From NCBI GenBank assembly GCA_963727835.1, contig CAVSIB010000026.1, positions 13,051 through 77,050 of the forward strand: a stretch of 64,000 nucleotides of DNA. The letters run 5' to 3'. A model generated the notes under the pieces. It was not told where the DNA came from and made no database searches. It was given only the letters and a program-made list of their open reading frames with translations. This DNA comes from an uncultured delta proteobacterium. Lineage in GTDB: Bacteria; Desulfobacterota; WTBG01; JAGOGO01. The translations under genes were made by a program, and so were the position numbers. How positions within the stretch are numbered: position 1 is the stretch's first letter; each line of letters starts with the position of its first letter. Positions 1 to 64,000 of the stretch are shown here, in pieces.

Positions 1-94
1 GATCAAAGATCGTTTAGGAAAGCTTAAGAAAAATAAAGCCGAGTCTAAATTAGATAAAAATATTCAGCTGACAACAGTTTCTCTTTTAAAAAAT

Positions 95-834
95 GTGATA
101 GAAGACCTTAGACAGCAACAGCAAAAATTAACCAATTCAAAAGATCAAGAGCAATATTCTTCCAAGAAAATATTGTTGGGGAGCGCTTTGGCCTTAAAGG
201 TTAACGAGATCTTTTTCGATATCCAGGGAGAGTCTTCGTACGCTGGCTGGCCTTGTGTTTTTATTAGGCTTACGGGTTGCAACTTACGATGCTCGTACTG
301 CGATACGGTGTATGCATATGAGGAAGGCAAAGAGAAGACCATTGCAGAAATCCTGGAAGAAATCAAAAGATTTCCTTGCACACTGATCGAAATTACCGGG
401 GGAGAGCCACTTCTGCAAAGCGATACCCCAATGCTCATCGAAACCCTTTTTGAAAAAAATTACCGCGTTCTTTTGGAAACGAATGGGAGCCTCGCTATTA
501 AGCAGTGAGCAATCAGTGCGTGAAAATAGTAGATTTTAAATGCCCCAGCAGTGGAATGTGCAAATTCAATAATTTAAATAATATAAACTATCTTGCCGAC
601 CAGGATGAAATAAAATTCATTATCGGAAACCGGGAAGATTTTGAATATGCCAAGGGAGTAATAACTCTTTTAAAAGAAAGGCCTTTTTTAAAAAGGCCCA
701 TTCATTTTGCACCGGTTTTTGGAAAACTAAAACCCGGAGAACTTGCCAAGTGGATACTAACAGAACAGGTGCCCGTTCGCCTTCAGCTCCAGATTCAGAA
801 AATAATTTGGCCTAAAAAAAAGAGAGGTGTCTGA
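95..834 (+). pseudogene. queE: 7-carboxy-7-deazaguanine synthase QueE (radical SAM), interrupted by one frameshift near 500-508
   Basis: ORF 95..508 carries EIFFDIQGES, CNLRCSYCDT (CxxxCxxC) and TGGEPLL. The expected continuation (VKIVDFKCPSSG...HFAPVFG) is in ORF 505..834 in another frame. The frame stays open back to the window edge, so the true start is uncertain. Confidence 0.8.
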
Positions 835-835
835 A

Positions 836-1536
836 ATGGGGGGAAAAGCGGTGGTCCTTTTGAGCGGAGGGATGGATTCTGCCACAACCTTGGTGATAGC
901 TAAAAAGGAAGGAGTTTGAAATCTATGCCTTAAGCTTTGACTATGGCCAGCGAAACTCTTTAGAAATTGAAAAGGCTGAAAAGATTGCCGTGTTTTTCGG
1001 AGCAAGGGATCACCTGGTGATCCCTGTTCACCTTAAAAAGATAGGGGGATCGTCTCTTACTTCAGTGGGGATGTCTTTGCCAAGAGGGCAGAGACTTCGG
1101 GGAGATTGGGAAAGAGATTCCTTCCACGTATGTCCCAGCCAGGAATACCATATTTCTTTCATACGCGCTTGCCTGGGCCGAAGTTCTGGGTGCTGGGGAC
1201 ATCTTTATTGGGGTAAATGCAATAGACTGCAGCGGATACCCGGATACAAGGCCAGAATATATCCATGCTTTTGAGCAAATGGCCAACCTGGCCACGAAAG
1301 CCGGGGTAGAGGGAAATTTAAAGTTTAAAATTCGTATCCCGCTTATAAACCTGAGCAAGGCAGAAATTATCAAAAAAGGGATGGAGCTTGGGGTTGATTA
1401 TTCGCTCACCCATAGCTGTTACGATCCCTTTCCCAATGGCATGGCTTGCGGTGAGTGTGATAGTTGCAGACTTCGCTTAAAGGGGTTTGAAGAAGCGGGT
1501 TTTAACGATCCGATTTCCTATAAGGAGATTCGTTAA
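836..1536 (+). pseudogene. queC: 7-cyano-7-deazaguanine synthase QueC, two frameshifts (about 915 and about 1068)
   Basis: ATG 836 gives MGGKAVVLLSGGMDSATT (PP-loop SGGxDS) and then hits TGA. Homology continues in a second frame (EIYALSFDYGQR...GGSSLTS) and then a third ([54 protein letters not shown]). Confidence 0.85.
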
Positions 1537-1550
1537 CATTAAATTTTCCA

Positions 1551-1902
1551 TTGAAGAGGTGTTTCCTGCCCGCTATTAGGTATAGAAATGTAAACCTTGA
1601 TGGACGGGAATACTGGGAATTTGAGACTGGAATAAAGATATTGCTGGGCCGCTATAGCAGAAAGAGAGGGAATGAGTCACGAGTGCCCCCTTACTCAAGA
1701 AAAGATCGATATCCTAAGGGTTATGAGAGAATATTACAAAAAGGACAATTCCCTTCCCCTGCTTAAGGCGGTCTGTAAAAATATTCATCAACCGAAAAAT
1801 TGTGCCTACGAGCAGTTTCTTGACCCGATTAAGGCATGGAAATTGCCGGACTTCCAAAAACCTACTACCGAGGTGTTTGCTCGCATTAGACACAACCCTT
1901 GA
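1551..1902 (+). pseudogene. DsrC/TusE-family-like relic, multiple frame changes near 1600-1670 and no C-terminal Cys pair
   Basis: Pieces VNLDG.., DWNKDIAG and AAIAEREGMSHECPLTQEKIDILRVMREYYKK...DPIKAWKL..KPT lie in three frames. The order matches the DsrC/TusE layout, but the tail ends TEVFARIRHNP instead of the conserved Cys-containing arm. Confidence 0.45.
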
Positions 1903-1976
1903 TCCAAGTTCCTGTCTATAAGACGTGTGGAATAGCAATAAAACCTTTCGGTGGGTTCAACAGGAAAGATTAAAGG

Positions 1977-2122
1977 CTAGTGTAGTGAATCTAACACTTC
2001 TTTACATAAATTCCAATGTAACCATTCCCGCGAAAGCGGGAATCTAGCCCAATAACACTGGGATTCCGGGTCAAGCCGGGAACGACAAAGAAAGCAAAGA
2101 AATTTCTGAATCACTACACTAG
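1977..2122. mobile_element. MITE-like non-autonomous element, 146 bp, 15-bp terminal inverted repeats (14/15 match)
   Basis: CTAGTGTAGTGAATC at 1977-1991 versus GAATCACTACACTAG at 2108-2122. There is an internal hairpin ATTCCCGCGAAAGCGGGAAT at 2024-2043 and no ORF of its own. Confidence 0.5.
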
Positions 2123-2501
2123 AACAAGCATCCCTAAGGATTGCTTGGGAAAGAATTTGAATTTCAGGGATACTGAAAAGGTTTTTTAGACAGGCCAAGG
2201 CCCCGCTTTCTAAAAATTCATCACTAAGTCCCTCGGTTGCAAACGCAAGAATAGAAAGAGAAGGATCAATTTTATTTATCCTTCGGGTAAGTTCAAGACC
2301 ATTAATTTTTGGGACCGTATAATCCGTGATGATTAAATCGTAATTTTTTGATTCTATCTTTTGAAGGGCTACCTCACCATTTTCAGCAGTATCTATTTCA
2401 TAACCAAGTGGCCGTAGTGTTTCAGAGATTATAAACTGGATAGATTCTGCTTCATCTACGATCAAGACCAATTTTTTTCTTGCCCGGATATCATTCCCCA
2501 T
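1977..2501 (-). CDS. Single-domain response regulator (CheY-like receiver) whose last ~49 codons and stop lie inside an inserted repeat element
   Basis: KKLVLIVDEAES, DLIITDYTVPKINGLE (phospho-acceptor Asp) and a later LACLKN Lys. GGAGGTG sits 12 nt upstream of ATG 2501 (the ORF track start at 2531 is a TTG). The tail SSVVIQKF...DSLH* is encoded by element 1977-2122. Confidence 0.75.
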   Translation of the reverse strand: MGNDIRARKKLVLIVDEAESIQFIISETLRPLGYEIDTAENGEVALQKIESKNYDLIITDYTVPKINGLELTRRINKIDPSLSILAFATEGLSDEFLESGALACLKNLFSIPEIQILSQAILRDACSSVVIQKFLCFLCRSRLDPESQCYWARFPLSREWLHWNLCKEVLDSLH

Positions 2502-2647
2502 TTTAGGAAAATTCACCTCCCCCAGGGGCAAAGACCCTTTTTCTCTTGAAGGCAGTTAAGAACATACCTTCAAGGAATTTTTGGGCCCCTAAATTTGGTT
2601 AAGGGCCCTCATCCTTGGCGCTTCATTAAAGACGCACAAAAAAATGG

Positions 2648-2833
2648 TTATTTCTTTTTGGCGGCCTTTTTTTTGGCCGGGGCTTTTTTTGCTGGCTTTG
2701 CGCATTTTGCTTTTTTCATTTCATCCTCCAATTTTTTAACTTTGTTTTTATACATGCCAACTTTTTTAGTTAGACTGTTAATAGATGTTTTGGCGTACTT
2801 AATCCTGAGCTCTATTTGCTTTGGCGTAGCCAT
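2648..2833 (-). CDS. Small lysine/alanine-rich basic protein (histone H1-like / nucleoid-associated type tail)
   Basis: 61 aa with a helical N-part and a C-terminal AKKAPAKKKAAKKK tail. A strong SD (AAAGGAGGAAAAGAT) sits directly upstream of the ATG. Confidence 0.55.
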   Translation of the reverse strand: MATPKQIELRIKYAKTSINSLTKKVGMYKNKVKKLEDEMKKAKCAKPAKKAPAKKKAAKKK

Positions 2834-3144
2834 ATCTTTTCCTCCTTTCTAAGGAAAAAAGATACTATATATTGTAAGCTAAAAATTTAATTACCACAAC
2901 ATATAGGACGATGTCAACAAAAAAATGCATTAATTTGTTTTTTTTCTGCTTATCCAACATGTTATACCGTATCACAGGGTTTTTTATCGCCAAAACCCAA
3001 AAAACCTTATAGAAATGCAAAAAAGCACAATTTCATTTTTATTAAATAATTTTAAATGGTTTTAATTAATTTTACTTGACTAGTTGGCTGATTTTTTCCA
3101 GTATACTAATAAATAGAGAAGAATATTCCTTGGATAAAAGACAA

Positions 3145-3826
3145 AGGGGTATCATGAAAATAAAAAAATCTCGTCCAATTCAACAAATAATTGAAGACCA
3201 GGTGAATAATTGGAAATCATGCCCTTCCGCACAAGGAAGAAAAGAAAATAACGGTTGTTACTATTTCAAGGCAGGCCGGGAGCGGAGGTCATATTTTAGC
3301 TCAACAGCTTGCTCAGAAATTGAGTTTCGATTTCTTTGACCAGGAGATAACCCAAGCAGTGGCTGAAGACGCCCACATGAGAACTTTAATGGTGGAATCA
3401 TTGGACGAAAAGGGGATTTCTGCTATAGATGACATAATTTCAGCAGTGGTGGAAAAACATCATCTCTGGGGTTACGAATATATGCAGCATCTTTTGAGGG
3501 TGATTGCTACCATAGGAAAACATGGCAACGCAGTGATATTGGGCAGGGGAGGGAATTTTATTCTTCCCCGAGAAGAAATTTTACGGGTAAGGGCGATAGC
3601 CCCACTGGCAGTTCGGGTTAAAAATATTGCCGAGTGGCTTAGGCTTTCTTCTGAACAAGCTAAAGAATACATCCAAAAAATTGAATTGGAGCGGAAAGAT
3701 TTTATTAAGAAATATTTTAAAGCTGACATTAATGATCCAGAAAATAATGATCTGGTGATCAATTTGGAAAAGCTGAGTATAGAGACTGCCATCGAAATAG
3801 TAAAGGCCGCCCTGAAGTCCTCATAA
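3145..3826 (+). pseudogene. Cytidylate-kinase-like (AAA/P-loop) family protein, one frameshift about 3225-3250
   Basis: The N-part MKIKKSRPIQQIIEDQVNNWK is in frame 1. The P-loop piece VVTISRQAGSGGHILAQQLAQKLSFDFFDQEI continues in frame 2 (ORF 3320..3826), and no start codon is available in that frame. Confidence 0.65.
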
Positions 3827-4068
3827 GCCAAGGACAACAGTGCTTGCGAAAAAAACAGGGGATAGGGGATAATTTCCTTGGGCCCCCTTTTCTGGCCCCA
3901 AAAAAACTTTTCACCAGGCATAAAAAACCTTTCATCGTCCCTCTTTTTCGCCTTCGATTTTTTGAGAGATTTTTATTTATTGTTCACAGGACCAGGTATA
4001 TAAAAAGATATTTTATTCGATAAGATATTTATTAAGCGTGGGGTATCTTTTCCAAAAACGCGACCACT

Positions 4069-4885
4069 ATGAGTTCTTATCCAACTAAAATCGCAGTGCT
4101 CACCCATGTTAATGATAACTTCGTTTCAGGGCCTTATTTATTGAGGTTTTTGGTTGACGCCTGGAAAAATGTTGGGATTGACATCCGAGTGTTGCGCGGC
4201 ATAGAGCATTTTGAACCAGCGGATGCGTTAATCTTGCACACTGATTTGACCATTGTGCCCGATGACTACCTTGCCTTTTGCAAGCAATATCCTTTTGTTA
4301 TCAATGGGGGTGTGGGTGATATCTCCAAGCGGAAGATCAGCTCCAGTCTTGTTGGCCAAAGGGATTCATATTTTGGGCCTGTGATCGTTAAGACCAATTG
4401 TAACTTTGGCGGCAAACCAGAACGAAAAATGGCTCGGCCTTTGTATCGGTTGTTAAGTAGATTGGCAGAATGGCTGCCCTGGAGCTGGACTGGACAGTTG
4501 CGCCCCGATAAGTACCCGATATTTAACTCGTCCCGGGATGTTCCCCGCGCCGTATGGCGCAACCCCCACCTGGTGGTTGAGAGGTTTCTTCCTGAGCGGG
4601 AAAGCGCTTATTATTGTTTGCGCCAGTGGATATTTTTCGGAGACCATGAGATAAACCACCGTGTTTTTTCTAAGAGTCCGATTGTCAAGGCAAGAAATAC
4701 ATATACATCGCGAGGATGGGCTACCTGTTCCAGAAGCACTGCGATCGTTGCGAACAAAGCTCCAGTTCGACTACGGTAAATTCGATTACACTCTCGTTAA
4801 CGGGGAGCCTATCCTTTATGACACCAACCGTACTCCCGCGGTTGCGTGGGCCCACTACTACCGCAAGGCAGGCTTCGATAGTTAA
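4069..4885 (+). pseudogene. Hypothetical ATP-grasp-like protein, one frameshift about 4690-4720
   Basis: ORF 4069..4779 continues in ORF 4661..4885 (…EDGLPVPEALRSLRTKLQFDYGKFDYTLVNGEPILYDTNRTP, resembling the C-terminal ATP-grasp strand/loop). Confidence 0.4.
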
Positions 4886-5048
4886 CGAACTCACCCAAGG
4901 ATTGTTCTCTTTTTTTTTCTAAAAAGGCGGGAAAGCACGGGGTAGCGACGCCGTGATAGTATCACGAGATTTCAAGGAAGCTCGGTGGCGTCCCACCAAC
5001 AGAGATGTAAAGCATGAGCCAGAGTCATCATAAGACTAGGAGTTATGT

Positions 5049-6239
5049 GTGGGAGCTTGGTTGAAACCTACCCAAAGCCTGAGCCAGATCTATGGTTCTG
5101 ATGTGATTTATTCACCACGGGCCTCACCAAACGCGTGCATTTGGTTGCCCCATGATGAGTTTATCTTGGATAGCATGACCGGCGGACAGATTCCCGTTGC
5201 GGGCGATATATCAATTTTCTGTGCGGCAGGCGTTTCAACTCCGGAGGGGCTGCAACTTCTCCGCGATGCAGGATTTGATATTCCGCGGGTGGTGTTTCGT
5301 TACTCCACTGTCACTGATTACCTGCACAAACTAAAAAGCCTGTACAATGAGAGAAGAAAACTAGCCCTCCTCCACGTACATCCAGCTTCTGAACTTCCAC
5401 CGGAAGCCTGTTGGGTTAAGCCGGAAACGTTGTCTTTTCTAAACAACAAGGCGAATCTTGCCGCACTGGTTAGCCCACGCCATGTGCCTACGCGTCGGAT
5501 GTTGATGCCCGGTCGTCTTCTCATTGAGCTCTCGTCTCATTGTTTTCCGCTGGTGGTGAAGGCCGCAACCGACGAATCAAGCGGGGGAGGCGTTGATGTG
5601 GTGATATGCCGGACAGTTCGGGACCTGAAACGGGCCACAGTCTTGTTTCGGTCTTGTACGCGTGTAGTGATTGAGGAATTCCTTCCGATAAAGAGAAATT
5701 TGTGTCTTAACTATGCCGCGACGGCTGAAGGTGTGATTAATTATTTAGGTTGCGCAGAGCAAGTTAGTAGTGCCCAGGGTAAATACCAGGGGAATTGGAT
5801 CGACCCTACGACCATGGCTCCCCCCTTAGCAATAGAGATTGGCACCAGGGTGGTGGCTGCTGGATTTGCGCTAGGATATTATGGTTGTGTGGGTATTGAC
5901 ATGGCAGTACTGGAAAATGATCGGATTATAGTATTTGACCTGAACTTCCGCGTTAATGGGTCTATCGCTGCCTTGTTACTTGCTGAGAGCGTGCAACACA
6001 CCACGGGCCGAACGGTGTTGCGATTTCGAGCTCTGCAGGGAAGCGGGATCTATCGTGATCTTTTCAATAGTGCTTATGCCGCTATACATAAAGGTATCTT
6101 TTTGCCGCTTTCCAGTTACGATCCTGAAGTAGGCGGATATCCAAGAGCGCGTCCACGAATGACTGGCCTGATCCTCGGAAAAACCCGTGAAGAAGTGGAA
6201 GAACATGAACGCGAGCTTTCCACAATGGGCTTATCATGA
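5049..6239 (+). CDS. ATP-grasp domain protein (carboxylate-amine ligase type), substrate unknown
   Basis: LNNKANLAALV, FPLVVKAATDESSGGGVDVVICRT, YYGCVGIDMAVLENDRIIVFDLNFRVNGS. The start is uncertain (GTG 5049 or an internal ATG). Confidence 0.6.
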   Translation: MGAWLKPTQSLSQIYGSDVIYSPRASPNACIWLPHDEFILDSMTGGQIPVAGDISIFCAAGVSTPEGLQLLRDAGFDIPRVVFRYSTVTDYLHKLKSLYNERRKLALLHVHPASELPPEACWVKPETLSFLNNKANLAALVSPRHVPTRRMLMPGRLLIELSSHCFPLVVKAATDESSGGGVDVVICRTVRDLKRATVLFRSCTRVVIEEFLPIKRNLCLNYAATAEGVINYLGCAEQVSSAQGKYQGNWIDPTTMAPPLAIEIGTRVVAAGFALGYYGCVGIDMAVLENDRIIVFDLNFRVNGSIAALLLAESVQHTTGRTVLRFRALQGSGIYRDLFNSAYAAIHKGIFLPLSSYDPEVGGYPRARPRMTGLILGKTREEVEEHERELSTMGLS

Positions 6240-6379
6240 GGCAAAAAGTTTGAAACGGGAACCAATGACGGAAGGCAGTTTTTTATCCGGGTTTATTCTT
6301 TTTAGATTTGTATTGTATCTTGCGAAATGAATAATTTTTGACGAACCATTGCGAGGGTTTGTCTCATTGATGCTGCAGC

Positions 6380-6679
6380 AGTTAACGCAAAAAGATTTTT
6401 GCTTCACTGCCCCCCCCCTGGGATTGGCCTGTATTGCGGCCACGCTTGAACGAGGGGGTTCACGAAGTTTGGGATGTTCTCTTTAGAAAAAATTGACTGC
6501 GGATCGACAAGGCTGACCACATCATGGAGGTAAGGCTCACGTTTTTCGGCCCCGATTTAATTGGGCTGAGCTCGGCCTCAGAGTTGCTTCTGGATGTAGT
6601 GAAATCAGCTCGCATTGCCAAGACGCTTTTTTCTCCGGGTGCTCGCCATGCAGTATCTTTCTTGAAAAAGGCTCGGTAA
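6380..6679 (+). pseudogene. Remnant of the N-terminal B12-binding domain of a radical SAM protein
   Basis: TAPPLGLACIAATLERGG then (frame change) HEVWDVLF, then FGPDLIGLSSASELLLDVVKSARIAKTLFSPGARHAVSFL. It contains a C9 homopolymer at 6410-6418. No radical SAM core follows. Confidence 0.4.
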
Positions 6680-7082
6680 GGCCAACCGCGAACTTTAGTC
6701 CTATGCTAAAGCGGGCAAGAGAATGGGTTTTGAGATTGGAAAGGTAGATAATCTTATCTGCCTCCATGGCGGCTTGAACAAGCGAAACGTTTTTAGGATG
6801 TGCGCCATTTATAGGAACATTTATCCATTCACCCTCATCAAAGTTAATGACTTTGATGTGAAGCTCTTCGGCAAGCTTATAAATTTTCTTTTTCTTTAAT
6901 ACCCGCGCGTTAGGTTGGCAAGCCAATCCACTGCCTGCTCCGAGAGCGATCTCCGTGACGCCGGATTCTTGAAGGAGGGTTACTACTGCCTTAATAAATT
7001 CAGGATCAGAGGAAGCAGGATACCGGTCAGGGCTATTGAAGTTTGCTTTTATGAGTACTTTATCATGAGAAGAAAAAACCCC
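6537..7082 (-). pseudogene. DUF362-family remnant lacking a start codon and the C-terminal part
   Basis: KVLIKANFNSPDRYPASSDPEFIKAVVTLLQESGVTEIALGAGSG...ADKIIYLSNLKTHSLARFSIGLKFAVGL. The open frame has no ATG/GTG/TTG before 6926. The portion below about 6690 is antisense to the rSAM remnant. Confidence 0.5.
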
Positions 7083-7264
7083 TTAAATTCTTCGAGCAAT
7101 ACAACAGCGTTTGATATTGTTGCTCGAAGGTCGCCTTTTCCCGCAACCTTGCTTACCAGTATTTTTGATTTATTGTTGCCAGAAAGCATACAATCATTTT
7201 TTAGAAGTGACAATAGAATAGGAATACCTTATCAAAGTTCAGCAAATTTTTAAAGGAAACTTAC

Positions 7265-7612
7265 TTAGGGTTCAATATTTTTAATAAAGGATTTCATTTC
7301 GTTCATGCTGATCCCCTTGCATTGTATGAGTTTACGGCGAGAGGTCTTCATCTTCAGAATTTTAATGTTGGATTTTCTTATCCGGAGAGCTTGAGATAAA
7401 AGCTCGATCAAGGCCTCGTTAGCCGCGCCTTCTAAAGGCGGTGCAGTTACTTTAACCTTGAGAGCTCCTTCGCTAAGTCCGACAACCCCGTTTTTTTTAG
7501 ACCTTGGCTGGACAATTACCGGAAAGGTGACGCCGCTTTCATGGGTTCGGATTTCAAGGGCGATGGTTTTTGGAGCTTCAAGATTCGCTCGGAGGTTTTT
7601 CTTCTGGTTCAC
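7265..7612 (-). CDS. yggU: DUF167 (YggU) family protein
   Basis: ALKVKVTAPPLEGAANEALIELLSQALRIRKSNIKILKMKTSRRKLIQ. GTG start overlaps the divIVA end. Confidence 0.75.
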   Translation of the reverse strand: MNQKKNLRANLEAPKTIALEIRTHESGVTFPVIVQPRSKKNGVVGLSEGALKVKVTAPPLEGAANEALIELLSQALRIRKSNIKILKMKTSRRKLIQCKGISMNEMKSFIKNIEP

Positions 7613-8099
7613 GGGATTCTTTTTCAGAAGATGATTCGAGGAGTCTTAAGTGGGTTTCCAAGAGAGATCGTAGTTCCTGCTTTAATATTATTTTTTTTCT
7701 TTTTAATTCATTGAGCTCTTCTTGGGTTTTGACTAATCGGCTATTGGTTTCCGCGATCATTTTTTCTGCTTGTTCTCGGGCACGGGCAATAATAAAGGTT
7801 GCTTCTTTCTGGGTATTTGCTTTTAATTCTTCGATAGCTATTTGAGCATTTTTTTTCATTTGCTCGGACGTAGCCTGAGCCATAAGCAAGGTCTCTTTCA
7901 GGGTCTTTTCCATGTTCTGGTATTCCCCGATGCGCGCTTCTTTTCTTTCTAGCTCCTCTCGCAGTTCTTTGTTCGTTTTTAACAGATCTTCCAGTTCACT
8001 GGCTATGGTTTCTAAAAAAGCGTCAACTTCATTGGTGTCGAACCCTCGGAACCGAACGGAGAACTGTTGTTGTTGAATATCAAGAGGTGTTAGTTTCAT
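7578..8099 (-). CDS. divIVA: DivIVA domain cell-division protein
   Basis: MKLTPLDIQQQQFSVRFRGFDTNEVDAFL followed by a long coiled coil. Confidence 0.85.
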   Translation of the reverse strand: MKLTPLDIQQQQFSVRFRGFDTNEVDAFLETIASELEDLLKTNKELREELERKEARIGEYQNMEKTLKETLLMAQATSEQMKKNAQIAIEELKANTQKEATFIIARAREQAEKMIAETNSRLVKTQEELNELKRKKIILKQELRSLLETHLRLLESSSEKESREPEEKPPSES

Positions 8100-8124
8100 C
8101 TTGCTCTACTCCCTTACTGACTGG

Positions 8125-8430
8125 TTAATGGAGTTTATAGGCTAATTCATAAAGGCTTTTCACTAAAAACTTTTGTAAAAAGATAATTCCCAAGAGAAGA
8201 ATGAGCGGAGAAAAGTCTATCCCCGTTCGAGTAAGCGCAAAGGGGAGTCTTCTTCGGATGGGATTTAAAACCGGATCGGTTGAGCGCCGGAGAAAAACCA
8301 CGACCGGATTGTAAGGGTCGGGGTTTACCCAGGAAAGAATGGCTCGGACAACCACTACCCACATATAGATGGTTAATCCGATATCAACCACATTGGCTAA
8401 TGCTTCAAAAAAGTAAGCAAGGAAGACCAT
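8125..8430 (-). CDS. yggT: YggT family membrane protein
   Basis: RAILSWVNPDPYNPVVVFLRRSTDPVLNPIRRRLP motif and two TM segments. Confidence 0.8.
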   Translation of the reverse strand: MVFLAYFFEALANVVDIGLTIYMWVVVVRAILSWVNPDPYNPVVVFLRRSTDPVLNPIRRRLPFALTRTGIDFSPLILLLGIIFLQKFLVKSLYELAYKLH

Positions 8431-8432
8431 GG

Positions 8433-9218
8433 TTAATCAGCTTCTCCTTTTTCTCCCAAATTTTTTTCGTAAATCAACCGAAGGCCCGCAAGAGTAAGGA
8501 GAGGGTCAACCTCCTCAATGGTTTTTGATCCTTCGGCAATTAAAGGAGCTAATCCACCGGTAGCAATGACACGGGGATTGGTTTTTACTTCTTGCTTTAT
8601 TTTTTCTACGATGCCATCAACCATGGCGATATAACCGAACACAATCCCAGACTGGAGGCTGGCAATAGTGTTTTTGCCGATCACGGATTCTGGTCTTATC
8701 AGCTCAATGCGAGGAAGCTTTGAGGCTCTCACAAAAAGAGCTTCGCTCGAAATGACAATTCCCGGCGCAATCGCGCCCCCCATATACTCCCCCCGGGGAG
8801 ACACATAGTCAAAGGTGGTTGCGGTTCCAAAGTCAACTACCACTAAACTCTGTTTGTATTTATCGTAAGCCGCAATAGCATTAACAATCCGATCAGCTCC
8901 GACTTCATGAGGATTGTCATACCTAATGGGCATTCCCGTTTTTACCCCGGGACCAACAAAAAGAGGGGTAATATGAAAGTACTTTTGGCAAAGCCCCTCA
9001 ATAGTGCTCACCATCGGGGGGACAACACTGGAGACAATCACCCCTTTGGTTTTAGCCATATCGATCTTGGCGGCTCGGTATAAATTTTCGATTAGGATTC
9101 CATACTCATCTTCGGTCTTGTCTTTGTGGGTTACGATCCGCCAGTGATTGACCAGCTTTTTATCTTCGAAAACCCCGAAGACGATGTTGGTATTACCAAT
9201 GTCAATGGTAAGGAGCAT
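8433..9218 (-). CDS. coaX: Type III pantothenate kinase
   Basis: [11 protein letters not shown]..., [17 protein letters not shown]. Confidence 0.9.
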
Positions 9219-10057
9219 TATTTCTTTTTCCCCTCCAGTTCCATACTGATATCTATTGCCCGGAAAGCGCTGGTTAAGGCGCCAATGGAAATAACGTCAA
9301 TTCCGGTTTTTGCTACGGATGCAACCCGTTCCAGGGTTATGCCTCCGGAAGCTTCCACGAGAGCGCGGCCTTTGATTTTTTTGACCGCATGTTTCATATC
9401 TTCTAAAGACATATTGTCCAGCATAATAATATCCGCTTTTGCCTTAAGGGCTTCGTCAACTTGTTCGAGGGTATTGACTTCCACTTCAATTTTAAGCGTC
9501 ACAGGGGCTTTGGATCGGGCAAGCGCTATGGCCCGGGTAATAGATCCCACCGCTTGAATATGGTTATCTTTTATGAGCACCCCATCAAAAAGTCCAAACC
9601 GGTGGTTAAATCCACCACCAACTCGCACCGCTTCTTTCTCAAGCACGCGCCATCCGGGCGTGGTTTTTCGGGTATCTAAGATTTTTATCGGATAACCTTT
9701 TACTTTTTTTGCCACCATGCGCGTGAGCGTAGCAATACCCGAAAGCCGCTGAAGAAAATTTAAGGCGGTCCTTTCCCCGCTGAGCAAAACCCAAAGAGGA
9801 CCTTCAATCTCAGCAATGATATCTCCGGCTTTTACTTCTTCTCCATCTTTAAAAAAAGACGTTATGCTGATTTTTCCATCTAAACGAAAAAACACCCGGG
9901 AAAAGACGCTCAATCCTGCCAGCAGAAAATTTTCTTTGGCCAATACCGTGGCATACCCACGGTCTTTTTCCTTGATCAAACTTTTGGTGGTTATATCGTG
10001 TGGACCAAGGTCTTCTCTTAAGGCCAAATCAATGAGGTTTTCAACTGCTTCGATCAT
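9218..10057 (-). CDS. nadC: Nicotinate-nucleotide diphosphorylase (carboxylating)
   Basis: [45 protein letters not shown]. It overlaps coaX by 1 nt and valS by 4 nt. Confidence 0.9.
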
Positions 10058-12732
10058 TGCCCGGCACTTCTCATTTCTTGGAGGCGCGCGATGCTTTCTT
10101 CCAATTTTTTCTTTTTCCCCAATAAGACCTGATGCGTTTCTTTCTCCTTTTCCACTACTTCCTTAGGGGCTTTGCTGAGGAAATCTTCATTGGTCAACTT
10201 TTTCTGGACAAAAGCCATTTCCTTCTCCACTTTGAAAATTTCTTTTTTGAGTCTTTTTTCTTCTTCGCCAAAATCAATTAGCCCCTCTAAAGGAATAAAA
10301 ATTTCTACGCCTTTAACTATTGCAGTGGCAGCAGCATGAGGCTTTTTCCTCGAGGTTGAGAACGTCAGGTTCTTTAACAGTGCTAAGGATATTAAATAAT
10401 TCTGATAAGTTTCTAAAAGCCGTGTTGTCTTAACCTCTTCGCAGAAAAGGATAGCTTCAATTTTTTGTGATGGAGGAATATGCATTTCTCCCCGGATATT
10501 ACGTATATGATACACTACCTCTTTAATAATTTCTAGCGCTTCTTCTGCCGGAAGATTAATCAATAAATCATTTTTCTTGGGAAGGGGAGAGATCATGATG
10601 CTTCCTTTATTCCCTGGGAGTTTCTGCCAGATTTCTTCAGTGATGAAAGGCATAAAAGGATGAAGGAGTTTTAGGATAATGTTAAGAACTTCCAATAGAA
10701 TTTGTTGGGTGGCCTTACGCGAAGAGCTTTTGTCATTGGTGTTTGATAGCTCCTGCTTGCTAAATTCTACATACCAATCACAGAACTCGTGCCAAATAAA
10801 TTGGTAGAGGAAACTGGCGGCCTCATTAAACCGATACTCGTCCAAAGCATCCCTTACGTTTTGAATCAGCTGGTTTACGCGGCTTAAGATCCACTTATCC
10901 GCTAAGGAATAATGAGCCGCTAAATTTTCATCGGAAGAATAGTCAGTAAGGTTTAAAAGCACAAACCGGGCAACATTCCAAATCTTATTGGCAAAATGCC
11001 GGTATCCTTCAATGATGTCCTCATCCAGTCGGATGTCCCTTCCTTGGGCGGCCAAGGCAGCTAAAGTAAACCGGAAGGCATCAGTTCCATATTTTTCAAT
11101 CATCACCAAGGGATCAATGACATTTCCGAGTGATTTACTCATTTTTTGACCTTTAGCATCCCTCACCAAGGCATGGATGTACACATCCCGGAAAGGAACC
11201 TCACCCATAAACTTTATTCCCATCATCATCATTCTCGCAACCCAGAAAAAGAGGATATCAAATCCAGTGACCAGAGCTGAGGTGGGATAAAACGTTTCCA
11301 AATCCTTAGATTTCGTTGGCCAGCCGAGGGTGGAGAAAGGCCAAAGCGCAGAACTAAACCACGTATCTAGCACATCTTCTTCTTGCGTGAGGTCTTTGCT
11401 CCCACAGTTTTTGCATGTCTGAGGTTCGCCTGCGAAAACAGTCACTTCCCCGCAAACCCCGCAATACCAGGCAGGAATTCGATGCCCCCACCAAATTTGC
11501 CGCGAGATGCACCAGTCGCGGATATTTTCCATCCACTCAAAATAGGTTTTTTCCCAAACCGAGGGGATGATCCGAGTCCTGCCTTCTTTGACAGCGTCAA
11601 TTGCAGGTTTGGCCAGAGGGGTGGTTTTAACGAACCACTGTTTAGAAAGAAAAGGCTCAATAATCTCGTTGCACCGGTAGCAGTATCCGATATTGTGGAC
11701 ATAGGTTTCGACTTTTTTCACGAGTTTCTGAGCGGTTAAATCTTCAACGACTTTTTCCCGGCAGGCAAAGCGCTCTAAGCCTTCATAGGGACCAGCATTT
11801 TTATTCATCCGGCCAGACTCATCCATCACCTTGATTATTGGCAGTTTGTGTCGTGAAGACACTTCGAAATCATTAGGGTCATGGGCAGGGGTGATTTTCA
11901 GAGCGCCAGTTCCAAAACTTTTATCAACGTACTCGTCCCCAATAACGGGAATAGCCCGATCCACTAAGGGTAAAAGCACTTCTTTGCCGATCAAATTTCG
12001 ATACCGTTCATCGTCAGGATTGACAGCTACCGCGGTATCGCCCAACATGGTTTCCGGCCGGGTCGTTGCCACAATAAGGGTCTTTTTCCCTTTTTTTAAA
12101 GGGTAATGAATAAAATAGAATTTTCCTTGCGTTTCTTTATATTCGACCTCAAGATCAGAAAGGGCGGTATGACAACGAGGACACCAGTTGATGATATAGT
12201 CTCCTCGGTAAATAAGGCCTTCCTCATACAGGCGAACAAAAACTTCCCGGACTGCCCGACTGAGGCCCTCATCCATGGTAAACCTTTCCCGAACCCAGTC
12301 GCACGATGCGCCTAATCGTTTTAATTGTCCGATAATAATCCCCCCGTGTTCTTTTTTCCATTGCCAGACCCGCTCAATAAACTTTTCCCGCCCCAGGCTT
12401 TTTCGAGTCTTTTTCCCTTTTGCCAGCTCTTTTTCCACCACGTATTGTGTGGCAATGCCAGCATGGTCGGTTCCGGGAAGCCAAAGAGTATTTTCCCCGT
12501 CCATCCGATGGAACCGAACGAGGATATCTTGGAGGGTGTTATTTAAAGCATGTCCCATATGAAGAGACCCCGTGACATTGGGGGGAGGGATCACAATGGA
12601 ATACGGTTTAGAGGAGGATTGTTCGTTGGCGTGGAAAAACCCCTCATTATCCCAGTGGGTATACCACTTTTGCTCGATCGGATGTGGGTCATAGGTTTTT
12701 GGTAGTGAAAAATCATCCATAGCTTTTTTCAA
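10054..12732 (-). CDS. valS: Valine--tRNA ligase
   Basis: 892 aa with PPPNVTGSLHMGHA (HIGH), KMSKSLGN (KMSKS) and a C-terminal coiled coil. Confidence 0.97.
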   Translation of the reverse strand: MKKAMDDFSLPKTYDPHPIEQKWYTHWDNEGFFHANEQSSSKPYSIVIPPPNVTGSLHMGHALNNTLQDILVRFHRMDGENTLWLPGTDHAGIATQYVVEKELAKGKKTRKSLGREKFIERVWQWKKEHGGIIIGQLKRLGASCDWVRERFTMDEGLSRAVREVFVRLYEEGLIYRGDYIINWCPRCHTALSDLEVEYKETQGKFYFIHYPLKKGKKTLIVATTRPETMLGDTAVAVNPDDERYRNLIGKEVLLPLVDRAIPVIGDEYVDKSFGTGALKITPAHDPNDFEVSSRHKLPIIKVMDESGRMNKNAGPYEGLERFACREKVVEDLTAQKLVKKVETYVHNIGYCYRCNEIIEPFLSKQWFVKTTPLAKPAIDAVKEGRTRIIPSVWEKTYFEWMENIRDWCISRQIWWGHRIPAWYCGVCGEVTVFAGEPQTCKNCGSKDLTQEEDVLDTWFSSALWPFSTLGWPTKSKDLETFYPTSALVTGFDILFFWVARMMMMGIKFMGEVPFRDVYIHALVRDAKGQKMSKSLGNVIDPLVMIEKYGTDAFRFTLAALAAQGRDIRLDEDIIEGYRHFANKIWNVARFVLLNLTDYSSDENLAAHYSLADKWILSRVNQLIQNVRDALDEYRFNEAASFLYQFIWHEFCDWYVEFSKQELSNTNDKSSSRKATQQILLEVLNIILKLLHPFMPFITEEIWQKLPGNKGSIMISPLPKKNDLLINLPAEEALEIIKEVVYHIRNIRGEMHIPPSQKIEAILFCEEVKTTRLLETYQNYLISLALLKNLTFSTSRKKPHAAATAIVKGVEIFIPLEGLIDFGEEEKRLKKEIFKVEKEMAFVQKKLTNEDFLSKAPKEVVEKEKETHQVLLGKKKKLEESIARLQEMRSAGQ

Positions 12733-13111
12733 TTACAGCCGCAAAAATAAATTAAAAATTTAAAAGGAGATTGTAATCGTACCCATAACCCCCAACTTTT
12801 CTATCCAAAGACGATAATCTTAAGCAAAAAAGAAAAGGCGCAAGCGTTCGTTGCAGGTAATGGCTACCACAATGCCCATCAGGTGTCAAGTGGTTTTGGC
12901 TCTCTCCGCATTCTTCTTGATAGGGGTTAGACTATTATTATTCTTGATGTAAGGTTTCCGGGAAAAAGGGGGATTTTTTTTCGATCAAAGCTTTCAAGTA
13001 GCGAGAAAGTAATAAAAAAATAATTTTCCATAACAAAAAAGGATAGTGGGCATATTTTTCTTTGTATTTTTATACTTGCTTATTATAAAAAAACGAGTAA
13101 ACTCCTAATTA

Positions 13112-13138
13112 TTAGCACTCAAAAAAGGAGAGTGCTAA
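13112..13138 (+). promoter_or_regulatory. CIRCE operator (HrcA binding site)
   Basis: TTAGCACTC-N9-GAGTGCTAA, a perfect match to the consensus, 157 nt upstream of groES. Confidence 0.9.
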
Positions 13139-13189
13139 TTTGTTTTTTAAAAAAATCAAAAAGTTATAAAATTTTTTCTGGGTAAGGAC

Positions 13190-13218
13190 TTGACAAATAA
13201 AAAATAGGCTTTATTAAT
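13190..13218 (+). promoter_or_regulatory. Sigma70-like promoter candidate for groES-groEL
   Basis: TTGACA (13190-13195), 16-17 nt spacer, TATTAAT (13212-13218). Confidence 0.45.
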
Positions 13219-13294
13219 CTGACACCGAAAAAGTACCTTTCAAAACCATTCCTTTTTAACTCTAAACAACAAATCATAAGGAGGTATTTTAGCC

Positions 13295-13585
13295 ATGAAG
13301 ATTAGACCGTTACAAGATCGAGTTATCGTAAAGCGGGTTGAAGAAGAGGAGAAAACAAAAGGCGGTATTATTATTCCGGATACAGCCAAGGAAAAACCCC
13401 AAGAGGGTCAAATAATTGCCGTGGGACCGGGTAAAGTTACTGATGATGGGAAAAAAATCCCGATGGAGGTGAAGGCAGGAGACCGGGTTCTTTTTGGTAA
13501 ATATTCTGGCTCCGAAATTAAGATGGATGGTGAAGAGCATTTGATTATGCGCGAAGATGATATTCTTGGAATCATTGAAAAATAA
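13295..13585 (+). CDS. groES: Co-chaperonin GroES
   Basis: [14 protein letters not shown]...[13 protein letters not shown]; SD AAGGAGG upstream. Confidence 0.97.
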
Positions 13586-13609
13586 ACCTAATGAACTAAT
13601 GAACTATAG

Positions 13610-15262
<1,653 letters not shown>

Positions 15263-15278
15263 AATTCATCGCGCAAAC

Positions 15279-15314
15279 AAAAAAGGCCCTCATAAAGAGG
15301 GCCTTTTTTGTTTT
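15279..15314. terminator. Bidirectional rho-independent terminator between groEL (+) and ssb (-)
   Basis: AAAAAAGGCCCTC-ATAAA-GAGGGCCTTTTTTGTTTT. A 7-bp GC stem is flanked by an A-run and a T-run. Confidence 0.7.
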
Positions 15315-15330
15315 ATTCTCAAGGCATTTT

Positions 15331-15738
15331 TTAAAAAGGGATATCATCATCTTTTGCGGGTTCCTCTGCATAAGAAGGTTCTTCTTTGCCAGGCGCCTTT
15401 CCTCCTCCTGCTGAGCCCAACATCTGCATTACCGTGGCGATTATTTCCGTGGTCGTTCTCTGGTTTTTATCCCGGTCTTCCCAGGTGCGGGTTTGAAGTC
15501 TTCCTTCGATATAAACCTGTTTGCCCTTGGCCAAATATTCTCCGCATATTTCTCCGAGTTTTCCAAAAGCCACAATGCGGTGCCATTCGGTGCGTTCTTC
15601 TTTCTCTCCGTTCGGATTAGTCCATTTTTCGCTGGTGGCGATTCTGAAATTTGCTACCGCGGTTCCGTTGCTGGTATACCGGATTTCAGGGTCAGCGCCT
15701 AGGCGGCCAAGCAAAATTGCTTTATTTACTCCTGCCAT
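15331..15738 (-). CDS. ssb: Single-stranded DNA-binding protein
   Basis: [22 protein letters not shown]..., [11 protein letters not shown], acidic tail DDDIPF. Confidence 0.95.
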
Positions 15739-16178
15739 TATACCCTCCGTTTTGATAGATTTCTGAAATTAGGGATAATTCTAACAGGGACTAAAAAAAA
15801 ATCAAGCTTGCTATCCTTGAGGAGCTTATCGGATTTTTGTGTTCGGCAAAGAAAGGGGATATGATCTTTTAAAGAGGGCAATAAATACACTCTATCCTCT
15901 TAACACACTTTTGCTTTTCTGTTGACTTTTTCCCTGTTAGGATTAAAAAGGTAAAAAATATCAAACCCCAAACGAGTTAATCGAGGGACAGAAAAAAGGG
16001 AGTGTCTCATGGGAAGGTTTTTAAACAATCATGGTGGCTTAAAGCGACAAACAAATACCCCCCCCTCGTCTTCTGTCACGTTCGATGGGTCTATCGCACG
16101 CTGAGAAGCCTTGCAAGGGTCTTCAATTAAAAAGTATTCTACTGAAACCTCTCCCCCAAAAAATGGATAGTTTTATAT

Positions 16179-18611
16179 TTAATCTTTTTCCGCCAGCCGG
16201 GCTACGCCCACCACTTTTTCCTCTGACTCAAGCGTAATCAGGCGAACGCCTTTGGTGTTTCTGCCGATGATAGGAATGCCGTTGGCTCCAATGCGGATCA
16301 GCCTTCCTCGGTTATTGATCAAGATAAGGTCATCTTCGTCAGTGACTTGTTTAATTCCCGCCACATTGCCATTTCGAGGTGTGGTTTGGATATTAATAAT
16401 GCCGCTCCCGCCTCTGCCCTGGGCCCGGTATTCAGCAATGTTCGTTCGCTTCCCATACCCATTTTCCGTGACCGTGAGGATGGTAAACCCGTCATTGCCC
16501 GAGGATACGATCTCCATTCCCACCACCGAATCACCGGAAGCCAACTCAACCCCCTTGACCCCCCGAGTCACCCGTCCCAGGCGCCGTGCCTGATTTTCCG
16601 GGAAACGTATTGACTTTCCTTTCTCGGAGCAAAGGAGAATATCTTGTTTGCCATCAGTTAAAGCAGCAGCGATGAGTTCATCTCCCTCATCAAGATCAAG
16701 CCCGATAATCCCATCCCGTCGAGGCTTGCTATAATCCATAAGAGAAGACTTTTTAATGACCCCTTTTCTCGTGGCCATGACAATAAACTTTTCTTCCCCA
16801 AATTCCTTCACGGAAAGAAAAGCAGAAATTTTTTCTCCTGGTGGAAGCTCAAGAAGATTCACTAACGCCTTCCCCTTGGTGGCTCGTCCTGATTCTGGTA
16901 CTTGATGAACTTTAAGCCAATATACCCGGCCCGAGGAGGTGAAAAAGAGGATATAGCTATGGGTTGAAGCCACAAAAATGTGTTCAACAAAATCGTCTTC
17001 TTTGGTAACCATGCCGGAACTCCCCTTCCCTCCCCGCTGCTGGCTTCGATAAAGACTCACCGGGCTTCGTTTGATATACCCAGAATGGGTTATGGAAACC
17101 ACCATGTCTTCCTCAACAATCATGTCTTCCACGTCGATCTCTGCGGCCTCTTCAACGATCTCGGTCCGGCGGGAGTCGCCGTATTTCTTTTTAATCTCAT
17201 GAAGCTCCTCAATAATAATTTCCAAGATCAATCTTTCGTTCGCCAAAATTTGTTTATACCGCTCAATCTGTTTGAGCAACTCCTGATATTCTTCCATGAT
17301 TTTTCCCCGTTCCAGGGCGGTGAGCCTCTGGAGGCGCATGTCTAAGATTGCCTGGGCTTGAACTTCAGTAAAATCAAAGGTGGAGATAAGGTTGGCCTTG
17401 GCTTCGCTCGGACTGCCTGACTTTCGAATCAAAGAAATTACTGCATCCAAATGATCAAGCGCTTTTTTAAGGCCCTCTAAAATATTGGCTCGCTCCTCAG
17501 CCTTCCGGAGCTCAAAAGCAGTCCGGCGATGTACTACTTCCTTCCGGTACTGGATAAATTGTTCCAGCACGTCCTTTAAGGTAAGAAGCTTTGGCTGACT
17601 ACGGACAATAGCAAGCATAATCACCCCAAAGGTGATCTGCATCTGGGTATGCTGGTAAAGCTGATTAAGCACCACTTGGGCAATCGCATCTTTTTTCAGT
17701 TCGATTACCACTCTGACTCCATGGCGATCAGATTCATCCCTGAGGTCTGCAATCCCGGTAATCTTTTTATCCCGTATCAATTCGGCAATTTTTTCCAGAA
17801 GTCTGCCTTTATTTACTTGGTAGGGAAGCTCTGAGACCACAATGCTTTCGCGGTCTCCCCGCTTCCTTTCAATAAAAGCCCGGGCCCGAAGCCGGATGAT
17901 GCCTTTGCCCGTGGAATAAGCTGATTTAATTCCTTCCCTCCCATAAATAAAGGCCCCGGAGGGAAAATCCGGCCCAATCACATACTCCATCAACCCGGCA
18001 ATGGAAATATTCGGATCCTTGATTAAGGCAATAAGGGCATCAGTTACTTCAGAGAGGTTATGGGGTGGAATATTGGTAGCCATTCCAACCGCTATTCCTG
18101 ATGAACCATTGATAATGAGCTGGGGAATGCGGGTGGGAAGGACTATGGGTTCCTGCAAAGTTTCATCGTAGTTTGGGGAAAATTCAACGGTCTCCTTGTC
18201 AAGATCTTGGAGCATCTCGCCCGCTAATGGCGACATCCTTATTTCCGTGTACCTCATGGCGGCCGCAGAGTCTCCATCAATGGAGCCAAAGTTTCCCTGG
18301 CCATCAACTAGGGGATACCGAAGAGAGAAATCTTGGGCGAGCCGCACAATGCTATCATATGCTGCGGCATCGCCGTGGGGATGGTATTTTCCGATTACAT
18401 CACCCACGATTCGAGCAGACTTTTTGTAGGGCTTGTTCCAGGTATTTCCGGTATCATGCATAGCGAAGAGAATTCTTCGGTGAACCGGCTTGAGGCCATC
18501 GCGCACATCCGGCAGAGCCCGCCCGATGATAACGCTCATGGCATAGTCCATGTAGGATCGTCTCATTTCATCTTCAATATTGACCGGGATCTTTCGCTGA
18601 TTGATGAACAT
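16179..18611 (-). CDS. gyrA: DNA gyrase subunit A
   Basis: 810 aa with [27 protein letters not shown] and C-terminal beta-pinwheel repeats. Confidence 0.98.
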
Positions 18612-18768
18612 TAAAAATTTCTCCTTAAAGAATTTCAGGTTTCATATTTCTGGCTTTTAGACCTTAGGGAAAAGGGCAAGAAGGCAAAAAAAGTTTTTCT
18701 AAAGACGGACTTTTGATTTTTTCCTTCCGCAATCAAAAATCAGCACTCTTTTGATTTGCAAAAATACT

Positions 18769-22067
<3,299 letters not shown>

Positions 22068-22075
<8 letters not shown>

Positions 22076-22844
22076 GGGGATTTCTCCTTTTCTGGATAAT
22101 CTCTCGAGCCAACTCTAAATAACATTGCGCCCCTCGAGAATTTTTATCATAAAAGTATGCTGGCTTCCCAAAACTGGGGGACTCGCTTAGACGAACATTT
22201 CGGGGAATAATAACCGTGAACACCCGATCATTAAAATGGTTGCGGATATCTTGGACAATAAGATGGGAAAGCTTGTTCCTCACATCAAACATGGTAAGCA
22301 GTATCCCTTCCATAGCCAAGCCTGGGTTGAGCACTTTTTTTACTCGCCGCAAGGTTTCGAAAAGGTGAGCGAGTCCCTCCAAAGAATAATATTCACACTG
22401 AACCGGAACGAGAACCGAATCCGCGGCAGTTAAAGCATTTAAGGTCAAAAACCCTAAGGAGGGCGGACAGTCAATCAGGATATAGTCGAATTCTGAGCGA
22501 ACCGGTTCAATGAGGTTGCGGAGCCTTCCTTCTCGATTAGGTAAATTTACGAGTTCTACTTCTGCGCCGAAAAGGTCAAGGTGAGAGGGGATAACTTGTA
22601 AGCACGACACCTCGGTGGAATAAATTACTTCTTCAACCTTAAGGCCATCAAGGATAGCGTGGTAAAGATTGTTTTTGATTTTGTCTTTACTTAAGCCCAC
22701 GCCGCTCGATGCATTCCCCTGAGGGTCAGCATCAAGTAAAAGGATACTTTTTTTACTCAACGCCAGAGAGGCTGCTAAGTTTATCGCGGTTGTTGTTTTA
22801 CCAACCCCACCTTTTTGATTGGCAATACAAATTACTCTCGCCAT
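22068..22844 (-). CDS. parA: Chromosome partitioning ATPase ParA/Soj
   Basis: MARVICIANQKGGVGKTTTAINLA (deviant Walker A). AAGGA lies 4 nt upstream of ATG 22844. The ORF track start at 22883 adds 13 unlikely residues. Confidence 0.92.
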
Positions 22845-23182
22845 TTTTCCTTGTAATTTAATTGTTGCGGAGGCAAAGGACAAATGAACAAAATGGACTG
22901 TTGCTTTTTGTATTTTTTAGAGAAAGTGCCATGTCCTTTTTCTAAAAAGTAATCCCTATTAAAAGGTAAGGAGGGAAAAGCATCGTTTTTATTTTGTCCG
23001 CAGCTTACCATCAAATAAAACTAATAGTTACAATTATTTGCAAGAACAGTTTTTTTTTGAAAAACCAATTGGGACTTTTATAAAAAAATATCACATTTTG
23101 GAGAAATTCGGAAGAAAATTTATCAAAATTAGCAAATAAAAACCCCCGGCCTTTAATTGTATCTTTTGGCCCAATGGTTGTA

Positions 23183-23198
23183 TGTTTCACGTGAAACT
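23183..23198. promoter_or_regulatory. parS centromere-like site
   Basis: TGTTTCACGTGAAACT, 15/16 match to TGTTNCACGTGAAACA. The core GTTTCACGTGAAAC is a perfect 14-bp palindrome, upstream of parAB. Confidence 0.85.
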
Positions 23199-23207
23199 TT
23201 ACAGTGA

Positions 23208-23855
23208 TTATCCAAAGACGATGATAGCCCGTTGTTTGTTGGTAAAAGGGAGGACAAACTCCTTAAGCTGTTTTAGGGATATGCCCCAGTGGGGAAGCTG
23301 GGGTTCGACTGCCTTTAACTCATTTAAAAAATTAGGCCCTTTCATGGCGATAACGATTCCTTGTGGACTCCTGAGGGCTAACGCGAAAGGTAAAAACTTT
23401 TCTAGCGAGGAAAAAGCCCTCCCGATGCAGACATCATACCGATTATCTGAAAAATCATGGTGTTCTAATCGCTTCTGAAGGACAACAACGCCACGTAAGT
23501 TAAGCGATCTAACCAGATAACGTAAAAACAGGACCTTTTTTAAAGAAGAATCCACCAAGGTAACAAAAAGATCAGGCCTGATGATTTTTAAAGGAAGGCC
23601 AGGAAATCCTCCGCCAGAGCCTAAATCGATTAAACTGCTCTTCAAGGGAATAAACCTCTCCGGGATGAGGGAATCAATGAAGTGCTCAATAAAAACCTTT
23701 TTTCTTTCAGTTATCCGGGTAAGGTTTATTTTTTTATTCCACGCGATGAGTTCTTGATAATACGTTTCGAATTGTAGGCCAGCTTCTTCCGAGAGAGGAA
23801 TGTTTAACTTTTTGGAGGCTTGGAAAAAAAAATCCAGAAGGGTATTTTTTGACAC
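23208..23855 (-). CDS. rsmG: 16S rRNA (guanine527-N7)-methyltransferase RsmG/GidB
   Basis: WNKKINLT, LIDLGSGGGFPGLPLKI, typical gidB-parA-parB synteny. Confidence 0.9.
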   Translation of the reverse strand: MSKNTLLDFFFQASKKLNIPLSEEAGLQFETYYQELIAWNKKINLTRITERKKVFIEHFIDSLIPERFIPLKSSLIDLGSGGGFPGLPLKIIRPDLFVTLVDSSLKKVLFLRYLVRSLNLRGVVVLQKRLEHHDFSDNRYDVCIGRAFSSLEKFLPFALALRSPQGIVIAMKGPNFLNELKAVEPQLPHWGISLKQLKEFVLPFTNKQRAIIVFG

Positions 23856-23874
23856 AAAAGCTTAGATAAAAAGT

Positions 23875-24828
23875 TTATTGGTTAAATTTTATGTCAATAT
23901 AAGCGTTAGTTCGGAGTTCTTGTAACCATTCTTGGAGTTTGCCTTCCATTTTTTGTTGGAAAAGGTAATTTGATATTGCCTCATGGGCTTCCTCAAATTT
24001 TTTCGTTTTTTCCTCAGAGCGCTCCAAGACTCGAATAATGCAGTATCCTTTGTCGGTACTAATAACCTTACTTATTTCGCCCGGTTTTAAGGTGAAAGCT
24101 TCCTGATCAAGAGTACTCATCAATTCCCCTTTTTTATACATACCAACATCACACGAGGTGTTATTTTCAGGAAGATTCAATTTCTGGGCAACCTTTTGAA
24201 AATCTTCTCCGGATTTTATCTTCTTTAATGATTCCTCAGCGCTTTGTGAGGCCGCTTTTTTCTTTTCCGGGGTTGCCTGATCCGGAACAGGGAAGAATAT
24301 CTGTTCAAGTTTTACTTGGGCAGGTTCGAAAAAATCATTAGGATGTTTTTGATAGTAGTCCTTAATTTCTTTTTCGCTTACACTTATCTGTGAGCGAATA
24401 GTTTGAGTAATAACTTGGTTGCGTCGAATTCCATCGCGGATTTCATTACGGTATTCCCCCCAGGTAATCCCCTGTTGCCGTAATGCATCTTTGAGTTGAT
24501 CATCGGTTATTTTATTATTCTCTTTAAAGCCCTTTATCATCGCATCGATTTCTTTTTCGCCGACCTTTGTTGGCATATCTTTGGTTGCCTGATCAATGAG
24601 CTTTTGATCAATCAATTTTTCAAGCACCTCGCGATAACGGGAGGGATCAGCGTTGGAAAAATATACTTGGGCTACCCGGAGAAGTTCAGAAAGGGTAATG
24701 ACCTCATTATTAACAACCGCAACGACTTCATCAACGACCTCTGCCCTAGCAGAGAAAGAAAGCATCATTAAAACAATACTTAAGAAAAAAATATAGCCAC
24801 CAACTTGATAGTTTTTTAGATTAAACAT
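23875..24828 (-). CDS. Periplasmic peptidyl-prolyl isomerase, SurA N-domain + parvulin domain
   Basis: Signal-anchor N-terminus, VVAVVNNEVITLSEL, and a parvulin block V..EQIFF...GDFQKVAQK...G..KKGEL...AF.LKPGEIS.VI.T..GY.IIRV. Confidence 0.8.
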   Translation of the reverse strand: MFNLKNYQVGGYIFFLSIVLMMLSFSARAEVVDEVVAVVNNEVITLSELLRVAQVYFSNADPSRYREVLEKLIDQKLIDQATKDMPTKVGEKEIDAMIKGFKENNKITDDQLKDALRQQGITWGEYRNEIRDGIRRNQVITQTIRSQISVSEKEIKDYYQKHPNDFFEPAQVKLEQIFFPVPDQATPEKKKAASQSAEESLKKIKSGEDFQKVAQKLNLPENNTSCDVGMYKKGELMSTLDQEAFTLKPGEISKVISTDKGYCIIRVLERSEEKTKKFEEAHEAISNYLFQQKMEGKLQEWLQELRTNAYIDIKFNQ

Positions 24829-24932
24829 ATTGCAGCAAGAAAAAGTTTAAATTTTTATTAAGTATTTGGTTTCGCTCTTATAAATTGACCGGCGTAGTAC
24901 TTTTAAAGTTTAATTTAAATCATTTATTCGTT

Positions 24933-27900
24933 TTATTGCAAAACCTTTTTTACCTCGCCAATTATTTCCTGCCAAGTATTTTCCCTCGGAAAACTAATAA
25001 TTAATCTATGGTCTGGCGTAAATTTAACTTTATTTTTGTACTGCTTAATCAAATACAGAACTTTTTCAAGAGAATTTTCTGCCTCAGGATGAAAACTGAG
25101 AATAATCTCTTTATCATTAAAATCGAGATTTGTAACCAAGTATTTTCGTAACGCTGGTTTCATATTAGAGATAATTAATAAATTATTAACCACCTCTGGC
25201 AAAGGCCCGTAGCGATCGCGCAGTTCAATTTCTAAATTTTTTATTTGATCATCCTCCAAACCCAAGGCCAGATTTTTATAAATTTTTAACCTTTGATGAA
25301 TATCCGGCACATAGTCTTCTGGAAGATAAGCCGATGCTTTTAAGCGAATCTCCGGATCAACATCAGGAGAAATTTTTTCTCCTTTGATCTCCTTAACTGC
25401 TGTTTCAATAAGCTGATAATAAAGCTCGATTCCCACTTGCGCCATATGGCCGGATTGAGAGAGGCCCAGAATGTTTCCCCCGCCCCTAAGCTCCAAATCT
25501 AAGCTCGCCAGACGATAACCTGATCCCAGTTCGCTAAATTTTGCGATTAGTTCAAGCCGTTTTTTTGCCTTGCCGGTTAAATACCGTTCCTTGGGAATCA
25601 AAAAGTATGCATAAGCTTGGTGACTTGAACGGCCAACCCTTCCTCGGAGCTGATAAAGTTGGGCCACCCCTAACCTGTCTGCCCGGTTGATGATAATAGT
25701 ATTGGCGTTGGGGAAATCCATTCCGGATTCAATAATTGTCGTACAAAGGAGCAGGTTTACCTCTTTTTGGTGGAAAGCCCACATCACTTTTTCTAATTCC
25801 TTCTCTTCCATCTGGCCATGAGCAAAAGCCAGAGTGGCCTCAGGGACAAGTTCTTTTAAATAACTGGCAACCGTTTCAATATTTTCTACCCGGTTATGGA
25901 TAAAAAACACCTGACCATTTCGCATAAATTCTCTTATAATTGCTTCGCGAATTATATTTCCGTCAAAATGAGCAATAAAAGTCCTTACCGCCAGCCTGTC
26001 TTCGGGAGGGGAATTGATGATACTTAAGTCCCTGATTCCCAAAAGAGAAAGTTGCAGAGTGCGGGGAATCGGGGTTGCAGTAAGTGCTAAAACATCAACC
26101 AGCGCCCTTAGTTTTTTAAATTTCTCCTTGTGCCTCACCCCAAACCGATGTTCCTCATCAATGATGACCAGGCCTAAATCTTTAAAACCAATATCTTTCT
26201 GAATGAGGCGATGTGTCCCCACGACGATATCAAGGGTGCCTTCTTTGAGCTGGTCAATGACCTCCTTCTGCTCCCGGGGGGGTTGAAAACGGCTGAGCAT
26301 GGCAACGTTAACGGGAAAATCCCGGAACCGATGAGCAAAGGTCTGATAATGCTGATAAGCCAAAATAGTGGTAGGCACCAATACGGCTACCTGCTTATTA
26401 TCCAGCACTGCCTTAAAAGAAGCCCTGAGGGCTATCTCAGTTTTTCCATAGCCTACGTCTCCGCAGATTAACCGATCCATAGGACGCTGGCCTTCCATAT
26501 CTTCTATCACATCTTCAATGGCATTTGCCTGATCACGGGTCTCTTCATACTCAAACCGGGTCTCAAACTCCTGATAAAGCTGATCTCGGGGAGCAAAGGA
26601 GTATCCTTCTAATGCCTGGCGGGTAGCATAGACCTTGAGAAGTTCTTTGGCATGAGCCATGATCGCTTTCTTTACCTTGTTCTTTGGTATTTAGCCAGGC
26701 TGTTCCTCCCAGTTTGTTAAGCACCGGAGTAGCGTTCTTCCTCCCCGCCCCGAAATTTTTGGACTAAGTTAAGTCGAAAAGCCGGAACGTAAAGCCGATC
26801 CTGGTCCCGGTATTCGATAAGGAGAAAGTCATTTCTGTTTCCACCCACCTCCAGGGGATGAAGTCCTTTGTACTGGCCAATCCCATAATCAACATGCACA
26901 ACAAAATCTTCAACGTGAAGGTCATCAAGACTGGAGATAGGATCGCCTTCAATCGGTTCAATCTTTTTCCCATGAGAAAATTTTTCTCCGAATACCTCGC
27001 CTTCAGTCAGCACAACAACCCGGTCAACATTCGAGCAAAATCCTCTTTGGATTTGGCCCAAGGTGAGAATCAATTCTCCTTTTCCTGAGTTACCATTCGG
27101 CAAGAAGGAAAAATCCTCGCACATAGTTATTGGCAGTCCATAGCCATCAAGGAGGTCTTGGAGTCGTTTCATTTGAATAGCGGAATACATGACCAGGACA
27201 ATTAAAAAATAATCATTAAGCCAATCTTTTATTTTTTGGGCCAGCTTTGCTAACGGGCGGCCCCGGCTTTTTGTTTCCATGATCTCTCGGAAAAGTCCTT
27301 GATTGTCGGACGTGGAGAAGGTAAGAGAGTTTTCTTCCGGACGAAAGATTTCGAGCGAATCGATTGATACTTTTGTAAACGGGGCTAAGGTTTTGTTTGT
27401 TTGCTCAGGAGTGAGGTAGAGTTTTGTGCCTAAACTCGAAATTTTTTCTTCCTCCTGGGCAGAGATAAGGCTCTGGGTGATCTTCTCCGCATAATCAGCC
27501 ATTCTTTGCTCCCAATCGGAGACCCCATAAAACCACACGATGGCATCATCAGGAAAATACTGAATGAGGGTTCCCAGGGATTCATAAAACAACTCTAGGA
27601 GAAAAGAGATTCCCTGGAAGTGACCTTCTCCTTTTATTTTTTCTTTCATTATTTTTCGAAGACGAGGCGGGATGCTGTCTTGCTGATGAAGACGCTCGAT
27701 CTGTTCTAATGCCCGGGTTTTGGATAATTCATCAAGAATAATTTCTGAAACCGGGAGAATATAAACCTCTTCCTGGTTAGAGATTGATCGTTGGGTTATT
27801 GGGTTAAACTGGCGGATAGAATCAACCGTATCTCCGAAAAACTCTAAACGAATTGGATAGGCACATAACGGAGGAAAGATATCTACTATTCCTCCGCGGA

Positions 27901-28406
27901 CACTAAATTCTCCCCGTTCTTCCACCAGGGGCACATTGCGGTATCCGCCAACGACTAACCGCTCCAATAAGAATTCACGATTAATCGGATCATGACAATT
28001 TATCACGATAATGGATTTTTTTAGGTCTTGCGGGGGAATGCAGTGCTGCATGAGGGCTGGAAGTGGGGCAACCACAATCGGAAAAGCTTCCTGGTGCTGC
28101 AAATGAAAAAGGCTTTCAATCCGGGCAATCACCTTTTCCGGGTGAGGATCAGCGGTATCGTAAGGAAGCGTTTCCCCGCTGGGGAAAAAAAGAACAGGCC
28201 GATATCGAGCTTCATCTTTACCTAAATAAAACCGTAGTTCGCGACATGTTTCTTCTGCCAGAATCGTTGTCAGGGGTAACAACCAAAAAACTTCGCGCGA
28301 TGTCTAAGGCCAGGGTGCTTAAAAGAAAGGGGAAAAAAGAGCCTTTTACCCCTGAGAGATTGATCTGCTTTTGTCCCTGCAAGAGAAAGGTTTTTAGGTT
28401 CTCCAA
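24933..28406 (-). pseudogene. mfd: Transcription-repair coupling factor Mfd, three indels (about 28262, about 26715, about 26675)
   Basis: Three ORFs (28406-28218, 28282-26717, 26660-24933) plus a short bridging piece PVLNKLGGTAWLNTKEQ together give about 1157 aa in Mfd order. This covers the UvrB-homology N-domain, the RNAP-interaction domain (DFVVHVDYGIGQYKGL), the helicase motifs (GDVGYGKTE, DEEH) and the TRG region. Confidence 0.9.
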
Positions 28407-28450
28407 AAGAATTTTTTAGTTCATTAGGACGGTGAGATCGAGCTTGCATT

Positions 28451-29213
28451 TTAAATAAACTTCTTAAGCCACTCCCGCGCTGCGTTCATGGCCGCTTCAT
28501 TTAATCGAAGGCGGTGACCCCCACTTTTGATAATGATAAGCTCCTTGGGATCAAGCGCTTTTTCATAAAGCCGATAAGCATGTTCAACCGGAACAACATC
28601 GTCCTGGTCGCCATGGATGATAAGCTTGGGTTTTAACATAAGGGTGCCTACCCAATTTTCTGGCCTGAGCAGGTGAAAGCTTTCTATCCAGGCTGATTGG
28701 TCAAAAGGAAAACCTGGGGTTTTAATAATCCCAATTTGCCGGCAGTGATTTAAGTATTGGTCAATTCCTCGTTCTTTTAAAATAGAATCAAAATCAGCCG
28801 GACAGCCACAGAGGATTAATCCCGCAATTTTCTTACTATCTTGAGCACAGGCATAAACTGCCACCGCAGCACCAGCACTAAAACCAAAGAGCACAACCGG
28901 AGAAGAGCCAGTATCGAGCGAAACAACATAGTCTTTAACTCCTTTTAAATCCTCGGCCCATCCCCGAAGGTCGAAATCCCCGGTGCTTTCACCGGCGCCC
29001 CGAAAATTAAATGTCACCGCCTGCAATCCTTCTTCACCTAAAACCTGCGCCAGTTGGGCGTAGCCGGGATCTTCCGGGTCTTTTTTCCCGCCGGGTATTC
29101 CATGACAAAGAATAACTATCCCACTGGTTTTTTTTATGTTTATGCGAAGGATAAAAAATTTTTCCTCTAATACGATTTTTTTTAATCAGAAGGTCAAAAT
29201 CATTTGATCGCAT
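28451..29213 (-). pseudogene. Alpha/beta hydrolase, frameshift in an 8-nt homopolymer (29128-29135)
   Basis: MRSNDFDLLIKKNRIRGKIFYPSHKHKK (ATG 29213) shifts at A8 (minus strand) into TSGIVILCHGIPGG...FGFSAGAAVA (GxSxG)...HGDQDDVVP...GGH. Confidence 0.6.
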
Positions 29214-29428
29214 AAATAATCCGAAATATTAATTGGTCAAAAAAATCTCTGTATTAAATAATCTATTTGACGAAGATAGTAAAGTAATATGGATTTTTTC
29301 TCAAGGAAGTTTAAAGGCAAAAAAGGTAATAATTTGTTTGAAAAAATCTGATGATTTTAATATATTACTCCGGCAATTAAAAAATAATAATATTATTTAA
29401 ATAAGATAAGGGGTAAGGGCAAAAAGTA

Positions 29429-30160
29429 GTGAGATACGCCATTCTTTCTGACATCCATGGAAACCTCGAAGCCTTTGAAGCAGTATTAAAGGACCTAACC
29501 GGAAAGGATATTCAAAAACTAATCTTCTTGGGCGACATTGTTGGCTATGGGCCAAACCCAGAAGAATGCATTACCCTCCTGCGGGAAAAATTCGACGTCA
29601 TGATCGCGGGAAATCATGACTGGGCAGTAACAGGAAAAACAGAGATCAATACTTTTAATTCAGTTGCCCGGCACGCGATTGAGTGGACCATTGCTCACCT
29701 AAGCCCTGATGACAAAAAATTTTTAACCGAGTTACCCCTTCAAAAAGAAGAAGAAGGTTTAACGTTTGTTCATGCCTCGCCCCTGAATCCTCAGGATTGG
29801 GTTTATGTTTTTTCAGGGCATGAAGCTCTGCGGAACCTTCGAGCCGTGAAGAATGACTTATGTTTTGTTGGTCATTCTCATATCCCGTCAGTATTCGTGC
29901 TCAACGAATTTGGTGAACTCTTTTTTTCTAAAAACTTTACCGAAATCATCCTGGAAGGGACAATCCGTTTTCTAATCAACGTGGGCAGCGTGGGCCAGCC
30001 CCGGGACGGTTCTTCCCTGGCTTCTTATGGAATCCTTGATATGAAAAAGCGGGTTTTTTATCTTCGGCGGGTACGGTATGCTTTCGAAACTACCCAGAAA
30101 AAAATTTTATCAGCCGGGCTTCCTTCCATCCTGGCTGAACGTCTGGCTCGGGGTTGGTAA
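29429..30160 (+). CDS. Metallophosphoesterase family protein
   Basis: ILSDIHGN, FLGDIVGYGP, GNHD, GHSH, NVGSVGQPRDG. Confidence 0.8.
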   Translation: MRYAILSDIHGNLEAFEAVLKDLTGKDIQKLIFLGDIVGYGPNPEECITLLREKFDVMIAGNHDWAVTGKTEINTFNSVARHAIEWTIAHLSPDDKKFLTELPLQKEEEGLTFVHASPLNPQDWVYVFSGHEALRNLRAVKNDLCFVGHSHIPSVFVLNEFGELFFSKNFTEIILEGTIRFLINVGSVGQPRDGSSLASYGILDMKKRVFYLRRVRYAFETTQKKILSAGLPSILAERLARGW

Positions 30161-30161
30161 A

Positions 30162-30896
30162 TTAATAGCAGACTTCTTTTAAAAACAGACCCTGAGCAGG
30201 AGCGGTTTTCCCTGCTTTGGTGCGGTTCCGCGCTTCAACAATCTCCACAAACTCTTGGTGCGACATTTTGCTTTTCCCCACCTCAACTAATGTTCCAATA
30301 ATATTGCGGACCATATGGCGCAAGAAAGCATTTGCTTGAATAAAAAAAATCACTTCCGGTCCTTCATGCCGAAACGCTACCTCCCTCACCTCCCTTTCGG
30401 GAGAAACCTTCTCATGGTCAGCACCTTGGAAGGAGGAAAAATCGTGCCAACCGATTAAGTAAAGCGCGGCCTTGTGCATCACCTCAACATCTAAGGGCGT
30501 CTGTACCCACCACGAATAGCTGCGGTAGAAGACCGAAGGTTGCGATGCATTCCAAATCCGGTATTCATAGATCCTGCTCTTGGCGCTAAACCGGGCATGA
30601 AAGTTTTCTGGTACCTCTTCGATGCTCTTGATCAAGATATCGGCAGGAAGAAGGCTGTTAGCACCTTTAAGCAAAGCATTCGTATCAAGCGCGGACTCAG
30701 TCTTAAAGTTGGCTACCTGCCCTAAAGCGTGGACTCCGCTATCAGTGCGGCCTGAGCCATTCAACCGAATTTTTTGGTTAAGGATTTGGCTTAGGGCTTT
30801 TTCCAAAACATCCTGAATGGTGAGGCCATTCTTCTGGCTTTGCCATCCCTGATAATGGGTGCCATCATATTCGATAACCAGTTTTAAGTTGCGCAT
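30162..30896 (-). CDS. truA: tRNA pseudouridine(38-40) synthase TruA
   Basis: VIEYDGTHYQGWQSQ, GSGRTDSGVHALGQV, FLRHMVRNIIG. Confidence 0.93.
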   Translation of the reverse strand: MRNLKLVIEYDGTHYQGWQSQKNGLTIQDVLEKALSQILNQKIRLNGSGRTDSGVHALGQVANFKTESALDTNALLKGANSLLPADILIKSIEEVPENFHARFSAKSRIYEYRIWNASQPSVFYRSYSWWVQTPLDVEVMHKAALYLIGWHDFSSFQGADHEKVSPEREVREVAFRHEGPEVIFFIQANAFLRHMVRNIIGTLVEVGKSKMSHQEFVEIVEARNRTKAGKTAPAQGLFLKEVCY

Positions 30897-30923
30897 TGAT
30901 TCATCTAATAAGTGAGGTGTCCT

Positions 30924-32043
30924 TTACAAAAGCCTTCTTGGAAAAACTTTGGATTTTATAGCACAAGAAGAAAGAAAGGGCAAGGTTTCAACATGGATTG
31001 CTTTTTTTATAAACTCCTTATTAATCCTTGGTAGACCTGCACAGTGAAGGTCGCGCTCTTTTTTTTCAGAGTAGTTTTGGCGGGCGAGGCTTTTACTCTC
31101 CTCTCCCATCTTTTTTCGCAAGGAAGGATTACGCGCGAGCTCTATCGCTCGCTGTGTTAATGCGTGCTGATCCTCAACCGAGAAAATAAAACCATTTATA
31201 TTTTCTTGGACCAAAGCCAGATTCCCTTCCGCGCTGCTTGCCAGTATCGGGAGGCCCTCAGCCATAGCCTCAAGGATGGCTCCGGACATGCCCTCATGAA
31301 ACGAGGTGTTCACCAATACATCAGCGGCCCGCATTAATTCCCGCACTTCAAGCGGCGAGAGCCCGCCGAGGGAGCGGAAACAGCTTAGGTTTTCGCTTAA
31401 TGCAAAGACTCGATCAGCCTCTTCCTTATCCATGACTGGGCCAAGATGAAGAAGGACAACTTCTGGCACCTGCTTTTTCACTTCGTAAAAAACCTTGATT
31501 GCCAAAGGAATATTTTTTACTGGTCGAATCCCGCCTGCCATTAAAAAAACTATTTTCCCTTGCCCTATTCCGATACTTTGTTCGAACCGTGCTCCGGTCT
31601 TCGCGACTCTTCGAGGGGAGATATTCCTTGCGGGATGATATGAATTTTATTTTTAAGCATCGGAAGAGAGGCAGAGAGCGAAATGGCGGCTGCTTCATGA
31701 AATACAATTAATGCATCGGCGTTTTCCAGGTTTTCTTTGATACGCACGGGAGGATCATTTATTCCACACCAGGGGGTATAGTCAGTGCCGGTCAGCGTGA
31801 TCACCCAAGGAGCTCGAAGCCGGTTTTCAGATGCTTCATCCATTGGGATGTCCGTTCGGCATTAAAGCTATGGATAATTTGGGGTGAAAACTGCATCACC
31901 TGCTCAGGCTTGTCTTTATTGGAATTAAAAAGAGCAACTTCATAGCCTCGTTTGACCAAACCCTTCTGCAGGCGGTCAGCTAAAACGCTGTTTCCGCAAT
32001 AATCCGGAAAAGTAAATGGACTTACGAGAGCAAGCTTAATCAT
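30924..32043 (-). pseudogene. GT4-family (GT-B) glycosyltransferase, at least two frameshifts (about 31830, about 31605)
   Basis: Three consecutive ORFs in different frames give N-domain (MIKLALVSP..., ..VITLTGTDY..) and C-domain (FLMAGGIRPVKN..., SFHEGMSGAILEAMAEGLPILAS). Confidence 0.7.
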
Positions 32044-32047
32044 AGAG

Positions 32048-32878
32048 CTATAGGTCGTGATACGAGATGAGGTTAATATTCTTATGCCTTATGGCTTTGA
32101 GCACTTCCGGATGGGTGAGGGCCACAAGCTCCTTTTCATGCTGTGACCATGCAGTTTGTGGTAATGGCATGGCGCGGTATCCTGGGTGACACATTAATTC
32201 GGTAATACCCGGAGGAAGGTTACGAAAAAATTTTCGGAGCGATTCAATGTCAGCAACCCGAGGTAACTGAATCCCGGCAAAATGCTCCGGAAAAAGAAGA
32301 TCAAAAGATTTAAACACAAGATATGCCCGCTTGGCAAGTAAGCCGAAAAAATATTTCTTGAAGGCTTTGGGCTGAAAATAATGCTTGGGGTTTTGGAATT
32401 TCTCCAGCGGCAACCGGATTTTTTTTATGTTAAAATCCCGCGCCAGACGCGCCACTACTCCCGCGATCTGGGGAAAGATATGAAGGTGGTTATTTCCGTC
32501 AAGGTGATCAGGGGAAATGCCTAATTTTCGCAAACGAGAAATCTGAGCGGCAAACTCCTCTTCAACTTCCTTGAGGTTATACTGATGAAGCAAGGCTCGG
32601 CGCCAGGCATTTTTCTTTTTAAAAAATTGATTGCTTTCATCGACCAGGGATGTAGTTCGCCTGGTTATGGGCGCGCCTTTGGTGAGGTTAAGGTGAATGC
32701 CGATTCGGGTGCCAAATACGGTCTTAAGCTTTGCCACGCTCTCTGCGTTAAAAGGTAAATTAGCAATCACTGAGACACTGGTAGCAATGCCTTTTCCCCC
32801 GGCCTCTAAAATGCCTCGGTTTCGCTCCTCATCCGAATTAAAATCATCAGCATTGACGATTAGGTTTCGGGTGACCAT
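32048..32878 (-). CDS. ChbG/HpnK (YdjC-like) carbohydrate deacetylase family protein
   Basis: LIVNADDFN, GIHLNLT, PDHLDGNNHLH, CHPGY. Confidence 0.8.
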   Translation of the reverse strand: MVTRNLIVNADDFNSDEERNRGILEAGGKGIATSVSVIANLPFNAESVAKLKTVFGTRIGIHLNLTKGAPITRRTTSLVDESNQFFKKKNAWRRALLHQYNLKEVEEEFAAQISRLRKLGISPDHLDGNNHLHIFPQIAGVVARLARDFNIKKIRLPLEKFQNPKHYFQPKAFKKYFFGLLAKRAYLVFKSFDLLFPEHFAGIQLPRVADIESLRKFFRNLPPGITELMCHPGYRAMPLPQTAWSQHEKELVALTHPEVLKAIRHKNINLISYHDL

Positions 32879-32881
32879 TAT

Positions 32882-33817
32882 TTAACGCTTACTTCCTTCC
32901 AGGCCAAATTGAAAAAAAGGAATATACTTTTGCGCTTGCGTGTCCCAGGTCCACTTTTCTTCAATGGTTTTTCTCGCCTGCCTTCCCATTTCAATCCGCA
33001 CATCTTCTCTGTCTCGAAGCCTTGTCACTGCCTCGCGAATCGCTGGTATCGTGCGCTCAATCAGAATCCCGTTTACACCATCCGAAATTAATTCTGGAGC
33101 AACTCCCACGCGCGTTGAAATAACCGGCACCGCGCAGGCTGAAGCTTCTAAAATCGGATGGGGGCCACCTTCGGTGCGGCTGGCACAGATATAGGTATCA
33201 AGCCCCTGATAAAAATGCACCATTTCTTCATGGGTTCGCCAGAAGGTTTCCCGGTCAGCCATTTTGAATGTGACCCCTGAGAGGGCCTTCAGTGCCGGGA
33301 GGATAAAGTCTTCAATTCCCCGTTTTCCCGGATGGTTTGTTCGTGAGCCAGACCATCCGAGGATAAGTTTCCCCGGAGGAGAAGAAACTGTTCCTCCTGG
33401 CCGCGGATGAAACAACTGGTGGTCAACCCCATGAGGGGTGTGGAATAAAGCTGGGTGGAGGTTTTTAAAAATATCAAATAGCATGAGTGAAGGCACATTG
33501 AGGGCTTTGAATTGCTGTAAAAATTCTATGGTCTCTGAAGAAGGGGGAAGTCCCTGGCCCCCATCCCATTTAAAGTGACAGCGGATTCCGGTAATCGTAT
33601 TTTTGGGGAGCTTACGCTTAAGTCCTGCCTGCTTCACTTGAGGGAAGTCGGTAAGGTAAAGAAGGTCAAAATTCCCTTCCCTGATTTTTTCTTCAGCATT
33701 TTGATTAAAGGCTTTTTCAAACTCAAAGAGGTGGTTTAGGCGCTGAATAACATTATCCGCCGCGCGCTCCAAAGCCCAGCCTGGAACATCAGGGATTATG
33801 AGAATTTTTGGTTTCAT
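32882..33817 (-). CDS. Glycosyltransferase (GT-B C-terminal domain recognisable)
   Basis: ICASRTEGGPHPILEASACAVPVISTRVGVAPELI..GVNG. Confidence 0.6.
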   Translation of the reverse strand: MKPKILIIPDVPGWALERAADNVIQRLNHLFEFEKAFNQNAEEKIREGNFDLLYLTDFPQVKQAGLKRKLPKNTITGIRCHFKWDGGQGLPPSSETIEFLQQFKALNVPSLMLFDIFKNLHPALFHTPHGVDHQLFHPRPGGTVSSPPGKLILGWSGSRTNHPGKRGIEDFILPALKALSGVTFKMADRETFWRTHEEMVHFYQGLDTYICASRTEGGPHPILEASACAVPVISTRVGVAPELISDGVNGILIERTIPAIREAVTRLRDREDVRIEMGRQARKTIEEKWTWDTQAQKYIPFFQFGLEGSKR

Positions 33818-34140
33818 AAAAGCATGCTCATTTAAAAAGATTTGGAGATCGTTTTAAGCCTATTGTAACCTAAATTTAGCAATGTTCAACCCTGTCTCGA
33901 GGGCACGTTGAAGCGGTCATTTTGGACGGAATCCAGAGAAGCGTTAGCAAAGTTCCCTTTTCCCGGATCCTCGCCTTTGACGGAAGATTATGCTTCACAA
34001 AGCTTCAGGAAGTCCCCAAGTTTTTTAATTGTTAGGTCCAAATCATTTTGATAGCATTACAAAAAAAGCTAATAATTTGGTGAAATTGTTTTTGCTTTTT
34101 AACTCCCCGGAGCTTGTTTGCTGCCGGGTTCTCTTTATAT

Positions 34141-34215
34141 CATTCCCGCGAAAAATGGAATCCGAGGGGCTGAATGCCCCCGAATCACGTTCGAGGCAGG
34201 CTCATTAATGACCGG
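34141..34215. repeat. Degenerate REP/MITE-like hairpin unit related to the core of element 1977-2122
   Basis: CATTCCCGCGAAAAATGGAAT plus a GGGGCTGAATGCCCC hairpin. It shares the ATTCCCGCGAAA core with 2024-2035. Confidence 0.3.
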
Positions 34216-34289
34216 AATTAGTTATTGACCATGAATCGTGTACTGTCTCATAGCGGGATAGACACTATTAGGCAGGTAGTTTTATTGAG

Positions 34290-34608
34290 ATGAAAAAGAC
34301 GTTCACCATTGCTGCATTTTCGTCGTCCTGAATATTACGAAAACTTACTCAAGAGTCTGTTTCGAAATAATATTGGGTTGTTTGAGATCTTTGTTCAAAT
34401 TGACCCGTCTGATGTTGTTGCTGAGATGAAAAATTTAACCGCTCAGTATTTGAAGGGAACACATTGCACCATTACGGTAAACGATGTGAGGGGGCAAGGG
34501 AAATCCATTTTAATCCTGGATGAGGTCTTTTCTCAAGGCTTAAGAGTGAGTGTGTATTTAGAAGAAGACATAGTGATTTCGCCGGGCGTGATGGACTTGG
34601 CGGAATGA
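34290..34608 (+). pseudogene. GT-A fold (GnT-I-like) glycosyltransferase fragment, frameshifted near 34310-34330 and C-terminally truncated
   Basis: MKKTFTIAAF then (frame change) RRPEYYENLLKSL...FVQIDPSD...YLEEDIVISPGV, then stop after about 105 codons. Confidence 0.35.
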
Positions 34609-34739
34609 TAAGCTGAGTTCGGCCAGTTTGCCGGGTTAACTGCACAGCCGGAGCAGGTACAGGAAATCAAAAATAGCCCTGCAACAAAAATACTTGTGAC
34701 AAAATTTTTCGCTAAAATTTTGGATTTTATTAAAACCAT
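34533..34739 (-). CDS. Possible small lipoprotein
   Basis: The N-terminus MVLIKSKILAKNFVTSIFVAGLFLISC resembles a signal peptide with a lipobox. The ATG immediately follows the stop of the upstream ORF. It overlaps the GT-A fragment on the other strand, so it is uncertain. Confidence 0.3.
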   Translation of the reverse strand: MVLIKSKILAKNFVTSIFVAGLFLISCTCSGCAVNPANWPNSAYHSAKSITPGEITMSSSKYTLTLKP

Positions 34740-37573
34740 CTAAGCTCCGTCAAGATCACGGGAAGAATTGTTAGAGGGGTTAAAAAAATCTTTAAAAAAT
34801 TTTTTCGCCTTAGGAAATTTTACGGACACTTTCGGCTTTTGTACTGTACCCTTAATATGAATCGGTATGGTAACATCGCTGTCGCTGAGAAAAGATAAAA
34901 ATTTTTGCGCATCTTTGCCCAGAAAATTTTTAAGAGAATCTCCAGTAACTGAATAGTTAATCGGGTTCCCCTTTTTTTCAGGATCGTAGACAAGGGAAGT
35001 CCAACCTTTAAGCTCCAGCGAGAGGTCCTTACTGTTTATTTTGAGAGTATCATTATAAATTTTCCCGTCTCCCAAGTGAAAGAGTGTCAGAATCTGATCA
35101 AAACGGATCTCTCGGATTTTCCTAAAACCTTCAATATCTCGCTTAAGGCGCCCTCACTTTGAACGGACACATCATGCAAACTAATTTTTCCAGTGCCCAC
35201 GATACTCGTGCTTATCTCTTGTTCCCAATCAGCCCCCTTCCAGGAGGTCTGGAAAGAAAAAAATCCTTTTCCGGAAAGCAGAGTATAGCGGGAGCCGATA
35301 GGAATAACGTAACCCAACATAGTTTGTTCTTTAGATAGTTCAATGTCTTTTCCTTGCCCACTTAATTTCATTACGGGGCGCTTTTGCCTTAAATCAATAG
35401 TGCCCTGAACTGTTGAGGGGCCATTATTCAGAAGGCCTCCCAAAGCCAAACGGAGAATACTTTTATTGAGCGTAAATTCCGTACTTTTAAGATTCTGAAT
35501 TGTGCCGAGGCCTTGGTAGCTCATAGCATCTAAAAATACGGTGCCATTTCCGGTCCAAGAGGAAAGAACTGGTTTGCGTTCAGCAGGCTTCAAATTCCCT
35601 TCAGCAGCAAAGGCTAAGCTTCCCTTTCCATGAAGGATCATTTTTTTTGGAAAGACATCCTTCCATTCTTTTTGGAATTCTTCTAAGGCAAGAACGAGTT
35701 TTCCTTCGCATTTCGCAAAAGGATTTTGGGAAATTTGAGTAATGGTTCCCCGGCCATTAAATTTTAAGCAAGGAGATTCAGCCGTGAGGGCAGTGAAGGT
35801 AAGAGTGTCTTGCTCTGGAGAGTAGATAAAGTTATGCGTGACTTTAAGTTTGGGTAGCAAAGGAAGATTGTGATCCCCCTTCACAACCAGCGAATTTTTT
35901 AGATTTCCTTTAATGGTAAAGTCAGAGGAGGACTCTCCTTCACTCGGGAAACCTCGAGGGAGTACATCGAGAAGTTGTTTTTTTAGCTCAGCAAGCTTTA
36001 ATGAAAGAGTGCCTTCCACGTCTATATCACTTTGCCCATCCACAGCACCCTTAATTTCCCCGGATAAGGATTTCCCTCGAATGAGTAAGGATGTTATCGT
36101 AAACCGATTTTCTTTAAGGTTGCACAAGACGTCTGGAAAAATTCGAAGCGTTTCTTCCTGAAAAGGCCGCCCTTTGAGAGCGGGGTGTTCGATGCTCAAA
36201 CCTCTAACAACGGCAGCTCCTTTAAGATTAAACTCTTTTGCAGATCCAGTTCCCGAGAGAGATAGCTGGGTTATGCCGGAAAGGTTAAGATCAGGTAGGA
36301 GGTGAAAAAAATTTCTCAGAATGTGGACAACCTCATTTAGGTCCCCAGTTCCTGAGAGCGTGAGGTTGCCATAAGGGGCCTTTTGAAAATTGTTGATTGT
36401 CCCGGAAAGAGAAAGCTTAAGAAAGTCACTATTGAGATCAAAAAGTTTAACTTTAATCTCGTGGGTAGGAAAGTTAAATAAAACCTCTTGAGAAGAATCA
36501 ATGCGAGGTTGCGCAAGGGGGGGCGGTTGGAAAGCTCCTCCGGCTATGGACACATTGGTCAGCTGGGTTGCACCCGTTATTGCAATAAGAGAATCAAAAT
36601 TTCCCCGGGCTTCTAAGGATGACCGAAGGTTGCCTTTCCAAGAATACCCAGGAGGAAAACCCAGGACCCCGGCTAACACCTGAGAAAGTTTGTCTAAGTC
36701 AAAAGAACAGACTAGGCGTCCTCCGGTTGCCTCGGTGGAGGAGGTGTTAAATTTGTCTAAGTCAAAAAATCCTTCCACATGGCCAAAGCCTGCTTCCATG
36801 GTGAGTGTCCCTCGGGCCTTGGGGAGGTTCATTTTTTCTTTGGAAAAGAAAAGGGCTGAACCGCTTATTCTTAATGGCTCAGGGGGGTTGTTGTTAAGTA
36901 TGACCGTGCCTTGCAAAAGAAACTTTATTGGTTTCGCAAGGGAACGAACACTTAAATCAGCAGAAAATTGTTTTATCTGAGTAGTCGTATTAAGACGCTG
37001 ATCAATAAAGGTAAAAACACCTTCCGTGATATGAGCGTTGAGAAACAGCGCAGAAAAGCCTTTATAGATACTGGAGTTCTTTTTTGGCCGTGGGGCAAGG
37101 GATTCATTTGGCGTAAGCGGAGAAGATTCTTTATCGGCAAGGCCAGTCCTCTCCTGGGGGAGAGATGCGACGCGATCGTCTCCCCGTATTTTTCCCGTTT
37201 TGTCTCTTATGATCGTTAACGCTATTCCCTTGATCGTTAAAGAGGTAGCCTTGAATTTTCTTGCCAATAAGGCTCGCCAGTCGGGCAGGAGTTGAACAGA
37301 ATGAAGCACGAGCAAAGGTGATCGGTCTTGATTTGTGATGTTTAGCTGAGAGATAGAAAACCCATCTTTCCAGGAGAAGGCCAGAGTCTCCATCACAACC
37401 GGTCTTTTAAAAGCCTTGGCCAAATACAGCGAGGCTTTCTCACGTGCACGGTCTGAAGACAAAAGTGGAGGGAGAATAAAATATAAGATGATAATAAAGA
37501 TAAAAACAAAAATAAAAAGACGGAGACCCCAGTGCAAAACCTGTCTTATTAAGAGTTCATTCTTCATCGTCAA
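34740..37573 (-). pseudogene. AsmA-family outer-membrane biogenesis protein, one frameshift about 35090-35115 separating the last ~115 codons
   Basis: N-terminal TM anchor and long beta-rich body. ORF 34740..35075 (…TIPIHIKGTVQKPKVSV) is the typical AsmA C-terminal end, and the alternative frame reads EIRFDQILTLFHLGDGKIY across the junction. Confidence 0.65.
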
Positions 37574-38219
37574 TCACAAAGTCGGGATAAAGCTTTTTCA
37601 CACACTCTGGGCAAAGGCCGTGGGTAAAGGTAGCATCAGAATGTTCTCTGATGTAAGCTTCAATTTGTTTCCAGTACCCGCTATCATCGCGAATCTTTTT
37701 ACACGAGGCACAGATGGGCAACAATCCGCTCAATGTCTTAACCTTGGCAATGGCCTCCTGAAGTTCTTCGAGGGTTTGCTGCAGTTCCTGGATGAGAAAT
37801 TTTCTTTCCTCTTCAGCCTGCTTGTGCTCAGTAATATCATTGCCAACACTAAGAATCCCCGTGAGGTTCCCGTGCTCATCTAAAATCGCTTTATTAGTCC
37901 AGGCAATCCAGACTCGCTCGCCGTTTCGACGGATGTTTTCATTTTCGTTGTTTTTAAATTTTTCAGGATAGAGCATAAGGTCTTTCCTCATTTGTGCGAG
38001 GTCACGGCCCGTGGTTTCGGTTTTAGGTACAATCGTTTCCAAAAGATTTTTGCCGACAATTTCCTCTTCCGTATAGCCAAAAAAATTTTGGGCAAATTCA
38101 TTAAAGAAGGTGATTCGTCCCTGAGTATCAGACCGGAGGATAATACTGTTGGCATTTTCTACCAGTTCCCGGTACTTCTCCTCGTGTTTTTGCAATGCCT
38201 CTTCTTTTACATTGAGCAT
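37557..38219 (-). CDS. PAS-domain sensor with C-terminal four-Cys module (ICASCKKIRDD...HGLCPEC)
   Basis: PAS S-box (ITFFNEFAQNFFGYTEEEIVGKN...NGERVWIAWT), coiled coil, then LPICASCKKIRDDSGYWKQIEAYIREHSDATFTHGLCPECVKKLYP. ATG 38219 is preferred because the upstream 24 codons look like the rmuC tail. Confidence 0.75.
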   Translation of the reverse strand: MLNVKEEALQKHEEKYRELVENANSIILRSDTQGRITFFNEFAQNFFGYTEEEIVGKNLLETIVPKTETTGRDLAQMRKDLMLYPEKFKNNENENIRRNGERVWIAWTNKAILDEHGNLTGILSVGNDITEHKQAEEERKFLIQELQQTLEELQEAIAKVKTLSGLLPICASCKKIRDDSGYWKQIEAYIREHSDATFTHGLCPECVKKLYPDFVIDDEE

Positions 38220-38846
38220 TGCTGACCGGGGGGCAAAACGATCCTCGGTTTGCTTCTCCACCTGCAGGTTCTCCAAATTTTTTGATCCCATATTCTTCCT
38301 TTTTGGGCATCTTCGATTCGCTTACCCAAGGTTTCAAGTTTGTTACAGAACTCATCCCAATGCTTTTTAAACCGTCCCAATAATGAGAGGATCTCGCGGA
38401 GGGTTTTTCTAAAGCAAAATGTTCAACCGCCTGCCGAATCACAGCCAGAACTGCAAAAAGAGTTATGGGCGAACAAAATACCACCTGGTTTTTAATACCG
38501 TTTTCTAAGATCGAGCTATCCTGTTCATGAATAAAAGCATAGACCTGTTCATTGGAATAAACAAAAGCACACAATCAACCGTGTTATCATCCGGGTTGAT
38601 GTATTCTCGTGTGGTCACCTCCTTGACCCGGGCTTTTGCGTTATTTAAGAAAGCTGTGCGGTATTTGGCCTTGTCCACCTCGGACTGTGTCTCCAGGTAT
38701 TTGAGGTAGTTATCCAGAGGGAATTTAACATCCATATTGAGCTTAAGGTTATTCAGCAAGAGGAACATAAAGTCAGAGAAGTAAAGCAGGGGGGATAATA
38801 TATCCCCTCGCGTTAATAGCTTGGATTGGAATAAGTCACCTCGCAT
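38220..38846 (-). pseudogene. rmuC: DNA recombination protein RmuC remnant, N-terminally truncated with at least 3 frame changes
   Basis: MDVKFPLDNYLKYLE...VDCVLLFIP / NEQVYAFIHEQD...VVFCSPITLFAVLAVIRQAVE / TLREILSLLGRFKKHWDEFCNKLETLGKRIEDAQK lie in successive frames. Confidence 0.6.
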
Positions 38847-38963
38847 TTCCTTAATTCCAAGAAATTTTTATAAAAATACCATAAGCTTTTCCCTAGGTCA
38901 ACCTCTTCTCTTTGCGAGGATTTCTTGTTTAAATTTTCATTTCAGGCAAATTAAAATAAACAT

Positions 38964-38994
38964 TGACTTGAACACAAATTATTTGTATACAAAT
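38964..38994 (+). promoter_or_regulatory. marR promoter with overlapping perfect 14-bp palindrome
   Basis: TTGACT (38964-38969), 17 nt spacer, TATACA (38987-38992). The palindrome ATTTGTATACAAAT at 38981-38994 covers the -10. Confidence 0.5.
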
Positions 38995-39040
38995 TAAACA
39001 GAGGGTTAACCATTCATATTTTAATCAGAAAGAAAGAAAA

Positions 39041-39535
39041 ATGGTCCAAAATTCTCAGGAAGTTGCTGAAATTATAGACAATCTTAGGAAAGCATTTCAA
39101 GCGGTCAATGAATATTCTAAAAAAGCGGAAGGGCGAACCGGATTAACCGGCCCCCAGCTTTGGACTATAAAAGTTGTTGCCGAATTTCCTTCTATAAAGG
39201 TGTCTGATCTTGCCCATCGTATGTATCTCCATCCCGCAACCGTGGTTGGAATTATCGACCGGCTTGAGACAAAAGGGTTTGTGTCGAGAGTACGCTCAAG
39301 TAAAGACCGCCGTGTAGTCTGGGTGAAGCTCACTAAGCACGGTGAAGAGCTAATTTCCAAGGCGCCTGAAGTTGCTCAAGGTTTACTGGTGGCAGGATTA
39401 GAAGCACTTCCAACAGCAAAACAGAGGGCTATTGGGGAAGGGCTTAGCCACTTGGTGAAAATTTTAAAAGCCCAAAGCCTCCCCCCCAAATTAATGTTCT
39501 CAAATGAAGTGAACGAGCCTAAAAAAACAATGTGA
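39041..39535 (+). CDS. MarR family transcriptional regulator
   Basis: LTGPQLWTIKVV...VSDLAHRMYLHPATVVGIIDRLETKGFVSRVRSSKDRRVVWVKLT (winged HTH). Confidence 0.85.
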   Translation: MVQNSQEVAEIIDNLRKAFQAVNEYSKKAEGRTGLTGPQLWTIKVVAEFPSIKVSDLAHRMYLHPATVVGIIDRLETKGFVSRVRSSKDRRVVWVKLTKHGEELISKAPEVAQGLLVAGLEALPTAKQRAIGEGLSHLVKILKAQSLPPKLMFSNEVNEPKKTM

Positions 39536-39556
39536 GAAAAGTTAAAATAATTAACA

Positions 39557-40399
39557 ATGAGTCTTCTGGGCAAATTGGGCATTGGAATAATGGTAATCCT
39601 CATTTTTATGAAAATTGTTGCCACCAGCTTCACCATCTCTTCAGGCGGCTCAGGAGGGGTTTTTGGCCCCACTCTTTTTATTGGAGGGATGATTGGTGGA
39701 ATGGTTGGGTTTACCGGCCACTATTTTTATCCGGAAATAGTATCCCACCCTGGCGCTTATGTGGTGGTGGGGATGGCAGCGTTTTTTGCGGGAGTAGCCC
39801 ACGCCCCTATCGGTTCACTTCTGATGTGTTCGGAGATGACCCAAGGGTATGGTCTTATCGCGCCCCTTATGCTCGTTTTATTTATCGCTATCCTTTTTAA
39901 TAAAAAATATTCCATTTACGAAAAACAGGTAGAAAGTCGGCTCCAATCCCCAGCCCATATCGGGGACTTCACCATTAATGTTTTGGCTGAGATGAAGGTG
40001 AAAGCAATATATAAGCCTAAGAACATAAAACCCATCTCAAAAAAAGCACCTTATGGGGAACTGAAGAAAATTCTTGCTGAATCAACCGAGCGCTGTTTTC
40101 CGGTTAGCGACGAGCAAGGGAAATTAATTGGGTGCATCAACTGGCAGCATGCCCGGCCGATCGTCTTTGAGGTGGGACTTGAGCATCTGCTTATTGCTGA
40201 AGACTTGATGATCCCAGCCGAGACCTTAGCCCCGGAAAACAATCTCTATGAAGCACTGCTTAAGTTTCTAAAAACCAATCAAGAAGAACTTTTGGTGGTA
40301 AATTCAGAAGAAAATCCCGATCAGGTCTTAGGAGTGTTGCGGCATGACGACTTAAGCCAGGCCTACAATCAAGAAATTAATCGGAGAAAAAGTGAATAA
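39557..40399 (+). CDS. 5'-truncated ClC chloride-channel fragment (C-terminal TM half + CBS pair), probably a remnant
   Basis: It starts at the GGSGGVFGPTLFIGG (GxFxP) helix. The GSGIP and GKEGP motifs and about 300 N-terminal residues are absent. A CBS-type region follows, and no clear SD is present. Confidence 0.65.
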   Translation: MSLLGKLGIGIMVILIFMKIVATSFTISSGGSGGVFGPTLFIGGMIGGMVGFTGHYFYPEIVSHPGAYVVVGMAAFFAGVAHAPIGSLLMCSEMTQGYGLIAPLMLVLFIAILFNKKYSIYEKQVESRLQSPAHIGDFTINVLAEMKVKAIYKPKNIKPISKKAPYGELKKILAESTERCFPVSDEQGKLIGCINWQHARPIVFEVGLEHLLIAEDLMIPAETLAPENNLYEALLKFLKTNQEELLVVNSEENPDQVLGVLRHDDLSQAYNQEINRRKSE

Positions 40400-40443
40400 T
40401 AACTATGGGAGATTTGGTTGGTTTTTAGCACAACAGGCGGTTG

Positions 40444-41769
40444 ATGAAAAAAACTTTTAAAAAAGATTGTCTGACTATTTTTGAGGCTGGAATTAAGGCA
40501 GTTAATCCTTATCAAGCAGTCAAGCACTATTTAAAAGTTGAAGGGGATTTCCTCTATCTCCCTAACCACACTTTTAACCTATCTGCTTTTAAAAACATCT
40601 ATGTTATCGGAGCTGGGAAAGCCAGTGCTTATTTGGCTTTAGCATTAGAGGAAATTTTGGGGGAACGGTTAAAGGGAGGTCTTATTATTGTTAAGTATGG
40701 GCATGGAGCTCATTTAAAGAAAGTAAAAGTTATAGAAGCCGGGCATCCGATTCCCGATGAAAACGGGCTTTGCGGTGCACACGCCTTAGTAAAGCTCGCC
40801 AAAGGATTCGGCATAGAGGATCTTGTCTTTTGTGTAATATCCGGAGGTGGTTCCGCACTCCTTCCCTTGCCAGTTGCGGGAATAAGCCTGAAAGAAAAAC
40901 AGGAGACTACCAAGGCTCTCTTAGGTTGCGGAGCCCCTATTCATGAAATTAACAGTATAAGAAAGCATCTTTCCCAAATTAAAGGGGGCGGTTTGGCGAG
41001 GGTCGTATATCCGGCTACCCTGGTCTCTTTGATCATTTCTGATGTAATTGGAAATGACCTTGGAGTAATTGCCTCGGGACCTATGGTTGCTGATACCAGC
41101 ACTTTTCTTGAATGCAAGAAGATACTTGAGCGATACCATCTTCTTTCAAACATCCCTCGTGCAGTTCGAAACCACATCCTTAAGGGGGTCAGGGGGGGAG
41201 TACAAGAAACTCTAAAACAGGGGAGCGCTATCTTAAAAAAAACCATTAACCTGGTAATCGGTAGCAATACCCAATGCTTAGAAGCTGCGGAGAAAAAGGC
41301 AAAAACAATCGGCTACAACACCCTGCTTCTTTCCTCCTTTGTAGAAGGAGAAGCAAGAGAAGTAGCAAAAATGCAGGCAGCAATTTTAAAAGAAATAATA
41401 AACTTTGGCCGGCCAATTCTCCGCCCCGCATGTGTCATTTCCGGTGGTGAAACAACCGTAACCATTCGTGGTACTGGCAAAGGGGGGAGGAATCAGGAGT
41501 TTGCTCTGACCTGTGGTATTGAAATAGCGGGATTGAAAGGAACTGCTGTCTTAAGCGCGGGAACGGACGGCACCGACGGGCCAACTGATGCGGCTGGCGC
41601 CTATGCTGATTGGAAGATGGTAGATCGTGCGAAAAAATTAGGCCTTGATCCTTGCCATTACCTTGATAATAATGATTCCTTTCATTTTTTTGAACAACTC
41701 AATGACCTCATCATCACCGGATCCACCAAAACCAATGTTATGGATATGATCGTGCTTCTGGCAACGTAA
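40444..41769 (+). CDS. Glycerate 2-kinase / hydroxypyruvate reductase family (DUF4147 + MOFRL)
   Basis: GAGKAS, EAGHPIPDENG, ISGGGSALL, SGGETTVTIRGTGKGGRNQEFAL, AGTDGTDGPTDAAGA. Confidence 0.85.
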   Translation: MKKTFKKDCLTIFEAGIKAVNPYQAVKHYLKVEGDFLYLPNHTFNLSAFKNIYVIGAGKASAYLALALEEILGERLKGGLIIVKYGHGAHLKKVKVIEAGHPIPDENGLCGAHALVKLAKGFGIEDLVFCVISGGGSALLPLPVAGISLKEKQETTKALLGCGAPIHEINSIRKHLSQIKGGGLARVVYPATLVSLIISDVIGNDLGVIASGPMVADTSTFLECKKILERYHLLSNIPRAVRNHILKGVRGGVQETLKQGSAILKKTINLVIGSNTQCLEAAEKKAKTIGYNTLLLSSFVEGEAREVAKMQAAILKEIINFGRPILRPACVISGGETTVTIRGTGKGGRNQEFALTCGIEIAGLKGTAVLSAGTDGTDGPTDAAGAYADWKMVDRAKKLGLDPCHYLDNNDSFHFFEQLNDLIITGSTKTNVMDMIVLLAT

Positions 41770-41852
41770 TTTTTTTGGGTGAGCCGCCACCATGAAGGTG
41801 TTGCGTTTTTTGTAACTGCTTCTTTAGGTTTTTCCGAAACAAACCCGTATCC

Positions 41853-42728
41853 TTAAATCCGATATGTCTTAACTACCCGTTCAATACCGGATAGGTCCTT
41901 TATGATTTCAGGGAGAGAAAATTTTTTGGTCTCGACCATTATCTTTGCAACATCATGACCCTGCCCGCTTCCTGCCTCTAACAGTAGGTAACCGCCCGGT
42001 TTGAGATAATCAGGGGCTTTTTGGACAATCGCGCGATAAAACGTCAACCCATCTGCTCCCCCATCAAAAGCAATAGCGGGTTCATAGTCGCGGATTCCCG
42101 GAGGTAGGTGAGGGATTTCATTGGTGGGAATATACGGCGGATTGGAAATAATGAGATCGAATGGTGTTCTTTCCCCTTCTAATGGCTCAAAAAGGTTTCC
42201 CTCAATGAACCGTATGGAGCGCACGCCATGCGAAAAAGCATTCTCCTTTGCTACAGAAAGCGCCTCCGGAGAGATATCGATGGCACTAATTGATGCCTGG
42301 GGAAGTTCAGTAGCTAAGGTAATTGAGATTGCGCCGTTTCCGGTCCCTATCTCTAAAATGGAAGGGGATGAACAAGGAGAGAAAATTTTGAGAGCCACTT
42401 CTACGAGAGTCTCAGTTTCCGGTCGCGGAATCATAACCGCTGGATTAACTTTAAACGGTAAAGACCAAAACTCTTTTCTCCCAATAATATATGAGACCGG
42501 CTCTCCCTTAATCCTCCGAGCTATCAGATTTTGAAACATTTCTTTCTCTTGTTCAGGAACTATGTTTGAAAATGAAAGGTATAAGCCCTTGCGATCAGTT
42601 TTAAGCGCATGGGCAAATAAGACTTCCGCATCTAATCGGGGAGTTGGTAGCTGATAATGAGATAATGATTCGCTTGCTTGAGTCAGGAGGAGGGAAACGG
42701 TAAGGGGATTGAGAGGATTTTGATTAAT
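41853..42728 (-). CDS. prmC: Release-factor glutamine methyltransferase PrmC/HemK, no canonical start codon (ATT 42728 overlapping the prfA stop proposed)
   Basis: NPPY motif, [41 protein letters not shown]. The in-frame upstream 63 codons (…[18 protein letters not shown]…) match the PrmC N-domain but contain no ATG/GTG/TTG. The first ATG is 42539. Confidence 0.85.
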
Positions 42729-43800
42729 TTTTTATTCCTCCTACCTTCAGGGCTTCACTTTGAAAATAAGCTTGGAGTGGGTTGATGATTTCGCCTAAGT
42801 TCCCTTCCAAAACAAAATCGAGTTTATAGAGCGTGAGGCCAATGCGGTGATCAGTAACCCGCCCTTGGGGAAAATTATACGTACGGATCCGTTCGCTCCG
42901 ATCTCCTGAGCCAACCTGGTTTTTTCGGGTCTGCGACATTTCATTTTTCTGTTCAGTAATCGCCAGATCTAAAAGGCGTGCCCTGAGTACTTTCAAGGCT
43001 TTTGCTTTGTTTTTATGTTGAGATTTTTCATCTTGGCAGGTTACCACTAAGCCGGTCGGAATGTGAGTTACCCGAACAGCGGAATCAGTGGTGTTGACGC
43101 TTTGCCCCCCGGGACCAGAAGAACGGAACACATCGATCCGCAAGGCATTAGGATCAATCTGGATATCCACCTCCTCAGCTTCCGGGAGAACAGCCACGGT
43201 AACCGCTGAGGTATGAATGCGTCCTTGTGATTCAGTGGCGGGGACCCGCTGGACTCGGTGGACCCCGCTTTCATATTTTAAATGACTATAAACCTTCTGT
43301 CCCTCAATGAGCGCAATTACTTCCTTAAATCCTCCCAATCCGGTGGCATTAGAGCTCATTATTTCTACTCGCCAGCCTTTTGCCTCAGCAAAGCGGCAGT
43401 ACATCCGAAAAAGGACAGAAGCAAAAAGCGCCGCTTCCTCTCCACCCGTGCCGGCCCGGATTTCTAAGATGATATTTTTCTTATCAAGAGGATCTTTCGG
43501 CAAAAGAAGAGTTTTAAGCGAGGACTCCAGTTCTTGCCGTTTCTCTCTTAAGGCATAAATTTCGGCTTTGGCGAGTTCCTGAATCTCCTTATCGTCATCC
43601 TGTAATAAGTTTTGATTTTCTTCTGTTTCCTGTTCGTTTTTTTTATATTCTCGGTAGGTTTCAATAAGCGTGGTAAGTTCGGCATACTCCTGGGAGAGCT
43701 TTCGGTATTCTTCTTTATTGTCTAAAGTCTTAGGATCGCTTAACCGCTGAGCCAGGGCATTGTAATGGTTTTCAACTGATTCCAGTTTTTGAAACATCAT
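42724..43800 (-). CDS. prfA: Peptide chain release factor 1
   Basis: PATESQGR (PxT tripeptide), [11 protein letters not shown] (GGQ). Confidence 0.97.
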
Positions 43801-43855
43801 TATTCCACATTACGCATTTGAGCAGGCGTATTTTGGGTTTTGCCCCAAAATCCGG

Positions 43856-44098
43856 TTATTCCTCTTTACTCTTTTTTTTTGCGGTTGAAGGAGGGGTTGC
43901 CTTTTTGCCGTACTTTCGTTGAAATTTTTCCACGCGGCCAGCCGCATCAATAAACTTGTGCTGCCCAGTGAAAAAGCTATGACACGCAGAACAGACTTCA
44001 ACCTTGATGTCCTTAAGCGTGGAGCGGGTTTTGATAACATTCCCACACGCACAGGTTACCGTGGTATCAAAATATTCTGGGTGGATATCCTTTTTCAT
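43856..44098 (-). CDS. rpmE: 50S ribosomal protein L31
   Basis: MKKDIHPEY..., CACGN...[10 protein letters not shown]. Confidence 0.95.
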
Positions 44099-44258
44099 TT
44101 TTTGCCTCCATTCATTAGTATCTTTGTAATCCGCTTTCTTCTAAAGAAGCGTATTAGGTTAAAATATTATTGCTGAGACTCGATACGTGTTTTTTGGTAG
44201 TGGAGCACAGGAGCATGAGGATGCGCTGCTACATTACTCAATGCAAAAGACCCCACGG

Positions 44259-45506
44259 CTACTGATTCATCGAGTCTAAGAAGTCGGGATTTGATTTTGT
44301 TTCGCTCATTTTTTCTAACAAGAACTCCATCGCATCGATCGGACTTAAAGGCTGCAATACTTTGCGCAAAACCCAGATTCGGTTGAGGTCTTTCTTGTCT
44401 AATAAAAGCTCTTCTTTTCTGGTTCCAGAGCGGTTAATGTCTATGGCGGGGAAGATTCTCCGGTCGCTTAATTTTCGATCCAAATAGATCTCCATATTCC
44501 CTGTTCCTTTGAATTCTTCAAAAATAACTTCGTCCATCCGGCTGCCGGTGTCTATTAAGGCAGTTGCAATAACGGTAAGACTGCCTCCTTCTTCGATATT
44601 GCGCGCAGCTCCGAAAAACCGTTTTGGCCGGTGAAGAGCATTGGAATCCACGCCACCCGAAAGGACTTTCCCACTGGGAGGAACCACGGTATTATACGCA
44701 CGAGCAAGGCGGGTAATGCTGTCCAGAAGAATAACCACATCTCTCCCGCATTCTACCAATCGCTTGGCCTTTTCCAAAACCATCTCAGCTACCTGAATAT
44801 GGCGGGTGGCAGGCTCGTCAAAAGTAGAACTGACAACTTCTCCTTTGACTGTTCGTTCCATGTCGGTTACTTCTTCAGGTCTTTCATCAATCAAGAGCAC
44901 AATCAGGATAACCTCTTTATGATTCATCGCGATACTGTTGGCAATTTGTTGCAAAATCACCGTTTTTCCGGCTCGCGGAGGTGAGACGATCAAGCCTCGT
45001 TGTCCTTTTCCGATTGGGGTAAGGAGATCCATAACCCGGGTAGTGTATTCTTCCGCTTCAGTCTCAAGTTTTATCCTCTCATCCGGATAAAGAGGGGTTA
45101 AGTTATCAAAAAGAATCTTTTCTCGTGAACCTTCTGGGTCCTCATAATTGATTGCCTCAACTTTTAAAAGCGCAAAATAGCGCTCAGAATCTTTTGGGGG
45201 GCGAATTTGACCAGCGATGGTATCTCCGGTGCGGAGATTAAACCTGCGAATCTGGGAAGGAGAAACATAAATATCGTCAGGTCCAGGGAGGTAGTTGTAG
45301 TCAGGCGCTCGAAGGAAGCCAAAGCCATCGGGAAGAATTTCCAAAACACCTTCTCCATAAATTGATCCGTTTTTTTCTATTTCCGTCTGGAGAAGGGAAA
45401 AAATAAGTTCCTGCTTTCGCATTCCGCTTACCCCTTCGAGACCAAGGTGTTTTGCCATTGTTGTCAATTCGCTGATTTTTTTTGATTTTAATTCTTTAAG
45501 ATTCAT
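44259..45506 (-). CDS. rho: Transcription termination factor Rho
   Basis: 415 aa with [31 protein letters not shown]. Confidence 0.97.
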
Positions 45507-45781
45507 TTTTTAAAAACCTTTTCTTTTGAAAGTTGTAAAAAAGGACTTTGTTTGCCCTGTATTTTTCAAGGGTTTGCTTAATTATTTGTTGGGACAAAAG
45601 AAGATATACTATCCATTCGAAAAAACTCTTCGAGATTCTGATTGATTTAAAAAAGGATGGTCTATTTTTTGTGAGATAAAAATTTTTGGCTTGGATTTTC
45701 TTCTTTTTTAGCCTTTGTCTCATACAAGGAAGAATAAAGCTATACTCCTTATCGAAAAAAAAATTTAAGGAAATTTATAAT

Positions 45782-45837
45782 CTCCCTTTTCGAAATCCAA
45801 ATTATCTTTGGATCACCCAAAAGGGAGGGCTTTTTTT
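45782..45837 (+). other. Nested stem-loop followed by T7 run (terminator-like) in the 780-bp AT-rich rho/acd intergenic region
   Basis: Outer stem CTCCCTTTT/AAAAGGGAG (45782-45790 / 45819-45827), inner stem ATCCAAA/TTTGGAT, then GGC TTTTTTT (45831-45837). Confidence 0.3.
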
Positions 45838-46285
45838 CGAAAGCATATCTCAGAGATTATCTTCTTGGGTGGGTTAACCTCAGTGTTTTTAATCTATAAC
45901 TATAACAACATCTTTTGTCAAGAAAAATTTTTAAATCGCGGTTTTGTCAGATAGTCAAGATCCTTGATGCTGCAATTTGATTCAACCACCTATTCGGCAA
46001 ATAAATAAAAAATTATTATGCACTAATAATAAAAGAGGGAAAGAGATTCTTTGGTTTTGGCTCTTGCCCTCAATACCTTTAGGCAAAGCTACTATCAAAG
46101 ATGTTTTTAGATAAATCGCTAGTAAAACTAAATACTTATTTTATTCTTAAAACACCAGATTTTTTATACCTATCTATATATAAATAATGGGTCATGTTAT
46201 AGAGAATCAAACTACTAAACCAGTTCATCAACCGAGCAAATCTTTCATCCCGGATTGATTCCTTAGCTATCGCCAACATTTTAAT

Positions 46286-47437
46286 TTATTTCAATTTTCC
46301 CAGGATCTCACGGCCAATAACGATTTTCTCTACCTCTTTTGTCCCTTCGTAAATTTCTAAGACCTTGGCTGCCCGGTAAAATCGCTCAATATCCTGATCA
46401 TTGAAATACCCATACCCCCCATGGAGCTGTAGCGACTCATCCGCTACTTCTACCGCAACATGACAGGCATAAAGTTTAGACATCGCGGTCAGTTTCGTGT
46501 CAGGCCGGCCTTGGTCAAGTAACCATGCTGCCTTGTAAACCATGTTGCGCGCAGTTTCAACCTTGGTTGCCATCTCAGCAATTTTAAATTGCGTAACCTG
46601 AAAAGCTCCCAGGGGCTGACCAAATTGTTTCCGCTCTTTGACATGTTTGACCGCCATGTCGAGCGCCCCTTGGGCGAGGCCCAATGCGTGCCCGGCTACA
46701 TAGGCCCGGGATCGGTCAAAAAAATTCATCAGCTGAATGAATCCGTTTCCTTCCTTCCCAATGAGGTTTTCTTGGGGAACCCGAACATCGGTGAAATAGA
46801 TGCTGGAGGTGTCCGAACACCTCAGCCCCATTTTCCCTTCCATCCGGTCGGCTTCGTAGCCTTTGCGATCCGTCTCCACCAGAATAATGCTGTGGCGGCT
46901 GGTCTTGGATTTTTCTTCCGGATTGGTAAGACAGTAGACGATCATATGGGTTCCTTTGGTGCCATTGCCGATCATGACTTTGCTACCGTTAATAACATAG
47001 TCCTTGCCGTCTTTAACTGCCGTGGTAGAAGCAGCAGCAGTATCGCTTCCAGCATCGGGTTCGGTGATGGCAAAACCAAAGATCGTATTGCCCTCAAAGA
47101 TGGGAGGCAAGAATTTCTTTTTCTGTTCCTCGGTTCCGTAGAGCAGGAGCTCTTCGACGCCAAAACTAATGGAGCAAAGCTGCTGGCCAATGCCGGGATC
47201 TACCCGCCAAAACTCCTCTAAAACCATCGCCTGTTCCAAGTACCCGAACCCAGGCCCGCCGTACTCCTCGGGAATAAAAAGGCCGACCAGACCGAGTTCC
47301 TTTGCTTTTTTAATTATTTCTTCGGGAAAGGTCTCGTTTAAATCATACTCACGGGCCACATCGGCAAACTCCCCAACCGCAAAATCCCGCGCTGCTTTCT
47401 TGATGTCTTTTTGCTCATTGGTTAAATCAAAATTCAT
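46286..47437 (-). CDS. Acyl-CoA dehydrogenase (short/medium-chain type)
   Basis: 383 aa with FAITEPDAGSD, QLHGGYGYFNDQDIERFYRAAKVLEIYEGT. Confidence 0.9.
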   Translation of the reverse strand: MNFDLTNEQKDIKKAARDFAVGEFADVAREYDLNETFPEEIIKKAKELGLVGLFIPEEYGGPGFGYLEQAMVLEEFWRVDPGIGQQLCSISFGVEELLLYGTEEQKKKFLPPIFEGNTIFGFAITEPDAGSDTAAASTTAVKDGKDYVINGSKVMIGNGTKGTHMIVYCLTNPEEKSKTSRHSIILVETDRKGYEADRMEGKMGLRCSDTSSIYFTDVRVPQENLIGKEGNGFIQLMNFFDRSRAYVAGHALGLAQGALDMAVKHVKERKQFGQPLGAFQVTQFKIAEMATKVETARNMVYKAAWLLDQGRPDTKLTAMSKLYACHVAVEVADESLQLHGGYGYFNDQDIERFYRAAKVLEIYEGTKEVEKIVIGREILGKLK

Positions 47438-47578
47438 GTCAGTGCCTCCTTTGTTAGTACGCTAATAACAATCGCCCATAGATTATAGCGTTACGCCACT
47501 ATTTTTTAATAAAATTGCCACCAGCTTCAAGACGCAACCATCTTTTGCTGCACCACTGAACGCCAGTCACCTTTGGTG

Positions 47579-49564
47579 CTAAAGCAAATTCACAAGTACT
47601 TCTGCCAGATCCTTCACTTCGATCTTATTTTCATATCCGGCTGTTTTTACTGCGTCCTCCAGCATGCTCATGCAGAAAGGACACACAGTTATAAGAAGCT
47701 CGGCACCTACCTCAGCCGCATCCCGAGCGCGAACCTCGGATATTTTTTCCTTGGCTTCGAATTCTTCCATCCAGACCCGGCCACCGCCTCCACCGCAGCA
47801 AAAGCTGTTGCGCCGGTTTCTTTTCATTTCCACAAATTTAACCCCCGGGATCGCTTGGATAACCATCCGCGGAGCATCATAGATTCCGCAGTGCCTTCCC
47901 AGGTAGCAGGGATCGTGATAGGTTACCCGCTTTTCTAACTTTTTGGAAATTGTCAGCTTCTTTTCCTGGATCAGCCCTGCCAGGAGTTCAGTATAGTGCT
48001 GAATTTTTATTTCCGTCTCAGTTTGAATCTCAAGTTTCTTGCGATAAAGGGGGTATTCATCCCGCAACATCTTCAATCCATGGGGGCAAGTGGTCACGAT
48101 CTCTTTAACGCCGCACTCTTCGAAAGTTTCGTAATTTTTCATGATCAGCTCTTCGAGGAGTCCTTCCTCGCCGATCCTTTTTGCCATATCTCCACAACAG
48201 GATTCTTTGTTTCCGAGAATGCCAAAATCCAATCCTGCCTTAGTAAATACTCCCGCCGCGCTTCGGGCAATCTCCTGCAAACGGTTATCGTATGCAGACG
48301 CGCATCCCACGTAGTAAAGCAACGCTGCCTCTTCTCCTTTGGAAAGGTCTTTTATTCCCAAATCTTTTGCCCATTCTATGCGTTTGTTCTTGGCCCCCTG
48401 ATAAGGGTTTCCATACTTGAAAATCACTTCTAGCGTTGTCCCCACCATCGCCGGCACCTGGGTGCCTTCTTCTACTTTAGACCTCCTGACTTCACGAATG
48501 ATGTCCAAATTATTAATGGATAACGGGCACTCCTCCACACAAGCCCGACAGGTGGTGCACATCCATGCTTCTTCTCCCTGAATAACTTCGGTTTTGGGAA
48601 TCTCGGCTATTGGTTTTTTTAACCATTCGTTTACTAAGCGTGAAATACTGTATTTTGCTTTCACATAAGTTTTTATCTTCTGGTTCATTCCCCGAGGTGA
48701 GAGCGTTTCTCCGCTGAGATTTGAAGGACACTTCGTTTCACACCGATTACAGCGGGTACAGGCATCAAAGGCAACAAGGTGTCGACGGCTAAATTCCTGG
48801 GTTAGTTTTTCTCTTTCTTCCAAAGTCACTACTTCTGGAGGAAGGGTTTCGATAATTACATTGAGAGAGCCGGCGATTACGTGAAAAAGTTTGGAAAAGG
48901 GCAGGTATCCGATAAACACCAGGCTTAAGACTGAATGGATCCACCAGATGGTGACATGCCATTGGAGCGCATCTCCTCCCCGGAGAAATCCGGCAAGGTA
49001 TGCACCCACTGGTTCCCAGGGTAACCACGGTTCCGGTTTAGCTACTAGGCGATACCCTTCGATAAGAAAGCCCGTGATACCAATTGCAAGAAGTAAAAAG
49101 AGCATCAGGGGGTCTTCAAGAAGATTATTCATTTTTCCGGCCTTGATTAGATATCGTCGGATCAAGGCCATTATCAGGCCGATAATAAATAACAGCCCAA
49201 AAACATCCAGGGCTAAAGAATAATAGAGGTATATCGGTCCTTTTAAAAAATGAAAAATATAATCATTAAAGGCTGACAATACAGTTCCCAAGAATAAGAC
49301 AAAGAAGCCCCACATGATAAACATGTGCATAAGGCCTCCGAAGAGGTCTCCAGAAAAGACTTTGGCGTTTCCCAGAATTTGTTTTAGGGTTGCTGAAAAA
49401 ATCTGCGAAAGATCTAACTTGTTTGCGCTGGGCCAGCCTTGCAACCAAACCCAGATATTCCGGTAACAACCACCGAGAAAAATCACTACTGAAAAAGCAG
49501 CCAGCAGATAAAAAACCCCGTGGTGGCTAATATTCCAAAACACTATTCGCTCAGCCATAATCAC
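47579..49564 (-). CDS. Membrane-anchored Fe-S oxidoreductase (HdrD/DsrK-like with N-terminal multi-TM domain), ETF-linked
   Basis: About 5-6 N-terminal TM helices, CTRCNRCETKCP and CTTCRACVEECP ferredoxin motifs, two CCG domains (ESCCGD, SFCCGGGGG). Confidence 0.8.
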   Translation of the reverse strand: MIMAERIVFWNISHHGVFYLLAAFSVVIFLGGCYRNIWVWLQGWPSANKLDLSQIFSATLKQILGNAKVFSGDLFGGLMHMFIMWGFFVLFLGTVLSAFNDYIFHFLKGPIYLYYSLALDVFGLLFIIGLIMALIRRYLIKAGKMNNLLEDPLMLFLLLAIGITGFLIEGYRLVAKPEPWLPWEPVGAYLAGFLRGGDALQWHVTIWWIHSVLSLVFIGYLPFSKLFHVIAGSLNVIIETLPPEVVTLEEREKLTQEFSRRHLVAFDACTRCNRCETKCPSNLSGETLSPRGMNQKIKTYVKAKYSISRLVNEWLKKPIAEIPKTEVIQGEEAWMCTTCRACVEECPLSINNLDIIREVRRSKVEEGTQVPAMVGTTLEVIFKYGNPYQGAKNKRIEWAKDLGIKDLSKGEEAALLYYVGCASAYDNRLQEIARSAAGVFTKAGLDFGILGNKESCCGDMAKRIGEEGLLEELIMKNYETFEECGVKEIVTTCPHGLKMLRDEYPLYRKKLEIQTETEIKIQHYTELLAGLIQEKKLTISKKLEKRVTYHDPCYLGRHCGIYDAPRMVIQAIPGVKFVEMKRNRRNSFCCGGGGGRVWMEEFEAKEKISEVRARDAAEVGAELLITVCPFCMSMLEDAVKTAGYENKIEVKDLAEVLVNLL

Positions 49565-49651
49565 ACCTTTCCTATCTGTGCATTCTTACGCTGGTTTAAA
49601 AATATTAACTTAAGGTTTCGCCCCCCCTTTTTTTATTAGGTTGAACGTGTA

Positions 49652-50239
49652 TCAACCGTTAAACACTATCCCTTCGAATAATGACTCATTGCTTGTTTCG
49701 ATGGCTTTTTTCATTGCAAAAACATAGTCGGGTCTCACTTCATTTTGCCAACGCGGATAACCTCCTCGCCAGACATATTGAATTAATTCATGAAACGAGT
49801 CCCAGCTAAAGGAGTAATCACCAATGGAAACCTTCTTTCTGTCTTCATTGATAATCACAGCAATATCAATCGCCGTGGCAAAATGTTGGATTAGATTTTC
49901 TACGGTTTTCCGATTCTTAGCTCCGTCGGGTTTCTGTTTGAAGCCCTCCGGCAGGGCAGGGAAGGGAAACAGTTTATAGACTTCCCCGATGAACCCTTGA
50001 AAGATAACTCCGTGAATAGCGCCCATCAGATTTCCGATATCGGAAGGGCGTTCAATATAATAAACGTGCCAGATATTCCCTTTGGAATCGGCTTCCTTTC
50101 TCTCAGATAGGTTCGAAATGTACTTGCAGAATTCACTCGCAAAGAAAAAGTAATGCTCTAGGAGAAGCATGTCACTTTCTATGTTGAAAAAGCCAAACGC
50201 AATCGGGCCATGACTGAGCGATTGAAATTCAAGGGGCAT
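49652..50239 (-). CDS. Hypothetical protein (195 aa) embedded in the beta-oxidation operon
   Basis: Co-oriented, 21 nt after the upstream gene. No motif I can name. Confidence 0.5.
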   Translation of the reverse strand: MPLEFQSLSHGPIAFGFFNIESDMLLLEHYFFFASEFCKYISNLSERKEADSKGNIWHVYYIERPSDIGNLMGAIHGVIFQGFIGEVYKLFPFPALPEGFKQKPDGAKNRKTVENLIQHFATAIDIAVIINEDRKKVSIGDYSFSWDSFHELIQYVWRGGYPRWQNEVRPDYVFAMKKAIETSNESLFEGIVFNG

Positions 50240-50260
50240 TTTGGGGCCTTTTATGAGCGG

Positions 50261-52285
50261 TTACTTTTTATAAGTTGGCGTCCTTCGTTCCTGAAACGCG
50301 GATATCCCTTCTTTTGCTGCTTCAGTGCAGGCTATGGCGCCAAAGCCTCGATAGCCGATTTCCAGAGCTTCCTGAAAGGTGTTGGCAGCAGCGCCATCTT
50401 TAATGGTTTTCTCGACAATAGAAACTGCTTCGCAACTCAGGGCAAGCTTTCCGGCCATGGGATTTTCGACCGTCTGAATCGCCTCGAGAGCAACTTTGCC
50501 ATCGGGAATCCTCGGTATTTTTCCCTGGAGGTTGTTAACTTCCTCAATCGCAGCTTTAACCGTGCTGAAATAGTCATCAGCAACTTTTTTTACCATCCCG
50601 AAGTTTTGAGCTTCCTGAACTTTTACGGATTTTCCTAATCGTAACATTTGATGAAAAACCGTGGCTGCCTGAGGCCATTTTCGGTAAGGGACAACACACC
50701 CTCCGATGCCCGGAAGGATTCCCAGCGTAATCTCGGGGAACTGGAAAGAAGCATTTTTGCTTGCCACGATGCTATGACAACGAATAGCAATTTCCAATCC
50801 TCCTCCTAAAGCCAGGCCGTTTACCGCTGCGACAACCGGTTTTTGCATGGTGTCAATGTATACCAATAGATTAGAGCAATCCCGAGCAAACGCGGCAGAG
50901 GCACCAGCGTTTCCGAGCATCTCGGGAAATTTGCCGATTTCCGCACCCGCGCAAAACGCTCGGTCACCATATCCGGTGATAACGAATCCTTTGATGGCAT
51001 TATTTGCGACATCTTCTTGAATGGCCGACAAGATTTCGTTATTCACCTCATCGTTAAGGGCATTCATAAACTGAGGCCTTCTGATGGTGATGATTTTTAC
51101 TCCCTCTATGACATCGATCAGAATGTGACGTCGAAAATTCTGGTACGTAGTAAACGGTTTTATGGGACCAGGAAACCCCGGTCGGTCTTTTTGAAAGGTT
51201 TCGATAATGCGTTTGGTTTCGGATTCACCCAGATCTCTCATGACATCCAAAGGACCTTTTTTAAATCCCAGCGCCATTTGGCACCCCAAATTGAGGTCCC
51301 CGGGAGTGCCGATACCGCGGTTCAGAATATCGAACGACTGGGATAAGAGAATGCCTAAAAGCCGATCCCTTATTTTCTTGCTGGTAGCTTGAGGAACCTC
51401 CAGAGGATCCCCCATGTTGATGGTTTTCCAGCGATCAACTGAGTTGAATACTTTTGCCGGGCGGTAATGCTCACCTTCCTCCATTTGGAGGGTATTGGTT
51501 TCAGCGATGATCGGGTTTCCATTGGCCATATTAAGGACAAAAAACGGTCCGGCGAAAACAAACTCTTCTGCAACTTTATCAATTTGGCTGGCGGTAGCAT
51601 CATTCAAAAGGTAGGCGGCATCATTACACCAGTTGTCAAAGATTCTGTCTAAGATAAAACAGATCACGTTTTCCGAGACGATAGGTGTTTTTCCTGTTAT
51701 ACAGAACATCCAGCAGAGGTAATCAACGATTTTTTGATCAGCTTTTTCCCAGGTTATAACTTCTACTGCCGGATTACGCCAGGCAGGGGCAAAAAAATGG
51801 GTGACCGTTGCTCTTTCAGGATTTTTCATTTCCGAAAAGATTCGATCCGCGGGGATTGAGCTGGTGTTAGAGGTTATGATTGTTTCCGGGGACACCATTT
51901 CTTCCACCATTTTAAATATTTTTTTCTTCAGAGAAATACTTTCGGTGGCGGCTTCGATAACCAGATCACAATTTTTTATGGTAGCATAGTCTTGGGTATA
52001 GGAAATATTTTCCAGAATTTTTTTCCCTTTATCTTCCGTCAGCTTCTTTTTCTTAATCGCTTTATCCACGTATCCCTGATAGCGCTTCTCCGCGCTTTTC
52101 AGAGGTTCTGCAACCACATCAATCAGAACAAGCTCCATATCCACAAGAGCGCTTTTCAAATAGTAGCCAATATCCGGTCCGATAGTACCCGCCCCAATGA
52201 GCGCTACTTTTTTAGGAAGAGGGCGGTCGGGTTTGAAGAGTAGGGGATTGGTGAAATTGGGGTAAAGCCTTGATCGATAGTCCAT
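50261..52285 (-). CDS. Bifunctional 3-hydroxyacyl-CoA dehydrogenase (N-terminal) / enoyl-CoA hydratase (C-terminal)
   Basis: KVALIGAGTIGPDIG Rossmann fold. The C-terminal crotonase fold has FVITGYGDRAFCAGAEIG and AAVNGLALGGGLEIA. Confidence 0.88.
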   Translation of the reverse strand: MDYRSRLYPNFTNPLLFKPDRPLPKKVALIGAGTIGPDIGYYLKSALVDMELVLIDVVAEPLKSAEKRYQGYVDKAIKKKKLTEDKGKKILENISYTQDYATIKNCDLVIEAATESISLKKKIFKMVEEMVSPETIITSNTSSIPADRIFSEMKNPERATVTHFFAPAWRNPAVEVITWEKADQKIVDYLCWMFCITGKTPIVSENVICFILDRIFDNWCNDAAYLLNDATASQIDKVAEEFVFAGPFFVLNMANGNPIIAETNTLQMEEGEHYRPAKVFNSVDRWKTINMGDPLEVPQATSKKIRDRLLGILLSQSFDILNRGIGTPGDLNLGCQMALGFKKGPLDVMRDLGESETKRIIETFQKDRPGFPGPIKPFTTYQNFRRHILIDVIEGVKIITIRRPQFMNALNDEVNNEILSAIQEDVANNAIKGFVITGYGDRAFCAGAEIGKFPEMLGNAGASAAFARDCSNLLVYIDTMQKPVVAAVNGLALGGGLEIAIRCHSIVASKNASFQFPEITLGILPGIGGCVVPYRKWPQAATVFHQMLRLGKSVKVQEAQNFGMVKKVADDYFSTVKAAIEEVNNLQGKIPRIPDGKVALEAIQTVENPMAGKLALSCEAVSIVEKTIKDGAAANTFQEALEIGYRGFGAIACTEAAKEGISAFQERRTPTYKK

Positions 52286-52465
52286 AGTAGCCTCCTTTTG
52301 TTACCTTCGATAAAGCAGAGAAAAAAGTTTTTTGGTTATCATCCTCCGTGGTTGCAAAAAGAACCCTGCAGATCGCAACAGTTTTTATTCTTGCTCTAAC
52401 CTGTTAAATGAGCTCCTGAACAGCTCCGGATCGATCGGGTGGATGAGAAAAGACTCACCCTTATT

Positions 52466-53443
52466 TTACGCTCTGAGAGCCTTTGCTTTTTCAGTTAACG
52501 CGGGCAATACTTTAAAGAGATCATCGACGATTCCGTACTGAGCAACATTGAAGATAGGGGCTTTAGGGTCTTTATTGACCGCAATGATGGTGCCGGAGTT
52601 TTTCATTCCCGCCACATGCTGAAACGCGCCGCTTATTCCCAACGCGATATATACCTTGGGCTTTACGGTTTTTCCGGAGGTGCCGACCTGCCGTTCTTTC
52701 GGGAGCCACTTTTTGTCAACCACCGGGCGAGAACAGGACAATGTTGCTCCTAAGGCCTTGGCCAAAGCTTCGGCTAAAGGAATGTTTTCCGCATCCCCGA
52801 TACCCCGTCCCACGGAAACCAGGATGTCGGCCCGGGTGATATCAACCTCACCGGCAGCGGCTTCAAGAAACTCAACAAACTTCCGCGCCTGTATCTCCGT
52901 GGTTAAAGGAGAAGGAACGGACATGACTTCGCCGTCGTAAGCGGCATCGATCTCAGCCGGGAAAGAACCAGGACGAAGCGTGACCAGACAGTTCTTTGCC
53001 CCCCGAAATCCAATGCGGGCATTAACTTTGTCAGAATACATTTTGCGGGTTGCTTCGATGCCGTCATTTCCAACTTCCACGTCAACGCAGTCGGTAGCTA
53101 AAGGCCATTTAAGGGCGGCTGAAAGCCGGGGAGCGAACTCCATCCCGTACGATGTGTGGCCCATGAGTAACAGCGAGGGAGCTTTTTCAGTTGCAAGGGC
53201 GCTCAGCACTGCTTGATAGGTGAGCGCATTGTACTGTTCTAACTGCTTATCCTCAATAGTCAGTATCTTGGAAGCGTATTTCTTTACCTTGTCAACATAC
53301 GCCTTGGCATCCGATGCTAAGATGACGGCACTGAGCTCTTGATTTAATTTTTCAGCCACCATTCGGCCTTTGCCTAACATTTCATAGCTTATTTCACGGA
53401 TTTCTCCGCGTCGATGTTCGATTAACACCCAGATTCCGCTCAT
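52466..53443 (-). CDS. etfA: Electron transfer flavoprotein subunit alpha
   Basis: VSVGRGIG, VGTSGKTVKPKVYIALGISGAFQHVAGM, IIAVNKDPKAPIF. Confidence 0.92.
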   Translation of the reverse strand: MSGIWVLIEHRRGEIREISYEMLGKGRMVAEKLNQELSAVILASDAKAYVDKVKKYASKILTIEDKQLEQYNALTYQAVLSALATEKAPSLLLMGHTSYGMEFAPRLSAALKWPLATDCVDVEVGNDGIEATRKMYSDKVNARIGFRGAKNCLVTLRPGSFPAEIDAAYDGEVMSVPSPLTTEIQARKFVEFLEAAAGEVDITRADILVSVGRGIGDAENIPLAEALAKALGATLSCSRPVVDKKWLPKERQVGTSGKTVKPKVYIALGISGAFQHVAGMKNSGTIIAVNKDPKAPIFNVAQYGIVDDLFKVLPALTEKAKALRA

Positions 53444-53444
53444 G

Positions 53445-54236
53445 TTATAGCCCTCCTTTTTCTTTCAAGATCTCGATTACTTTTACCGAAACATCATCAG
53501 GGCTTCCTTTAAAAATTTCTGCTACCTTGCCTGTTGGTGGCAGAAACAATTCTTTCAACTCGGTTAAAGAGCCTGCTGGCCCACAATCCTCTGGCGCAAG
53601 GGAAATATCATTGCGGCTGAGTTCTCGAAGTCCTTTGCTTTTTGCCTTGCGAATCCCCATAATGGATACATAGCGTGGTTCATTGATACCGGTTTGGATG
53701 GCAAGGACAGCGGGTAACTCAAGGGAAACCACTTCTTCCATGCCGCCCTCCAGTTCCCGATGAACCTGGGCTTTTTTGTCCTGGATGGTGAGCTTGGTTA
53801 CCATGGTGGCATGAGGAACGTGAAAAAGTTCAGCGAGAATCGGGCCGACCTGGCCGTAGCCGTCGTCTCCGGCCTGAACTCCGGTAAGCAGAAGGTCAAA
53901 GGGCTTATCTTTTAAAGCAGCATGTAAAGCCCGGGCAGTAGCATAAGGATCACCGCCGAAAAGTGCCGGATCGCTTAAATGCAATGCCTCATCTGCTCCC
54001 ATGGCCAAAGACCGTCTCAAGGTGTCCTGGGATTCCTGAGGTCCGAGGGTAACCACGGTAATCGTTCCGCCGCCCTGGCTTTCTTTAATGCGGACCGCTT
54101 CTTCAACCGCATAGTTATCCCATTCATTGATGTCGTATACCAAATCTTCAGTGCGAATACTTTTGCCCGACTTATCAATGGCAATTTCTGCTTCTGAGGT
54201 CTCAGGTACTCGCTTTACACAGACTATTATGTTCAT
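53445..54236 (-). CDS. etfB: Electron transfer flavoprotein subunit beta
   Basis: MNIIVCVKRVPE, NEWDNYAVEEA, LLLTGVQAGDDGYGQVG. Confidence 0.92.
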   Translation of the reverse strand: MNIIVCVKRVPETSEAEIAIDKSGKSIRTEDLVYDINEWDNYAVEEAVRIKESQGGGTITVVTLGPQESQDTLRRSLAMGADEALHLSDPALFGGDPYATARALHAALKDKPFDLLLTGVQAGDDGYGQVGPILAELFHVPHATMVTKLTIQDKKAQVHRELEGGMEEVVSLELPAVLAIQTGINEPRYVSIMGIRKAKSKGLRELSRNDISLAPEDCGPAGSLTELKELFLPPTGKVAEIFKGSPDDVSVKVIEILKEKGGL

Positions 54237-54328
54237 AAGGACCTCCTGACTTTAAACATTCCCGTAATTTTTTTGGTTATCCGTTCTTGATTTTATCAAC
54301 ACCCAATGGTTGTGAAATTTTGTTTTGT

Positions 54329-54358
54329 ATGTTGCCGCCCGTGAACGGGCGGCAACAT
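54329..54358. other. Perfect 13-bp GC-rich hairpin between thiolase and etfB
   Basis: ATGTTGCCGCCCG-TGAA-CGGGCGGCAACAT. No T-run follows in the minus (transcribed) orientation. Confidence 0.5.
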
Positions 54359-54435
54359 GATTGAGGAGGAGAGATAGAAAAAACAAGCGAAACAACTATT
54401 TAATTTTCAACAAAAAAACATTCAAGGAAAGGTGC

Positions 54436-55635
54436 TCAACCCGTGACCTTCACGATCATCGCTGCGCCAGTATCTCCTGCGGCGCACCCGGCAAACATTC
54501 CATAACCACCACCCCGTATAACCAATTCTTCAATCAACTCAATAATCAGACGGCCGGCCGTAGGTCCCTGGGGATGTCCAAAAATAATCGAGCTCCCGTA
54601 GTTGTTCATTGCCATAACATCAATTCCGAATTCCCGGGCGAAATAGAGGTCATTGATTACGAACGGGTTATGGGATTTATGTGCTTTTATGTCTTTTATG
54701 GAAAGGCCGGCTTTTTCTAAAGCCATTCTTGCTGCCGGGACCGGGGCCATTCCCATATGCGCCTTAGGTGCGCGGGCATACCCATAAGAAATGATTTGAG
54801 CTTCGACTTTTGGATCAGCGCTGAGCTCGCGGGCTTTTTCTTTTGTGGTTACAATGATCCCGCAGTTTCCGTCAGCCGGATGCGTCTGGGAACCGAAAGT
54901 GAGCACTCCGCCAGGGATTACCGGTTTAAGGCTCGCCAGCCCCTCTTTGGTGGTGGGCGTTATCCCTTCATCAGTCTCCAGGACGCCGACTTCCTTTTTG
55001 CCTTTTTTAAATTCTATAGGGAACATGTAGCGCTTCTGAAATGCTCGATCTTTGGCTAAAGCATCCATATACTGCTCATATCGTTTCAGCGTTACTGCAT
55101 CACAGTCTTCCTTGGTAACTCCCCCTTTCGTCAGTTTGGCAACGTTTTCTGCCGTCTCTATCATTGGTTTCTGTCCCCAGGGATCAAAATTGAAGTTGTC
55201 AAGCACCCAGTTTTCGACCACGACCTGGCCTCCCTGCCCCATGGGATTTGGCCAGATCGTATGGGGGCCGTTGGAGACCCTGTCGGTCATAAGACAACAG
55301 ACGTTAGAATACAACCCACAGTCAACGCCCAAAGCCGCTTGATTGACCACTGTTACCGATGTGGTACAAGCCTGAGAAATAAGCAATGCCGAGATGTCGG
55401 GATTACCCATGAGGGCGGCTGCCCACTGGGCTGAGTAAAAGGTGTGGCGCTGGGTTACGGTTTTTCCGAGAAAGAGGTAATCAAACATTTTGGGGTCAAA
55501 CTTTTTTGCCGCAAGCCATTTTTTTGCGGTTGCTGCAACCAGCTCAACCGGATGTTCACATTGAAGGCTTCCCTGCCAGCGAGAAAAGGGGGAACTGTAA
55601 TAACCGCGATAGGGGATAAATACTTTTGAGTACAT
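54436..55635 (-). CDS. Thiolase-family acetyl-CoA C-acyltransferase (divergent)
   Basis: 399 aa with SQACTTS (active-site Cys region), NNYGSSIIFGHPQGPTAGR, GCAAGDTGAAMIV. Confidence 0.82.
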   Translation of the reverse strand: MYSKVFIPYRGYYSSPFSRWQGSLQCEHPVELVAATAKKWLAAKKFDPKMFDYLFLGKTVTQRHTFYSAQWAAALMGNPDISALLISQACTTSVTVVNQAALGVDCGLYSNVCCLMTDRVSNGPHTIWPNPMGQGGQVVVENWVLDNFNFDPWGQKPMIETAENVAKLTKGGVTKEDCDAVTLKRYEQYMDALAKDRAFQKRYMFPIEFKKGKKEVGVLETDEGITPTTKEGLASLKPVIPGGVLTFGSQTHPADGNCGIIVTTKEKARELSADPKVEAQIISYGYARAPKAHMGMAPVPAARMALEKAGLSIKDIKAHKSHNPFVINDLYFAREFGIDVMAMNNYGSSIIFGHPQGPTAGRLIIELIEELVIRGGGYGMFAGCAAGDTGAAMIVKVTG

Positions 55636-55864
55636 GGCTAAATGCTCCTTTCTTTATTAGACGCTAATGCTAATCATTTTTTTCCCAAAACAGATTACTT
55701 ACAAAAGCTATGCCAGATAAACATAAAGCATAATATGTTGATATTTCAAATTTCTTTCCAACTACAGCCTAAAAATATGCGGTAAAAAGAAAGATTTTTT
55801 CCAAGTTTATTGAAAGAATCTTTCACCCAGAACTTTACAGCCGAAAGAAAGATAACCCTTCTTT

Positions 55865-57172
55865 TTATGATCCCATGTCAAGATGCCCGCTGTTTATCCC
55901 CAGGCACCGCCCCACACCCATCGGGGTAAAGTTCCTCAGCGGCGGGAGGTTATATTTTTTCCAGGTCTCATACCAGGCAATATCAACCTCAATGTAGTAA
56001 TCCAAAGGGATCACAGGCTGATCATACTGACCGAGCACTGAGTTGGGTTCGATAACCCAGCTTGAACTTCGCGGTGTTACCCCATGAGACATCAGGTGTT
56101 CCCAGCACTCTTTCATTGACTTTACCGCGTCCTGCCATTTTTCAAATCCCCAGGGGCGGGCCATTTCACACCCGGAAACAAAAGTGGGACAGACATTGCC
56201 TTCCCCAAAGATTTCCACCGAATCACAAACGCGTTTTACCCACTCATCCCGACCAACAAACTTTTCTTTTCCCGGACAGAAAATTTTAAACTTCTCCTTG
56301 TCCCACACCTCGATATTCGCATGATGAGAGTCAACGCCGGCATCTTTAAGAATTTTGCACTCTTCTTTGGTCAGTGCGGTAGTTTGAAGATGGATCGCCC
56401 ACCGGTAGCCGATTTTTTCCCGAATAGCTTTGATGTACTGGGCGTAGAAGTGGACATTGTCTTTACGCTTAAGGCTTTTGGTAACGGCTCCGCCGGTTAA
56501 CAGAATACTATGATTAATAGATTCCCGTTCTTTATTGAAAATAGTGTCCAGTACGGTTACCACATCCTCAACGCCCTTATGCATCATAAATGGTCGTCCG
56601 GTCTTTGATTGCTTGCGGGCATTGGTGTTAATATCACAGAAAATACATTCTTCTTTTGTTCCCCAGTACTGGCAACTCCTCAAAATCGTACAGAAGGTGA
56701 GATATCCCCAAAACACAGCAGCTGCGATATCCGAGTAGGGAGTTCCATTTGGTAAACGGTGACGGTAGTAAGGGGGTTGGGGTCTCAACTCGAGATCGCC
56801 GATAAAATTGTCTTCCCAGCGAAGCTGTAACTTCCCATCAATTAGATCTATTTTATAGGGAGTTTTTTCCGGCTTCTCGAGACAGGTTTTGTTGTTTGAG
56901 GGTTTGAGGTTGTAAGGTCCTCCTTTGAATTTGAATTCTTCGGGGGCCCGTAAAAACTCCTGCCGCTTCATTTCCTCAACATCGGTTTGATCATAGGAGA
57001 AAAGGTAGTAAGATTTAGTAGTAAACTTAGCTGATTCTTCTAAAGCAGCATCGGTGAAATGAATCCCCAGCCGAAGAATATCCTCCTTGATGATAACCTC
57101 TTTCGGCACATCGGGATATCGTTCGAAATACTTTTCTAAATCATATTTTATATAAGGCATTTTACCGGGCAT
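55865..57172 (-). CDS. Uncharacterised radical-SAM-like protein with non-canonical Cys spacing (Cx5Cx8Cx2C)
   Basis: FCTILRSCQYWGTKEECIFCD is encoded at 56636-56692, followed by SILLTGG. GGAGG lies 9 nt before ATG 57172. I cannot assign a family from memory. Confidence 0.45.
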   Translation of the reverse strand: MPGKMPYIKYDLEKYFERYPDVPKEVIIKEDILRLGIHFTDAALEESAKFTTKSYYLFSYDQTDVEEMKRQEFLRAPEEFKFKGGPYNLKPSNNKTCLEKPEKTPYKIDLIDGKLQLRWEDNFIGDLELRPQPPYYRHRLPNGTPYSDIAAAVFWGYLTFCTILRSCQYWGTKEECIFCDINTNARKQSKTGRPFMMHKGVEDVVTVLDTIFNKERESINHSILLTGGAVTKSLKRKDNVHFYAQYIKAIREKIGYRWAIHLQTTALTKEECKILKDAGVDSHHANIEVWDKEKFKIFCPGKEKFVGRDEWVKRVCDSVEIFGEGNVCPTFVSGCEMARPWGFEKWQDAVKSMKECWEHLMSHGVTPRSSSWVIEPNSVLGQYDQPVIPLDYYIEVDIAWYETWKKYNLPPLRNFTPMGVGRCLGINSGHLDMGS

Positions 57173-57213
57173 GACGACCAACCTCCTTCACTGTTTAAGG
57201 GTGTCTAATTTAG

Positions 57214-57882
57214 TTACGTTCTCTCAAGGTTTTTGAAAATTCTTTCTGGAACCTTAGAACGGTTTTTGTAGATATGAAAAAGGTGTTCAGCGGTCTCTTT
57301 ACCGCCTTCCACTTCTACCACATAAACAAAATCCATCTTTTCATCAAGCATTACTTCGGTCATTGAGACACAATGGGCGCAATAAACCGGACAGTCTTTG
57401 CTTTGACCGGTCATGACCTGTGGTTTTTTTATCCTGAGCAGGTCAAGGGGTGGTCGGTATTTTCCGTCCCGAAGCTGTCTGCCGCCTGAACCACAGGGTT
57501 TGAGAAAGAACGTTACTTTTTCATCATCTTCCTTTAATTCAAACTCGCTGAAATGCGCCCTCCAGATTGCGGCAGTTGCTTCCACGCACGCTTTAAACCC
57601 TTTCTTAAAAAGTTCTCCCAAGGGCATCATATAATTTCTTACTGTTTTAAGCATGATTTCGTGTAACTTTTTATCTCCAAACTGCCTCCCGATTTCCGAA
57701 AGGATGTCGGTGACCCAATCGCGGTAAAGGTCGTGAGCAACCATAAATTCATCATAAATAGACTGCACCAGCTTCTCAGCCCCTTCCTTATCCCCTCTCC
57801 GAATAGCTTCTTTGGCCAAGGTTAATCGGGACATCGCTAAGCCGGCCAATTCCTTATCAGTAAATACTCGTTGAGTTTCCAT
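57214..57882 (-). CDS. Uncharacterised 222-aa Cys-motif protein (CGSGG ... CPVYCAHC)
   Basis: SD AGGGAGG upstream, helical N-half, C130 and C164-x3-C168-x2-C171. It is 33 nt upstream of the radical-SAM-like gene. Confidence 0.5.
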   Translation of the reverse strand: METQRVFTDKELAGLAMSRLTLAKEAIRRGDKEGAEKLVQSIYDEFMVAHDLYRDWVTDILSEIGRQFGDKKLHEIMLKTVRNYMMPLGELFKKGFKACVEATAAIWRAHFSEFELKEDDEKVTFFLKPCGSGGRQLRDGKYRPPLDLLRIKKPQVMTGQSKDCPVYCAHCVSMTEVMLDEKMDFVYVVEVEGGKETAEHLFHIYKNRSKVPERIFKNLERT

Positions 57883-58071
57883 AGCGCCTCCCTATAAATA
57901 CTATACATAAGTTAATAAAAATTGCGGGGAGTTGAACAGCACTGCAAAGGAAACCTTTTATAAGGCTGCCTGGCCGCAATACACTACTTCCTGTGCTTTC
58001 ATTAAAAAAATTAGTAACGTCACTTCAGAAATTGTTTAGTATTATTGCTCTTGCCTCCTTCTTTGAAACCA

Positions 58072-58100
58072 ATTATAGGTGCCTAAAAAATCCCTGTCAA
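58072..58100 (-). promoter_or_regulatory. Consensus sigma70 promoter for the minus-strand operon
   Basis: On the minus strand, TTGACA (58100-58095), 17 nt spacer, TATAAT (58077-58072). This implies a leader of about 180 nt before ATG 57882. Confidence 0.65.
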
Positions 58101-58106
58101 CAATTT

Positions 58107-58122
58107 TTAATCAATTAATTAA
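58107..58122. promoter_or_regulatory. Operator-like motif copy 1 (TTAATCAATTAATTAA)
   Basis: 15/16 identical to 58437-58452. TTAAT/ATTAA dyad arms. It lies 7 nt upstream of the -35 of the minus-strand promoter. Confidence 0.4.
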
Positions 58123-58407
58123 AAAAATTTTCCCAGAAACATTTAATTTGTGCATTTCGGACGACCACAAAAAAACAAATTGCTCCACCTTAGTTCACAT
58201 TTTATTATTTAAAATTAATATATTAACTGTATTGTCGAATATATTTCTTGAACGCTATTTTTTATCAGGGAATTAGAATAATTTTTCTTAAATTATAAAA
58301 ACGGGTTATTTTTGACAATTTAAATAAGCGGGTCATTTTTGCCTTGGAATTAAAAATAACATTTAAAATCAATATAATAAATAAAAAAATAACGATTTAG
58401 ATTTTTC

Positions 58408-58452
58408 TTGACATCGTTAAAAAAGTAGTGTTTTAATTAATCAACTAATTAA
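58408..58452 (+). promoter_or_regulatory. tetR/hyuAB promoter candidate with operator-like motif copy 2
   Basis: TTGACA at 58408-58413, weak -10 TTTAAT about 58432-58437, and the motif TTAATCAACTAATTAA at 58437-58452. Confidence 0.4.
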
Positions 58453-58478
58453 TAACTCGTCCCATACGACGAATTGCT

Positions 58479-59102
58479 ATGCAGTATGAATTGGCAAAGT
58501 ACGAAACAAAAAAACATAAGATTCTCAATGCAGCTTTCAAACAAATTTATGAGCAAGGGATAGCCGGGACAACCATGCGTTCCATCGCGAAAGAAGCGAA
58601 GGTCAACCAGGCCCTCCTGCACTATTATTTTAAAGATAAAGAAAATCTTCTTGCTGAGTTTATCCAGGTTCTTTTTAACCGATTTATTTATGACATTGAG
58701 AAAAGGTACAAGGAGTCAGATCCCCCCGGAAAAAAATTAGAGGCCTTCTTCGCCGCTGGAAAGGACTTTGTGGAAAAGCAGCGGGAACTGTTTGTGGTGA
58801 TGATTGATGTTTGGGCGTACTGCTTTAGAAGTAAAAAACTACAAAAGGATTATGCTGGGCTTAACCGACGACTTACCGGAGTTATGAAAGACATTGTGGC
58901 TGCGGGAAAGGAAAAAGAGGTTTTTAATAATGTCCATGAAGACACGTTGGCGATTTTATTTGTCTGCTTTGTCGTGGGGATCGGGTGTCTTTGGCACATG
59001 GATAACCGTTCCTTTAATTTGAGTGATGAATTCGACATCATGACCAGAAATCTTCGCCAACTTATTTTACACAATGATACGGGCAATAAACCATTGCTCT
59101 GA
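58479..59102 (+). CDS. TetR/AcrR family transcriptional regulator
   Basis: ILNAAFKQIYEQGIAGTTMRSIAKEAKVNQALLHYYFKDKENLL (TetR HTH). Confidence 0.88.
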   Translation: MQYELAKYETKKHKILNAAFKQIYEQGIAGTTMRSIAKEAKVNQALLHYYFKDKENLLAEFIQVLFNRFIYDIEKRYKESDPPGKKLEAFFAAGKDFVEKQRELFVVMIDVWAYCFRSKKLQKDYAGLNRRLTGVMKDIVAAGKEKEVFNNVHEDTLAILFVCFVVGIGCLWHMDNRSFNLSDEFDIMTRNLRQLILHNDTGNKPLL

Positions 59103-59168
59103 GGATAGGGTTTTCATATAATTTTTATTATTGTTGAAAGTGCTTCTACAACAGCAAAAGGAGGCCAT

Positions 59169-61298
59169 ATGAGGTTTAAAATTGGTATTGACGTTGGAGG
59201 AACATTTACAGATTTTTTATTAGTAGATGAGGAGGGAAAACACGAAGTTTTTAAAGTGCTGACAACGCCTCCCGACCCCAGTATCGGAGTGAGGCACGGC
59301 ATCGAAGAGATGGCGAAGAGCAAGAGTATGACGATTGAAGAGTTCTTCGGCTGTGTGGATGCGGTTATCCACGGAACTACCATTACCACGAATGCAGTTT
59401 TAACGAACACCGGAGCAAAGACTGGTTTTATCACCACCAAAGGATTCCGCGATGCGTTGAATATGCGCCGGGGGTTGAAAGATCGCCAGTACGATTCCCG
59501 GTACAATCCTCCCAAGGTATTGGTCAAACGGCGACACGTTTACACGGTGGAAGAACGGGTTGACTGTGAGGGCAATGAAGTTACCCCCCTCAATGAAGCG
59601 GATGTGAAGGTTGCCATTCAGAAAATGAAGGAGGCAGGGGTCGAAGCGGTGGGGGTGAGCACCTTGTTTTCCTTTTATAATCCCGCTCACGAGCAAAGGA
59701 TTGGGGAAATGTTGCGGGAGGCTTTTCCTGATATATTTGTTTCTCTTTCCACCGAAATTCTCCCCCAGATCAGACTCTACGAACGGAACAGCACGGTGGC
59801 GTTAAACGCATATGTAGGACCGCCTCTGAAGCGATATCTGGAGGCAGTTTTAGCCCGTCTAAAAAAAGACAACTTTAAAGGCACGTTGCTTATCATGCAG
59901 TGTAACGGGGGCGTCATGAGCCCTGAGGTGGCCATGCGGTTTGCCGGAAACACGCTCTTGTCTGGTCCAGCCGGAGGGCCGGTGGCGGGTCTCTGGTTCG
60001 GAAGCATGCATGGGCTCGACAACGTGATCACGGTTGACATGGGCGGCACGAGCTTTGACGCCTGTCTAATTCATAACGGAAAACCCGGGGTAACAACCGA
60101 GGGCGATATCGCAGGCTGGCGGAACGCTTTGCCGAGCCTCGACATTGTGACCATTGGCGCTGGTGGCGGCAGCATTGGCTGGATTGACCCCAGTGGCCTG
60201 CTCCAGATGGGCCCCCAGAGCGCAGGCTCCGCACCCGGCCCCGCCTGCTACAGCATGGGTGGAACGGAACCCACGTCCACCGACGCTGACCTTCTCTTGG
60301 GTTACTTAGATGCCGAATATTTCCATGGCGGGGATATGAAACTCGACGTCAAGGCAGCAGAAAAAGCCATTAAAGAGAAGGTCGCTGATAAATTAGGCAT
60401 CGGGATAATCGAGGCGGCCGAAGGTATGTATCAGATTGTTAACAGCAATATGGCTGCCGGAGTAAGCATCGTTTCCGTGGCCCGGGGCTATGATCCGCGG
60501 GAGTTCGCCCTGATCGTGGCCGGAGGCGCTGGCCCCATTCACGCCGGCATGATTGCCAAAGAACTAAAGATTCCTTTGATGATGGTGCCGCGGGGGTCTT
60601 CGGTCTTTTGCGCCGCAGGAATGCTGATGACTGATCTAAAACATGATTATGTGCGCACTTACACGGTGAACACCAATACAATCGATCTCTCGCGGTTAAA
60701 TACTATCTGCAAAGAGATGCGCACTACCGGCCGGGAAACCTTGAAGAAAGAAGGCATTCCGGATGACCGAATCGCTTATCACTTTACCGCCGACCTGCGG
60801 TATCTGGCACAGTTCAACGAAGTGGAAGTCTCCTTGCCCATGTCGGACTCCGGCGAAGTACGGGTGGCGGACATTCCTTATATGCTCCAGGCGTTTCACC
60901 AGAAGCATGATGAGCTCTATGGTTACTCGCTGTCCCAGGCGGAAACTGAGCTGATCAATGTGAGATTGAGCACCATCGGAAAAACTGATAAACCGGTGTT
61001 TAAAGAGTCGCCCTTCCGGGGAAAGGATGCCTCGCATGCGCTGAAGAAAACACGAAAGGCCCGTTTCGACAAAAAATGGATTGATACACCTGTTTATGAT
61101 GGACTGAAAATGGGCAACGGCAACGTGGTGTTCGGGCCAGCTATTATCGAGGAGCCAACCACCACGGTGATTGTTACCCCTGATTATGATATCATCATGG
61201 ACAGCTACGATAATTATATCATGCATCCCAAAGGCATCAACCCCCACGACTTAATCAAGAAGTTAAAGACAAATAATGGGTTGGTTAACAGGGAGTAA
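59169..61298 (+). CDS. hyuA: Hydantoinase/oxoprolinase family protein, A-type (HyuA-like) subunit
   Basis: 709 aa with IGIDVGGTFTDFLL, HGTTITTNAVL, DMGGTSFD, GAGGGSIGW. SD AAAGGAGG upstream. Confidence 0.9.
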   Translation: MRFKIGIDVGGTFTDFLLVDEEGKHEVFKVLTTPPDPSIGVRHGIEEMAKSKSMTIEEFFGCVDAVIHGTTITTNAVLTNTGAKTGFITTKGFRDALNMRRGLKDRQYDSRYNPPKVLVKRRHVYTVEERVDCEGNEVTPLNEADVKVAIQKMKEAGVEAVGVSTLFSFYNPAHEQRIGEMLREAFPDIFVSLSTEILPQIRLYERNSTVALNAYVGPPLKRYLEAVLARLKKDNFKGTLLIMQCNGGVMSPEVAMRFAGNTLLSGPAGGPVAGLWFGSMHGLDNVITVDMGGTSFDACLIHNGKPGVTTEGDIAGWRNALPSLDIVTIGAGGGSIGWIDPSGLLQMGPQSAGSAPGPACYSMGGTEPTSTDADLLLGYLDAEYFHGGDMKLDVKAAEKAIKEKVADKLGIGIIEAAEGMYQIVNSNMAAGVSIVSVARGYDPREFALIVAGGAGPIHAGMIAKELKIPLMMVPRGSSVFCAAGMLMTDLKHDYVRTYTVNTNTIDLSRLNTICKEMRTTGRETLKKEGIPDDRIAYHFTADLRYLAQFNEVEVSLPMSDSGEVRVADIPYMLQAFHQKHDELYGYSLSQAETELINVRLSTIGKTDKPVFKESPFRGKDASHALKKTRKARFDKKWIDTPVYDGLKMGNGNVVFGPAIIEEPTTTVIVTPDYDIIMDSYDNYIMHPKGINPHDLIKKLKTNNGLVNRE

Positions 61299-61380
61299 AA
61301 ATAATAGTTTGGTTATTGACCAAAGAAAAAACGGAGTCCGTATAGTGACTTCAATTCAATAAATAGCAAGGAGGATTTCT

Positions 61381-63130
61381 ATGAAAAAACTAGACCCCAT
61401 TCTGGTTTCGGTAATTGCCAATCGTTATGACGCGATCTGTCAAGAGATTGGGGAGACCATGTACCGAACCTCTCGGTCTCCGATTTTTAGCGAGGCAAGG
61501 GACTTTGTGACCGCTATCTTTGATCGCCAGGGCCGGATGCTGGCTCAGAAGCCTTATATTGCAGTGCTGGCTGGGGCAACGCCGTATGCGATGAAAAAAA
61601 TTATTGAAATGTTTAAAGATGACCTTCATGATGGCGATGTCATTCTCGATAACGACCCCTACTGGGGCGGAAACAATCATATGCCGGACTTTACTGTTGC
61701 CAAGCCGGTTTTCAGCAACGGCGAGCTGGTATTTTGGACGGTCGCAAAAGGTCACCATGCTGACACTGGCGGCGCCGGCTGTTGCGGGTATCAACCTGAG
61801 GCTCGCACCATCTGGCAGGAAGGCTTGAGGATTCCCCCCATCAAAATTTATGATAAAGGTATCCAACGCAAAGACGTCTGGAACATGATCCTTGCTAACG
61901 TGATGATGCGCTTTCTGGTTGAGGGAGACCTTCATTGTCAGGTCGGCGCCGCCACGGTAGGAGAAAGAAAACTGAAAGAATATTTAGAAAAGTATGGCCG
62001 GGAGACTTTGGAGGCGGCGGCGAATGAAATTTTAGATGGAACGGAAAGACAGATGCGGCAAGAAATCGCGAAAATTCCCGATGGTGATTACGAGGCAGAG
62101 CGTTATAACGACCACGATGGTATCGACCGCGACCGGCTGGTCAAAACCAAACTCACGATACGCGTGCGAGGAGAAAATATCACCTTTGACTTCACCGGGT
62201 CTGATCCCCAGGTTAAGGGTGGCATCAACAATACGGAGGCCAACACCTTTTCCAGCGTTTGTCTGGCCCTGTTCAATACCGTTGACCCGGATATCCGCAA
62301 AAATGAAGGTGCGCTCCGGCCGGTTACACTGATCGCCCCCCAGGGAACGGTCGTGAACTGCCTCGAGCCTGCCCCCTGCACCTCCTGCACCATCTGTGGA
62401 ACAGCGGCGGTGGTGGAAAGCGTTTGGCTGGCCCTTTCCAAGGCCGTACCCCAGCTTATCCAGGCAGCATGGGCGAGATGGTCTGCCCCAGCCACCATGG
62501 GCTTCAATCCCCGAACGGGGAGAATGTTTGGCGACATCCACTTTCTCTGTAAGGGCGGGGCTGGAGCAACGCTAGGATTCGACGGCTGGGATCATATGGG
62601 AGTCATCTCCTGTTCTGGCGGTTTGCGTGCTCCCGATCCGGAGCTGCATGAGTTGGTGGATCCTTACTTTCTGCTTCGCTATGAATACCTGCGAGACAGT
62701 GCTGGCCCGGGAAAATGGCGGGGTGGCATGGGGACAGCGTACATCTTTCGATCAGAAGCTGATAATATCCTGACCGACAATTTTGGTGACGGGCTTTTAC
62801 CGGAAACCGCTCCCTACGGGTTAGCGGGCGGAAAAGGTGCCAAACCGAACAAGCTGGTGGTGCGAAGGACGAGTGGGATCGGTGGAAGACCCCGAGGTCC
62901 ACAAGTATGTGACCCTCAATAAGGGTGATGTTTACGAAGTTTGGGAGACCGGAGGAGGGGGGTATGGAGATCCTTTTGAACGATCAGTGGAAAAGGTTCA
63001 GGAGGATGTTATCGATGAACTAGTGTCCATAGAATCAGCAAAGAATGATTATGGTGTGGTGATTGATTCCAAAACCTTAGCCGTTGATACGGAAAAAACG
63101 ACAAAGCTCCGTAAGGCCCACAAAAAATGA
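61381..63130 (+). pseudogene. hyuB: Hydantoinase B/oxoprolinase family (HyuB-like) subunit, one frameshift about 62870-62885
   Basis: ORF 61381..62922 (DPILVSVIANRYDAICQEIGETMYRTSRSPIFSEARDF...). The conserved end GSVEDPEVHKYVTLNKGDVYEVWETGGGGYGDPFER...NDYGVV is in ORF 62837..63130 in another frame. Confidence 0.88.
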
Positions 63131-63569
63131 GATAAAGGCGTTGTTGCTTTAATAAGCTTCATGCTTTGAGCCTCTCGCTTCTGAGGCTGTCCGGCAACCT
63201 CGGTTTAGGAATGATGTGCTATCTCTCAAGGCCCTCTCACAAGACTTCCCGAAAGAGGATTTTCGGACAGCCTCTACCCTCTCTTTTATTGTACGAATCA
63301 AGTATGCGTTATTGAAGACAGCAGACGCCACCATGGGTCGCATGAATATAGCTATGTTCCCCAATGCGAAAACAAAAAGCTTTCACCCTGTTGCGACCTG
63401 TCCCACCGCGTAAAGGCGGGGGCCCTAGTGACACCGATAGAAATTTTCCTTTACCCTCTTTGTGTATAATTATATAGTGTGACCATGAAAGTGTTTTTGC
63501 GAAAAGCAATCTTCTTGCGCCTCCGGCGACAGGCGTAAAAAAATACTCACGGCTTATGACGAGGGCTTT

Positions 63570-64000
63570 ATGGTTCCACTGCTCACGATAGTGCAGAAAA
63601 ACAAAGAGAAACTTATCCGGCGCTGTGTTTGCGAGTACCATGGAGAGAAGCCAAAGGGTAAACGAAAAATAGAGGCTTCCTTTGCTATCGCGATTGAGCT
63701 TTTTATAGAGGGGATCAAACATAAAAACGTCACCTGCTTGGGCTCATTTCTCGAAAGGATAGTTGATGGAGAAAACCAGAAGGAGATGCATCCATCGCAG
63801 GGGGCCAGACTTCTTAACATAACGAGAAAGGTTCTGCTCCAGTTGGTTCTGAAAAAACATGAAAAAAAGGGTATGACTAAGGCAATTGATTGCATAGATC
63901 GGACTTTCGCTATCGCCACGAAAGTCATGATGCATCGCTTTGAAAATATTGCCTCGCGGGAGCGCGAGGAGATCAAAAAAAGAGAGCGCCGCATCGGAGA
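63570..64000 (+). CDS. Partial CDS running off the window (not in the ORF track); possibly an RsbRD-N-like sensory N-domain
   Basis: The frame is open from 63489 to the window end: MVPLLTIVQKNKEKLIRR...HPSQGARLLNITRKVLLQLV...IDRTFAIATKVMMHRFENIASREREEIKKRERRIG. TATAAT at 63465-63470. An upstream ATG at 63485 is out of frame across an A7 run. Confidence 0.4.
   Translation, partial: MVPLLTIVQKNKEKLIRRCVCEYHGEKPKGKRKIEASFAIAIELFIEGIKHKNVTCLGSFLERIVDGENQKEMHPSQGARLLNITRKVLLQLVLKKHEKKGMTKAIDCIDRTFAIATKVMMHRFENIASREREEIKKRERRIG

Follow-up and report, generated by a model that had tools for sequence, protein, structure and literature searches.

The question raised by this locus is whether a series of broken reading frames beside an intact set of core genes reflects ongoing gene decay or the way in which the contig was assembled. 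The window, meaning the whole stretch of 64,000 nucleotides that was analysed, comes from a Thermodesulfobacteriota metagenome-assembled genome (MAG), a relative of the benzene fermenter ORM2a. The source organism is a free-living peat or permafrost bacterium, and the closed genome of its relative measures 3.3 Mb. The frame disruptions listed in the first-pass annotation are confirmed against intact orthologues with three exceptions. No lesion is present in the ATP-grasp gene (5049-6239); it is the neighbouring gene, encoding a hypothetical protein of 290 amino acids (aa), that is broken. The last open reading frame (ORF), suspected of a disruption, has none; single-nucleotide length differences occur at 63466 and 63471, but both positions fall in AT-rich DNA upstream of a plus-strand ORF. 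The GnT-like fragment has no Pfam match and is not confirmed. The disruptions are real in the contig sequence and absent from the core genes. By sequence comparison with sister strains, ∼98% identical to the window and known from independent short-read assemblies, two classes can be told apart: old remnants common to the sister strains and frameshifts private to the contig. The comparison of orthologous loci in close genomes, proposed with the first-pass annotation, finds nine genes intact there and the lesions of the older remnants shared.

The private class comprises 18 frameshifts in the genes for queE, queC, a CMK-like protein, the 290-aa hypothetical protein, mfd, an alpha/beta hydrolase, a GT4 glycosyltransferase, an AsmA-like protein, and hyuB, with more than one event in mfd and GT4 (four each), the 290-aa gene (three), and queC (two). 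All nine genes are intact in every relative examined. The set contains 15 insertions compared to 3 deletions, of a single base each and once of two bases. Only 1 of the 18 lies within a run longer than three, and most insertions are found outside homopolymers. Removal of the extra letters or mending of the frames gives full-length, stop-free ORFs for 9 of 9 genes.

The first affected block begins with queE (2-834, plus strand), in which a private 1-nt deletion at 502 moves the tblastn match from frame 2 to frame 1. The sister assemblies for this region, the three independent assemblies L030, L031, and L032 (the last identical to run X1), carry an additional T after 501 and encode an intact protein of 215 aa. 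The adjacent queC (836-1536, plus strand) is spread over three tblastn frames by two private insertions, a G at 914 and an A at 1090; both letters are missing from X1 and L030, where the gene is intact with 232 aa, a length that the corrected ORF of the window reaches without flaw. The CMK-like gene (3154-3826, plus strand; Cytidylate_kin2) has a private +1 at 3220, where the window reads TCATGCC, the sister strains TCATCC, and other relatives TCAGCC; correction gives a flawless ORF of 223 aa. The gene for the 290-aa hypothetical protein (4069-4946, plus strand) contains private changes of +1 at 4701, +1 at 4848, and +2 at 4910 compared with L001 and L002, and its corrected ORF is full-length. 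These four genes and the dsrC-like gene between them are intact in the three sister-strain assemblies.

In mfd (24936-28480, minus strand), credited earlier with three indels, the disruption stands, and four private +1 events are found, at 26683, 26734, 28262, and 28403. The Pfam domains are spread over two ORFs with a junction readable in three frames, and the corrected ORF contains no stops. The gene is intact, with 1182 to 1183 aa, in L016, L017, and L018, among them the closed genome ORM2a. At 26683 the window reads GTTCTTTGG. Both this insertion and that at 26734 are missing from the short-read runs X1, X2, X4, X45, X48, and X60; X47 also lacks the first, its contig stopping before the second. 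Position 28262 is reached by X1 alone, where the insertion is missing, and 28403 lies outside the short-read coverage. The window version of 26640-26790 is found in no indexed public run, the best of which contains 3 of 11 sampled words. Next to mfd, the alpha/beta hydrolase gene (28451-29215, minus strand) is shifted close to its N terminus by a private extra G at 29126, with a corrected ORF of 253 aa collinear with L015 and L016. The GT4 glycosyltransferase gene (30924-32043, minus strand) shows private +1 events at 31043 (where the window reads CACAGTG), 31573, and 31611 and a −1 event at 31822; the gene is intact in L011 with 344 aa, as is the flawless corrected ORF of the window.

The remaining two private frameshifts are single events. 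The AsmA/YhdP/DUF748-like gene (34740-37573, minus strand) is shifted at 35108, where the window reads ATC-TCTC, L012 and L013 read ATCGTCTC, and the sister L011 lacks 3 nt without loss of frame. The gene is intact in L011, and the corrected ORF has 942 aa. In hyuB (61381-63130, plus strand), which matches Pfam profile positions 1-481 of 519 and has homologues of ∼585 aa, a private +1 (GG to GGG) at about 62876 is missing from X1, X2, and X3, and correction restores a flawless ORF of 583 aa.

The distribution of these events bears on the proposed split between dispensable and essential genes. The core genes named as undisrupted (valS, coaX, nadC, groESL, ssb, gyrA, gyrB, parAB, rsmG, prfA, rpmE, rho, and the acd-to-thiolase operon) are indeed frameshift-free compared with relatives, and the 19.3 kb of core genes contain zero events (P = 2.6e-4 under uniformity). 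The split itself does not hold, because ∼20.4 kb of intact non-core genes are spared too, again with zero events (P = 3.7e-8 under uniformity over non-core sequence). The spared non-core genes include those for ATP-grasp, PAS, MarR, glycerate-kinase-like, metallophosphoesterase, YdjC, second glycosyltransferase, radical-SAM (rSAM)/B12-binding, TetR, and HyuA proteins. The pattern is one of clustering by locus, with few loci struck repeatedly: the 18 events are concentrated in 9 of 47 genes compared to 14.2 expected (P = 0.0012), and the other 39.7 kb of coding sequence contain none (P about 1e-11). Two long stretches, neither assigned to a strand, are clear of such events. Positions 5049-24828 (19.8 kb) contain no private coding frameshift and only intergenic indels compared with L001, L016, and L018, across the genes for ATP-grasp, PF1765-like, divIVA, yggT, coaX, nadC, valS, groESL, ssb, gyrA, gyrB, parB, parA, rsmG, and a SurA-like PPIase; the same-strain contigs L029 and L010 fall within this stretch. 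Positions 40441-61298 (20.9 kb) are frameshift-free according to Pfam annotation and the same-strain contig L041, across the genes for a glycerate-kinase-like protein, prmC, prfA, rpmE, rho, acd, a CCG/Fer4 oxidoreductase, a fadB-like protein, etfAB, thiolase, rSAM and B12-binding proteins, tetR, and hyuA. From 41845 on, indels compared with L033 to L037 and L014 are intergenic or in frame only; for the glycerate-kinase-like gene (40441-41769), which has no reference locus, the call is drawn from an unbroken ORF and a Pfam match.

The older class is the only part in which the earlier proposal of genuine gene decay is supported, and the decay is of an ordinary kind. It is supported for the remnants of rmuC, the B12-binding rSAM gene, DUF362, and the 5′-truncated ClC channel, for the N-terminal loss of the PAS gene, and for the dsrC-like region, since the lesions are common to the ∼98% sister strains or include substitution-type damage. 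Those of the B12-rSAM and DUF362 genes (6354-7082, no strand assigned) are common to the sister strains. The former (6354-6673), spread over three frames, covers residues 2-116 of 492; the latter (6540-7082) corresponds to Pfam profile positions 1-141 of 200; for the rSAM protein match, the window and L001 show the same residue ranges, the same three-frame split, and one stop, and no indel separates the two sequences across 6240-7264. The rmuC remnant (38296-38850, minus strand) has lost its N-terminal 216 aa; this loss and one frameshift are already present in the sister L011, to which the window adds a deletion of ∼291 nt at about 38300 and three indels, at 38401, 38554, and 38789. The loss of rmuC suggested earlier is real, though old and shared. 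The adjacent PAS-domain gene (37557-38291, minus strand) is without its first PAS domain in L011 as well as in the window, both keeping only residues 158-372 of the 372-aa, two-PAS-domain protein of L013 and L014. The 5′-truncated ClC remnant (39557-40399, plus strand) retains the CBS domains and, of the channel domain, the final third (Pfam profile positions 235-345 of 346). Compared with P0457, a relative of 485 aa, it keeps residues 203-484 alone, and it shows a 1-nt deletion at 39562 compared with L011. The 280-aa ClC form is found in a cluster of 13 sequences. The dsrC-like remnant (1540-1900, plus strand), aligned with L030, shows a scrambled 5′ end with 7 extra letters at 1581-1621, a −1 event at 1837, a −2 event at 1855, and a substitution-type nonsense change (AAA to TAA) at codon 5; the sister strains hold a 94-aa ORF with a weak Pfam DsrC match. 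Next to it lies a MITE-like insertion of 142 nt (1977-2118, no strand assigned) with terminal inverted repeats TGTAGTGA... and CTAG at both flanks, which is missing from the sister strains (X1 skips the 142 nt, as the L030 alignment also indicates). The appearance of real decay in this lineage is shown by the response-regulator gene of L030, with 3 stops, one frameshift, and ∼25% amino acid divergence.

For the 18 private frameshifts, the sequence comparisons point to consensus artefacts at places where co-occurring strains were collapsed, beside the few genuine remnants; this is the probable explanation, and it agrees with the alternative already raised in the first-pass annotation, consensus error in strain-variable DNA. 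The contig would be a long-read metagenome assembly, probably of the Nanopore/Flye type, from a sample in which two co-occurring strains with divergent alleles may have had their reads merged into a single contig. The consensus would at some polymorphic sites write both alleles in tandem (C/T becoming CT, A/G becoming AG) or would keep part of a 3-nt indel, either of which would yield +1 frameshifts. Loci near-identical between the strains, among them the core genes and ∼20 kb of accessory genes, would gain no errors, and sparing of essential genes would be mimicked because conserved genes tend to be less polymorphic.

The inserted letters fit this mechanism. Of the 13 single-base insertions tested, 9 match, under an automated criterion, the base found in relatives at the neighbouring polymorphic column, and 10 do so when the X45 haplotype is included. 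A null of 20,000 simulated insertions per locus gives 0.07 to 0.16 (∼0.12), with P = 2e-6 for 9 of 13 and about 1e-6 for 9 to 10 of 13, in a test devised after the pattern was seen and partly dependent on the noisy reference L015. Relatives hold C or T at 26683 (window CT), AG or GA at 28262 (AGA), A or G at 31043 (AG), G or A at 31573 (GA), and T or G at 3220 (TG), and at 35108 a 3-nt indel is copied in part. Such a partner is absent for three or four insertions (914, 1090, 4848, and perhaps 29126). An artefact rate proportional to the density of single-nucleotide polymorphisms (SNPs) compared with the sister strain predicts ∼10 to 16 core-gene indels, of which none is seen, and the genes for YdjC (2.8% SNPs) and ATP-grasp (1.4%) contain no indels despite their SNPs; the artefact model therefore needs locus-specific haplotype mixing. 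The presence of genuine pseudogenes in the same window counts against an artefact reading.

Two kinds of assembly error are comparable. Residual indels and truncated proteins are described for Nanopore-only MAGs (IDEEL-type truncation; Sereika et al. 2022, PMC9262707; mmlong2 MAGs, PMC12313526). As in these, the window frameshifts are private to one assembly in genes otherwise intact, and the nearest GTDB genome is itself a Nanopore-only, Flye-assembled MAG (contig_44841) with its own frameshifts in gyrB and surA, produced with Flye and one Medaka round without short-read polishing (PMC12313526). In contrast to the evenly spread homopolymer deletions of such MAGs, the window has mainly non-homopolymer insertions, in few loci and tied to strain-polymorphic sites, and the remainder is near-perfect. 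Collapsed-haplotype (microdiversity) errors in metagenome consensus sequences, addressed through strain separation by Strainberry (PMC8302730), resemble the window in the fusion of two alleles known from related strains and in the raised between-strain divergence (3 to 6%) of the blocks from queE to the 290-aa gene, of mfd, and of GT4. The asmA and rmuC blocks are a misfit, affected though only 1.1 to 1.6% diverged from the sister strain. No description of both alleles written in tandem was found in the literature searched, and the mechanism is one that we infer.

Very recent true pseudogenisation is the strongest competitor, although unlikely. Here, nine dispensable genes would have been frameshifted after the split from the ∼98% sister strains under relaxed selection or a bottleneck, with lesions in needed genes purged. 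The clean core genes, the several hits per gene, the real remnants in the lineage, the nonsense codon of the dsrC-like gene, the accuracy of the contig across same-strain overlaps, and the striking of two steps in a single pathway (queE and queC) agree with it; several hits per gene with zero in essential genes are likewise predicted by real decay. The substitutions speak against it. On the terminal branch of the window, six of the nine affected genes show 22 synonymous and 12 non-synonymous changes, a dN/dS of about 0.16 compared to about 0.27 in controls, so that the branch itself shows no sign of relaxed selection, and the substitutions reflect purifying selection. These six genes contain 34 substitutions compared to 12 frameshift events. 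Indels are as numerous as substitutions in GT4 (four and four) and in the 290-aa gene (three and three), a substitution shortfall with P(≤7 | ≥17 expected) = 0.005. Bacterial mutation spectra are usually biased to deletions and to slippage in runs, contrary to the excess of insertions outside homopolymers. The match of inserted bases to neighbouring strain alleles, the flawlessness of every corrected ORF, the absence of the private lesions from all other datasets compared, and the intactness of the struck genes in relatives only ∼1 to 4% diverged across the affected blocks also argue against fresh decay, and ∼25% of genes newly broken would be extraordinary for a free-living organism of ∼3.3 Mb. 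The suggested loss of mfd is doubtful, because the private frameshifts do not behave like natural decay.

Mass pseudogenisation in the course of reductive genome evolution is known from Mycobacterium leprae and recently host-restricted symbionts. The window resembles these cases in its many broken genes beside intact core genes and in the old remnants of the lineage. Contrary to them, the nine genes show no non-synonymous excess, deletion bias, or lesions shared with relatives, and the organism lives freely.

Uniform sequencing or consensus error in a low-coverage long-read assembly, clustered by chance, is very improbable. The earlier argument that uniform error should not spare the essential half is correct, and the distribution tests reject uniformity (9 of 47 genes, 39.7 kb clean), but error of another distribution is untouched by it. 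Speaking for such error, gyrB, surA, truA, and ydjC frameshifts are seen in the related long-read MAG L016 and the contig L015. The same strain is present in run ERR11594402, whose Logan contigs, compared over unaffected regions only, overlap the window by 8.7 kb with 3 mismatches and 1 homopolymer indel (L029, 2 mismatches and 0 gaps; L010, 0 mismatches and 1 gap; L041, 1 mismatch and 0 gaps). The sole homopolymer discrepancy, T8 compared with T7 at 12974, is what such error would produce, but it is one indel in an almost perfect overlap, so the assembly is not generally noisy, and the private frameshifts have no homopolymer association. Functional recoding through programmed frameshifting, phase variation, or naturally split genes is negligible in probability, since the shifts lack slippery or simple-repeat contexts, number up to four in one gene, and show zero conservation in relatives. 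A 17-nt overlap at 37557-37573, kept in relatives down to 83% protein identity, had seemed to favour recoding and was rejected as such; it is the ordinary boundary of the PAS and asmA-like genes.

Comparison with relatives divides the disrupted genes of the window into two classes: old lesions common to sister strains (~98% identity) and 18 frameshifts private to the window contig. The private frameshifts are probably a consensus artefact of a collapsed strain mixture, judging from sequence comparison. They affect nine genes (queE, queC, the CMK-like gene, a gene for a 290-amino-acid hypothetical protein, mfd, the alpha/beta hydrolase gene, GT4, the asmA-like gene and hyuB) and lie at positions 502, 914, 1090, 3220, 4701, 4848, 4910, 26683, 26734, 28262, 28403, 29126, 31043, 31573, 31611, 31822, 35108 and 62876. 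None was found in relatives, the genes being intact in three sister-strain assemblies, the sister contig L011, the genomes L016 to L018 and seven short-read runs; all 18 thus lack the recurrence in an independent lineage expected of genuine pseudogenes. With 15 insertions, 3 deletions and only one event in a homopolymer longer than three, the spectrum also departs from that of genuine pseudogenes, in which deletions would at least equal insertions and nonsense codons and slippage in runs would occur. Frame repair yields full-length ORFs with zero stops, collinear with the relatives, for all nine genes, including a 1170-amino-acid Mfd and a 344-amino-acid GT4 protein (four shifts each), as would be expected of a collapsed-strain artefact.

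The gene map, based on Pfam scans and the precomputed annotation of related contigs, begins with queE, queC, a dsrC-like remnant, a 142-nucleotide MITE-like insertion, a response-regulator receiver gene, the CMK-like gene, the 290-amino-acid hypothetical and an ATP-grasp (LdmS_N) gene, followed by B12-rSAM and DUF362 remnants. Next are a PF1765-like gene, divIVA, yggT, coaX, nadC, valS, groES, groEL and ssb, then gyrA, gyrB, parB, parA, rsmG and a SurA-like PPIase gene. The central part contains mfd, the alpha/beta hydrolase gene, a metallophosphoesterase gene, truA, GT4, ydjC and a second glycosyltransferase gene, and then an asmA/YhdP-like gene, a PAS gene, an rmuC remnant, marR, a ClC remnant and a glycerate-kinase-like gene. 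The last part comprises prmC, prfA, rpmE and rho; acd, a CCG/Fer4 oxidoreductase gene, a hypothetical, a fadB-like gene, etfA, etfB and a thiolase gene; and an rSAM-like gene, a B12-binding gene, tetR, hyuA and hyuB. The G+C content is 44%, and there are no tRNA genes. An assignment of the region from 35 to 38.8 kb to mfd was rejected, as Pfam identifies there the asmA/YhdP-like gene, the PAS gene and the rmuC remnant, with mfd at 24.9 to 28.5 kb. The 17-nucleotide overlap at 37557-37573 was likewise rejected as a conserved frameshift: it is an ordinary boundary between the PAS stop and the asmA-like start in different frames, kept in relatives whose proteins are as little as 83% identical and easily mistaken for a frameshift.

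The first-pass annotation, which had counted indels and remnants at many of these loci, was largely correct as an observation. The listed disruptions are present in the sequence when it is compared with relatives, except that the GnT-like fragment and the disruption of the last ORF were not confirmed; mfd carries four indels (26683, 26734, 28262 and 28403) instead of three, and the broken gene taken for the ATP-grasp gene is its 290-amino-acid neighbour, the ATP-grasp gene itself being intact. The core genes and the acd-to-thiolase operon are indeed devoid of frameshifts. Their indels relative to the sister strain are only intergenic or in frame, as expected of natural variation under selection.

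Public metagenomes from peat, permafrost and sediment match the window at ~98 to 99% identity and are never identical to it, with a top 31-mer share of 0.63. The nearest genomes are uncultured Thermodesulfobacteriota: L016 (MFD00709.bin.2.91), a Flye-assembled, Nanopore-only MAG and GTDB representative with ~94 to 96% nucleotide identity; L017 (SMAG_U8427), with ~94%; and L018 (CP113000.1), the closed genome of the benzene-fermenting ORM2a, with ~89%. The ORM2 benzene fermenter is described in PMC13101534 and PMC10190668. The sister-strain set at ~98% consists of contigs L001/L002, L030 to L032, L011 and L033 to L037, taken from ENA MEGAHIT-type (k141) assemblies, JGI assemblies and SRR6960558 Logan contigs, and the species-level set consists of L016 to L018, L025 and L012 to L014, with contigs of further short-read runs. 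The top mfd match (96%), L015, is a noisy long-read contig of a ~94% relative with a Flye-style name and a similar frameshift density, which limits its value as a reference. The window's proteins, frameshift fragments included, are on record on one contig only (77,824 nucleotides; NCBI, ENA). Run ERR11594402 carries the same strain, and its Logan contigs L010, L029 and L041 overlap the window over 8.7 kb (6989-13827 and 56187-58003, where no gene is disrupted), differing from it by 3 mismatches and a single indel (T8 versus T7 at 12974). No exact protein match was found for the window GyrA, RpmE, ParB and Rho or for a 236-amino-acid frameshifted ORF; a 15-billion-protein collection contained none of six frame-corrected proteins (CMK, 290-amino-acid, QueC, QueE, hydrolase and GT4), and no Logan source was found for any of ten proteins encoded within or close to the affected blocks of the window.

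The frameshifts are unevenly distributed. The 19.3 kb of core genes contain no event (P = 2.6e-4 under uniformity), and just 9 of 47 genes account for the 18 events, compared with 14.2 genes expected (P = 0.0012), which excludes uniform error, as the first-pass annotation had argued. Its further contrast between spared essential and affected dispensable genes holds only in part: the core is clean, but so are 20.4 kb of genes outside the core (P = 3.7e-8 if events were uniform over non-core DNA), giving 39.7 kb of other coding sequence with no event, and the lesions are blocked by position. The blocks lie at 0.5-4.9, 26.7-29.1, 31.0-31.8, 34-35.1, 38.3-39.6 and 62.9 kb, with two clean stretches of ~20 kb each between them. 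Three blocks coincide with higher divergence from the sister strain, 3 to 6% compared with 1.1 to 1.6% elsewhere. This divergence is symmetric and mostly synonymous, which indicates deeper allelic divergence and not decay. The fit to divergence is imperfect: indels are absent from ydjC despite its 2.8% SNPs, and divergence is not particularly high in the asmA and rmuC blocks. A model in which artefacts scale with the SNP density relative to the sister strain was rejected.

Single-base insertions were scored as allele unions where the inserted base equals the relatives' base at a neighbouring polymorphic column, both allele types being known from samples other than the source of the window. By an automated criterion, 9 of 13 are unions (P = 2e-6), and 10 of 13 with the haplotype of short-read run X45; random insertions simulated in the same alignments gave a null rate of 0.07 to 0.16, and varying the count and the null rate gives P values between 1e-7 and 2e-5. 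At 26683, C is found in L016 to L018, X45 and X47 and T in runs X1, X2, X4, X48 and X60, and the window has CT. Relatives have AG or GA at 28262, A or G at 31043, G or A at 31573 and T or G at 3220, where the window reads AGA, AG, GA and TG, respectively, and at 35108 the window retains two of the three letters of an indel separating L011 from L012/L013. The presence of both alleles at polymorphic sites is what a collapsed-strain artefact predicts. We know of no natural mutational process that puts a neighbouring strain's allele beside the resident one, whereas the consensus of two collapsed haplotypes can yield side-by-side alleles.

Both the two haplotypes in the source sample and the assembly platform of the window are inferred. 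The contig would be an unphased long-read metagenome assembly in which reads from divergent alleles of co-occurring strains pile together and the consensus sometimes writes both, giving +1 shifts. At 26683, this would correspond to two read haplotypes without the extra letter, e.g., GTTCTTGG and GTTTTTGG. Near-identical strains would give a clean consensus, in keeping with the agreement of the same-strain contigs, and core genes, being less often polymorphic, would create the illusion of selection. The first-pass annotation had offered consensus error in strain-variable DNA as its alternative, and this is the better account of most disruptions. The pipeline of the nearest MAG used Flye and one round of Medaka on Nanopore-only data (PMC12313526), and MAGs of this kind are documented to retain residual indels and truncated proteins (PMC9262707). 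L016, a MAG from that pipeline, has frameshifts of its own, with gyrB (15745-18205) and the SurA-like gene (11889-12870) each split into two ORFs; frameshifts thus strike essential genes in that assembly. In protein P0128 of a relative (CMK-like, from a 116,794-nucleotide ENA contig), an internal stretch matches the out-of-frame translation of the window gene, which indicates a putative compensated double frameshift in that long contig.

Genuine, very recent pseudogenisation, the reading favored by the first-pass annotation, is an improbable alternative. The few old remnants do attest to decay, but the private lesions, mfd included, are unshared and insertion heavy, and the affected genes tested show purifying selection. 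With substitutions in six of the affected genes polarised by outgroups, the terminal branch of the window has 22 synonymous and 12 nonsynonymous changes (dN/dS ~0.16 compared with ~0.27 for controls), and mfd on its longer branch shows 0.16 compared with 0.11 for gyrA/gyrB; no shift toward 1, as under relaxed selection, is seen. GT4 has four indels and four substitutions, and the 290-amino-acid gene has three of each. Together, at least 17 substitutions would be expected compared with 7 seen (P = 0.005), assuming that extra hits are neutral in dead genes and taking the highest intergenic indel-to-substitution ratio found here, ~0.3. The argument from an overall high indel-to-substitution ratio was weakened because strains here often differ naturally by indels in intergenic DNA (2 real ones for 7 SNPs at 12733-13294; 13 events at 48.5-62.3 kb) and was kept for multihit genes only. 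The excess divergence of GT4 falls on the branch of the sister L011, where 36 codons differ from the shared state of the window, L016 and L018, concentrated in ~200 nucleotides (L011 ~8430-8650; window ~31380-31620). This patch suggests an imported allele, although 27 of the 36 differences are nonsynonymous. Less probable still is a free-living peat relative of the ORM2 clade at the onset of genome reduction, with a +1 bias at strain-polymorphic sites; about one-quarter of the window's genes, mfd and the queuosine pathway included, would then have been inactivated within ~1 to 4% divergence from intact relatives, and the bias might stem, e.g., from errors in resolving recombination heteroduplexes.

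Plain uniform error or recoding takes the small remaining share of probability: the events are neither proportional to length nor linked to homopolymers, and programmed frameshifting or phase variation is countered by the lack of slippery or repeat motifs at the shifts and of any of the shifts in relatives.

If the private frameshifts are collapsed-strain errors, taking the contig at face value would lead to a MAG annotated without mfd, queuosine synthesis, a glycosyltransferase, an AsmA-like envelope protein and hydantoinase B and presented as an example of genome decay in progress, which the evidence indicates to be mostly artefact. Such errors can mimic a sparing of essential genes. Private +1 insertions matching the relatives' adjacent allele in a flawless corrected ORF under purifying selection would serve as a read-free quality control signature.

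The old lesions are real, since independent short-read assemblies of sister strains contain them too. The B12-rSAM remnant matches identical residue ranges in the window and L001, where it is split over three frames in the same way and has one stop, and the DUF362 remnant sits in a stretch without any indel between the two. The rmuC remnant lacks the 216 N-terminal codons and carries one frameshift already present in L011, the first domain of the PAS gene is missing in the window and L011 alike, and only the last 280 codons of the ClC gene are left, a form that falls in a 13-member cluster; independent data thus attest to the lesions of rmuC, B12-rSAM, the PAS N terminus and ClC. The dsrC-like region contains a nonsense substitution. 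The receiver-domain (CheY-like) gene at 2119-2531 (minus strand) shows a reciprocal loss, being an intact ORF in the window and decayed in the ~98% sister. Its counterpart on L030 (8987-9401) is a pseudogene: it contains three stops and a frameshift, its amino acid divergence is ~25%, and the local divergence far exceeds that of the flanks. This mixed spectrum exemplifies real decay in this lineage. Together with the decay of rmuC, B12-rSAM, DUF362 and ClC, this loss represents ordinary strain-level turnover of gene content.

Several further differences concern synteny. The MITE-like element (1977-2118) has terminal inverted repeats (TGTAGTGAATC ... GAATCACTACA) and is flanked by CTAG on either side; it is absent from all sister-strain assemblies. 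The block of marR, the ClC remnant and the glycerate-kinase-like gene (38.9-41.8 kb) is missing from the relative's contig L014 (7226-7413), where rmuC adjoins prmC. A synteny or assembly break lies at ~15818-16090: L001 and L002 continue for 0.7 to 1.15 kb into unrelated sequence past 15821, and the contigs of run X1 break at 15818-15821, with gyrA coming next in the window. Several independent assemblies (L033, L034 and L037, the last from X1) all stop at 62247-62312, and the following X1 contig begins at 62444, which suggests a repeat or hypervariable stretch at ~62247-62443 inside hyuB. Between groES and groEL, the 8-nucleotide CTAATGAA is tandemly duplicated in the window (13588-13595) and single in the sister contigs L001 to L003; the same-strain contig L010 shows the duplication too, which marks it as a genuine strain difference.

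What the first reader, a model, noticed from the sequence alone, without database searches (positions are those of the whole stretch)
55865..57882. Uncharacterised gene pair heading the catabolic operon: radical-SAM-like protein with Cx5Cx8Cx2C plus a 222-aa partner bearing CxxxCxxC
The two ORFs are tightly linked (33-nt gap), both have strong SDs, and they are driven by a perfect TTGACA-17-TATAAT promoter.

The 435-aa protein has FCTILRSCQYWGTKEECIFCD. Its first-to-third Cys spacing is Cx14Cx2C, a spacing known from Burkholderia QueE. An ILLTGG stretch reminiscent of the SAM-binding GGE motif follows. The canonical CxxxCxxC is absent.

The small upstream protein does carry a canonical-looking CPVYCAHC, plus CGSGG, in a non-TIM-barrel-sized protein.

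I cannot place either in a named family. Their position between tetR/hyuAB and the beta-oxidation/ETF genes suggests an Fe-S or radical activation step for an unknown substrate. This is the best candidate in the window for an undescribed enzyme system.
Basis: partly seen in the sequence, partly recalled or inferred. Interest (0 to 1): 0.7.

Follow-up and report, generated by a model that had tools for sequence, protein, structure and literature searches.

The report
Variant radical SAM enzyme, loosely paired
The larger gene encodes a real but uncharacterised radical-SAM-type enzyme with an unusual Cx8Cx2C iron-sulfur motif from an already catalogued family, and the small upstream gene belongs to a separate unnamed metal-site family that sits beside it only in this lineage, so the two are not a conserved enzyme system.

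Summary
Both ORFs, their Shine-Dalgarno sites and a perfect TTGACA-17-TATAAT promoter are real. The promoter hexamers are conserved in relatives.

The 435-aa protein passes NCBIfam NF045502 "variant_rSAM". Across 89 homologs only C167, C176 and C179 are invariant, giving Cx8CxΦC. A confident AlphaFold model matches the radical SAM barrels of ThiH, HydE, PylB and BioB.

The 222-aa protein belongs to a large unnamed family of about 1,057 clusters. Its "CPVYCAHC" is not a family motif. H50, H110, C130, C168 and H170 are invariant, and a further Cys ligand appears to have moved. Its fold resembles V4R/H-NOX/Bet3 only weakly.

The pair is not syntenic. None of 87 loci anchored on the radical-SAM-like gene has the small gene. 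Only 4 of 88 loci anchored on the small gene have the radical-SAM-like gene, all from the window's own lineage. In this clade the radical-SAM-like gene tracks lactamase-type HyuA/HyuB. The small family usually precedes B12 acyl-CoA mutases, CoA-transferases or other acyl-CoA genes.

Most likely this is a TetR-controlled catabolic regulon in which a radical SAM enzyme acts on a small acid or acyl-CoA intermediate. The substrate is unknown.

The parts
58072..58100 (-). Sigma-70-type promoter TTGACA-17-TATAAT of the operon that starts with the small gene
   Evidence: 12 of 12 match. Both hexamers are invariant in L093 (96% identity) and L090/L091 (81%).
58107..58122 (.). Palindrome TTAATTAATTGATTAA abutting the -35; candidate TetR operator
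   Evidence: The motif TTAATTARTTGATTAA occurs at only two sites in the 64-kb window, both in this intergenic region; 0.23 expected by chance. The element upstream of the -35 is conserved in relatives. Operator function is inferred.
58437..58452 (.). Second copy of the palindrome (TTAATTAGTTGATTAA), next to the tetR start
   Evidence: conserved in L090/L091. Operator function is inferred.
57214..57882 (-). 222-aa protein of an unnamed family: an N-terminal helical part similar to the B12-binding_2 cap, plus an α/β domain with an invariant His/Cys site
   Evidence: Pfam PF02607 scores 25.9 bits (GA 23) on residues 24-73, and 61 of 85 family members hit it. Invariant residues are H50, H110, C130, C168 and H170. 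AF2 pLDDT is 94.3. Fold matches to V4R/Bet3/H-NOX are weak.
57370..57393 (-). Codons for C164-P-V-Y-C168-A-H170-C171; only PVYC168-A-H170 is a family motif
   Evidence: C164 and C171 are confined to the window's clade, which in turn lacks the Cys near position 195 found in 72 of 85 members.
55865..57172 (-). 435-aa variant radical SAM protein: an N-terminal domain of about 160 aa with no structural match, plus a radical SAM barrel
   Evidence: NF045502 scores 165 bits against a cutoff of 125, and 89 of 89 homologs pass it. AF2 pLDDT is 94.7. Foldseek matches ThiH, HydE, LipA, PylB, BioB and HydG at probability 1.00.
56636..56674 (-). Codons for C167-x8-C176-x-F178-C179, the predicted ligands of the SAM-binding [4Fe-4S] cluster
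   Evidence: The three Cys are present in 89 of 89 sequences, the spacing is 8 and 2 residues in 87 of 89, and position 178 is aromatic in 89 of 89. Cluster binding is inferred.
58479..59102 (+). Divergent TetR-family regulator
   Evidence: PF00440. The same divergent arrangement is found in L090-L092.
59169..61298 (+). HyuA-type subunit of an ATP-dependent lactamase/hydantoinase-like enzyme
   Evidence: Pfam Hydantoinase_A. Closest to caprolactamase 6yra (535 bits) and N-methylhydantoinase (486 bits); acetone carboxylase scores 280 bits. The NCBIfam CapA model scores 700 bits, below its 1000-bit equivalog cutoff.
61381..63130 (+). HyuB-type subunit, interrupted by a frameshift near 62876
   Evidence: tblastn with an intact homolog switches from frame 1 to frame 2 at 62876-62877. 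The NCBIfam CapB-like model scores 373 bits.
46286..55635 (-). Rest of the operon: thiolase (54436-55635), ETF β and α (53445-54236, 52466-53443), HADH/ECH (50261-52285), a 195-aa ORF with no family (49652-50239), an Fe-S/CCG oxidoreductase (47579-49564) and an acyl-CoA dehydrogenase (46286-47437)
   Evidence: Pfam and NCBIfam. The same gene order follows the pair in L090 and L093.

Best explanation
The two genes are separate modules that one Desulfobacterota-like lineage has placed at the head of a TetR-controlled catabolic regulon. They are not a dedicated two-protein enzyme.

The 435-aa protein is a genuine radical SAM enzyme of the catalogued but uncharacterised 'variant_rSAM' family. C167, C176 and C179 (Cx8CxΦC) are predicted to hold a [4Fe-4S] cluster on a BioB/HydE/ThiH/PylB-like barrel. 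Reduced cluster would cleave SAM to a 5'-deoxyadenosyl radical, which would abstract a hydrogen atom from a small-molecule substrate. No auxiliary-cluster cysteines are conserved, so sulfur insertion is unlikely.

Genomic context points to a carboxylic acid, amino acid or acyl-CoA intermediate. In this clade that intermediate would be linked to an ATP-dependent lactamase/hydantoinase-type HyuAB, so a ring-opened cyclic amide is one plausible substrate. The radical step would make it accessible to the thiolase, HADH/ECH, acyl-CoA dehydrogenase and ETF machinery encoded downstream.

The 222-aa protein is a probably dimeric accessory protein that binds a metal or cofactor through His50, His110, Cys130, Cys168, His170 and a movable extra Cys. 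About 20 polar residues are invariant across very different operons, which argues for a constant ligand such as a metal, a cofactor or a shared moiety like CoA, rather than a pathway-specific substrate.

Shown: family membership, motif conservation, fold, synteny statistics and promoter/operator conservation. Inferred: cluster binding, SAM cleavage, substrate class, the role of the small protein and TetR control.
For: Large protein:
- NF045502 scores 165 bits against a cutoff of 125, and 89 of 89 homologs pass.
- C167, C176 and C179 are present in 89 of 89; F or Y at 178 in 89 of 89; G228, E288, K302, G334 and E336 in 89 of 89.
- The TGG and HxNIE segments align to the β2 and ribose-motif regions of biotin synthase.
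- The AF2 model has pLDDT 94.7. Its top fold matches are all radical SAM enzymes that act on small molecules (ThiH, HydE, LipA, PylB, BioB, HydG; E from 5e-6 to 4e-4, probability 1.00).

Context:
- In the clade at 75% identity or above, the gene is always next to HyuA/HyuB. The arrangement is colinear in L001, L081 and L082/083, and divergent in the window and L090-092.
- This holds although HyuA and HyuB are only 52-71% and 43-76% identical, while the radical-SAM-like protein is 75-88% identical.
- Distant members sit among CoA ligases, acyl-CoA dehydrogenases, thiolase, ECH/HADH, UbiD and 2-oxoacid:ferredoxin oxidoreductase.
- The window's HyuA is of the lactamase/hydantoinase type.
- An operator-like palindrome occurs only twice in the window, flanking the divergent promoters. 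The promoter is conserved.

Small protein:
- The invariant His/Cys set is documented.
- The Cys near position 195 is present in 72 of 85 members. It is replaced by C164 plus C171 in exactly the 10 window-clade members that lack it.
- 33 of 148 representatives are tandem duplications.
- The family heads operons with MCM-like mutase plus B12 subunit, CoA-transferase III, ECH, SDR, TauD or HyuAB.

No synteny of the pair: 0 of 87 and 4 of 88 loci.
Against: - The Pfam Radical_SAM model scores below its gathering cutoff (22.5 against 29.5 bits).
- No Glu follows the GG, so the canonical GGE motif is incomplete.
- The model coordinates could not be inspected, so the geometry of the three Cys is unverified.
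- The HyuAB link is seen only in a narrow clade, and hyuB carries a frameshift in this window.
- No CoA ligase or CoA-transferase was found in the window with the probes used.
- The family also occurs in aerobic actinomycetes with unrelated neighbours, so there may be no single substrate class.
- For the small protein, the fold matches are weak (E 0.01-0.05, TM 0.40-0.44) and a profile comparison with a V4R-containing protein found nothing. Its role is the least certain part.
Confidence: 0.55

Rival explanations
1. One reading: the two proteins form a dedicated, undescribed two-component Fe-S/radical enzyme. The small subunit contributes a CxxxCxxC-ligated cluster that activates or feeds electrons to the Cx14Cx2C-type large subunit.
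For: The two genes are tightly linked and co-transcribed from one promoter. The same pair is found in L090-L093. In the window's clade the small protein has four Cys (C130, C164, C168, C171), which could ligate a cluster.
Against: None of 87 loci anchored on the radical-SAM-like gene carries a small-family gene within ±7-10 kb. That includes relatives at 75-86% identity (L001, L081, L082). 84 of 88 loci anchored on the small gene lack the radical-SAM-like gene. C164 and C171 are not family residues, and C161 of the large protein is present in only 22 of 89.
Confidence: 0.07
2. The large protein has a radical-SAM-like barrel but does not perform radical SAM chemistry. The three Cys bind a cluster or metal used for non-radical catalysis, for example as a Lewis acid or for structure.
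For: The Cys spacing is non-canonical. The Pfam PF04055 score is below threshold. The GGE glutamate is missing. The family is widespread in aerobic actinomycetes. Weaker fold matches also include DHODH-type flavin barrels.
Against: The aromatic residue of the CxΦC motif is kept in 89 of 89 sequences, and the GG and NxE ribose-type motifs are also kept. The 19 best fold matches are all radical SAM enzymes. A curated NCBIfam model names the family radical SAM. Other CXnCX2C variants are accepted members of the superfamily (PMC9477430).
Confidence: 0.12
3. The radical SAM protein is a B12-independent carbon-skeleton mutase or isomerase for an acyl-CoA or acid. The small protein is a shared helper of 5'-deoxyadenosyl-radical enzymes. 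In this operon the radical-SAM-like gene occupies the slot that an AdoCbl-dependent MCM-like mutase occupies downstream of the small gene in other genomes.
For: The small gene directly precedes an MCM-like large subunit plus B12 subunit in L085, L099, L100 and L125. It lies near them in L101, L102 and L113, and MeaB is present in L085 and L125. P0226 is a fusion of the small protein to a PF02310 B12-binding domain. The small family carries a B12-binding_2-like N-terminus in 61 of 85 members. PylB, a radical SAM carbon-skeleton mutase, is among the best fold matches. The radical-SAM-like family sits in acyl-CoA clusters.
Against: The small gene equally often precedes CoA-transferases, ECH, SDR, TauD, FIST-like proteins or HyuAB, none of which uses a radical. 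No radical-SAM-like locus outside the window's lineage has the small gene. There is no biochemical evidence, and fold similarity does not specify a reaction type.
Confidence: 0.12
4. The small protein is a stand-alone ligand sensor or anti-repressor with a V4R/H-NOX-like fold. It modulates TetR or other regulators of the operons it heads and has no enzymatic link to the radical SAM protein.
For: Its fold resembles the phenol-sensor domains of DmpR, MopR and PoxR, and also H-NOX. It is typically the first gene of catabolic operons that have nearby TetR or GntR regulators.
Against: About 20 polar residues are invariant across operons for obviously different substrates, which is unusual for an inducer-specific sensor. 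The protein has no DNA-binding or output domain. The V4R link is unsupported at sequence and profile level.
Confidence: 0.12

Closest known systems
NCBIfam NF045502 'variant_rSAM' (product name: radical SAM protein)
   Same: The window protein and all 89 sampled homologs pass the curated cutoff over nearly the full model (residues 25-406). This is the family it belongs to.
   Different: The model is a 'domain'-type naming model with no assigned function. Nothing in the searched literature characterises it.
TIGR04043 MSMEG_0568-family radical SAM protein. From memory, this may be the radical SAM gene of the Nit1C nitrilase cluster described in PMC1199592; that link was not verified here.
   Same: It is the next-best sequence relative. 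All 89 homologs hit it (best E 4e-22), and the window protein scores 46 bits over residues 102-336. It is also uncharacterised and related to biotin synthase.
   Different: The score is far below the 303.7-bit cutoff. The window shows none of the Nit1C-type neighbours (nitrilase, GNAT, AIR-synthase-like) among the operon genes annotated.
The BioB/HydE/ThiH/HydG/PylB/LipA structural subgroup of radical SAM enzymes
   Same: These are the best fold matches for the C-terminal ~250 residues. The β2 GG and β4 'HxNIE' segments align to biotin synthase. All act on small molecules.
   Different: The first Cys-Cys spacing is 8 residues instead of 3. No conserved auxiliary-cluster cysteines are present. 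An extra conserved N-terminal domain of about 160 residues has no structural match. Sequence identity is 10-15%.
QueE from Burkholderia multivorans, with its CX14CX2C insertion
   Same: Both have an enlarged loop between the first and second cluster cysteines.
   Different: The Cys that would give a 14-residue spacing (C161) is present in only 22 of 89 homologs. No QueE model or structure appears among the hits.
The V4R/Bet3/H-NOX/D27 fold group, which binds small molecules and cofactors
   Same: The small protein's model gives consistent though weak matches to DmpR, MopR and PoxR sensor domains, to Bet3/TRAPP and to H-NOX. Members of this fold group hold heme, a covalently attached lipid or a Cys-ligated [4Fe-4S] cluster in the same cavity (PMC13254051). 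A zinc site in the phenol-sensor domains is recalled from memory and was not checked here.
   Different: There is no sequence-level signal: 0 of 85 members hit Pfam V4R, and hhalign gives probability 1.2%. TM-scores are only 0.40-0.44. The ligand set (3 His plus 2-4 Cys) differs.
Pfam PF02607 B12-binding_2, the helical cap of corrinoid proteins
   Same: Residues 24-73 pass the gathering score (25.9 against 23 bits), and 61 of 85 family members hit it at E up to 1. The family is often next to, and once fused to, B12-binding subunits.
   Different: Only 49 of the 74 profile positions are matched. No PF02310 Rossmann B12-binding domain follows in the window protein. No cobalamin enzyme was detected in the window.
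Caprolactamase CapAB, N-methylhydantoinase and 5-oxoprolinase (the ATP-dependent HyuAB hydrolases)
   Same: The neighbouring HyuA and HyuB are closest to this hydrolytic branch (6yra at 535 bits; the CapA model at 700 bits).
   Different: The scores are below the equivalog cutoffs of 1000 bits. The substrate is unknown. No such enzyme is known, in the literature searched, to work with a radical SAM protein.

Membership tests
Radical SAM superfamily | Three conserved Cys in the loop after β1 that ligate the SAM-binding [4Fe-4S] cluster (canonical CX3CX2C; CXnCX2C variants are accepted) | tested here: met
   C167, C176 and C179 are present in 89 of 89 sequences, with spacing 8 and 2 residues in 87 of 89. 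They follow strand 158-164 of the model. The spacing is non-canonical; CX8CX2C variants are listed in PMC9477430.
Radical SAM superfamily | An aromatic residue between the second and third Cys (CxΦC) | tested here: met
   Position 178 is F in 82 and Y in 7 of 89 sequences.
Radical SAM superfamily | A partial or full (β/α) TIM-barrel fold | tested here: met
   The AF2 model has pLDDT 94.7. Foldseek gives probability 1.00 to ThiH, HydE, LipA, PylB, BioB and HydG over about 250 columns.
Radical SAM superfamily | SAM-binding motifs: GGE after β2, a ribose motif after β4, and GxIxGxxE | tested here: inconclusive
   T/S226-G227-G228 is conserved (G228 in 89 of 89), but Ser, Thr or Ala follows instead of Glu. 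N286-x-E288 (88 and 89 of 89) aligns to the BioB 'HNIET' segment. V332-x-G334-x-E336 is invariant. The equivalence of these motifs to the SAM-binding motifs is inferred.
Radical SAM superfamily | Pfam PF04055 gathering score | tested here: not met
   22.5 bits against a gathering score of 29.5. Some homologs carry precomputed weak PF04055 hits.
Radical SAM superfamily | Reductive cleavage of SAM to the 5'-deoxyadenosyl radical | not testable with these tools
   This needs anaerobic biochemistry.
NCBIfam NF045502 variant_rSAM | Whole-protein score above the curated cutoff | tested here: met
   165.2 bits against 125, covering model positions 4-357 of 357. 89 of 89 homologs match.
TIGR04043 MSMEG_0568 radical SAM family | Score above the 303.7-bit cutoff | tested here: not met
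   46.5 bits. The annotated neighbours are β-oxidation and HyuAB genes.
QueE-type CX14CX2C variant | A conserved first Cys 14 residues before the CX2C pair | tested here: not met
   C161 is present in 22 of 89 sequences; Leu or Ile is common at that position.
Conserved two-gene system (small protein plus radical SAM protein) | Co-occurrence of the two genes across genomes | tested here: not met
   HMM searches found the small gene in 0 of 87 loci anchored on the radical-SAM-like gene. They found the radical-SAM-like gene in 4 of 88 loci anchored on the small gene, all from the window's lineage.
CxxxCxxC Fe-S motif in the small protein | All three Cys conserved among homologs | tested here: not met
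   C164 is present in 13 of 85 members, with Phe or Tyr in most others. C171 is Cys in about half and Glu in 39. Only C168 is invariant.
Pfam PF02607 B12-binding_2 (small protein) | Score above the gathering cutoff, and the usual pairing with a PF02310 B12-binding domain | tested here: inconclusive
   25.9 bits against 23 on residues 24-73, and 61 of 85 members hit the model. However, the window protein has no PF02310 domain; only the fusion P0226 has one.
V4R domain (PF02830) / H-NOX-like sensors (small protein) | A sequence-profile match and a shared fold | tested here: inconclusive
   No Pfam V4R hit in 85 members, and hhalign probability is 1.2% against a V4R-containing kinase. Only weak fold matches were found (E 0.01-0.05, TMq 0.40-0.44).
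Caprolactamase CapA/CapB (the neighbouring HyuAB) | NCBIfam equivalog cutoffs of 1000 bits | tested here: not met
   700.6 bits for HyuA and 373.2 bits for HyuB. They are related enzymes of the same branch, not equivalogs.

The most novel reading that the evidence does not exclude
The variant radical SAM protein is a B12-independent mutase or isomerase that rearranges an acid or acyl-CoA, here one derived from a HyuAB-opened cyclic amide, so that it can enter β-oxidation. The small His/Cys protein is a previously unrecognised, widely distributed helper of 5'-deoxyadenosyl-radical enzymes. It would serve AdoCbl-dependent acyl-CoA mutases in most genomes and a radical SAM enzyme in this lineage.
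Probability: 0.1. Interest if true: 0.8.

Novelty: new member of a known kind. Interest (0 to 1): 0.35.

Why it matters
If the best explanation holds, this locus gives an uncharacterised radical SAM family a concrete, regulated catabolic context. The family occurs in at least 550 species and has a fixed Cx8CxΦC motif. The context comprises a TetR regulator, a lactamase-type HyuAB and a β-oxidation/ETF module, and it could be used to find the substrate.

The analysis also brings to light a large protein family that is absent from Pfam (about 1,057 clusters at 50% identity). It has an invariant His/Cys site and a compensatory shift of one Cys ligand, and it recurs at the head of acyl-CoA operons and next to B12 mutases.

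Neither point overturns current understanding. Uncharacterised radical SAM subfamilies are common, and the 'two-component system' that made the finding attractive does not hold up.

Tried and rejected
- **Riboswitch or known RNA in the ~190-nt leader.** There was no Rfam hit at E up to 1. The distal ~110 nt of the leader is absent in L090/L091. Rejected.
- **Sequence search of the PDB.** Single sequences and family profiles gave nothing significant for either protein. Biotin synthase was only marginal at E 0.2-0.4.
- **Synteny by tblastn and ORF clustering.** tblastn found no small partner. ORF clustering of the high-GC loci was too noisy to use. I replaced both with HMM searches and contig look-ups with called genes.
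- **Fusion partners of the small family as functional clues.** The 20 long members scanned have no Pfam domains. Long members are tandem or partial duplications of the same module. Only P0226 carries a B12-binding domain.
- **V4R homology for the small protein.** There was no Pfam V4R hit in 85 members, and the hhalign probability was 1.2%. I kept it only as a weak fold resemblance.
- **Acetone-carboxylase-type ketone carboxylation as the role of HyuAB.** This is disfavoured because HyuA is closer to caprolactamase and N-methylhydantoinase.
- **Usual partners of the small protein elsewhere in the window.** No MCM-like mutase, B12 subunit, MeaB, CoA-transferase III or CoA ligase was found.
- **Literature.** Searches for NF045502, TIGR04043 and MSMEG_0568, for a radical SAM enzyme with a hydantoinase, and for a B12-independent acyl-CoA mutase found nothing relevant.
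- **Not possible here.** I could not inspect model coordinates to check Cys geometry, and no multimer prediction was available.


Full report
**1. What is in the sequence**

Both ORFs lie on the minus strand. The 222-aa ORF is at 57214-57882 and the larger one at 55865-57172 (435 aa from the ATG; a TTG at 57181 would give 438 aa). GGGAGG lies 6 nt before the first ATG, and AAGGAGG lies 9 nt before the second.

A 12-of-12 TTGACA-17-TATAAT promoter lies at 58100-58072, about 190 nt upstream of the first ATG. Both hexamers are invariant in relatives at 96% and 81% identity (L093, L090/L091), so the promoter is more than a chance match. The leader contains no Rfam family, and its distal ~110 nt is missing in L090/L091.

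**2. The large protein**

It passes the curated NCBIfam model NF045502 "variant_rSAM" (165 bits, cutoff 125, nearly full length). It also has weak similarity to TIGR04043 (the MSMEG_0568 family), BioB and ThiH. The Pfam Radical_SAM score is below its gathering cutoff (22.5 against 29.5 bits). Homologs are numerous: at least 550 of the species genomes scanned encode one, including Streptomyces, Catenulispora, Acidobacteriota, Binatia, Planctomycetota and Desulfobacterota. All are named only "radical SAM protein" or "hypothetical".

In an 89-sequence alignment spanning 38-90% identity, the conservation is as follows.
- C167, C176 and C179 are present in 89 of 89 sequences, with spacing of 8 and 2 residues in 87 of 89.
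- Position 178 is aromatic in 89 of 89, which corresponds to the CxΦC feature of radical SAM enzymes.
- G228, E288, W290, K302, G334 and E336 are invariant.

The conserved motif is therefore Cx8CxΦC. The QueE-like Cx14Cx2C reading does not hold. The TGG segment and the HxNIE segment align to the β2 and β4 regions of biotin synthase.

An AlphaFold2 model has mean pLDDT 94.7. Its C-terminal ~250 residues match ThiH, HydE, LipA, PylB, BioB and HydG at probability 1.00. The conserved N-terminal ~160 residues have no structural match. No further Cys is conserved, so an auxiliary cluster of the BioB or LipA type is unlikely. RadicalSAM.org lists uncharacterised megaclusters with CX8CX2C motifs (PMC9477430). 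I could not test whether this family is one of them.

**3. The small protein**

Its only database signal is Pfam B12-binding_2 on residues 24-73 (25.9 bits against 23). This signal recurs in 61 of 85 family members. The family is large: 1,057 representative clusters at E up to 1e-3.

H50, H110, C130, C168 and H170 are invariant, together with about 15 other polar residues. C164 and C171 of the window's CPVYCAHC are not family residues. 72 of 85 members carry another Cys near position 195. The 10 members that lack it are exactly the window's clade, which has C164 and C171 instead. This looks like a ligand swap that preserves a metal or cluster site. That interpretation is an inference.

The AF2 model (pLDDT 94.3) has a long helical N-terminal part and a small α/β domain. 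Fold matches are weak but consistent (E 0.01-0.05, TMq 0.40-0.44). They go to the V4R-type phenol-sensor domains of DmpR, MopR and PoxR, to Bet3/TRAPP and to H-NOX. Members of that fold group hold heme, a covalently attached lipid or a Cys-ligated [4Fe-4S] cluster in one cavity (PMC13254051). Sequence-level support for V4R is absent. Longer family members are tandem or partial duplications without other domains, which suggests that single-copy proteins dimerise. One member, P0226, is fused to a PF02310 B12-binding domain.

**4. Synteny**

I built HMMs for both families and searched all fetched loci.
- None of the 87 loci anchored on the radical-SAM-like gene has a small-family gene within ±7-10 kb. 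These are 80 species genomes plus 7 contigs.
- Only 4 of the 88 loci anchored on the small gene have the radical-SAM-like gene (L090-L093). In all four, both proteins are at least about 80% identical to the window's.
- Relatives of the radical-SAM-like protein at 75-86% identity (L001, L081, L082/083) lack the small gene. They show the order radical-SAM-like gene, HyuA, HyuB, then a CoA ligase and an acyl-CoA dehydrogenase.

Within the clade at 75% identity or above, the radical-SAM-like gene is always next to HyuA/HyuB, either colinear or divergent through tetR. Across these loci the radical-SAM-like protein is 75-88% identical, while HyuA is 52-71% and HyuB is 43-76% identical. The adjacency has therefore survived strong divergence or replacement of HyuAB.

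More distant family members lie among acyl-CoA dehydrogenases (L084), a thiolase and a DHODH-like flavoenzyme (L176), TctC proteins with a CoA ligase, acyl-CoA dehydrogenases and ECH (L177/178), UbiD with a CoA ligase and a TRAP transporter (L175), or a 2-oxoacid:ferredoxin oxidoreductase with HADH/ECH (L174). In actinomycetes the neighbours are a 2-hydroxyacid dehydrogenase and a split-barrel flavoprotein, or unrelated genes.

The small family, by contrast, heads many different operons:
- MCM-like mutase plus B12 subunit, sometimes with MeaB (L085, L099, L100, L125; nearby in L101, L102 and L113);
- family III CoA-transferase (L086, L124, L130, L137, L148);
- HyuA/HyuB without a radical-SAM-like gene (L088/089);
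- ECH, SDR, TauD, FIST-like and TetR genes.

**5. Local context and regulation**

Downstream of the pair, on the same strand, come a thiolase, ETF β and α, a bifunctional HADH/ECH, a 195-aa ORF with no family, a membrane-type Fe-S/CCG oxidoreductase and an acyl-CoA dehydrogenase. Rho follows. Divergently transcribed are tetR, hyuA and hyuB.

HyuA is closest to caprolactamase (6yra, 535 bits) and N-methylhydantoinase (486 bits), and further from acetone carboxylase (280 bits). It therefore belongs to the hydrolytic lactamase/hydantoinase branch. hyuB carries a frameshift near 62876.

The palindrome TTAATTARTTGATTAA occurs at only two sites in the 64-kb window: 58107-58122, abutting the -35, and 58437-58452, beside tetR. 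Chance expectation is 0.23. Both are conserved in relatives. They are probably TetR operators that couple the two divergent arms, but this is inferred.

**6. Most likely mechanism**

The large protein binds a [4Fe-4S] cluster through C167, C176 and C179. It cleaves SAM and uses the 5'-deoxyadenosyl radical to abstract a hydrogen atom from a small acid, amino acid or acyl-CoA intermediate. In this clade the intermediate is tied to the product or substrate of a lactamase-type HyuAB. The radical step would allow entry into the β-oxidation/ETF module. The small protein is a dimeric accessory that binds a metal or cofactor and recognises a constant ligand.

What is shown: family membership, motif conservation, fold, synteny statistics and conservation of the promoter and palindromes. 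What is inferred: cluster binding, SAM cleavage, substrate class, TetR control and the small protein's role. My confidence in the composite explanation is about 0.55. The radical SAM identity alone is about 0.8, and the conclusion that the pair is not a dedicated system is about 0.8.

**7. Rival explanations**

- A radical-SAM-like barrel without radical chemistry (0.12) is disfavoured by the retained CxΦC, GG and NxE features and by the fold neighbours.
- A B12-independent mutase with the small protein as a shared helper of adenosyl-radical enzymes (0.12) is attractive. In its favour are the small gene's position upstream of MCM-like mutases, the B12-domain fusion and the precedent of PylB. 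It is unproven, and the small protein's many non-radical neighbours weaken it.
- The small protein as a stand-alone sensor or anti-repressor (0.12) fits the fold but not the invariance of its polar residues across unrelated operons.

**8. Comparison with known families, and novelty**

The large protein is a member of NF045502. It is not a member of TIGR04043 (46 against 304 bits) and is not a QueE-type variant. It works like the small-molecule radical SAM enzymes of the BioB/HydE/ThiH/PylB subgroup, but it has an 8-residue first spacer, no auxiliary cluster and an extra N-terminal domain. The small protein belongs to no named family. Its resemblances to the B12-binding_2 cap and to the V4R/H-NOX fold are partial. 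No paper in the searched library characterises either family.

I classify the finding as a new member of a known kind, with an unknown substrate. The "undescribed two-protein system" is not supported.

**9. Limits of this analysis**

- Flanks were 7-10 kb at most, and many metagenomic contigs were short.
- Model coordinates could not be inspected.
- No multimer prediction was available.

Noticed in passing
window 62837-62922 (frame switch at about 62876): hyuB is split into a 513-aa ORF and a 97-aa ORF in different frames. An intact homolog aligns across the junction with a frame 1 to frame 2 switch. This is either a sequencing or assembly error or a pseudogenised hyuB.
   Followed up: partly
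window 58107-58122 and 58437-58452: Two copies of the palindrome TTAATTARTTGATTAA are the only matches in the 64-kb window (0.23 expected by chance). One abuts the -35 of the operon promoter and one lies next to tetR. They are likely TetR operators and are conserved in L090/L091.
   Followed up: partly
window 57883-58071 compared with L090 and L091: The 5' leader is about 190 nt in the window and L093, but about 110 nt shorter in relatives at 81% identity. The extra segment has no Rfam match and no obvious ORF.
   Followed up: partly
window 49652-50239 (-): A 195-aa ORF between the HADH/ECH gene and the Fe-S oxidoreductase has no Pfam or NCBIfam hit. A 197-aa ORF occupies the same operon position in L090 (15361-15954).
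   Followed up: no
window 47579-49564 (-): The 661-aa Fe-S/CCG protein has an N-terminal QmoC-like region (residues 15-175) in addition to its DsrK/TfrB/HdrD-like part. Together with ETF αβ and the acyl-CoA dehydrogenase, this could be a membrane-linked route for electrons from acyl-CoA oxidation.
   Followed up: no
L090 287-2920 and L092 287-2920: In the closest loci with the same architecture, hyuB is followed by a sensor histidine kinase containing V4R, GAF and PAS domains and by a sigma-54 activator. L082 also has a PAS kinase and a sigma-54 activator upstream of the radical-SAM-like gene. These would add a second regulatory layer that was not seen in the part of the window examined.
   Followed up: no
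proteins P0244, P0247, P0248 and others: 33 of the 148 top representatives of the small-protein family are tandem duplications of the whole ~225-aa module. Others carry an extra copy of only the N-terminal helical part. None of the 20 scanned has a Pfam domain. The family appears to be absent from Pfam.
   Followed up: partly
L175 5490-11523: A distant homolog of the radical-SAM-like gene (about 45% identity) is flanked by two UbiD-family (de)carboxylase genes, a CoA ligase and a TRAP transporter. This is a different catabolic setting, which suggests the family serves several pathways.
   Followed up: no
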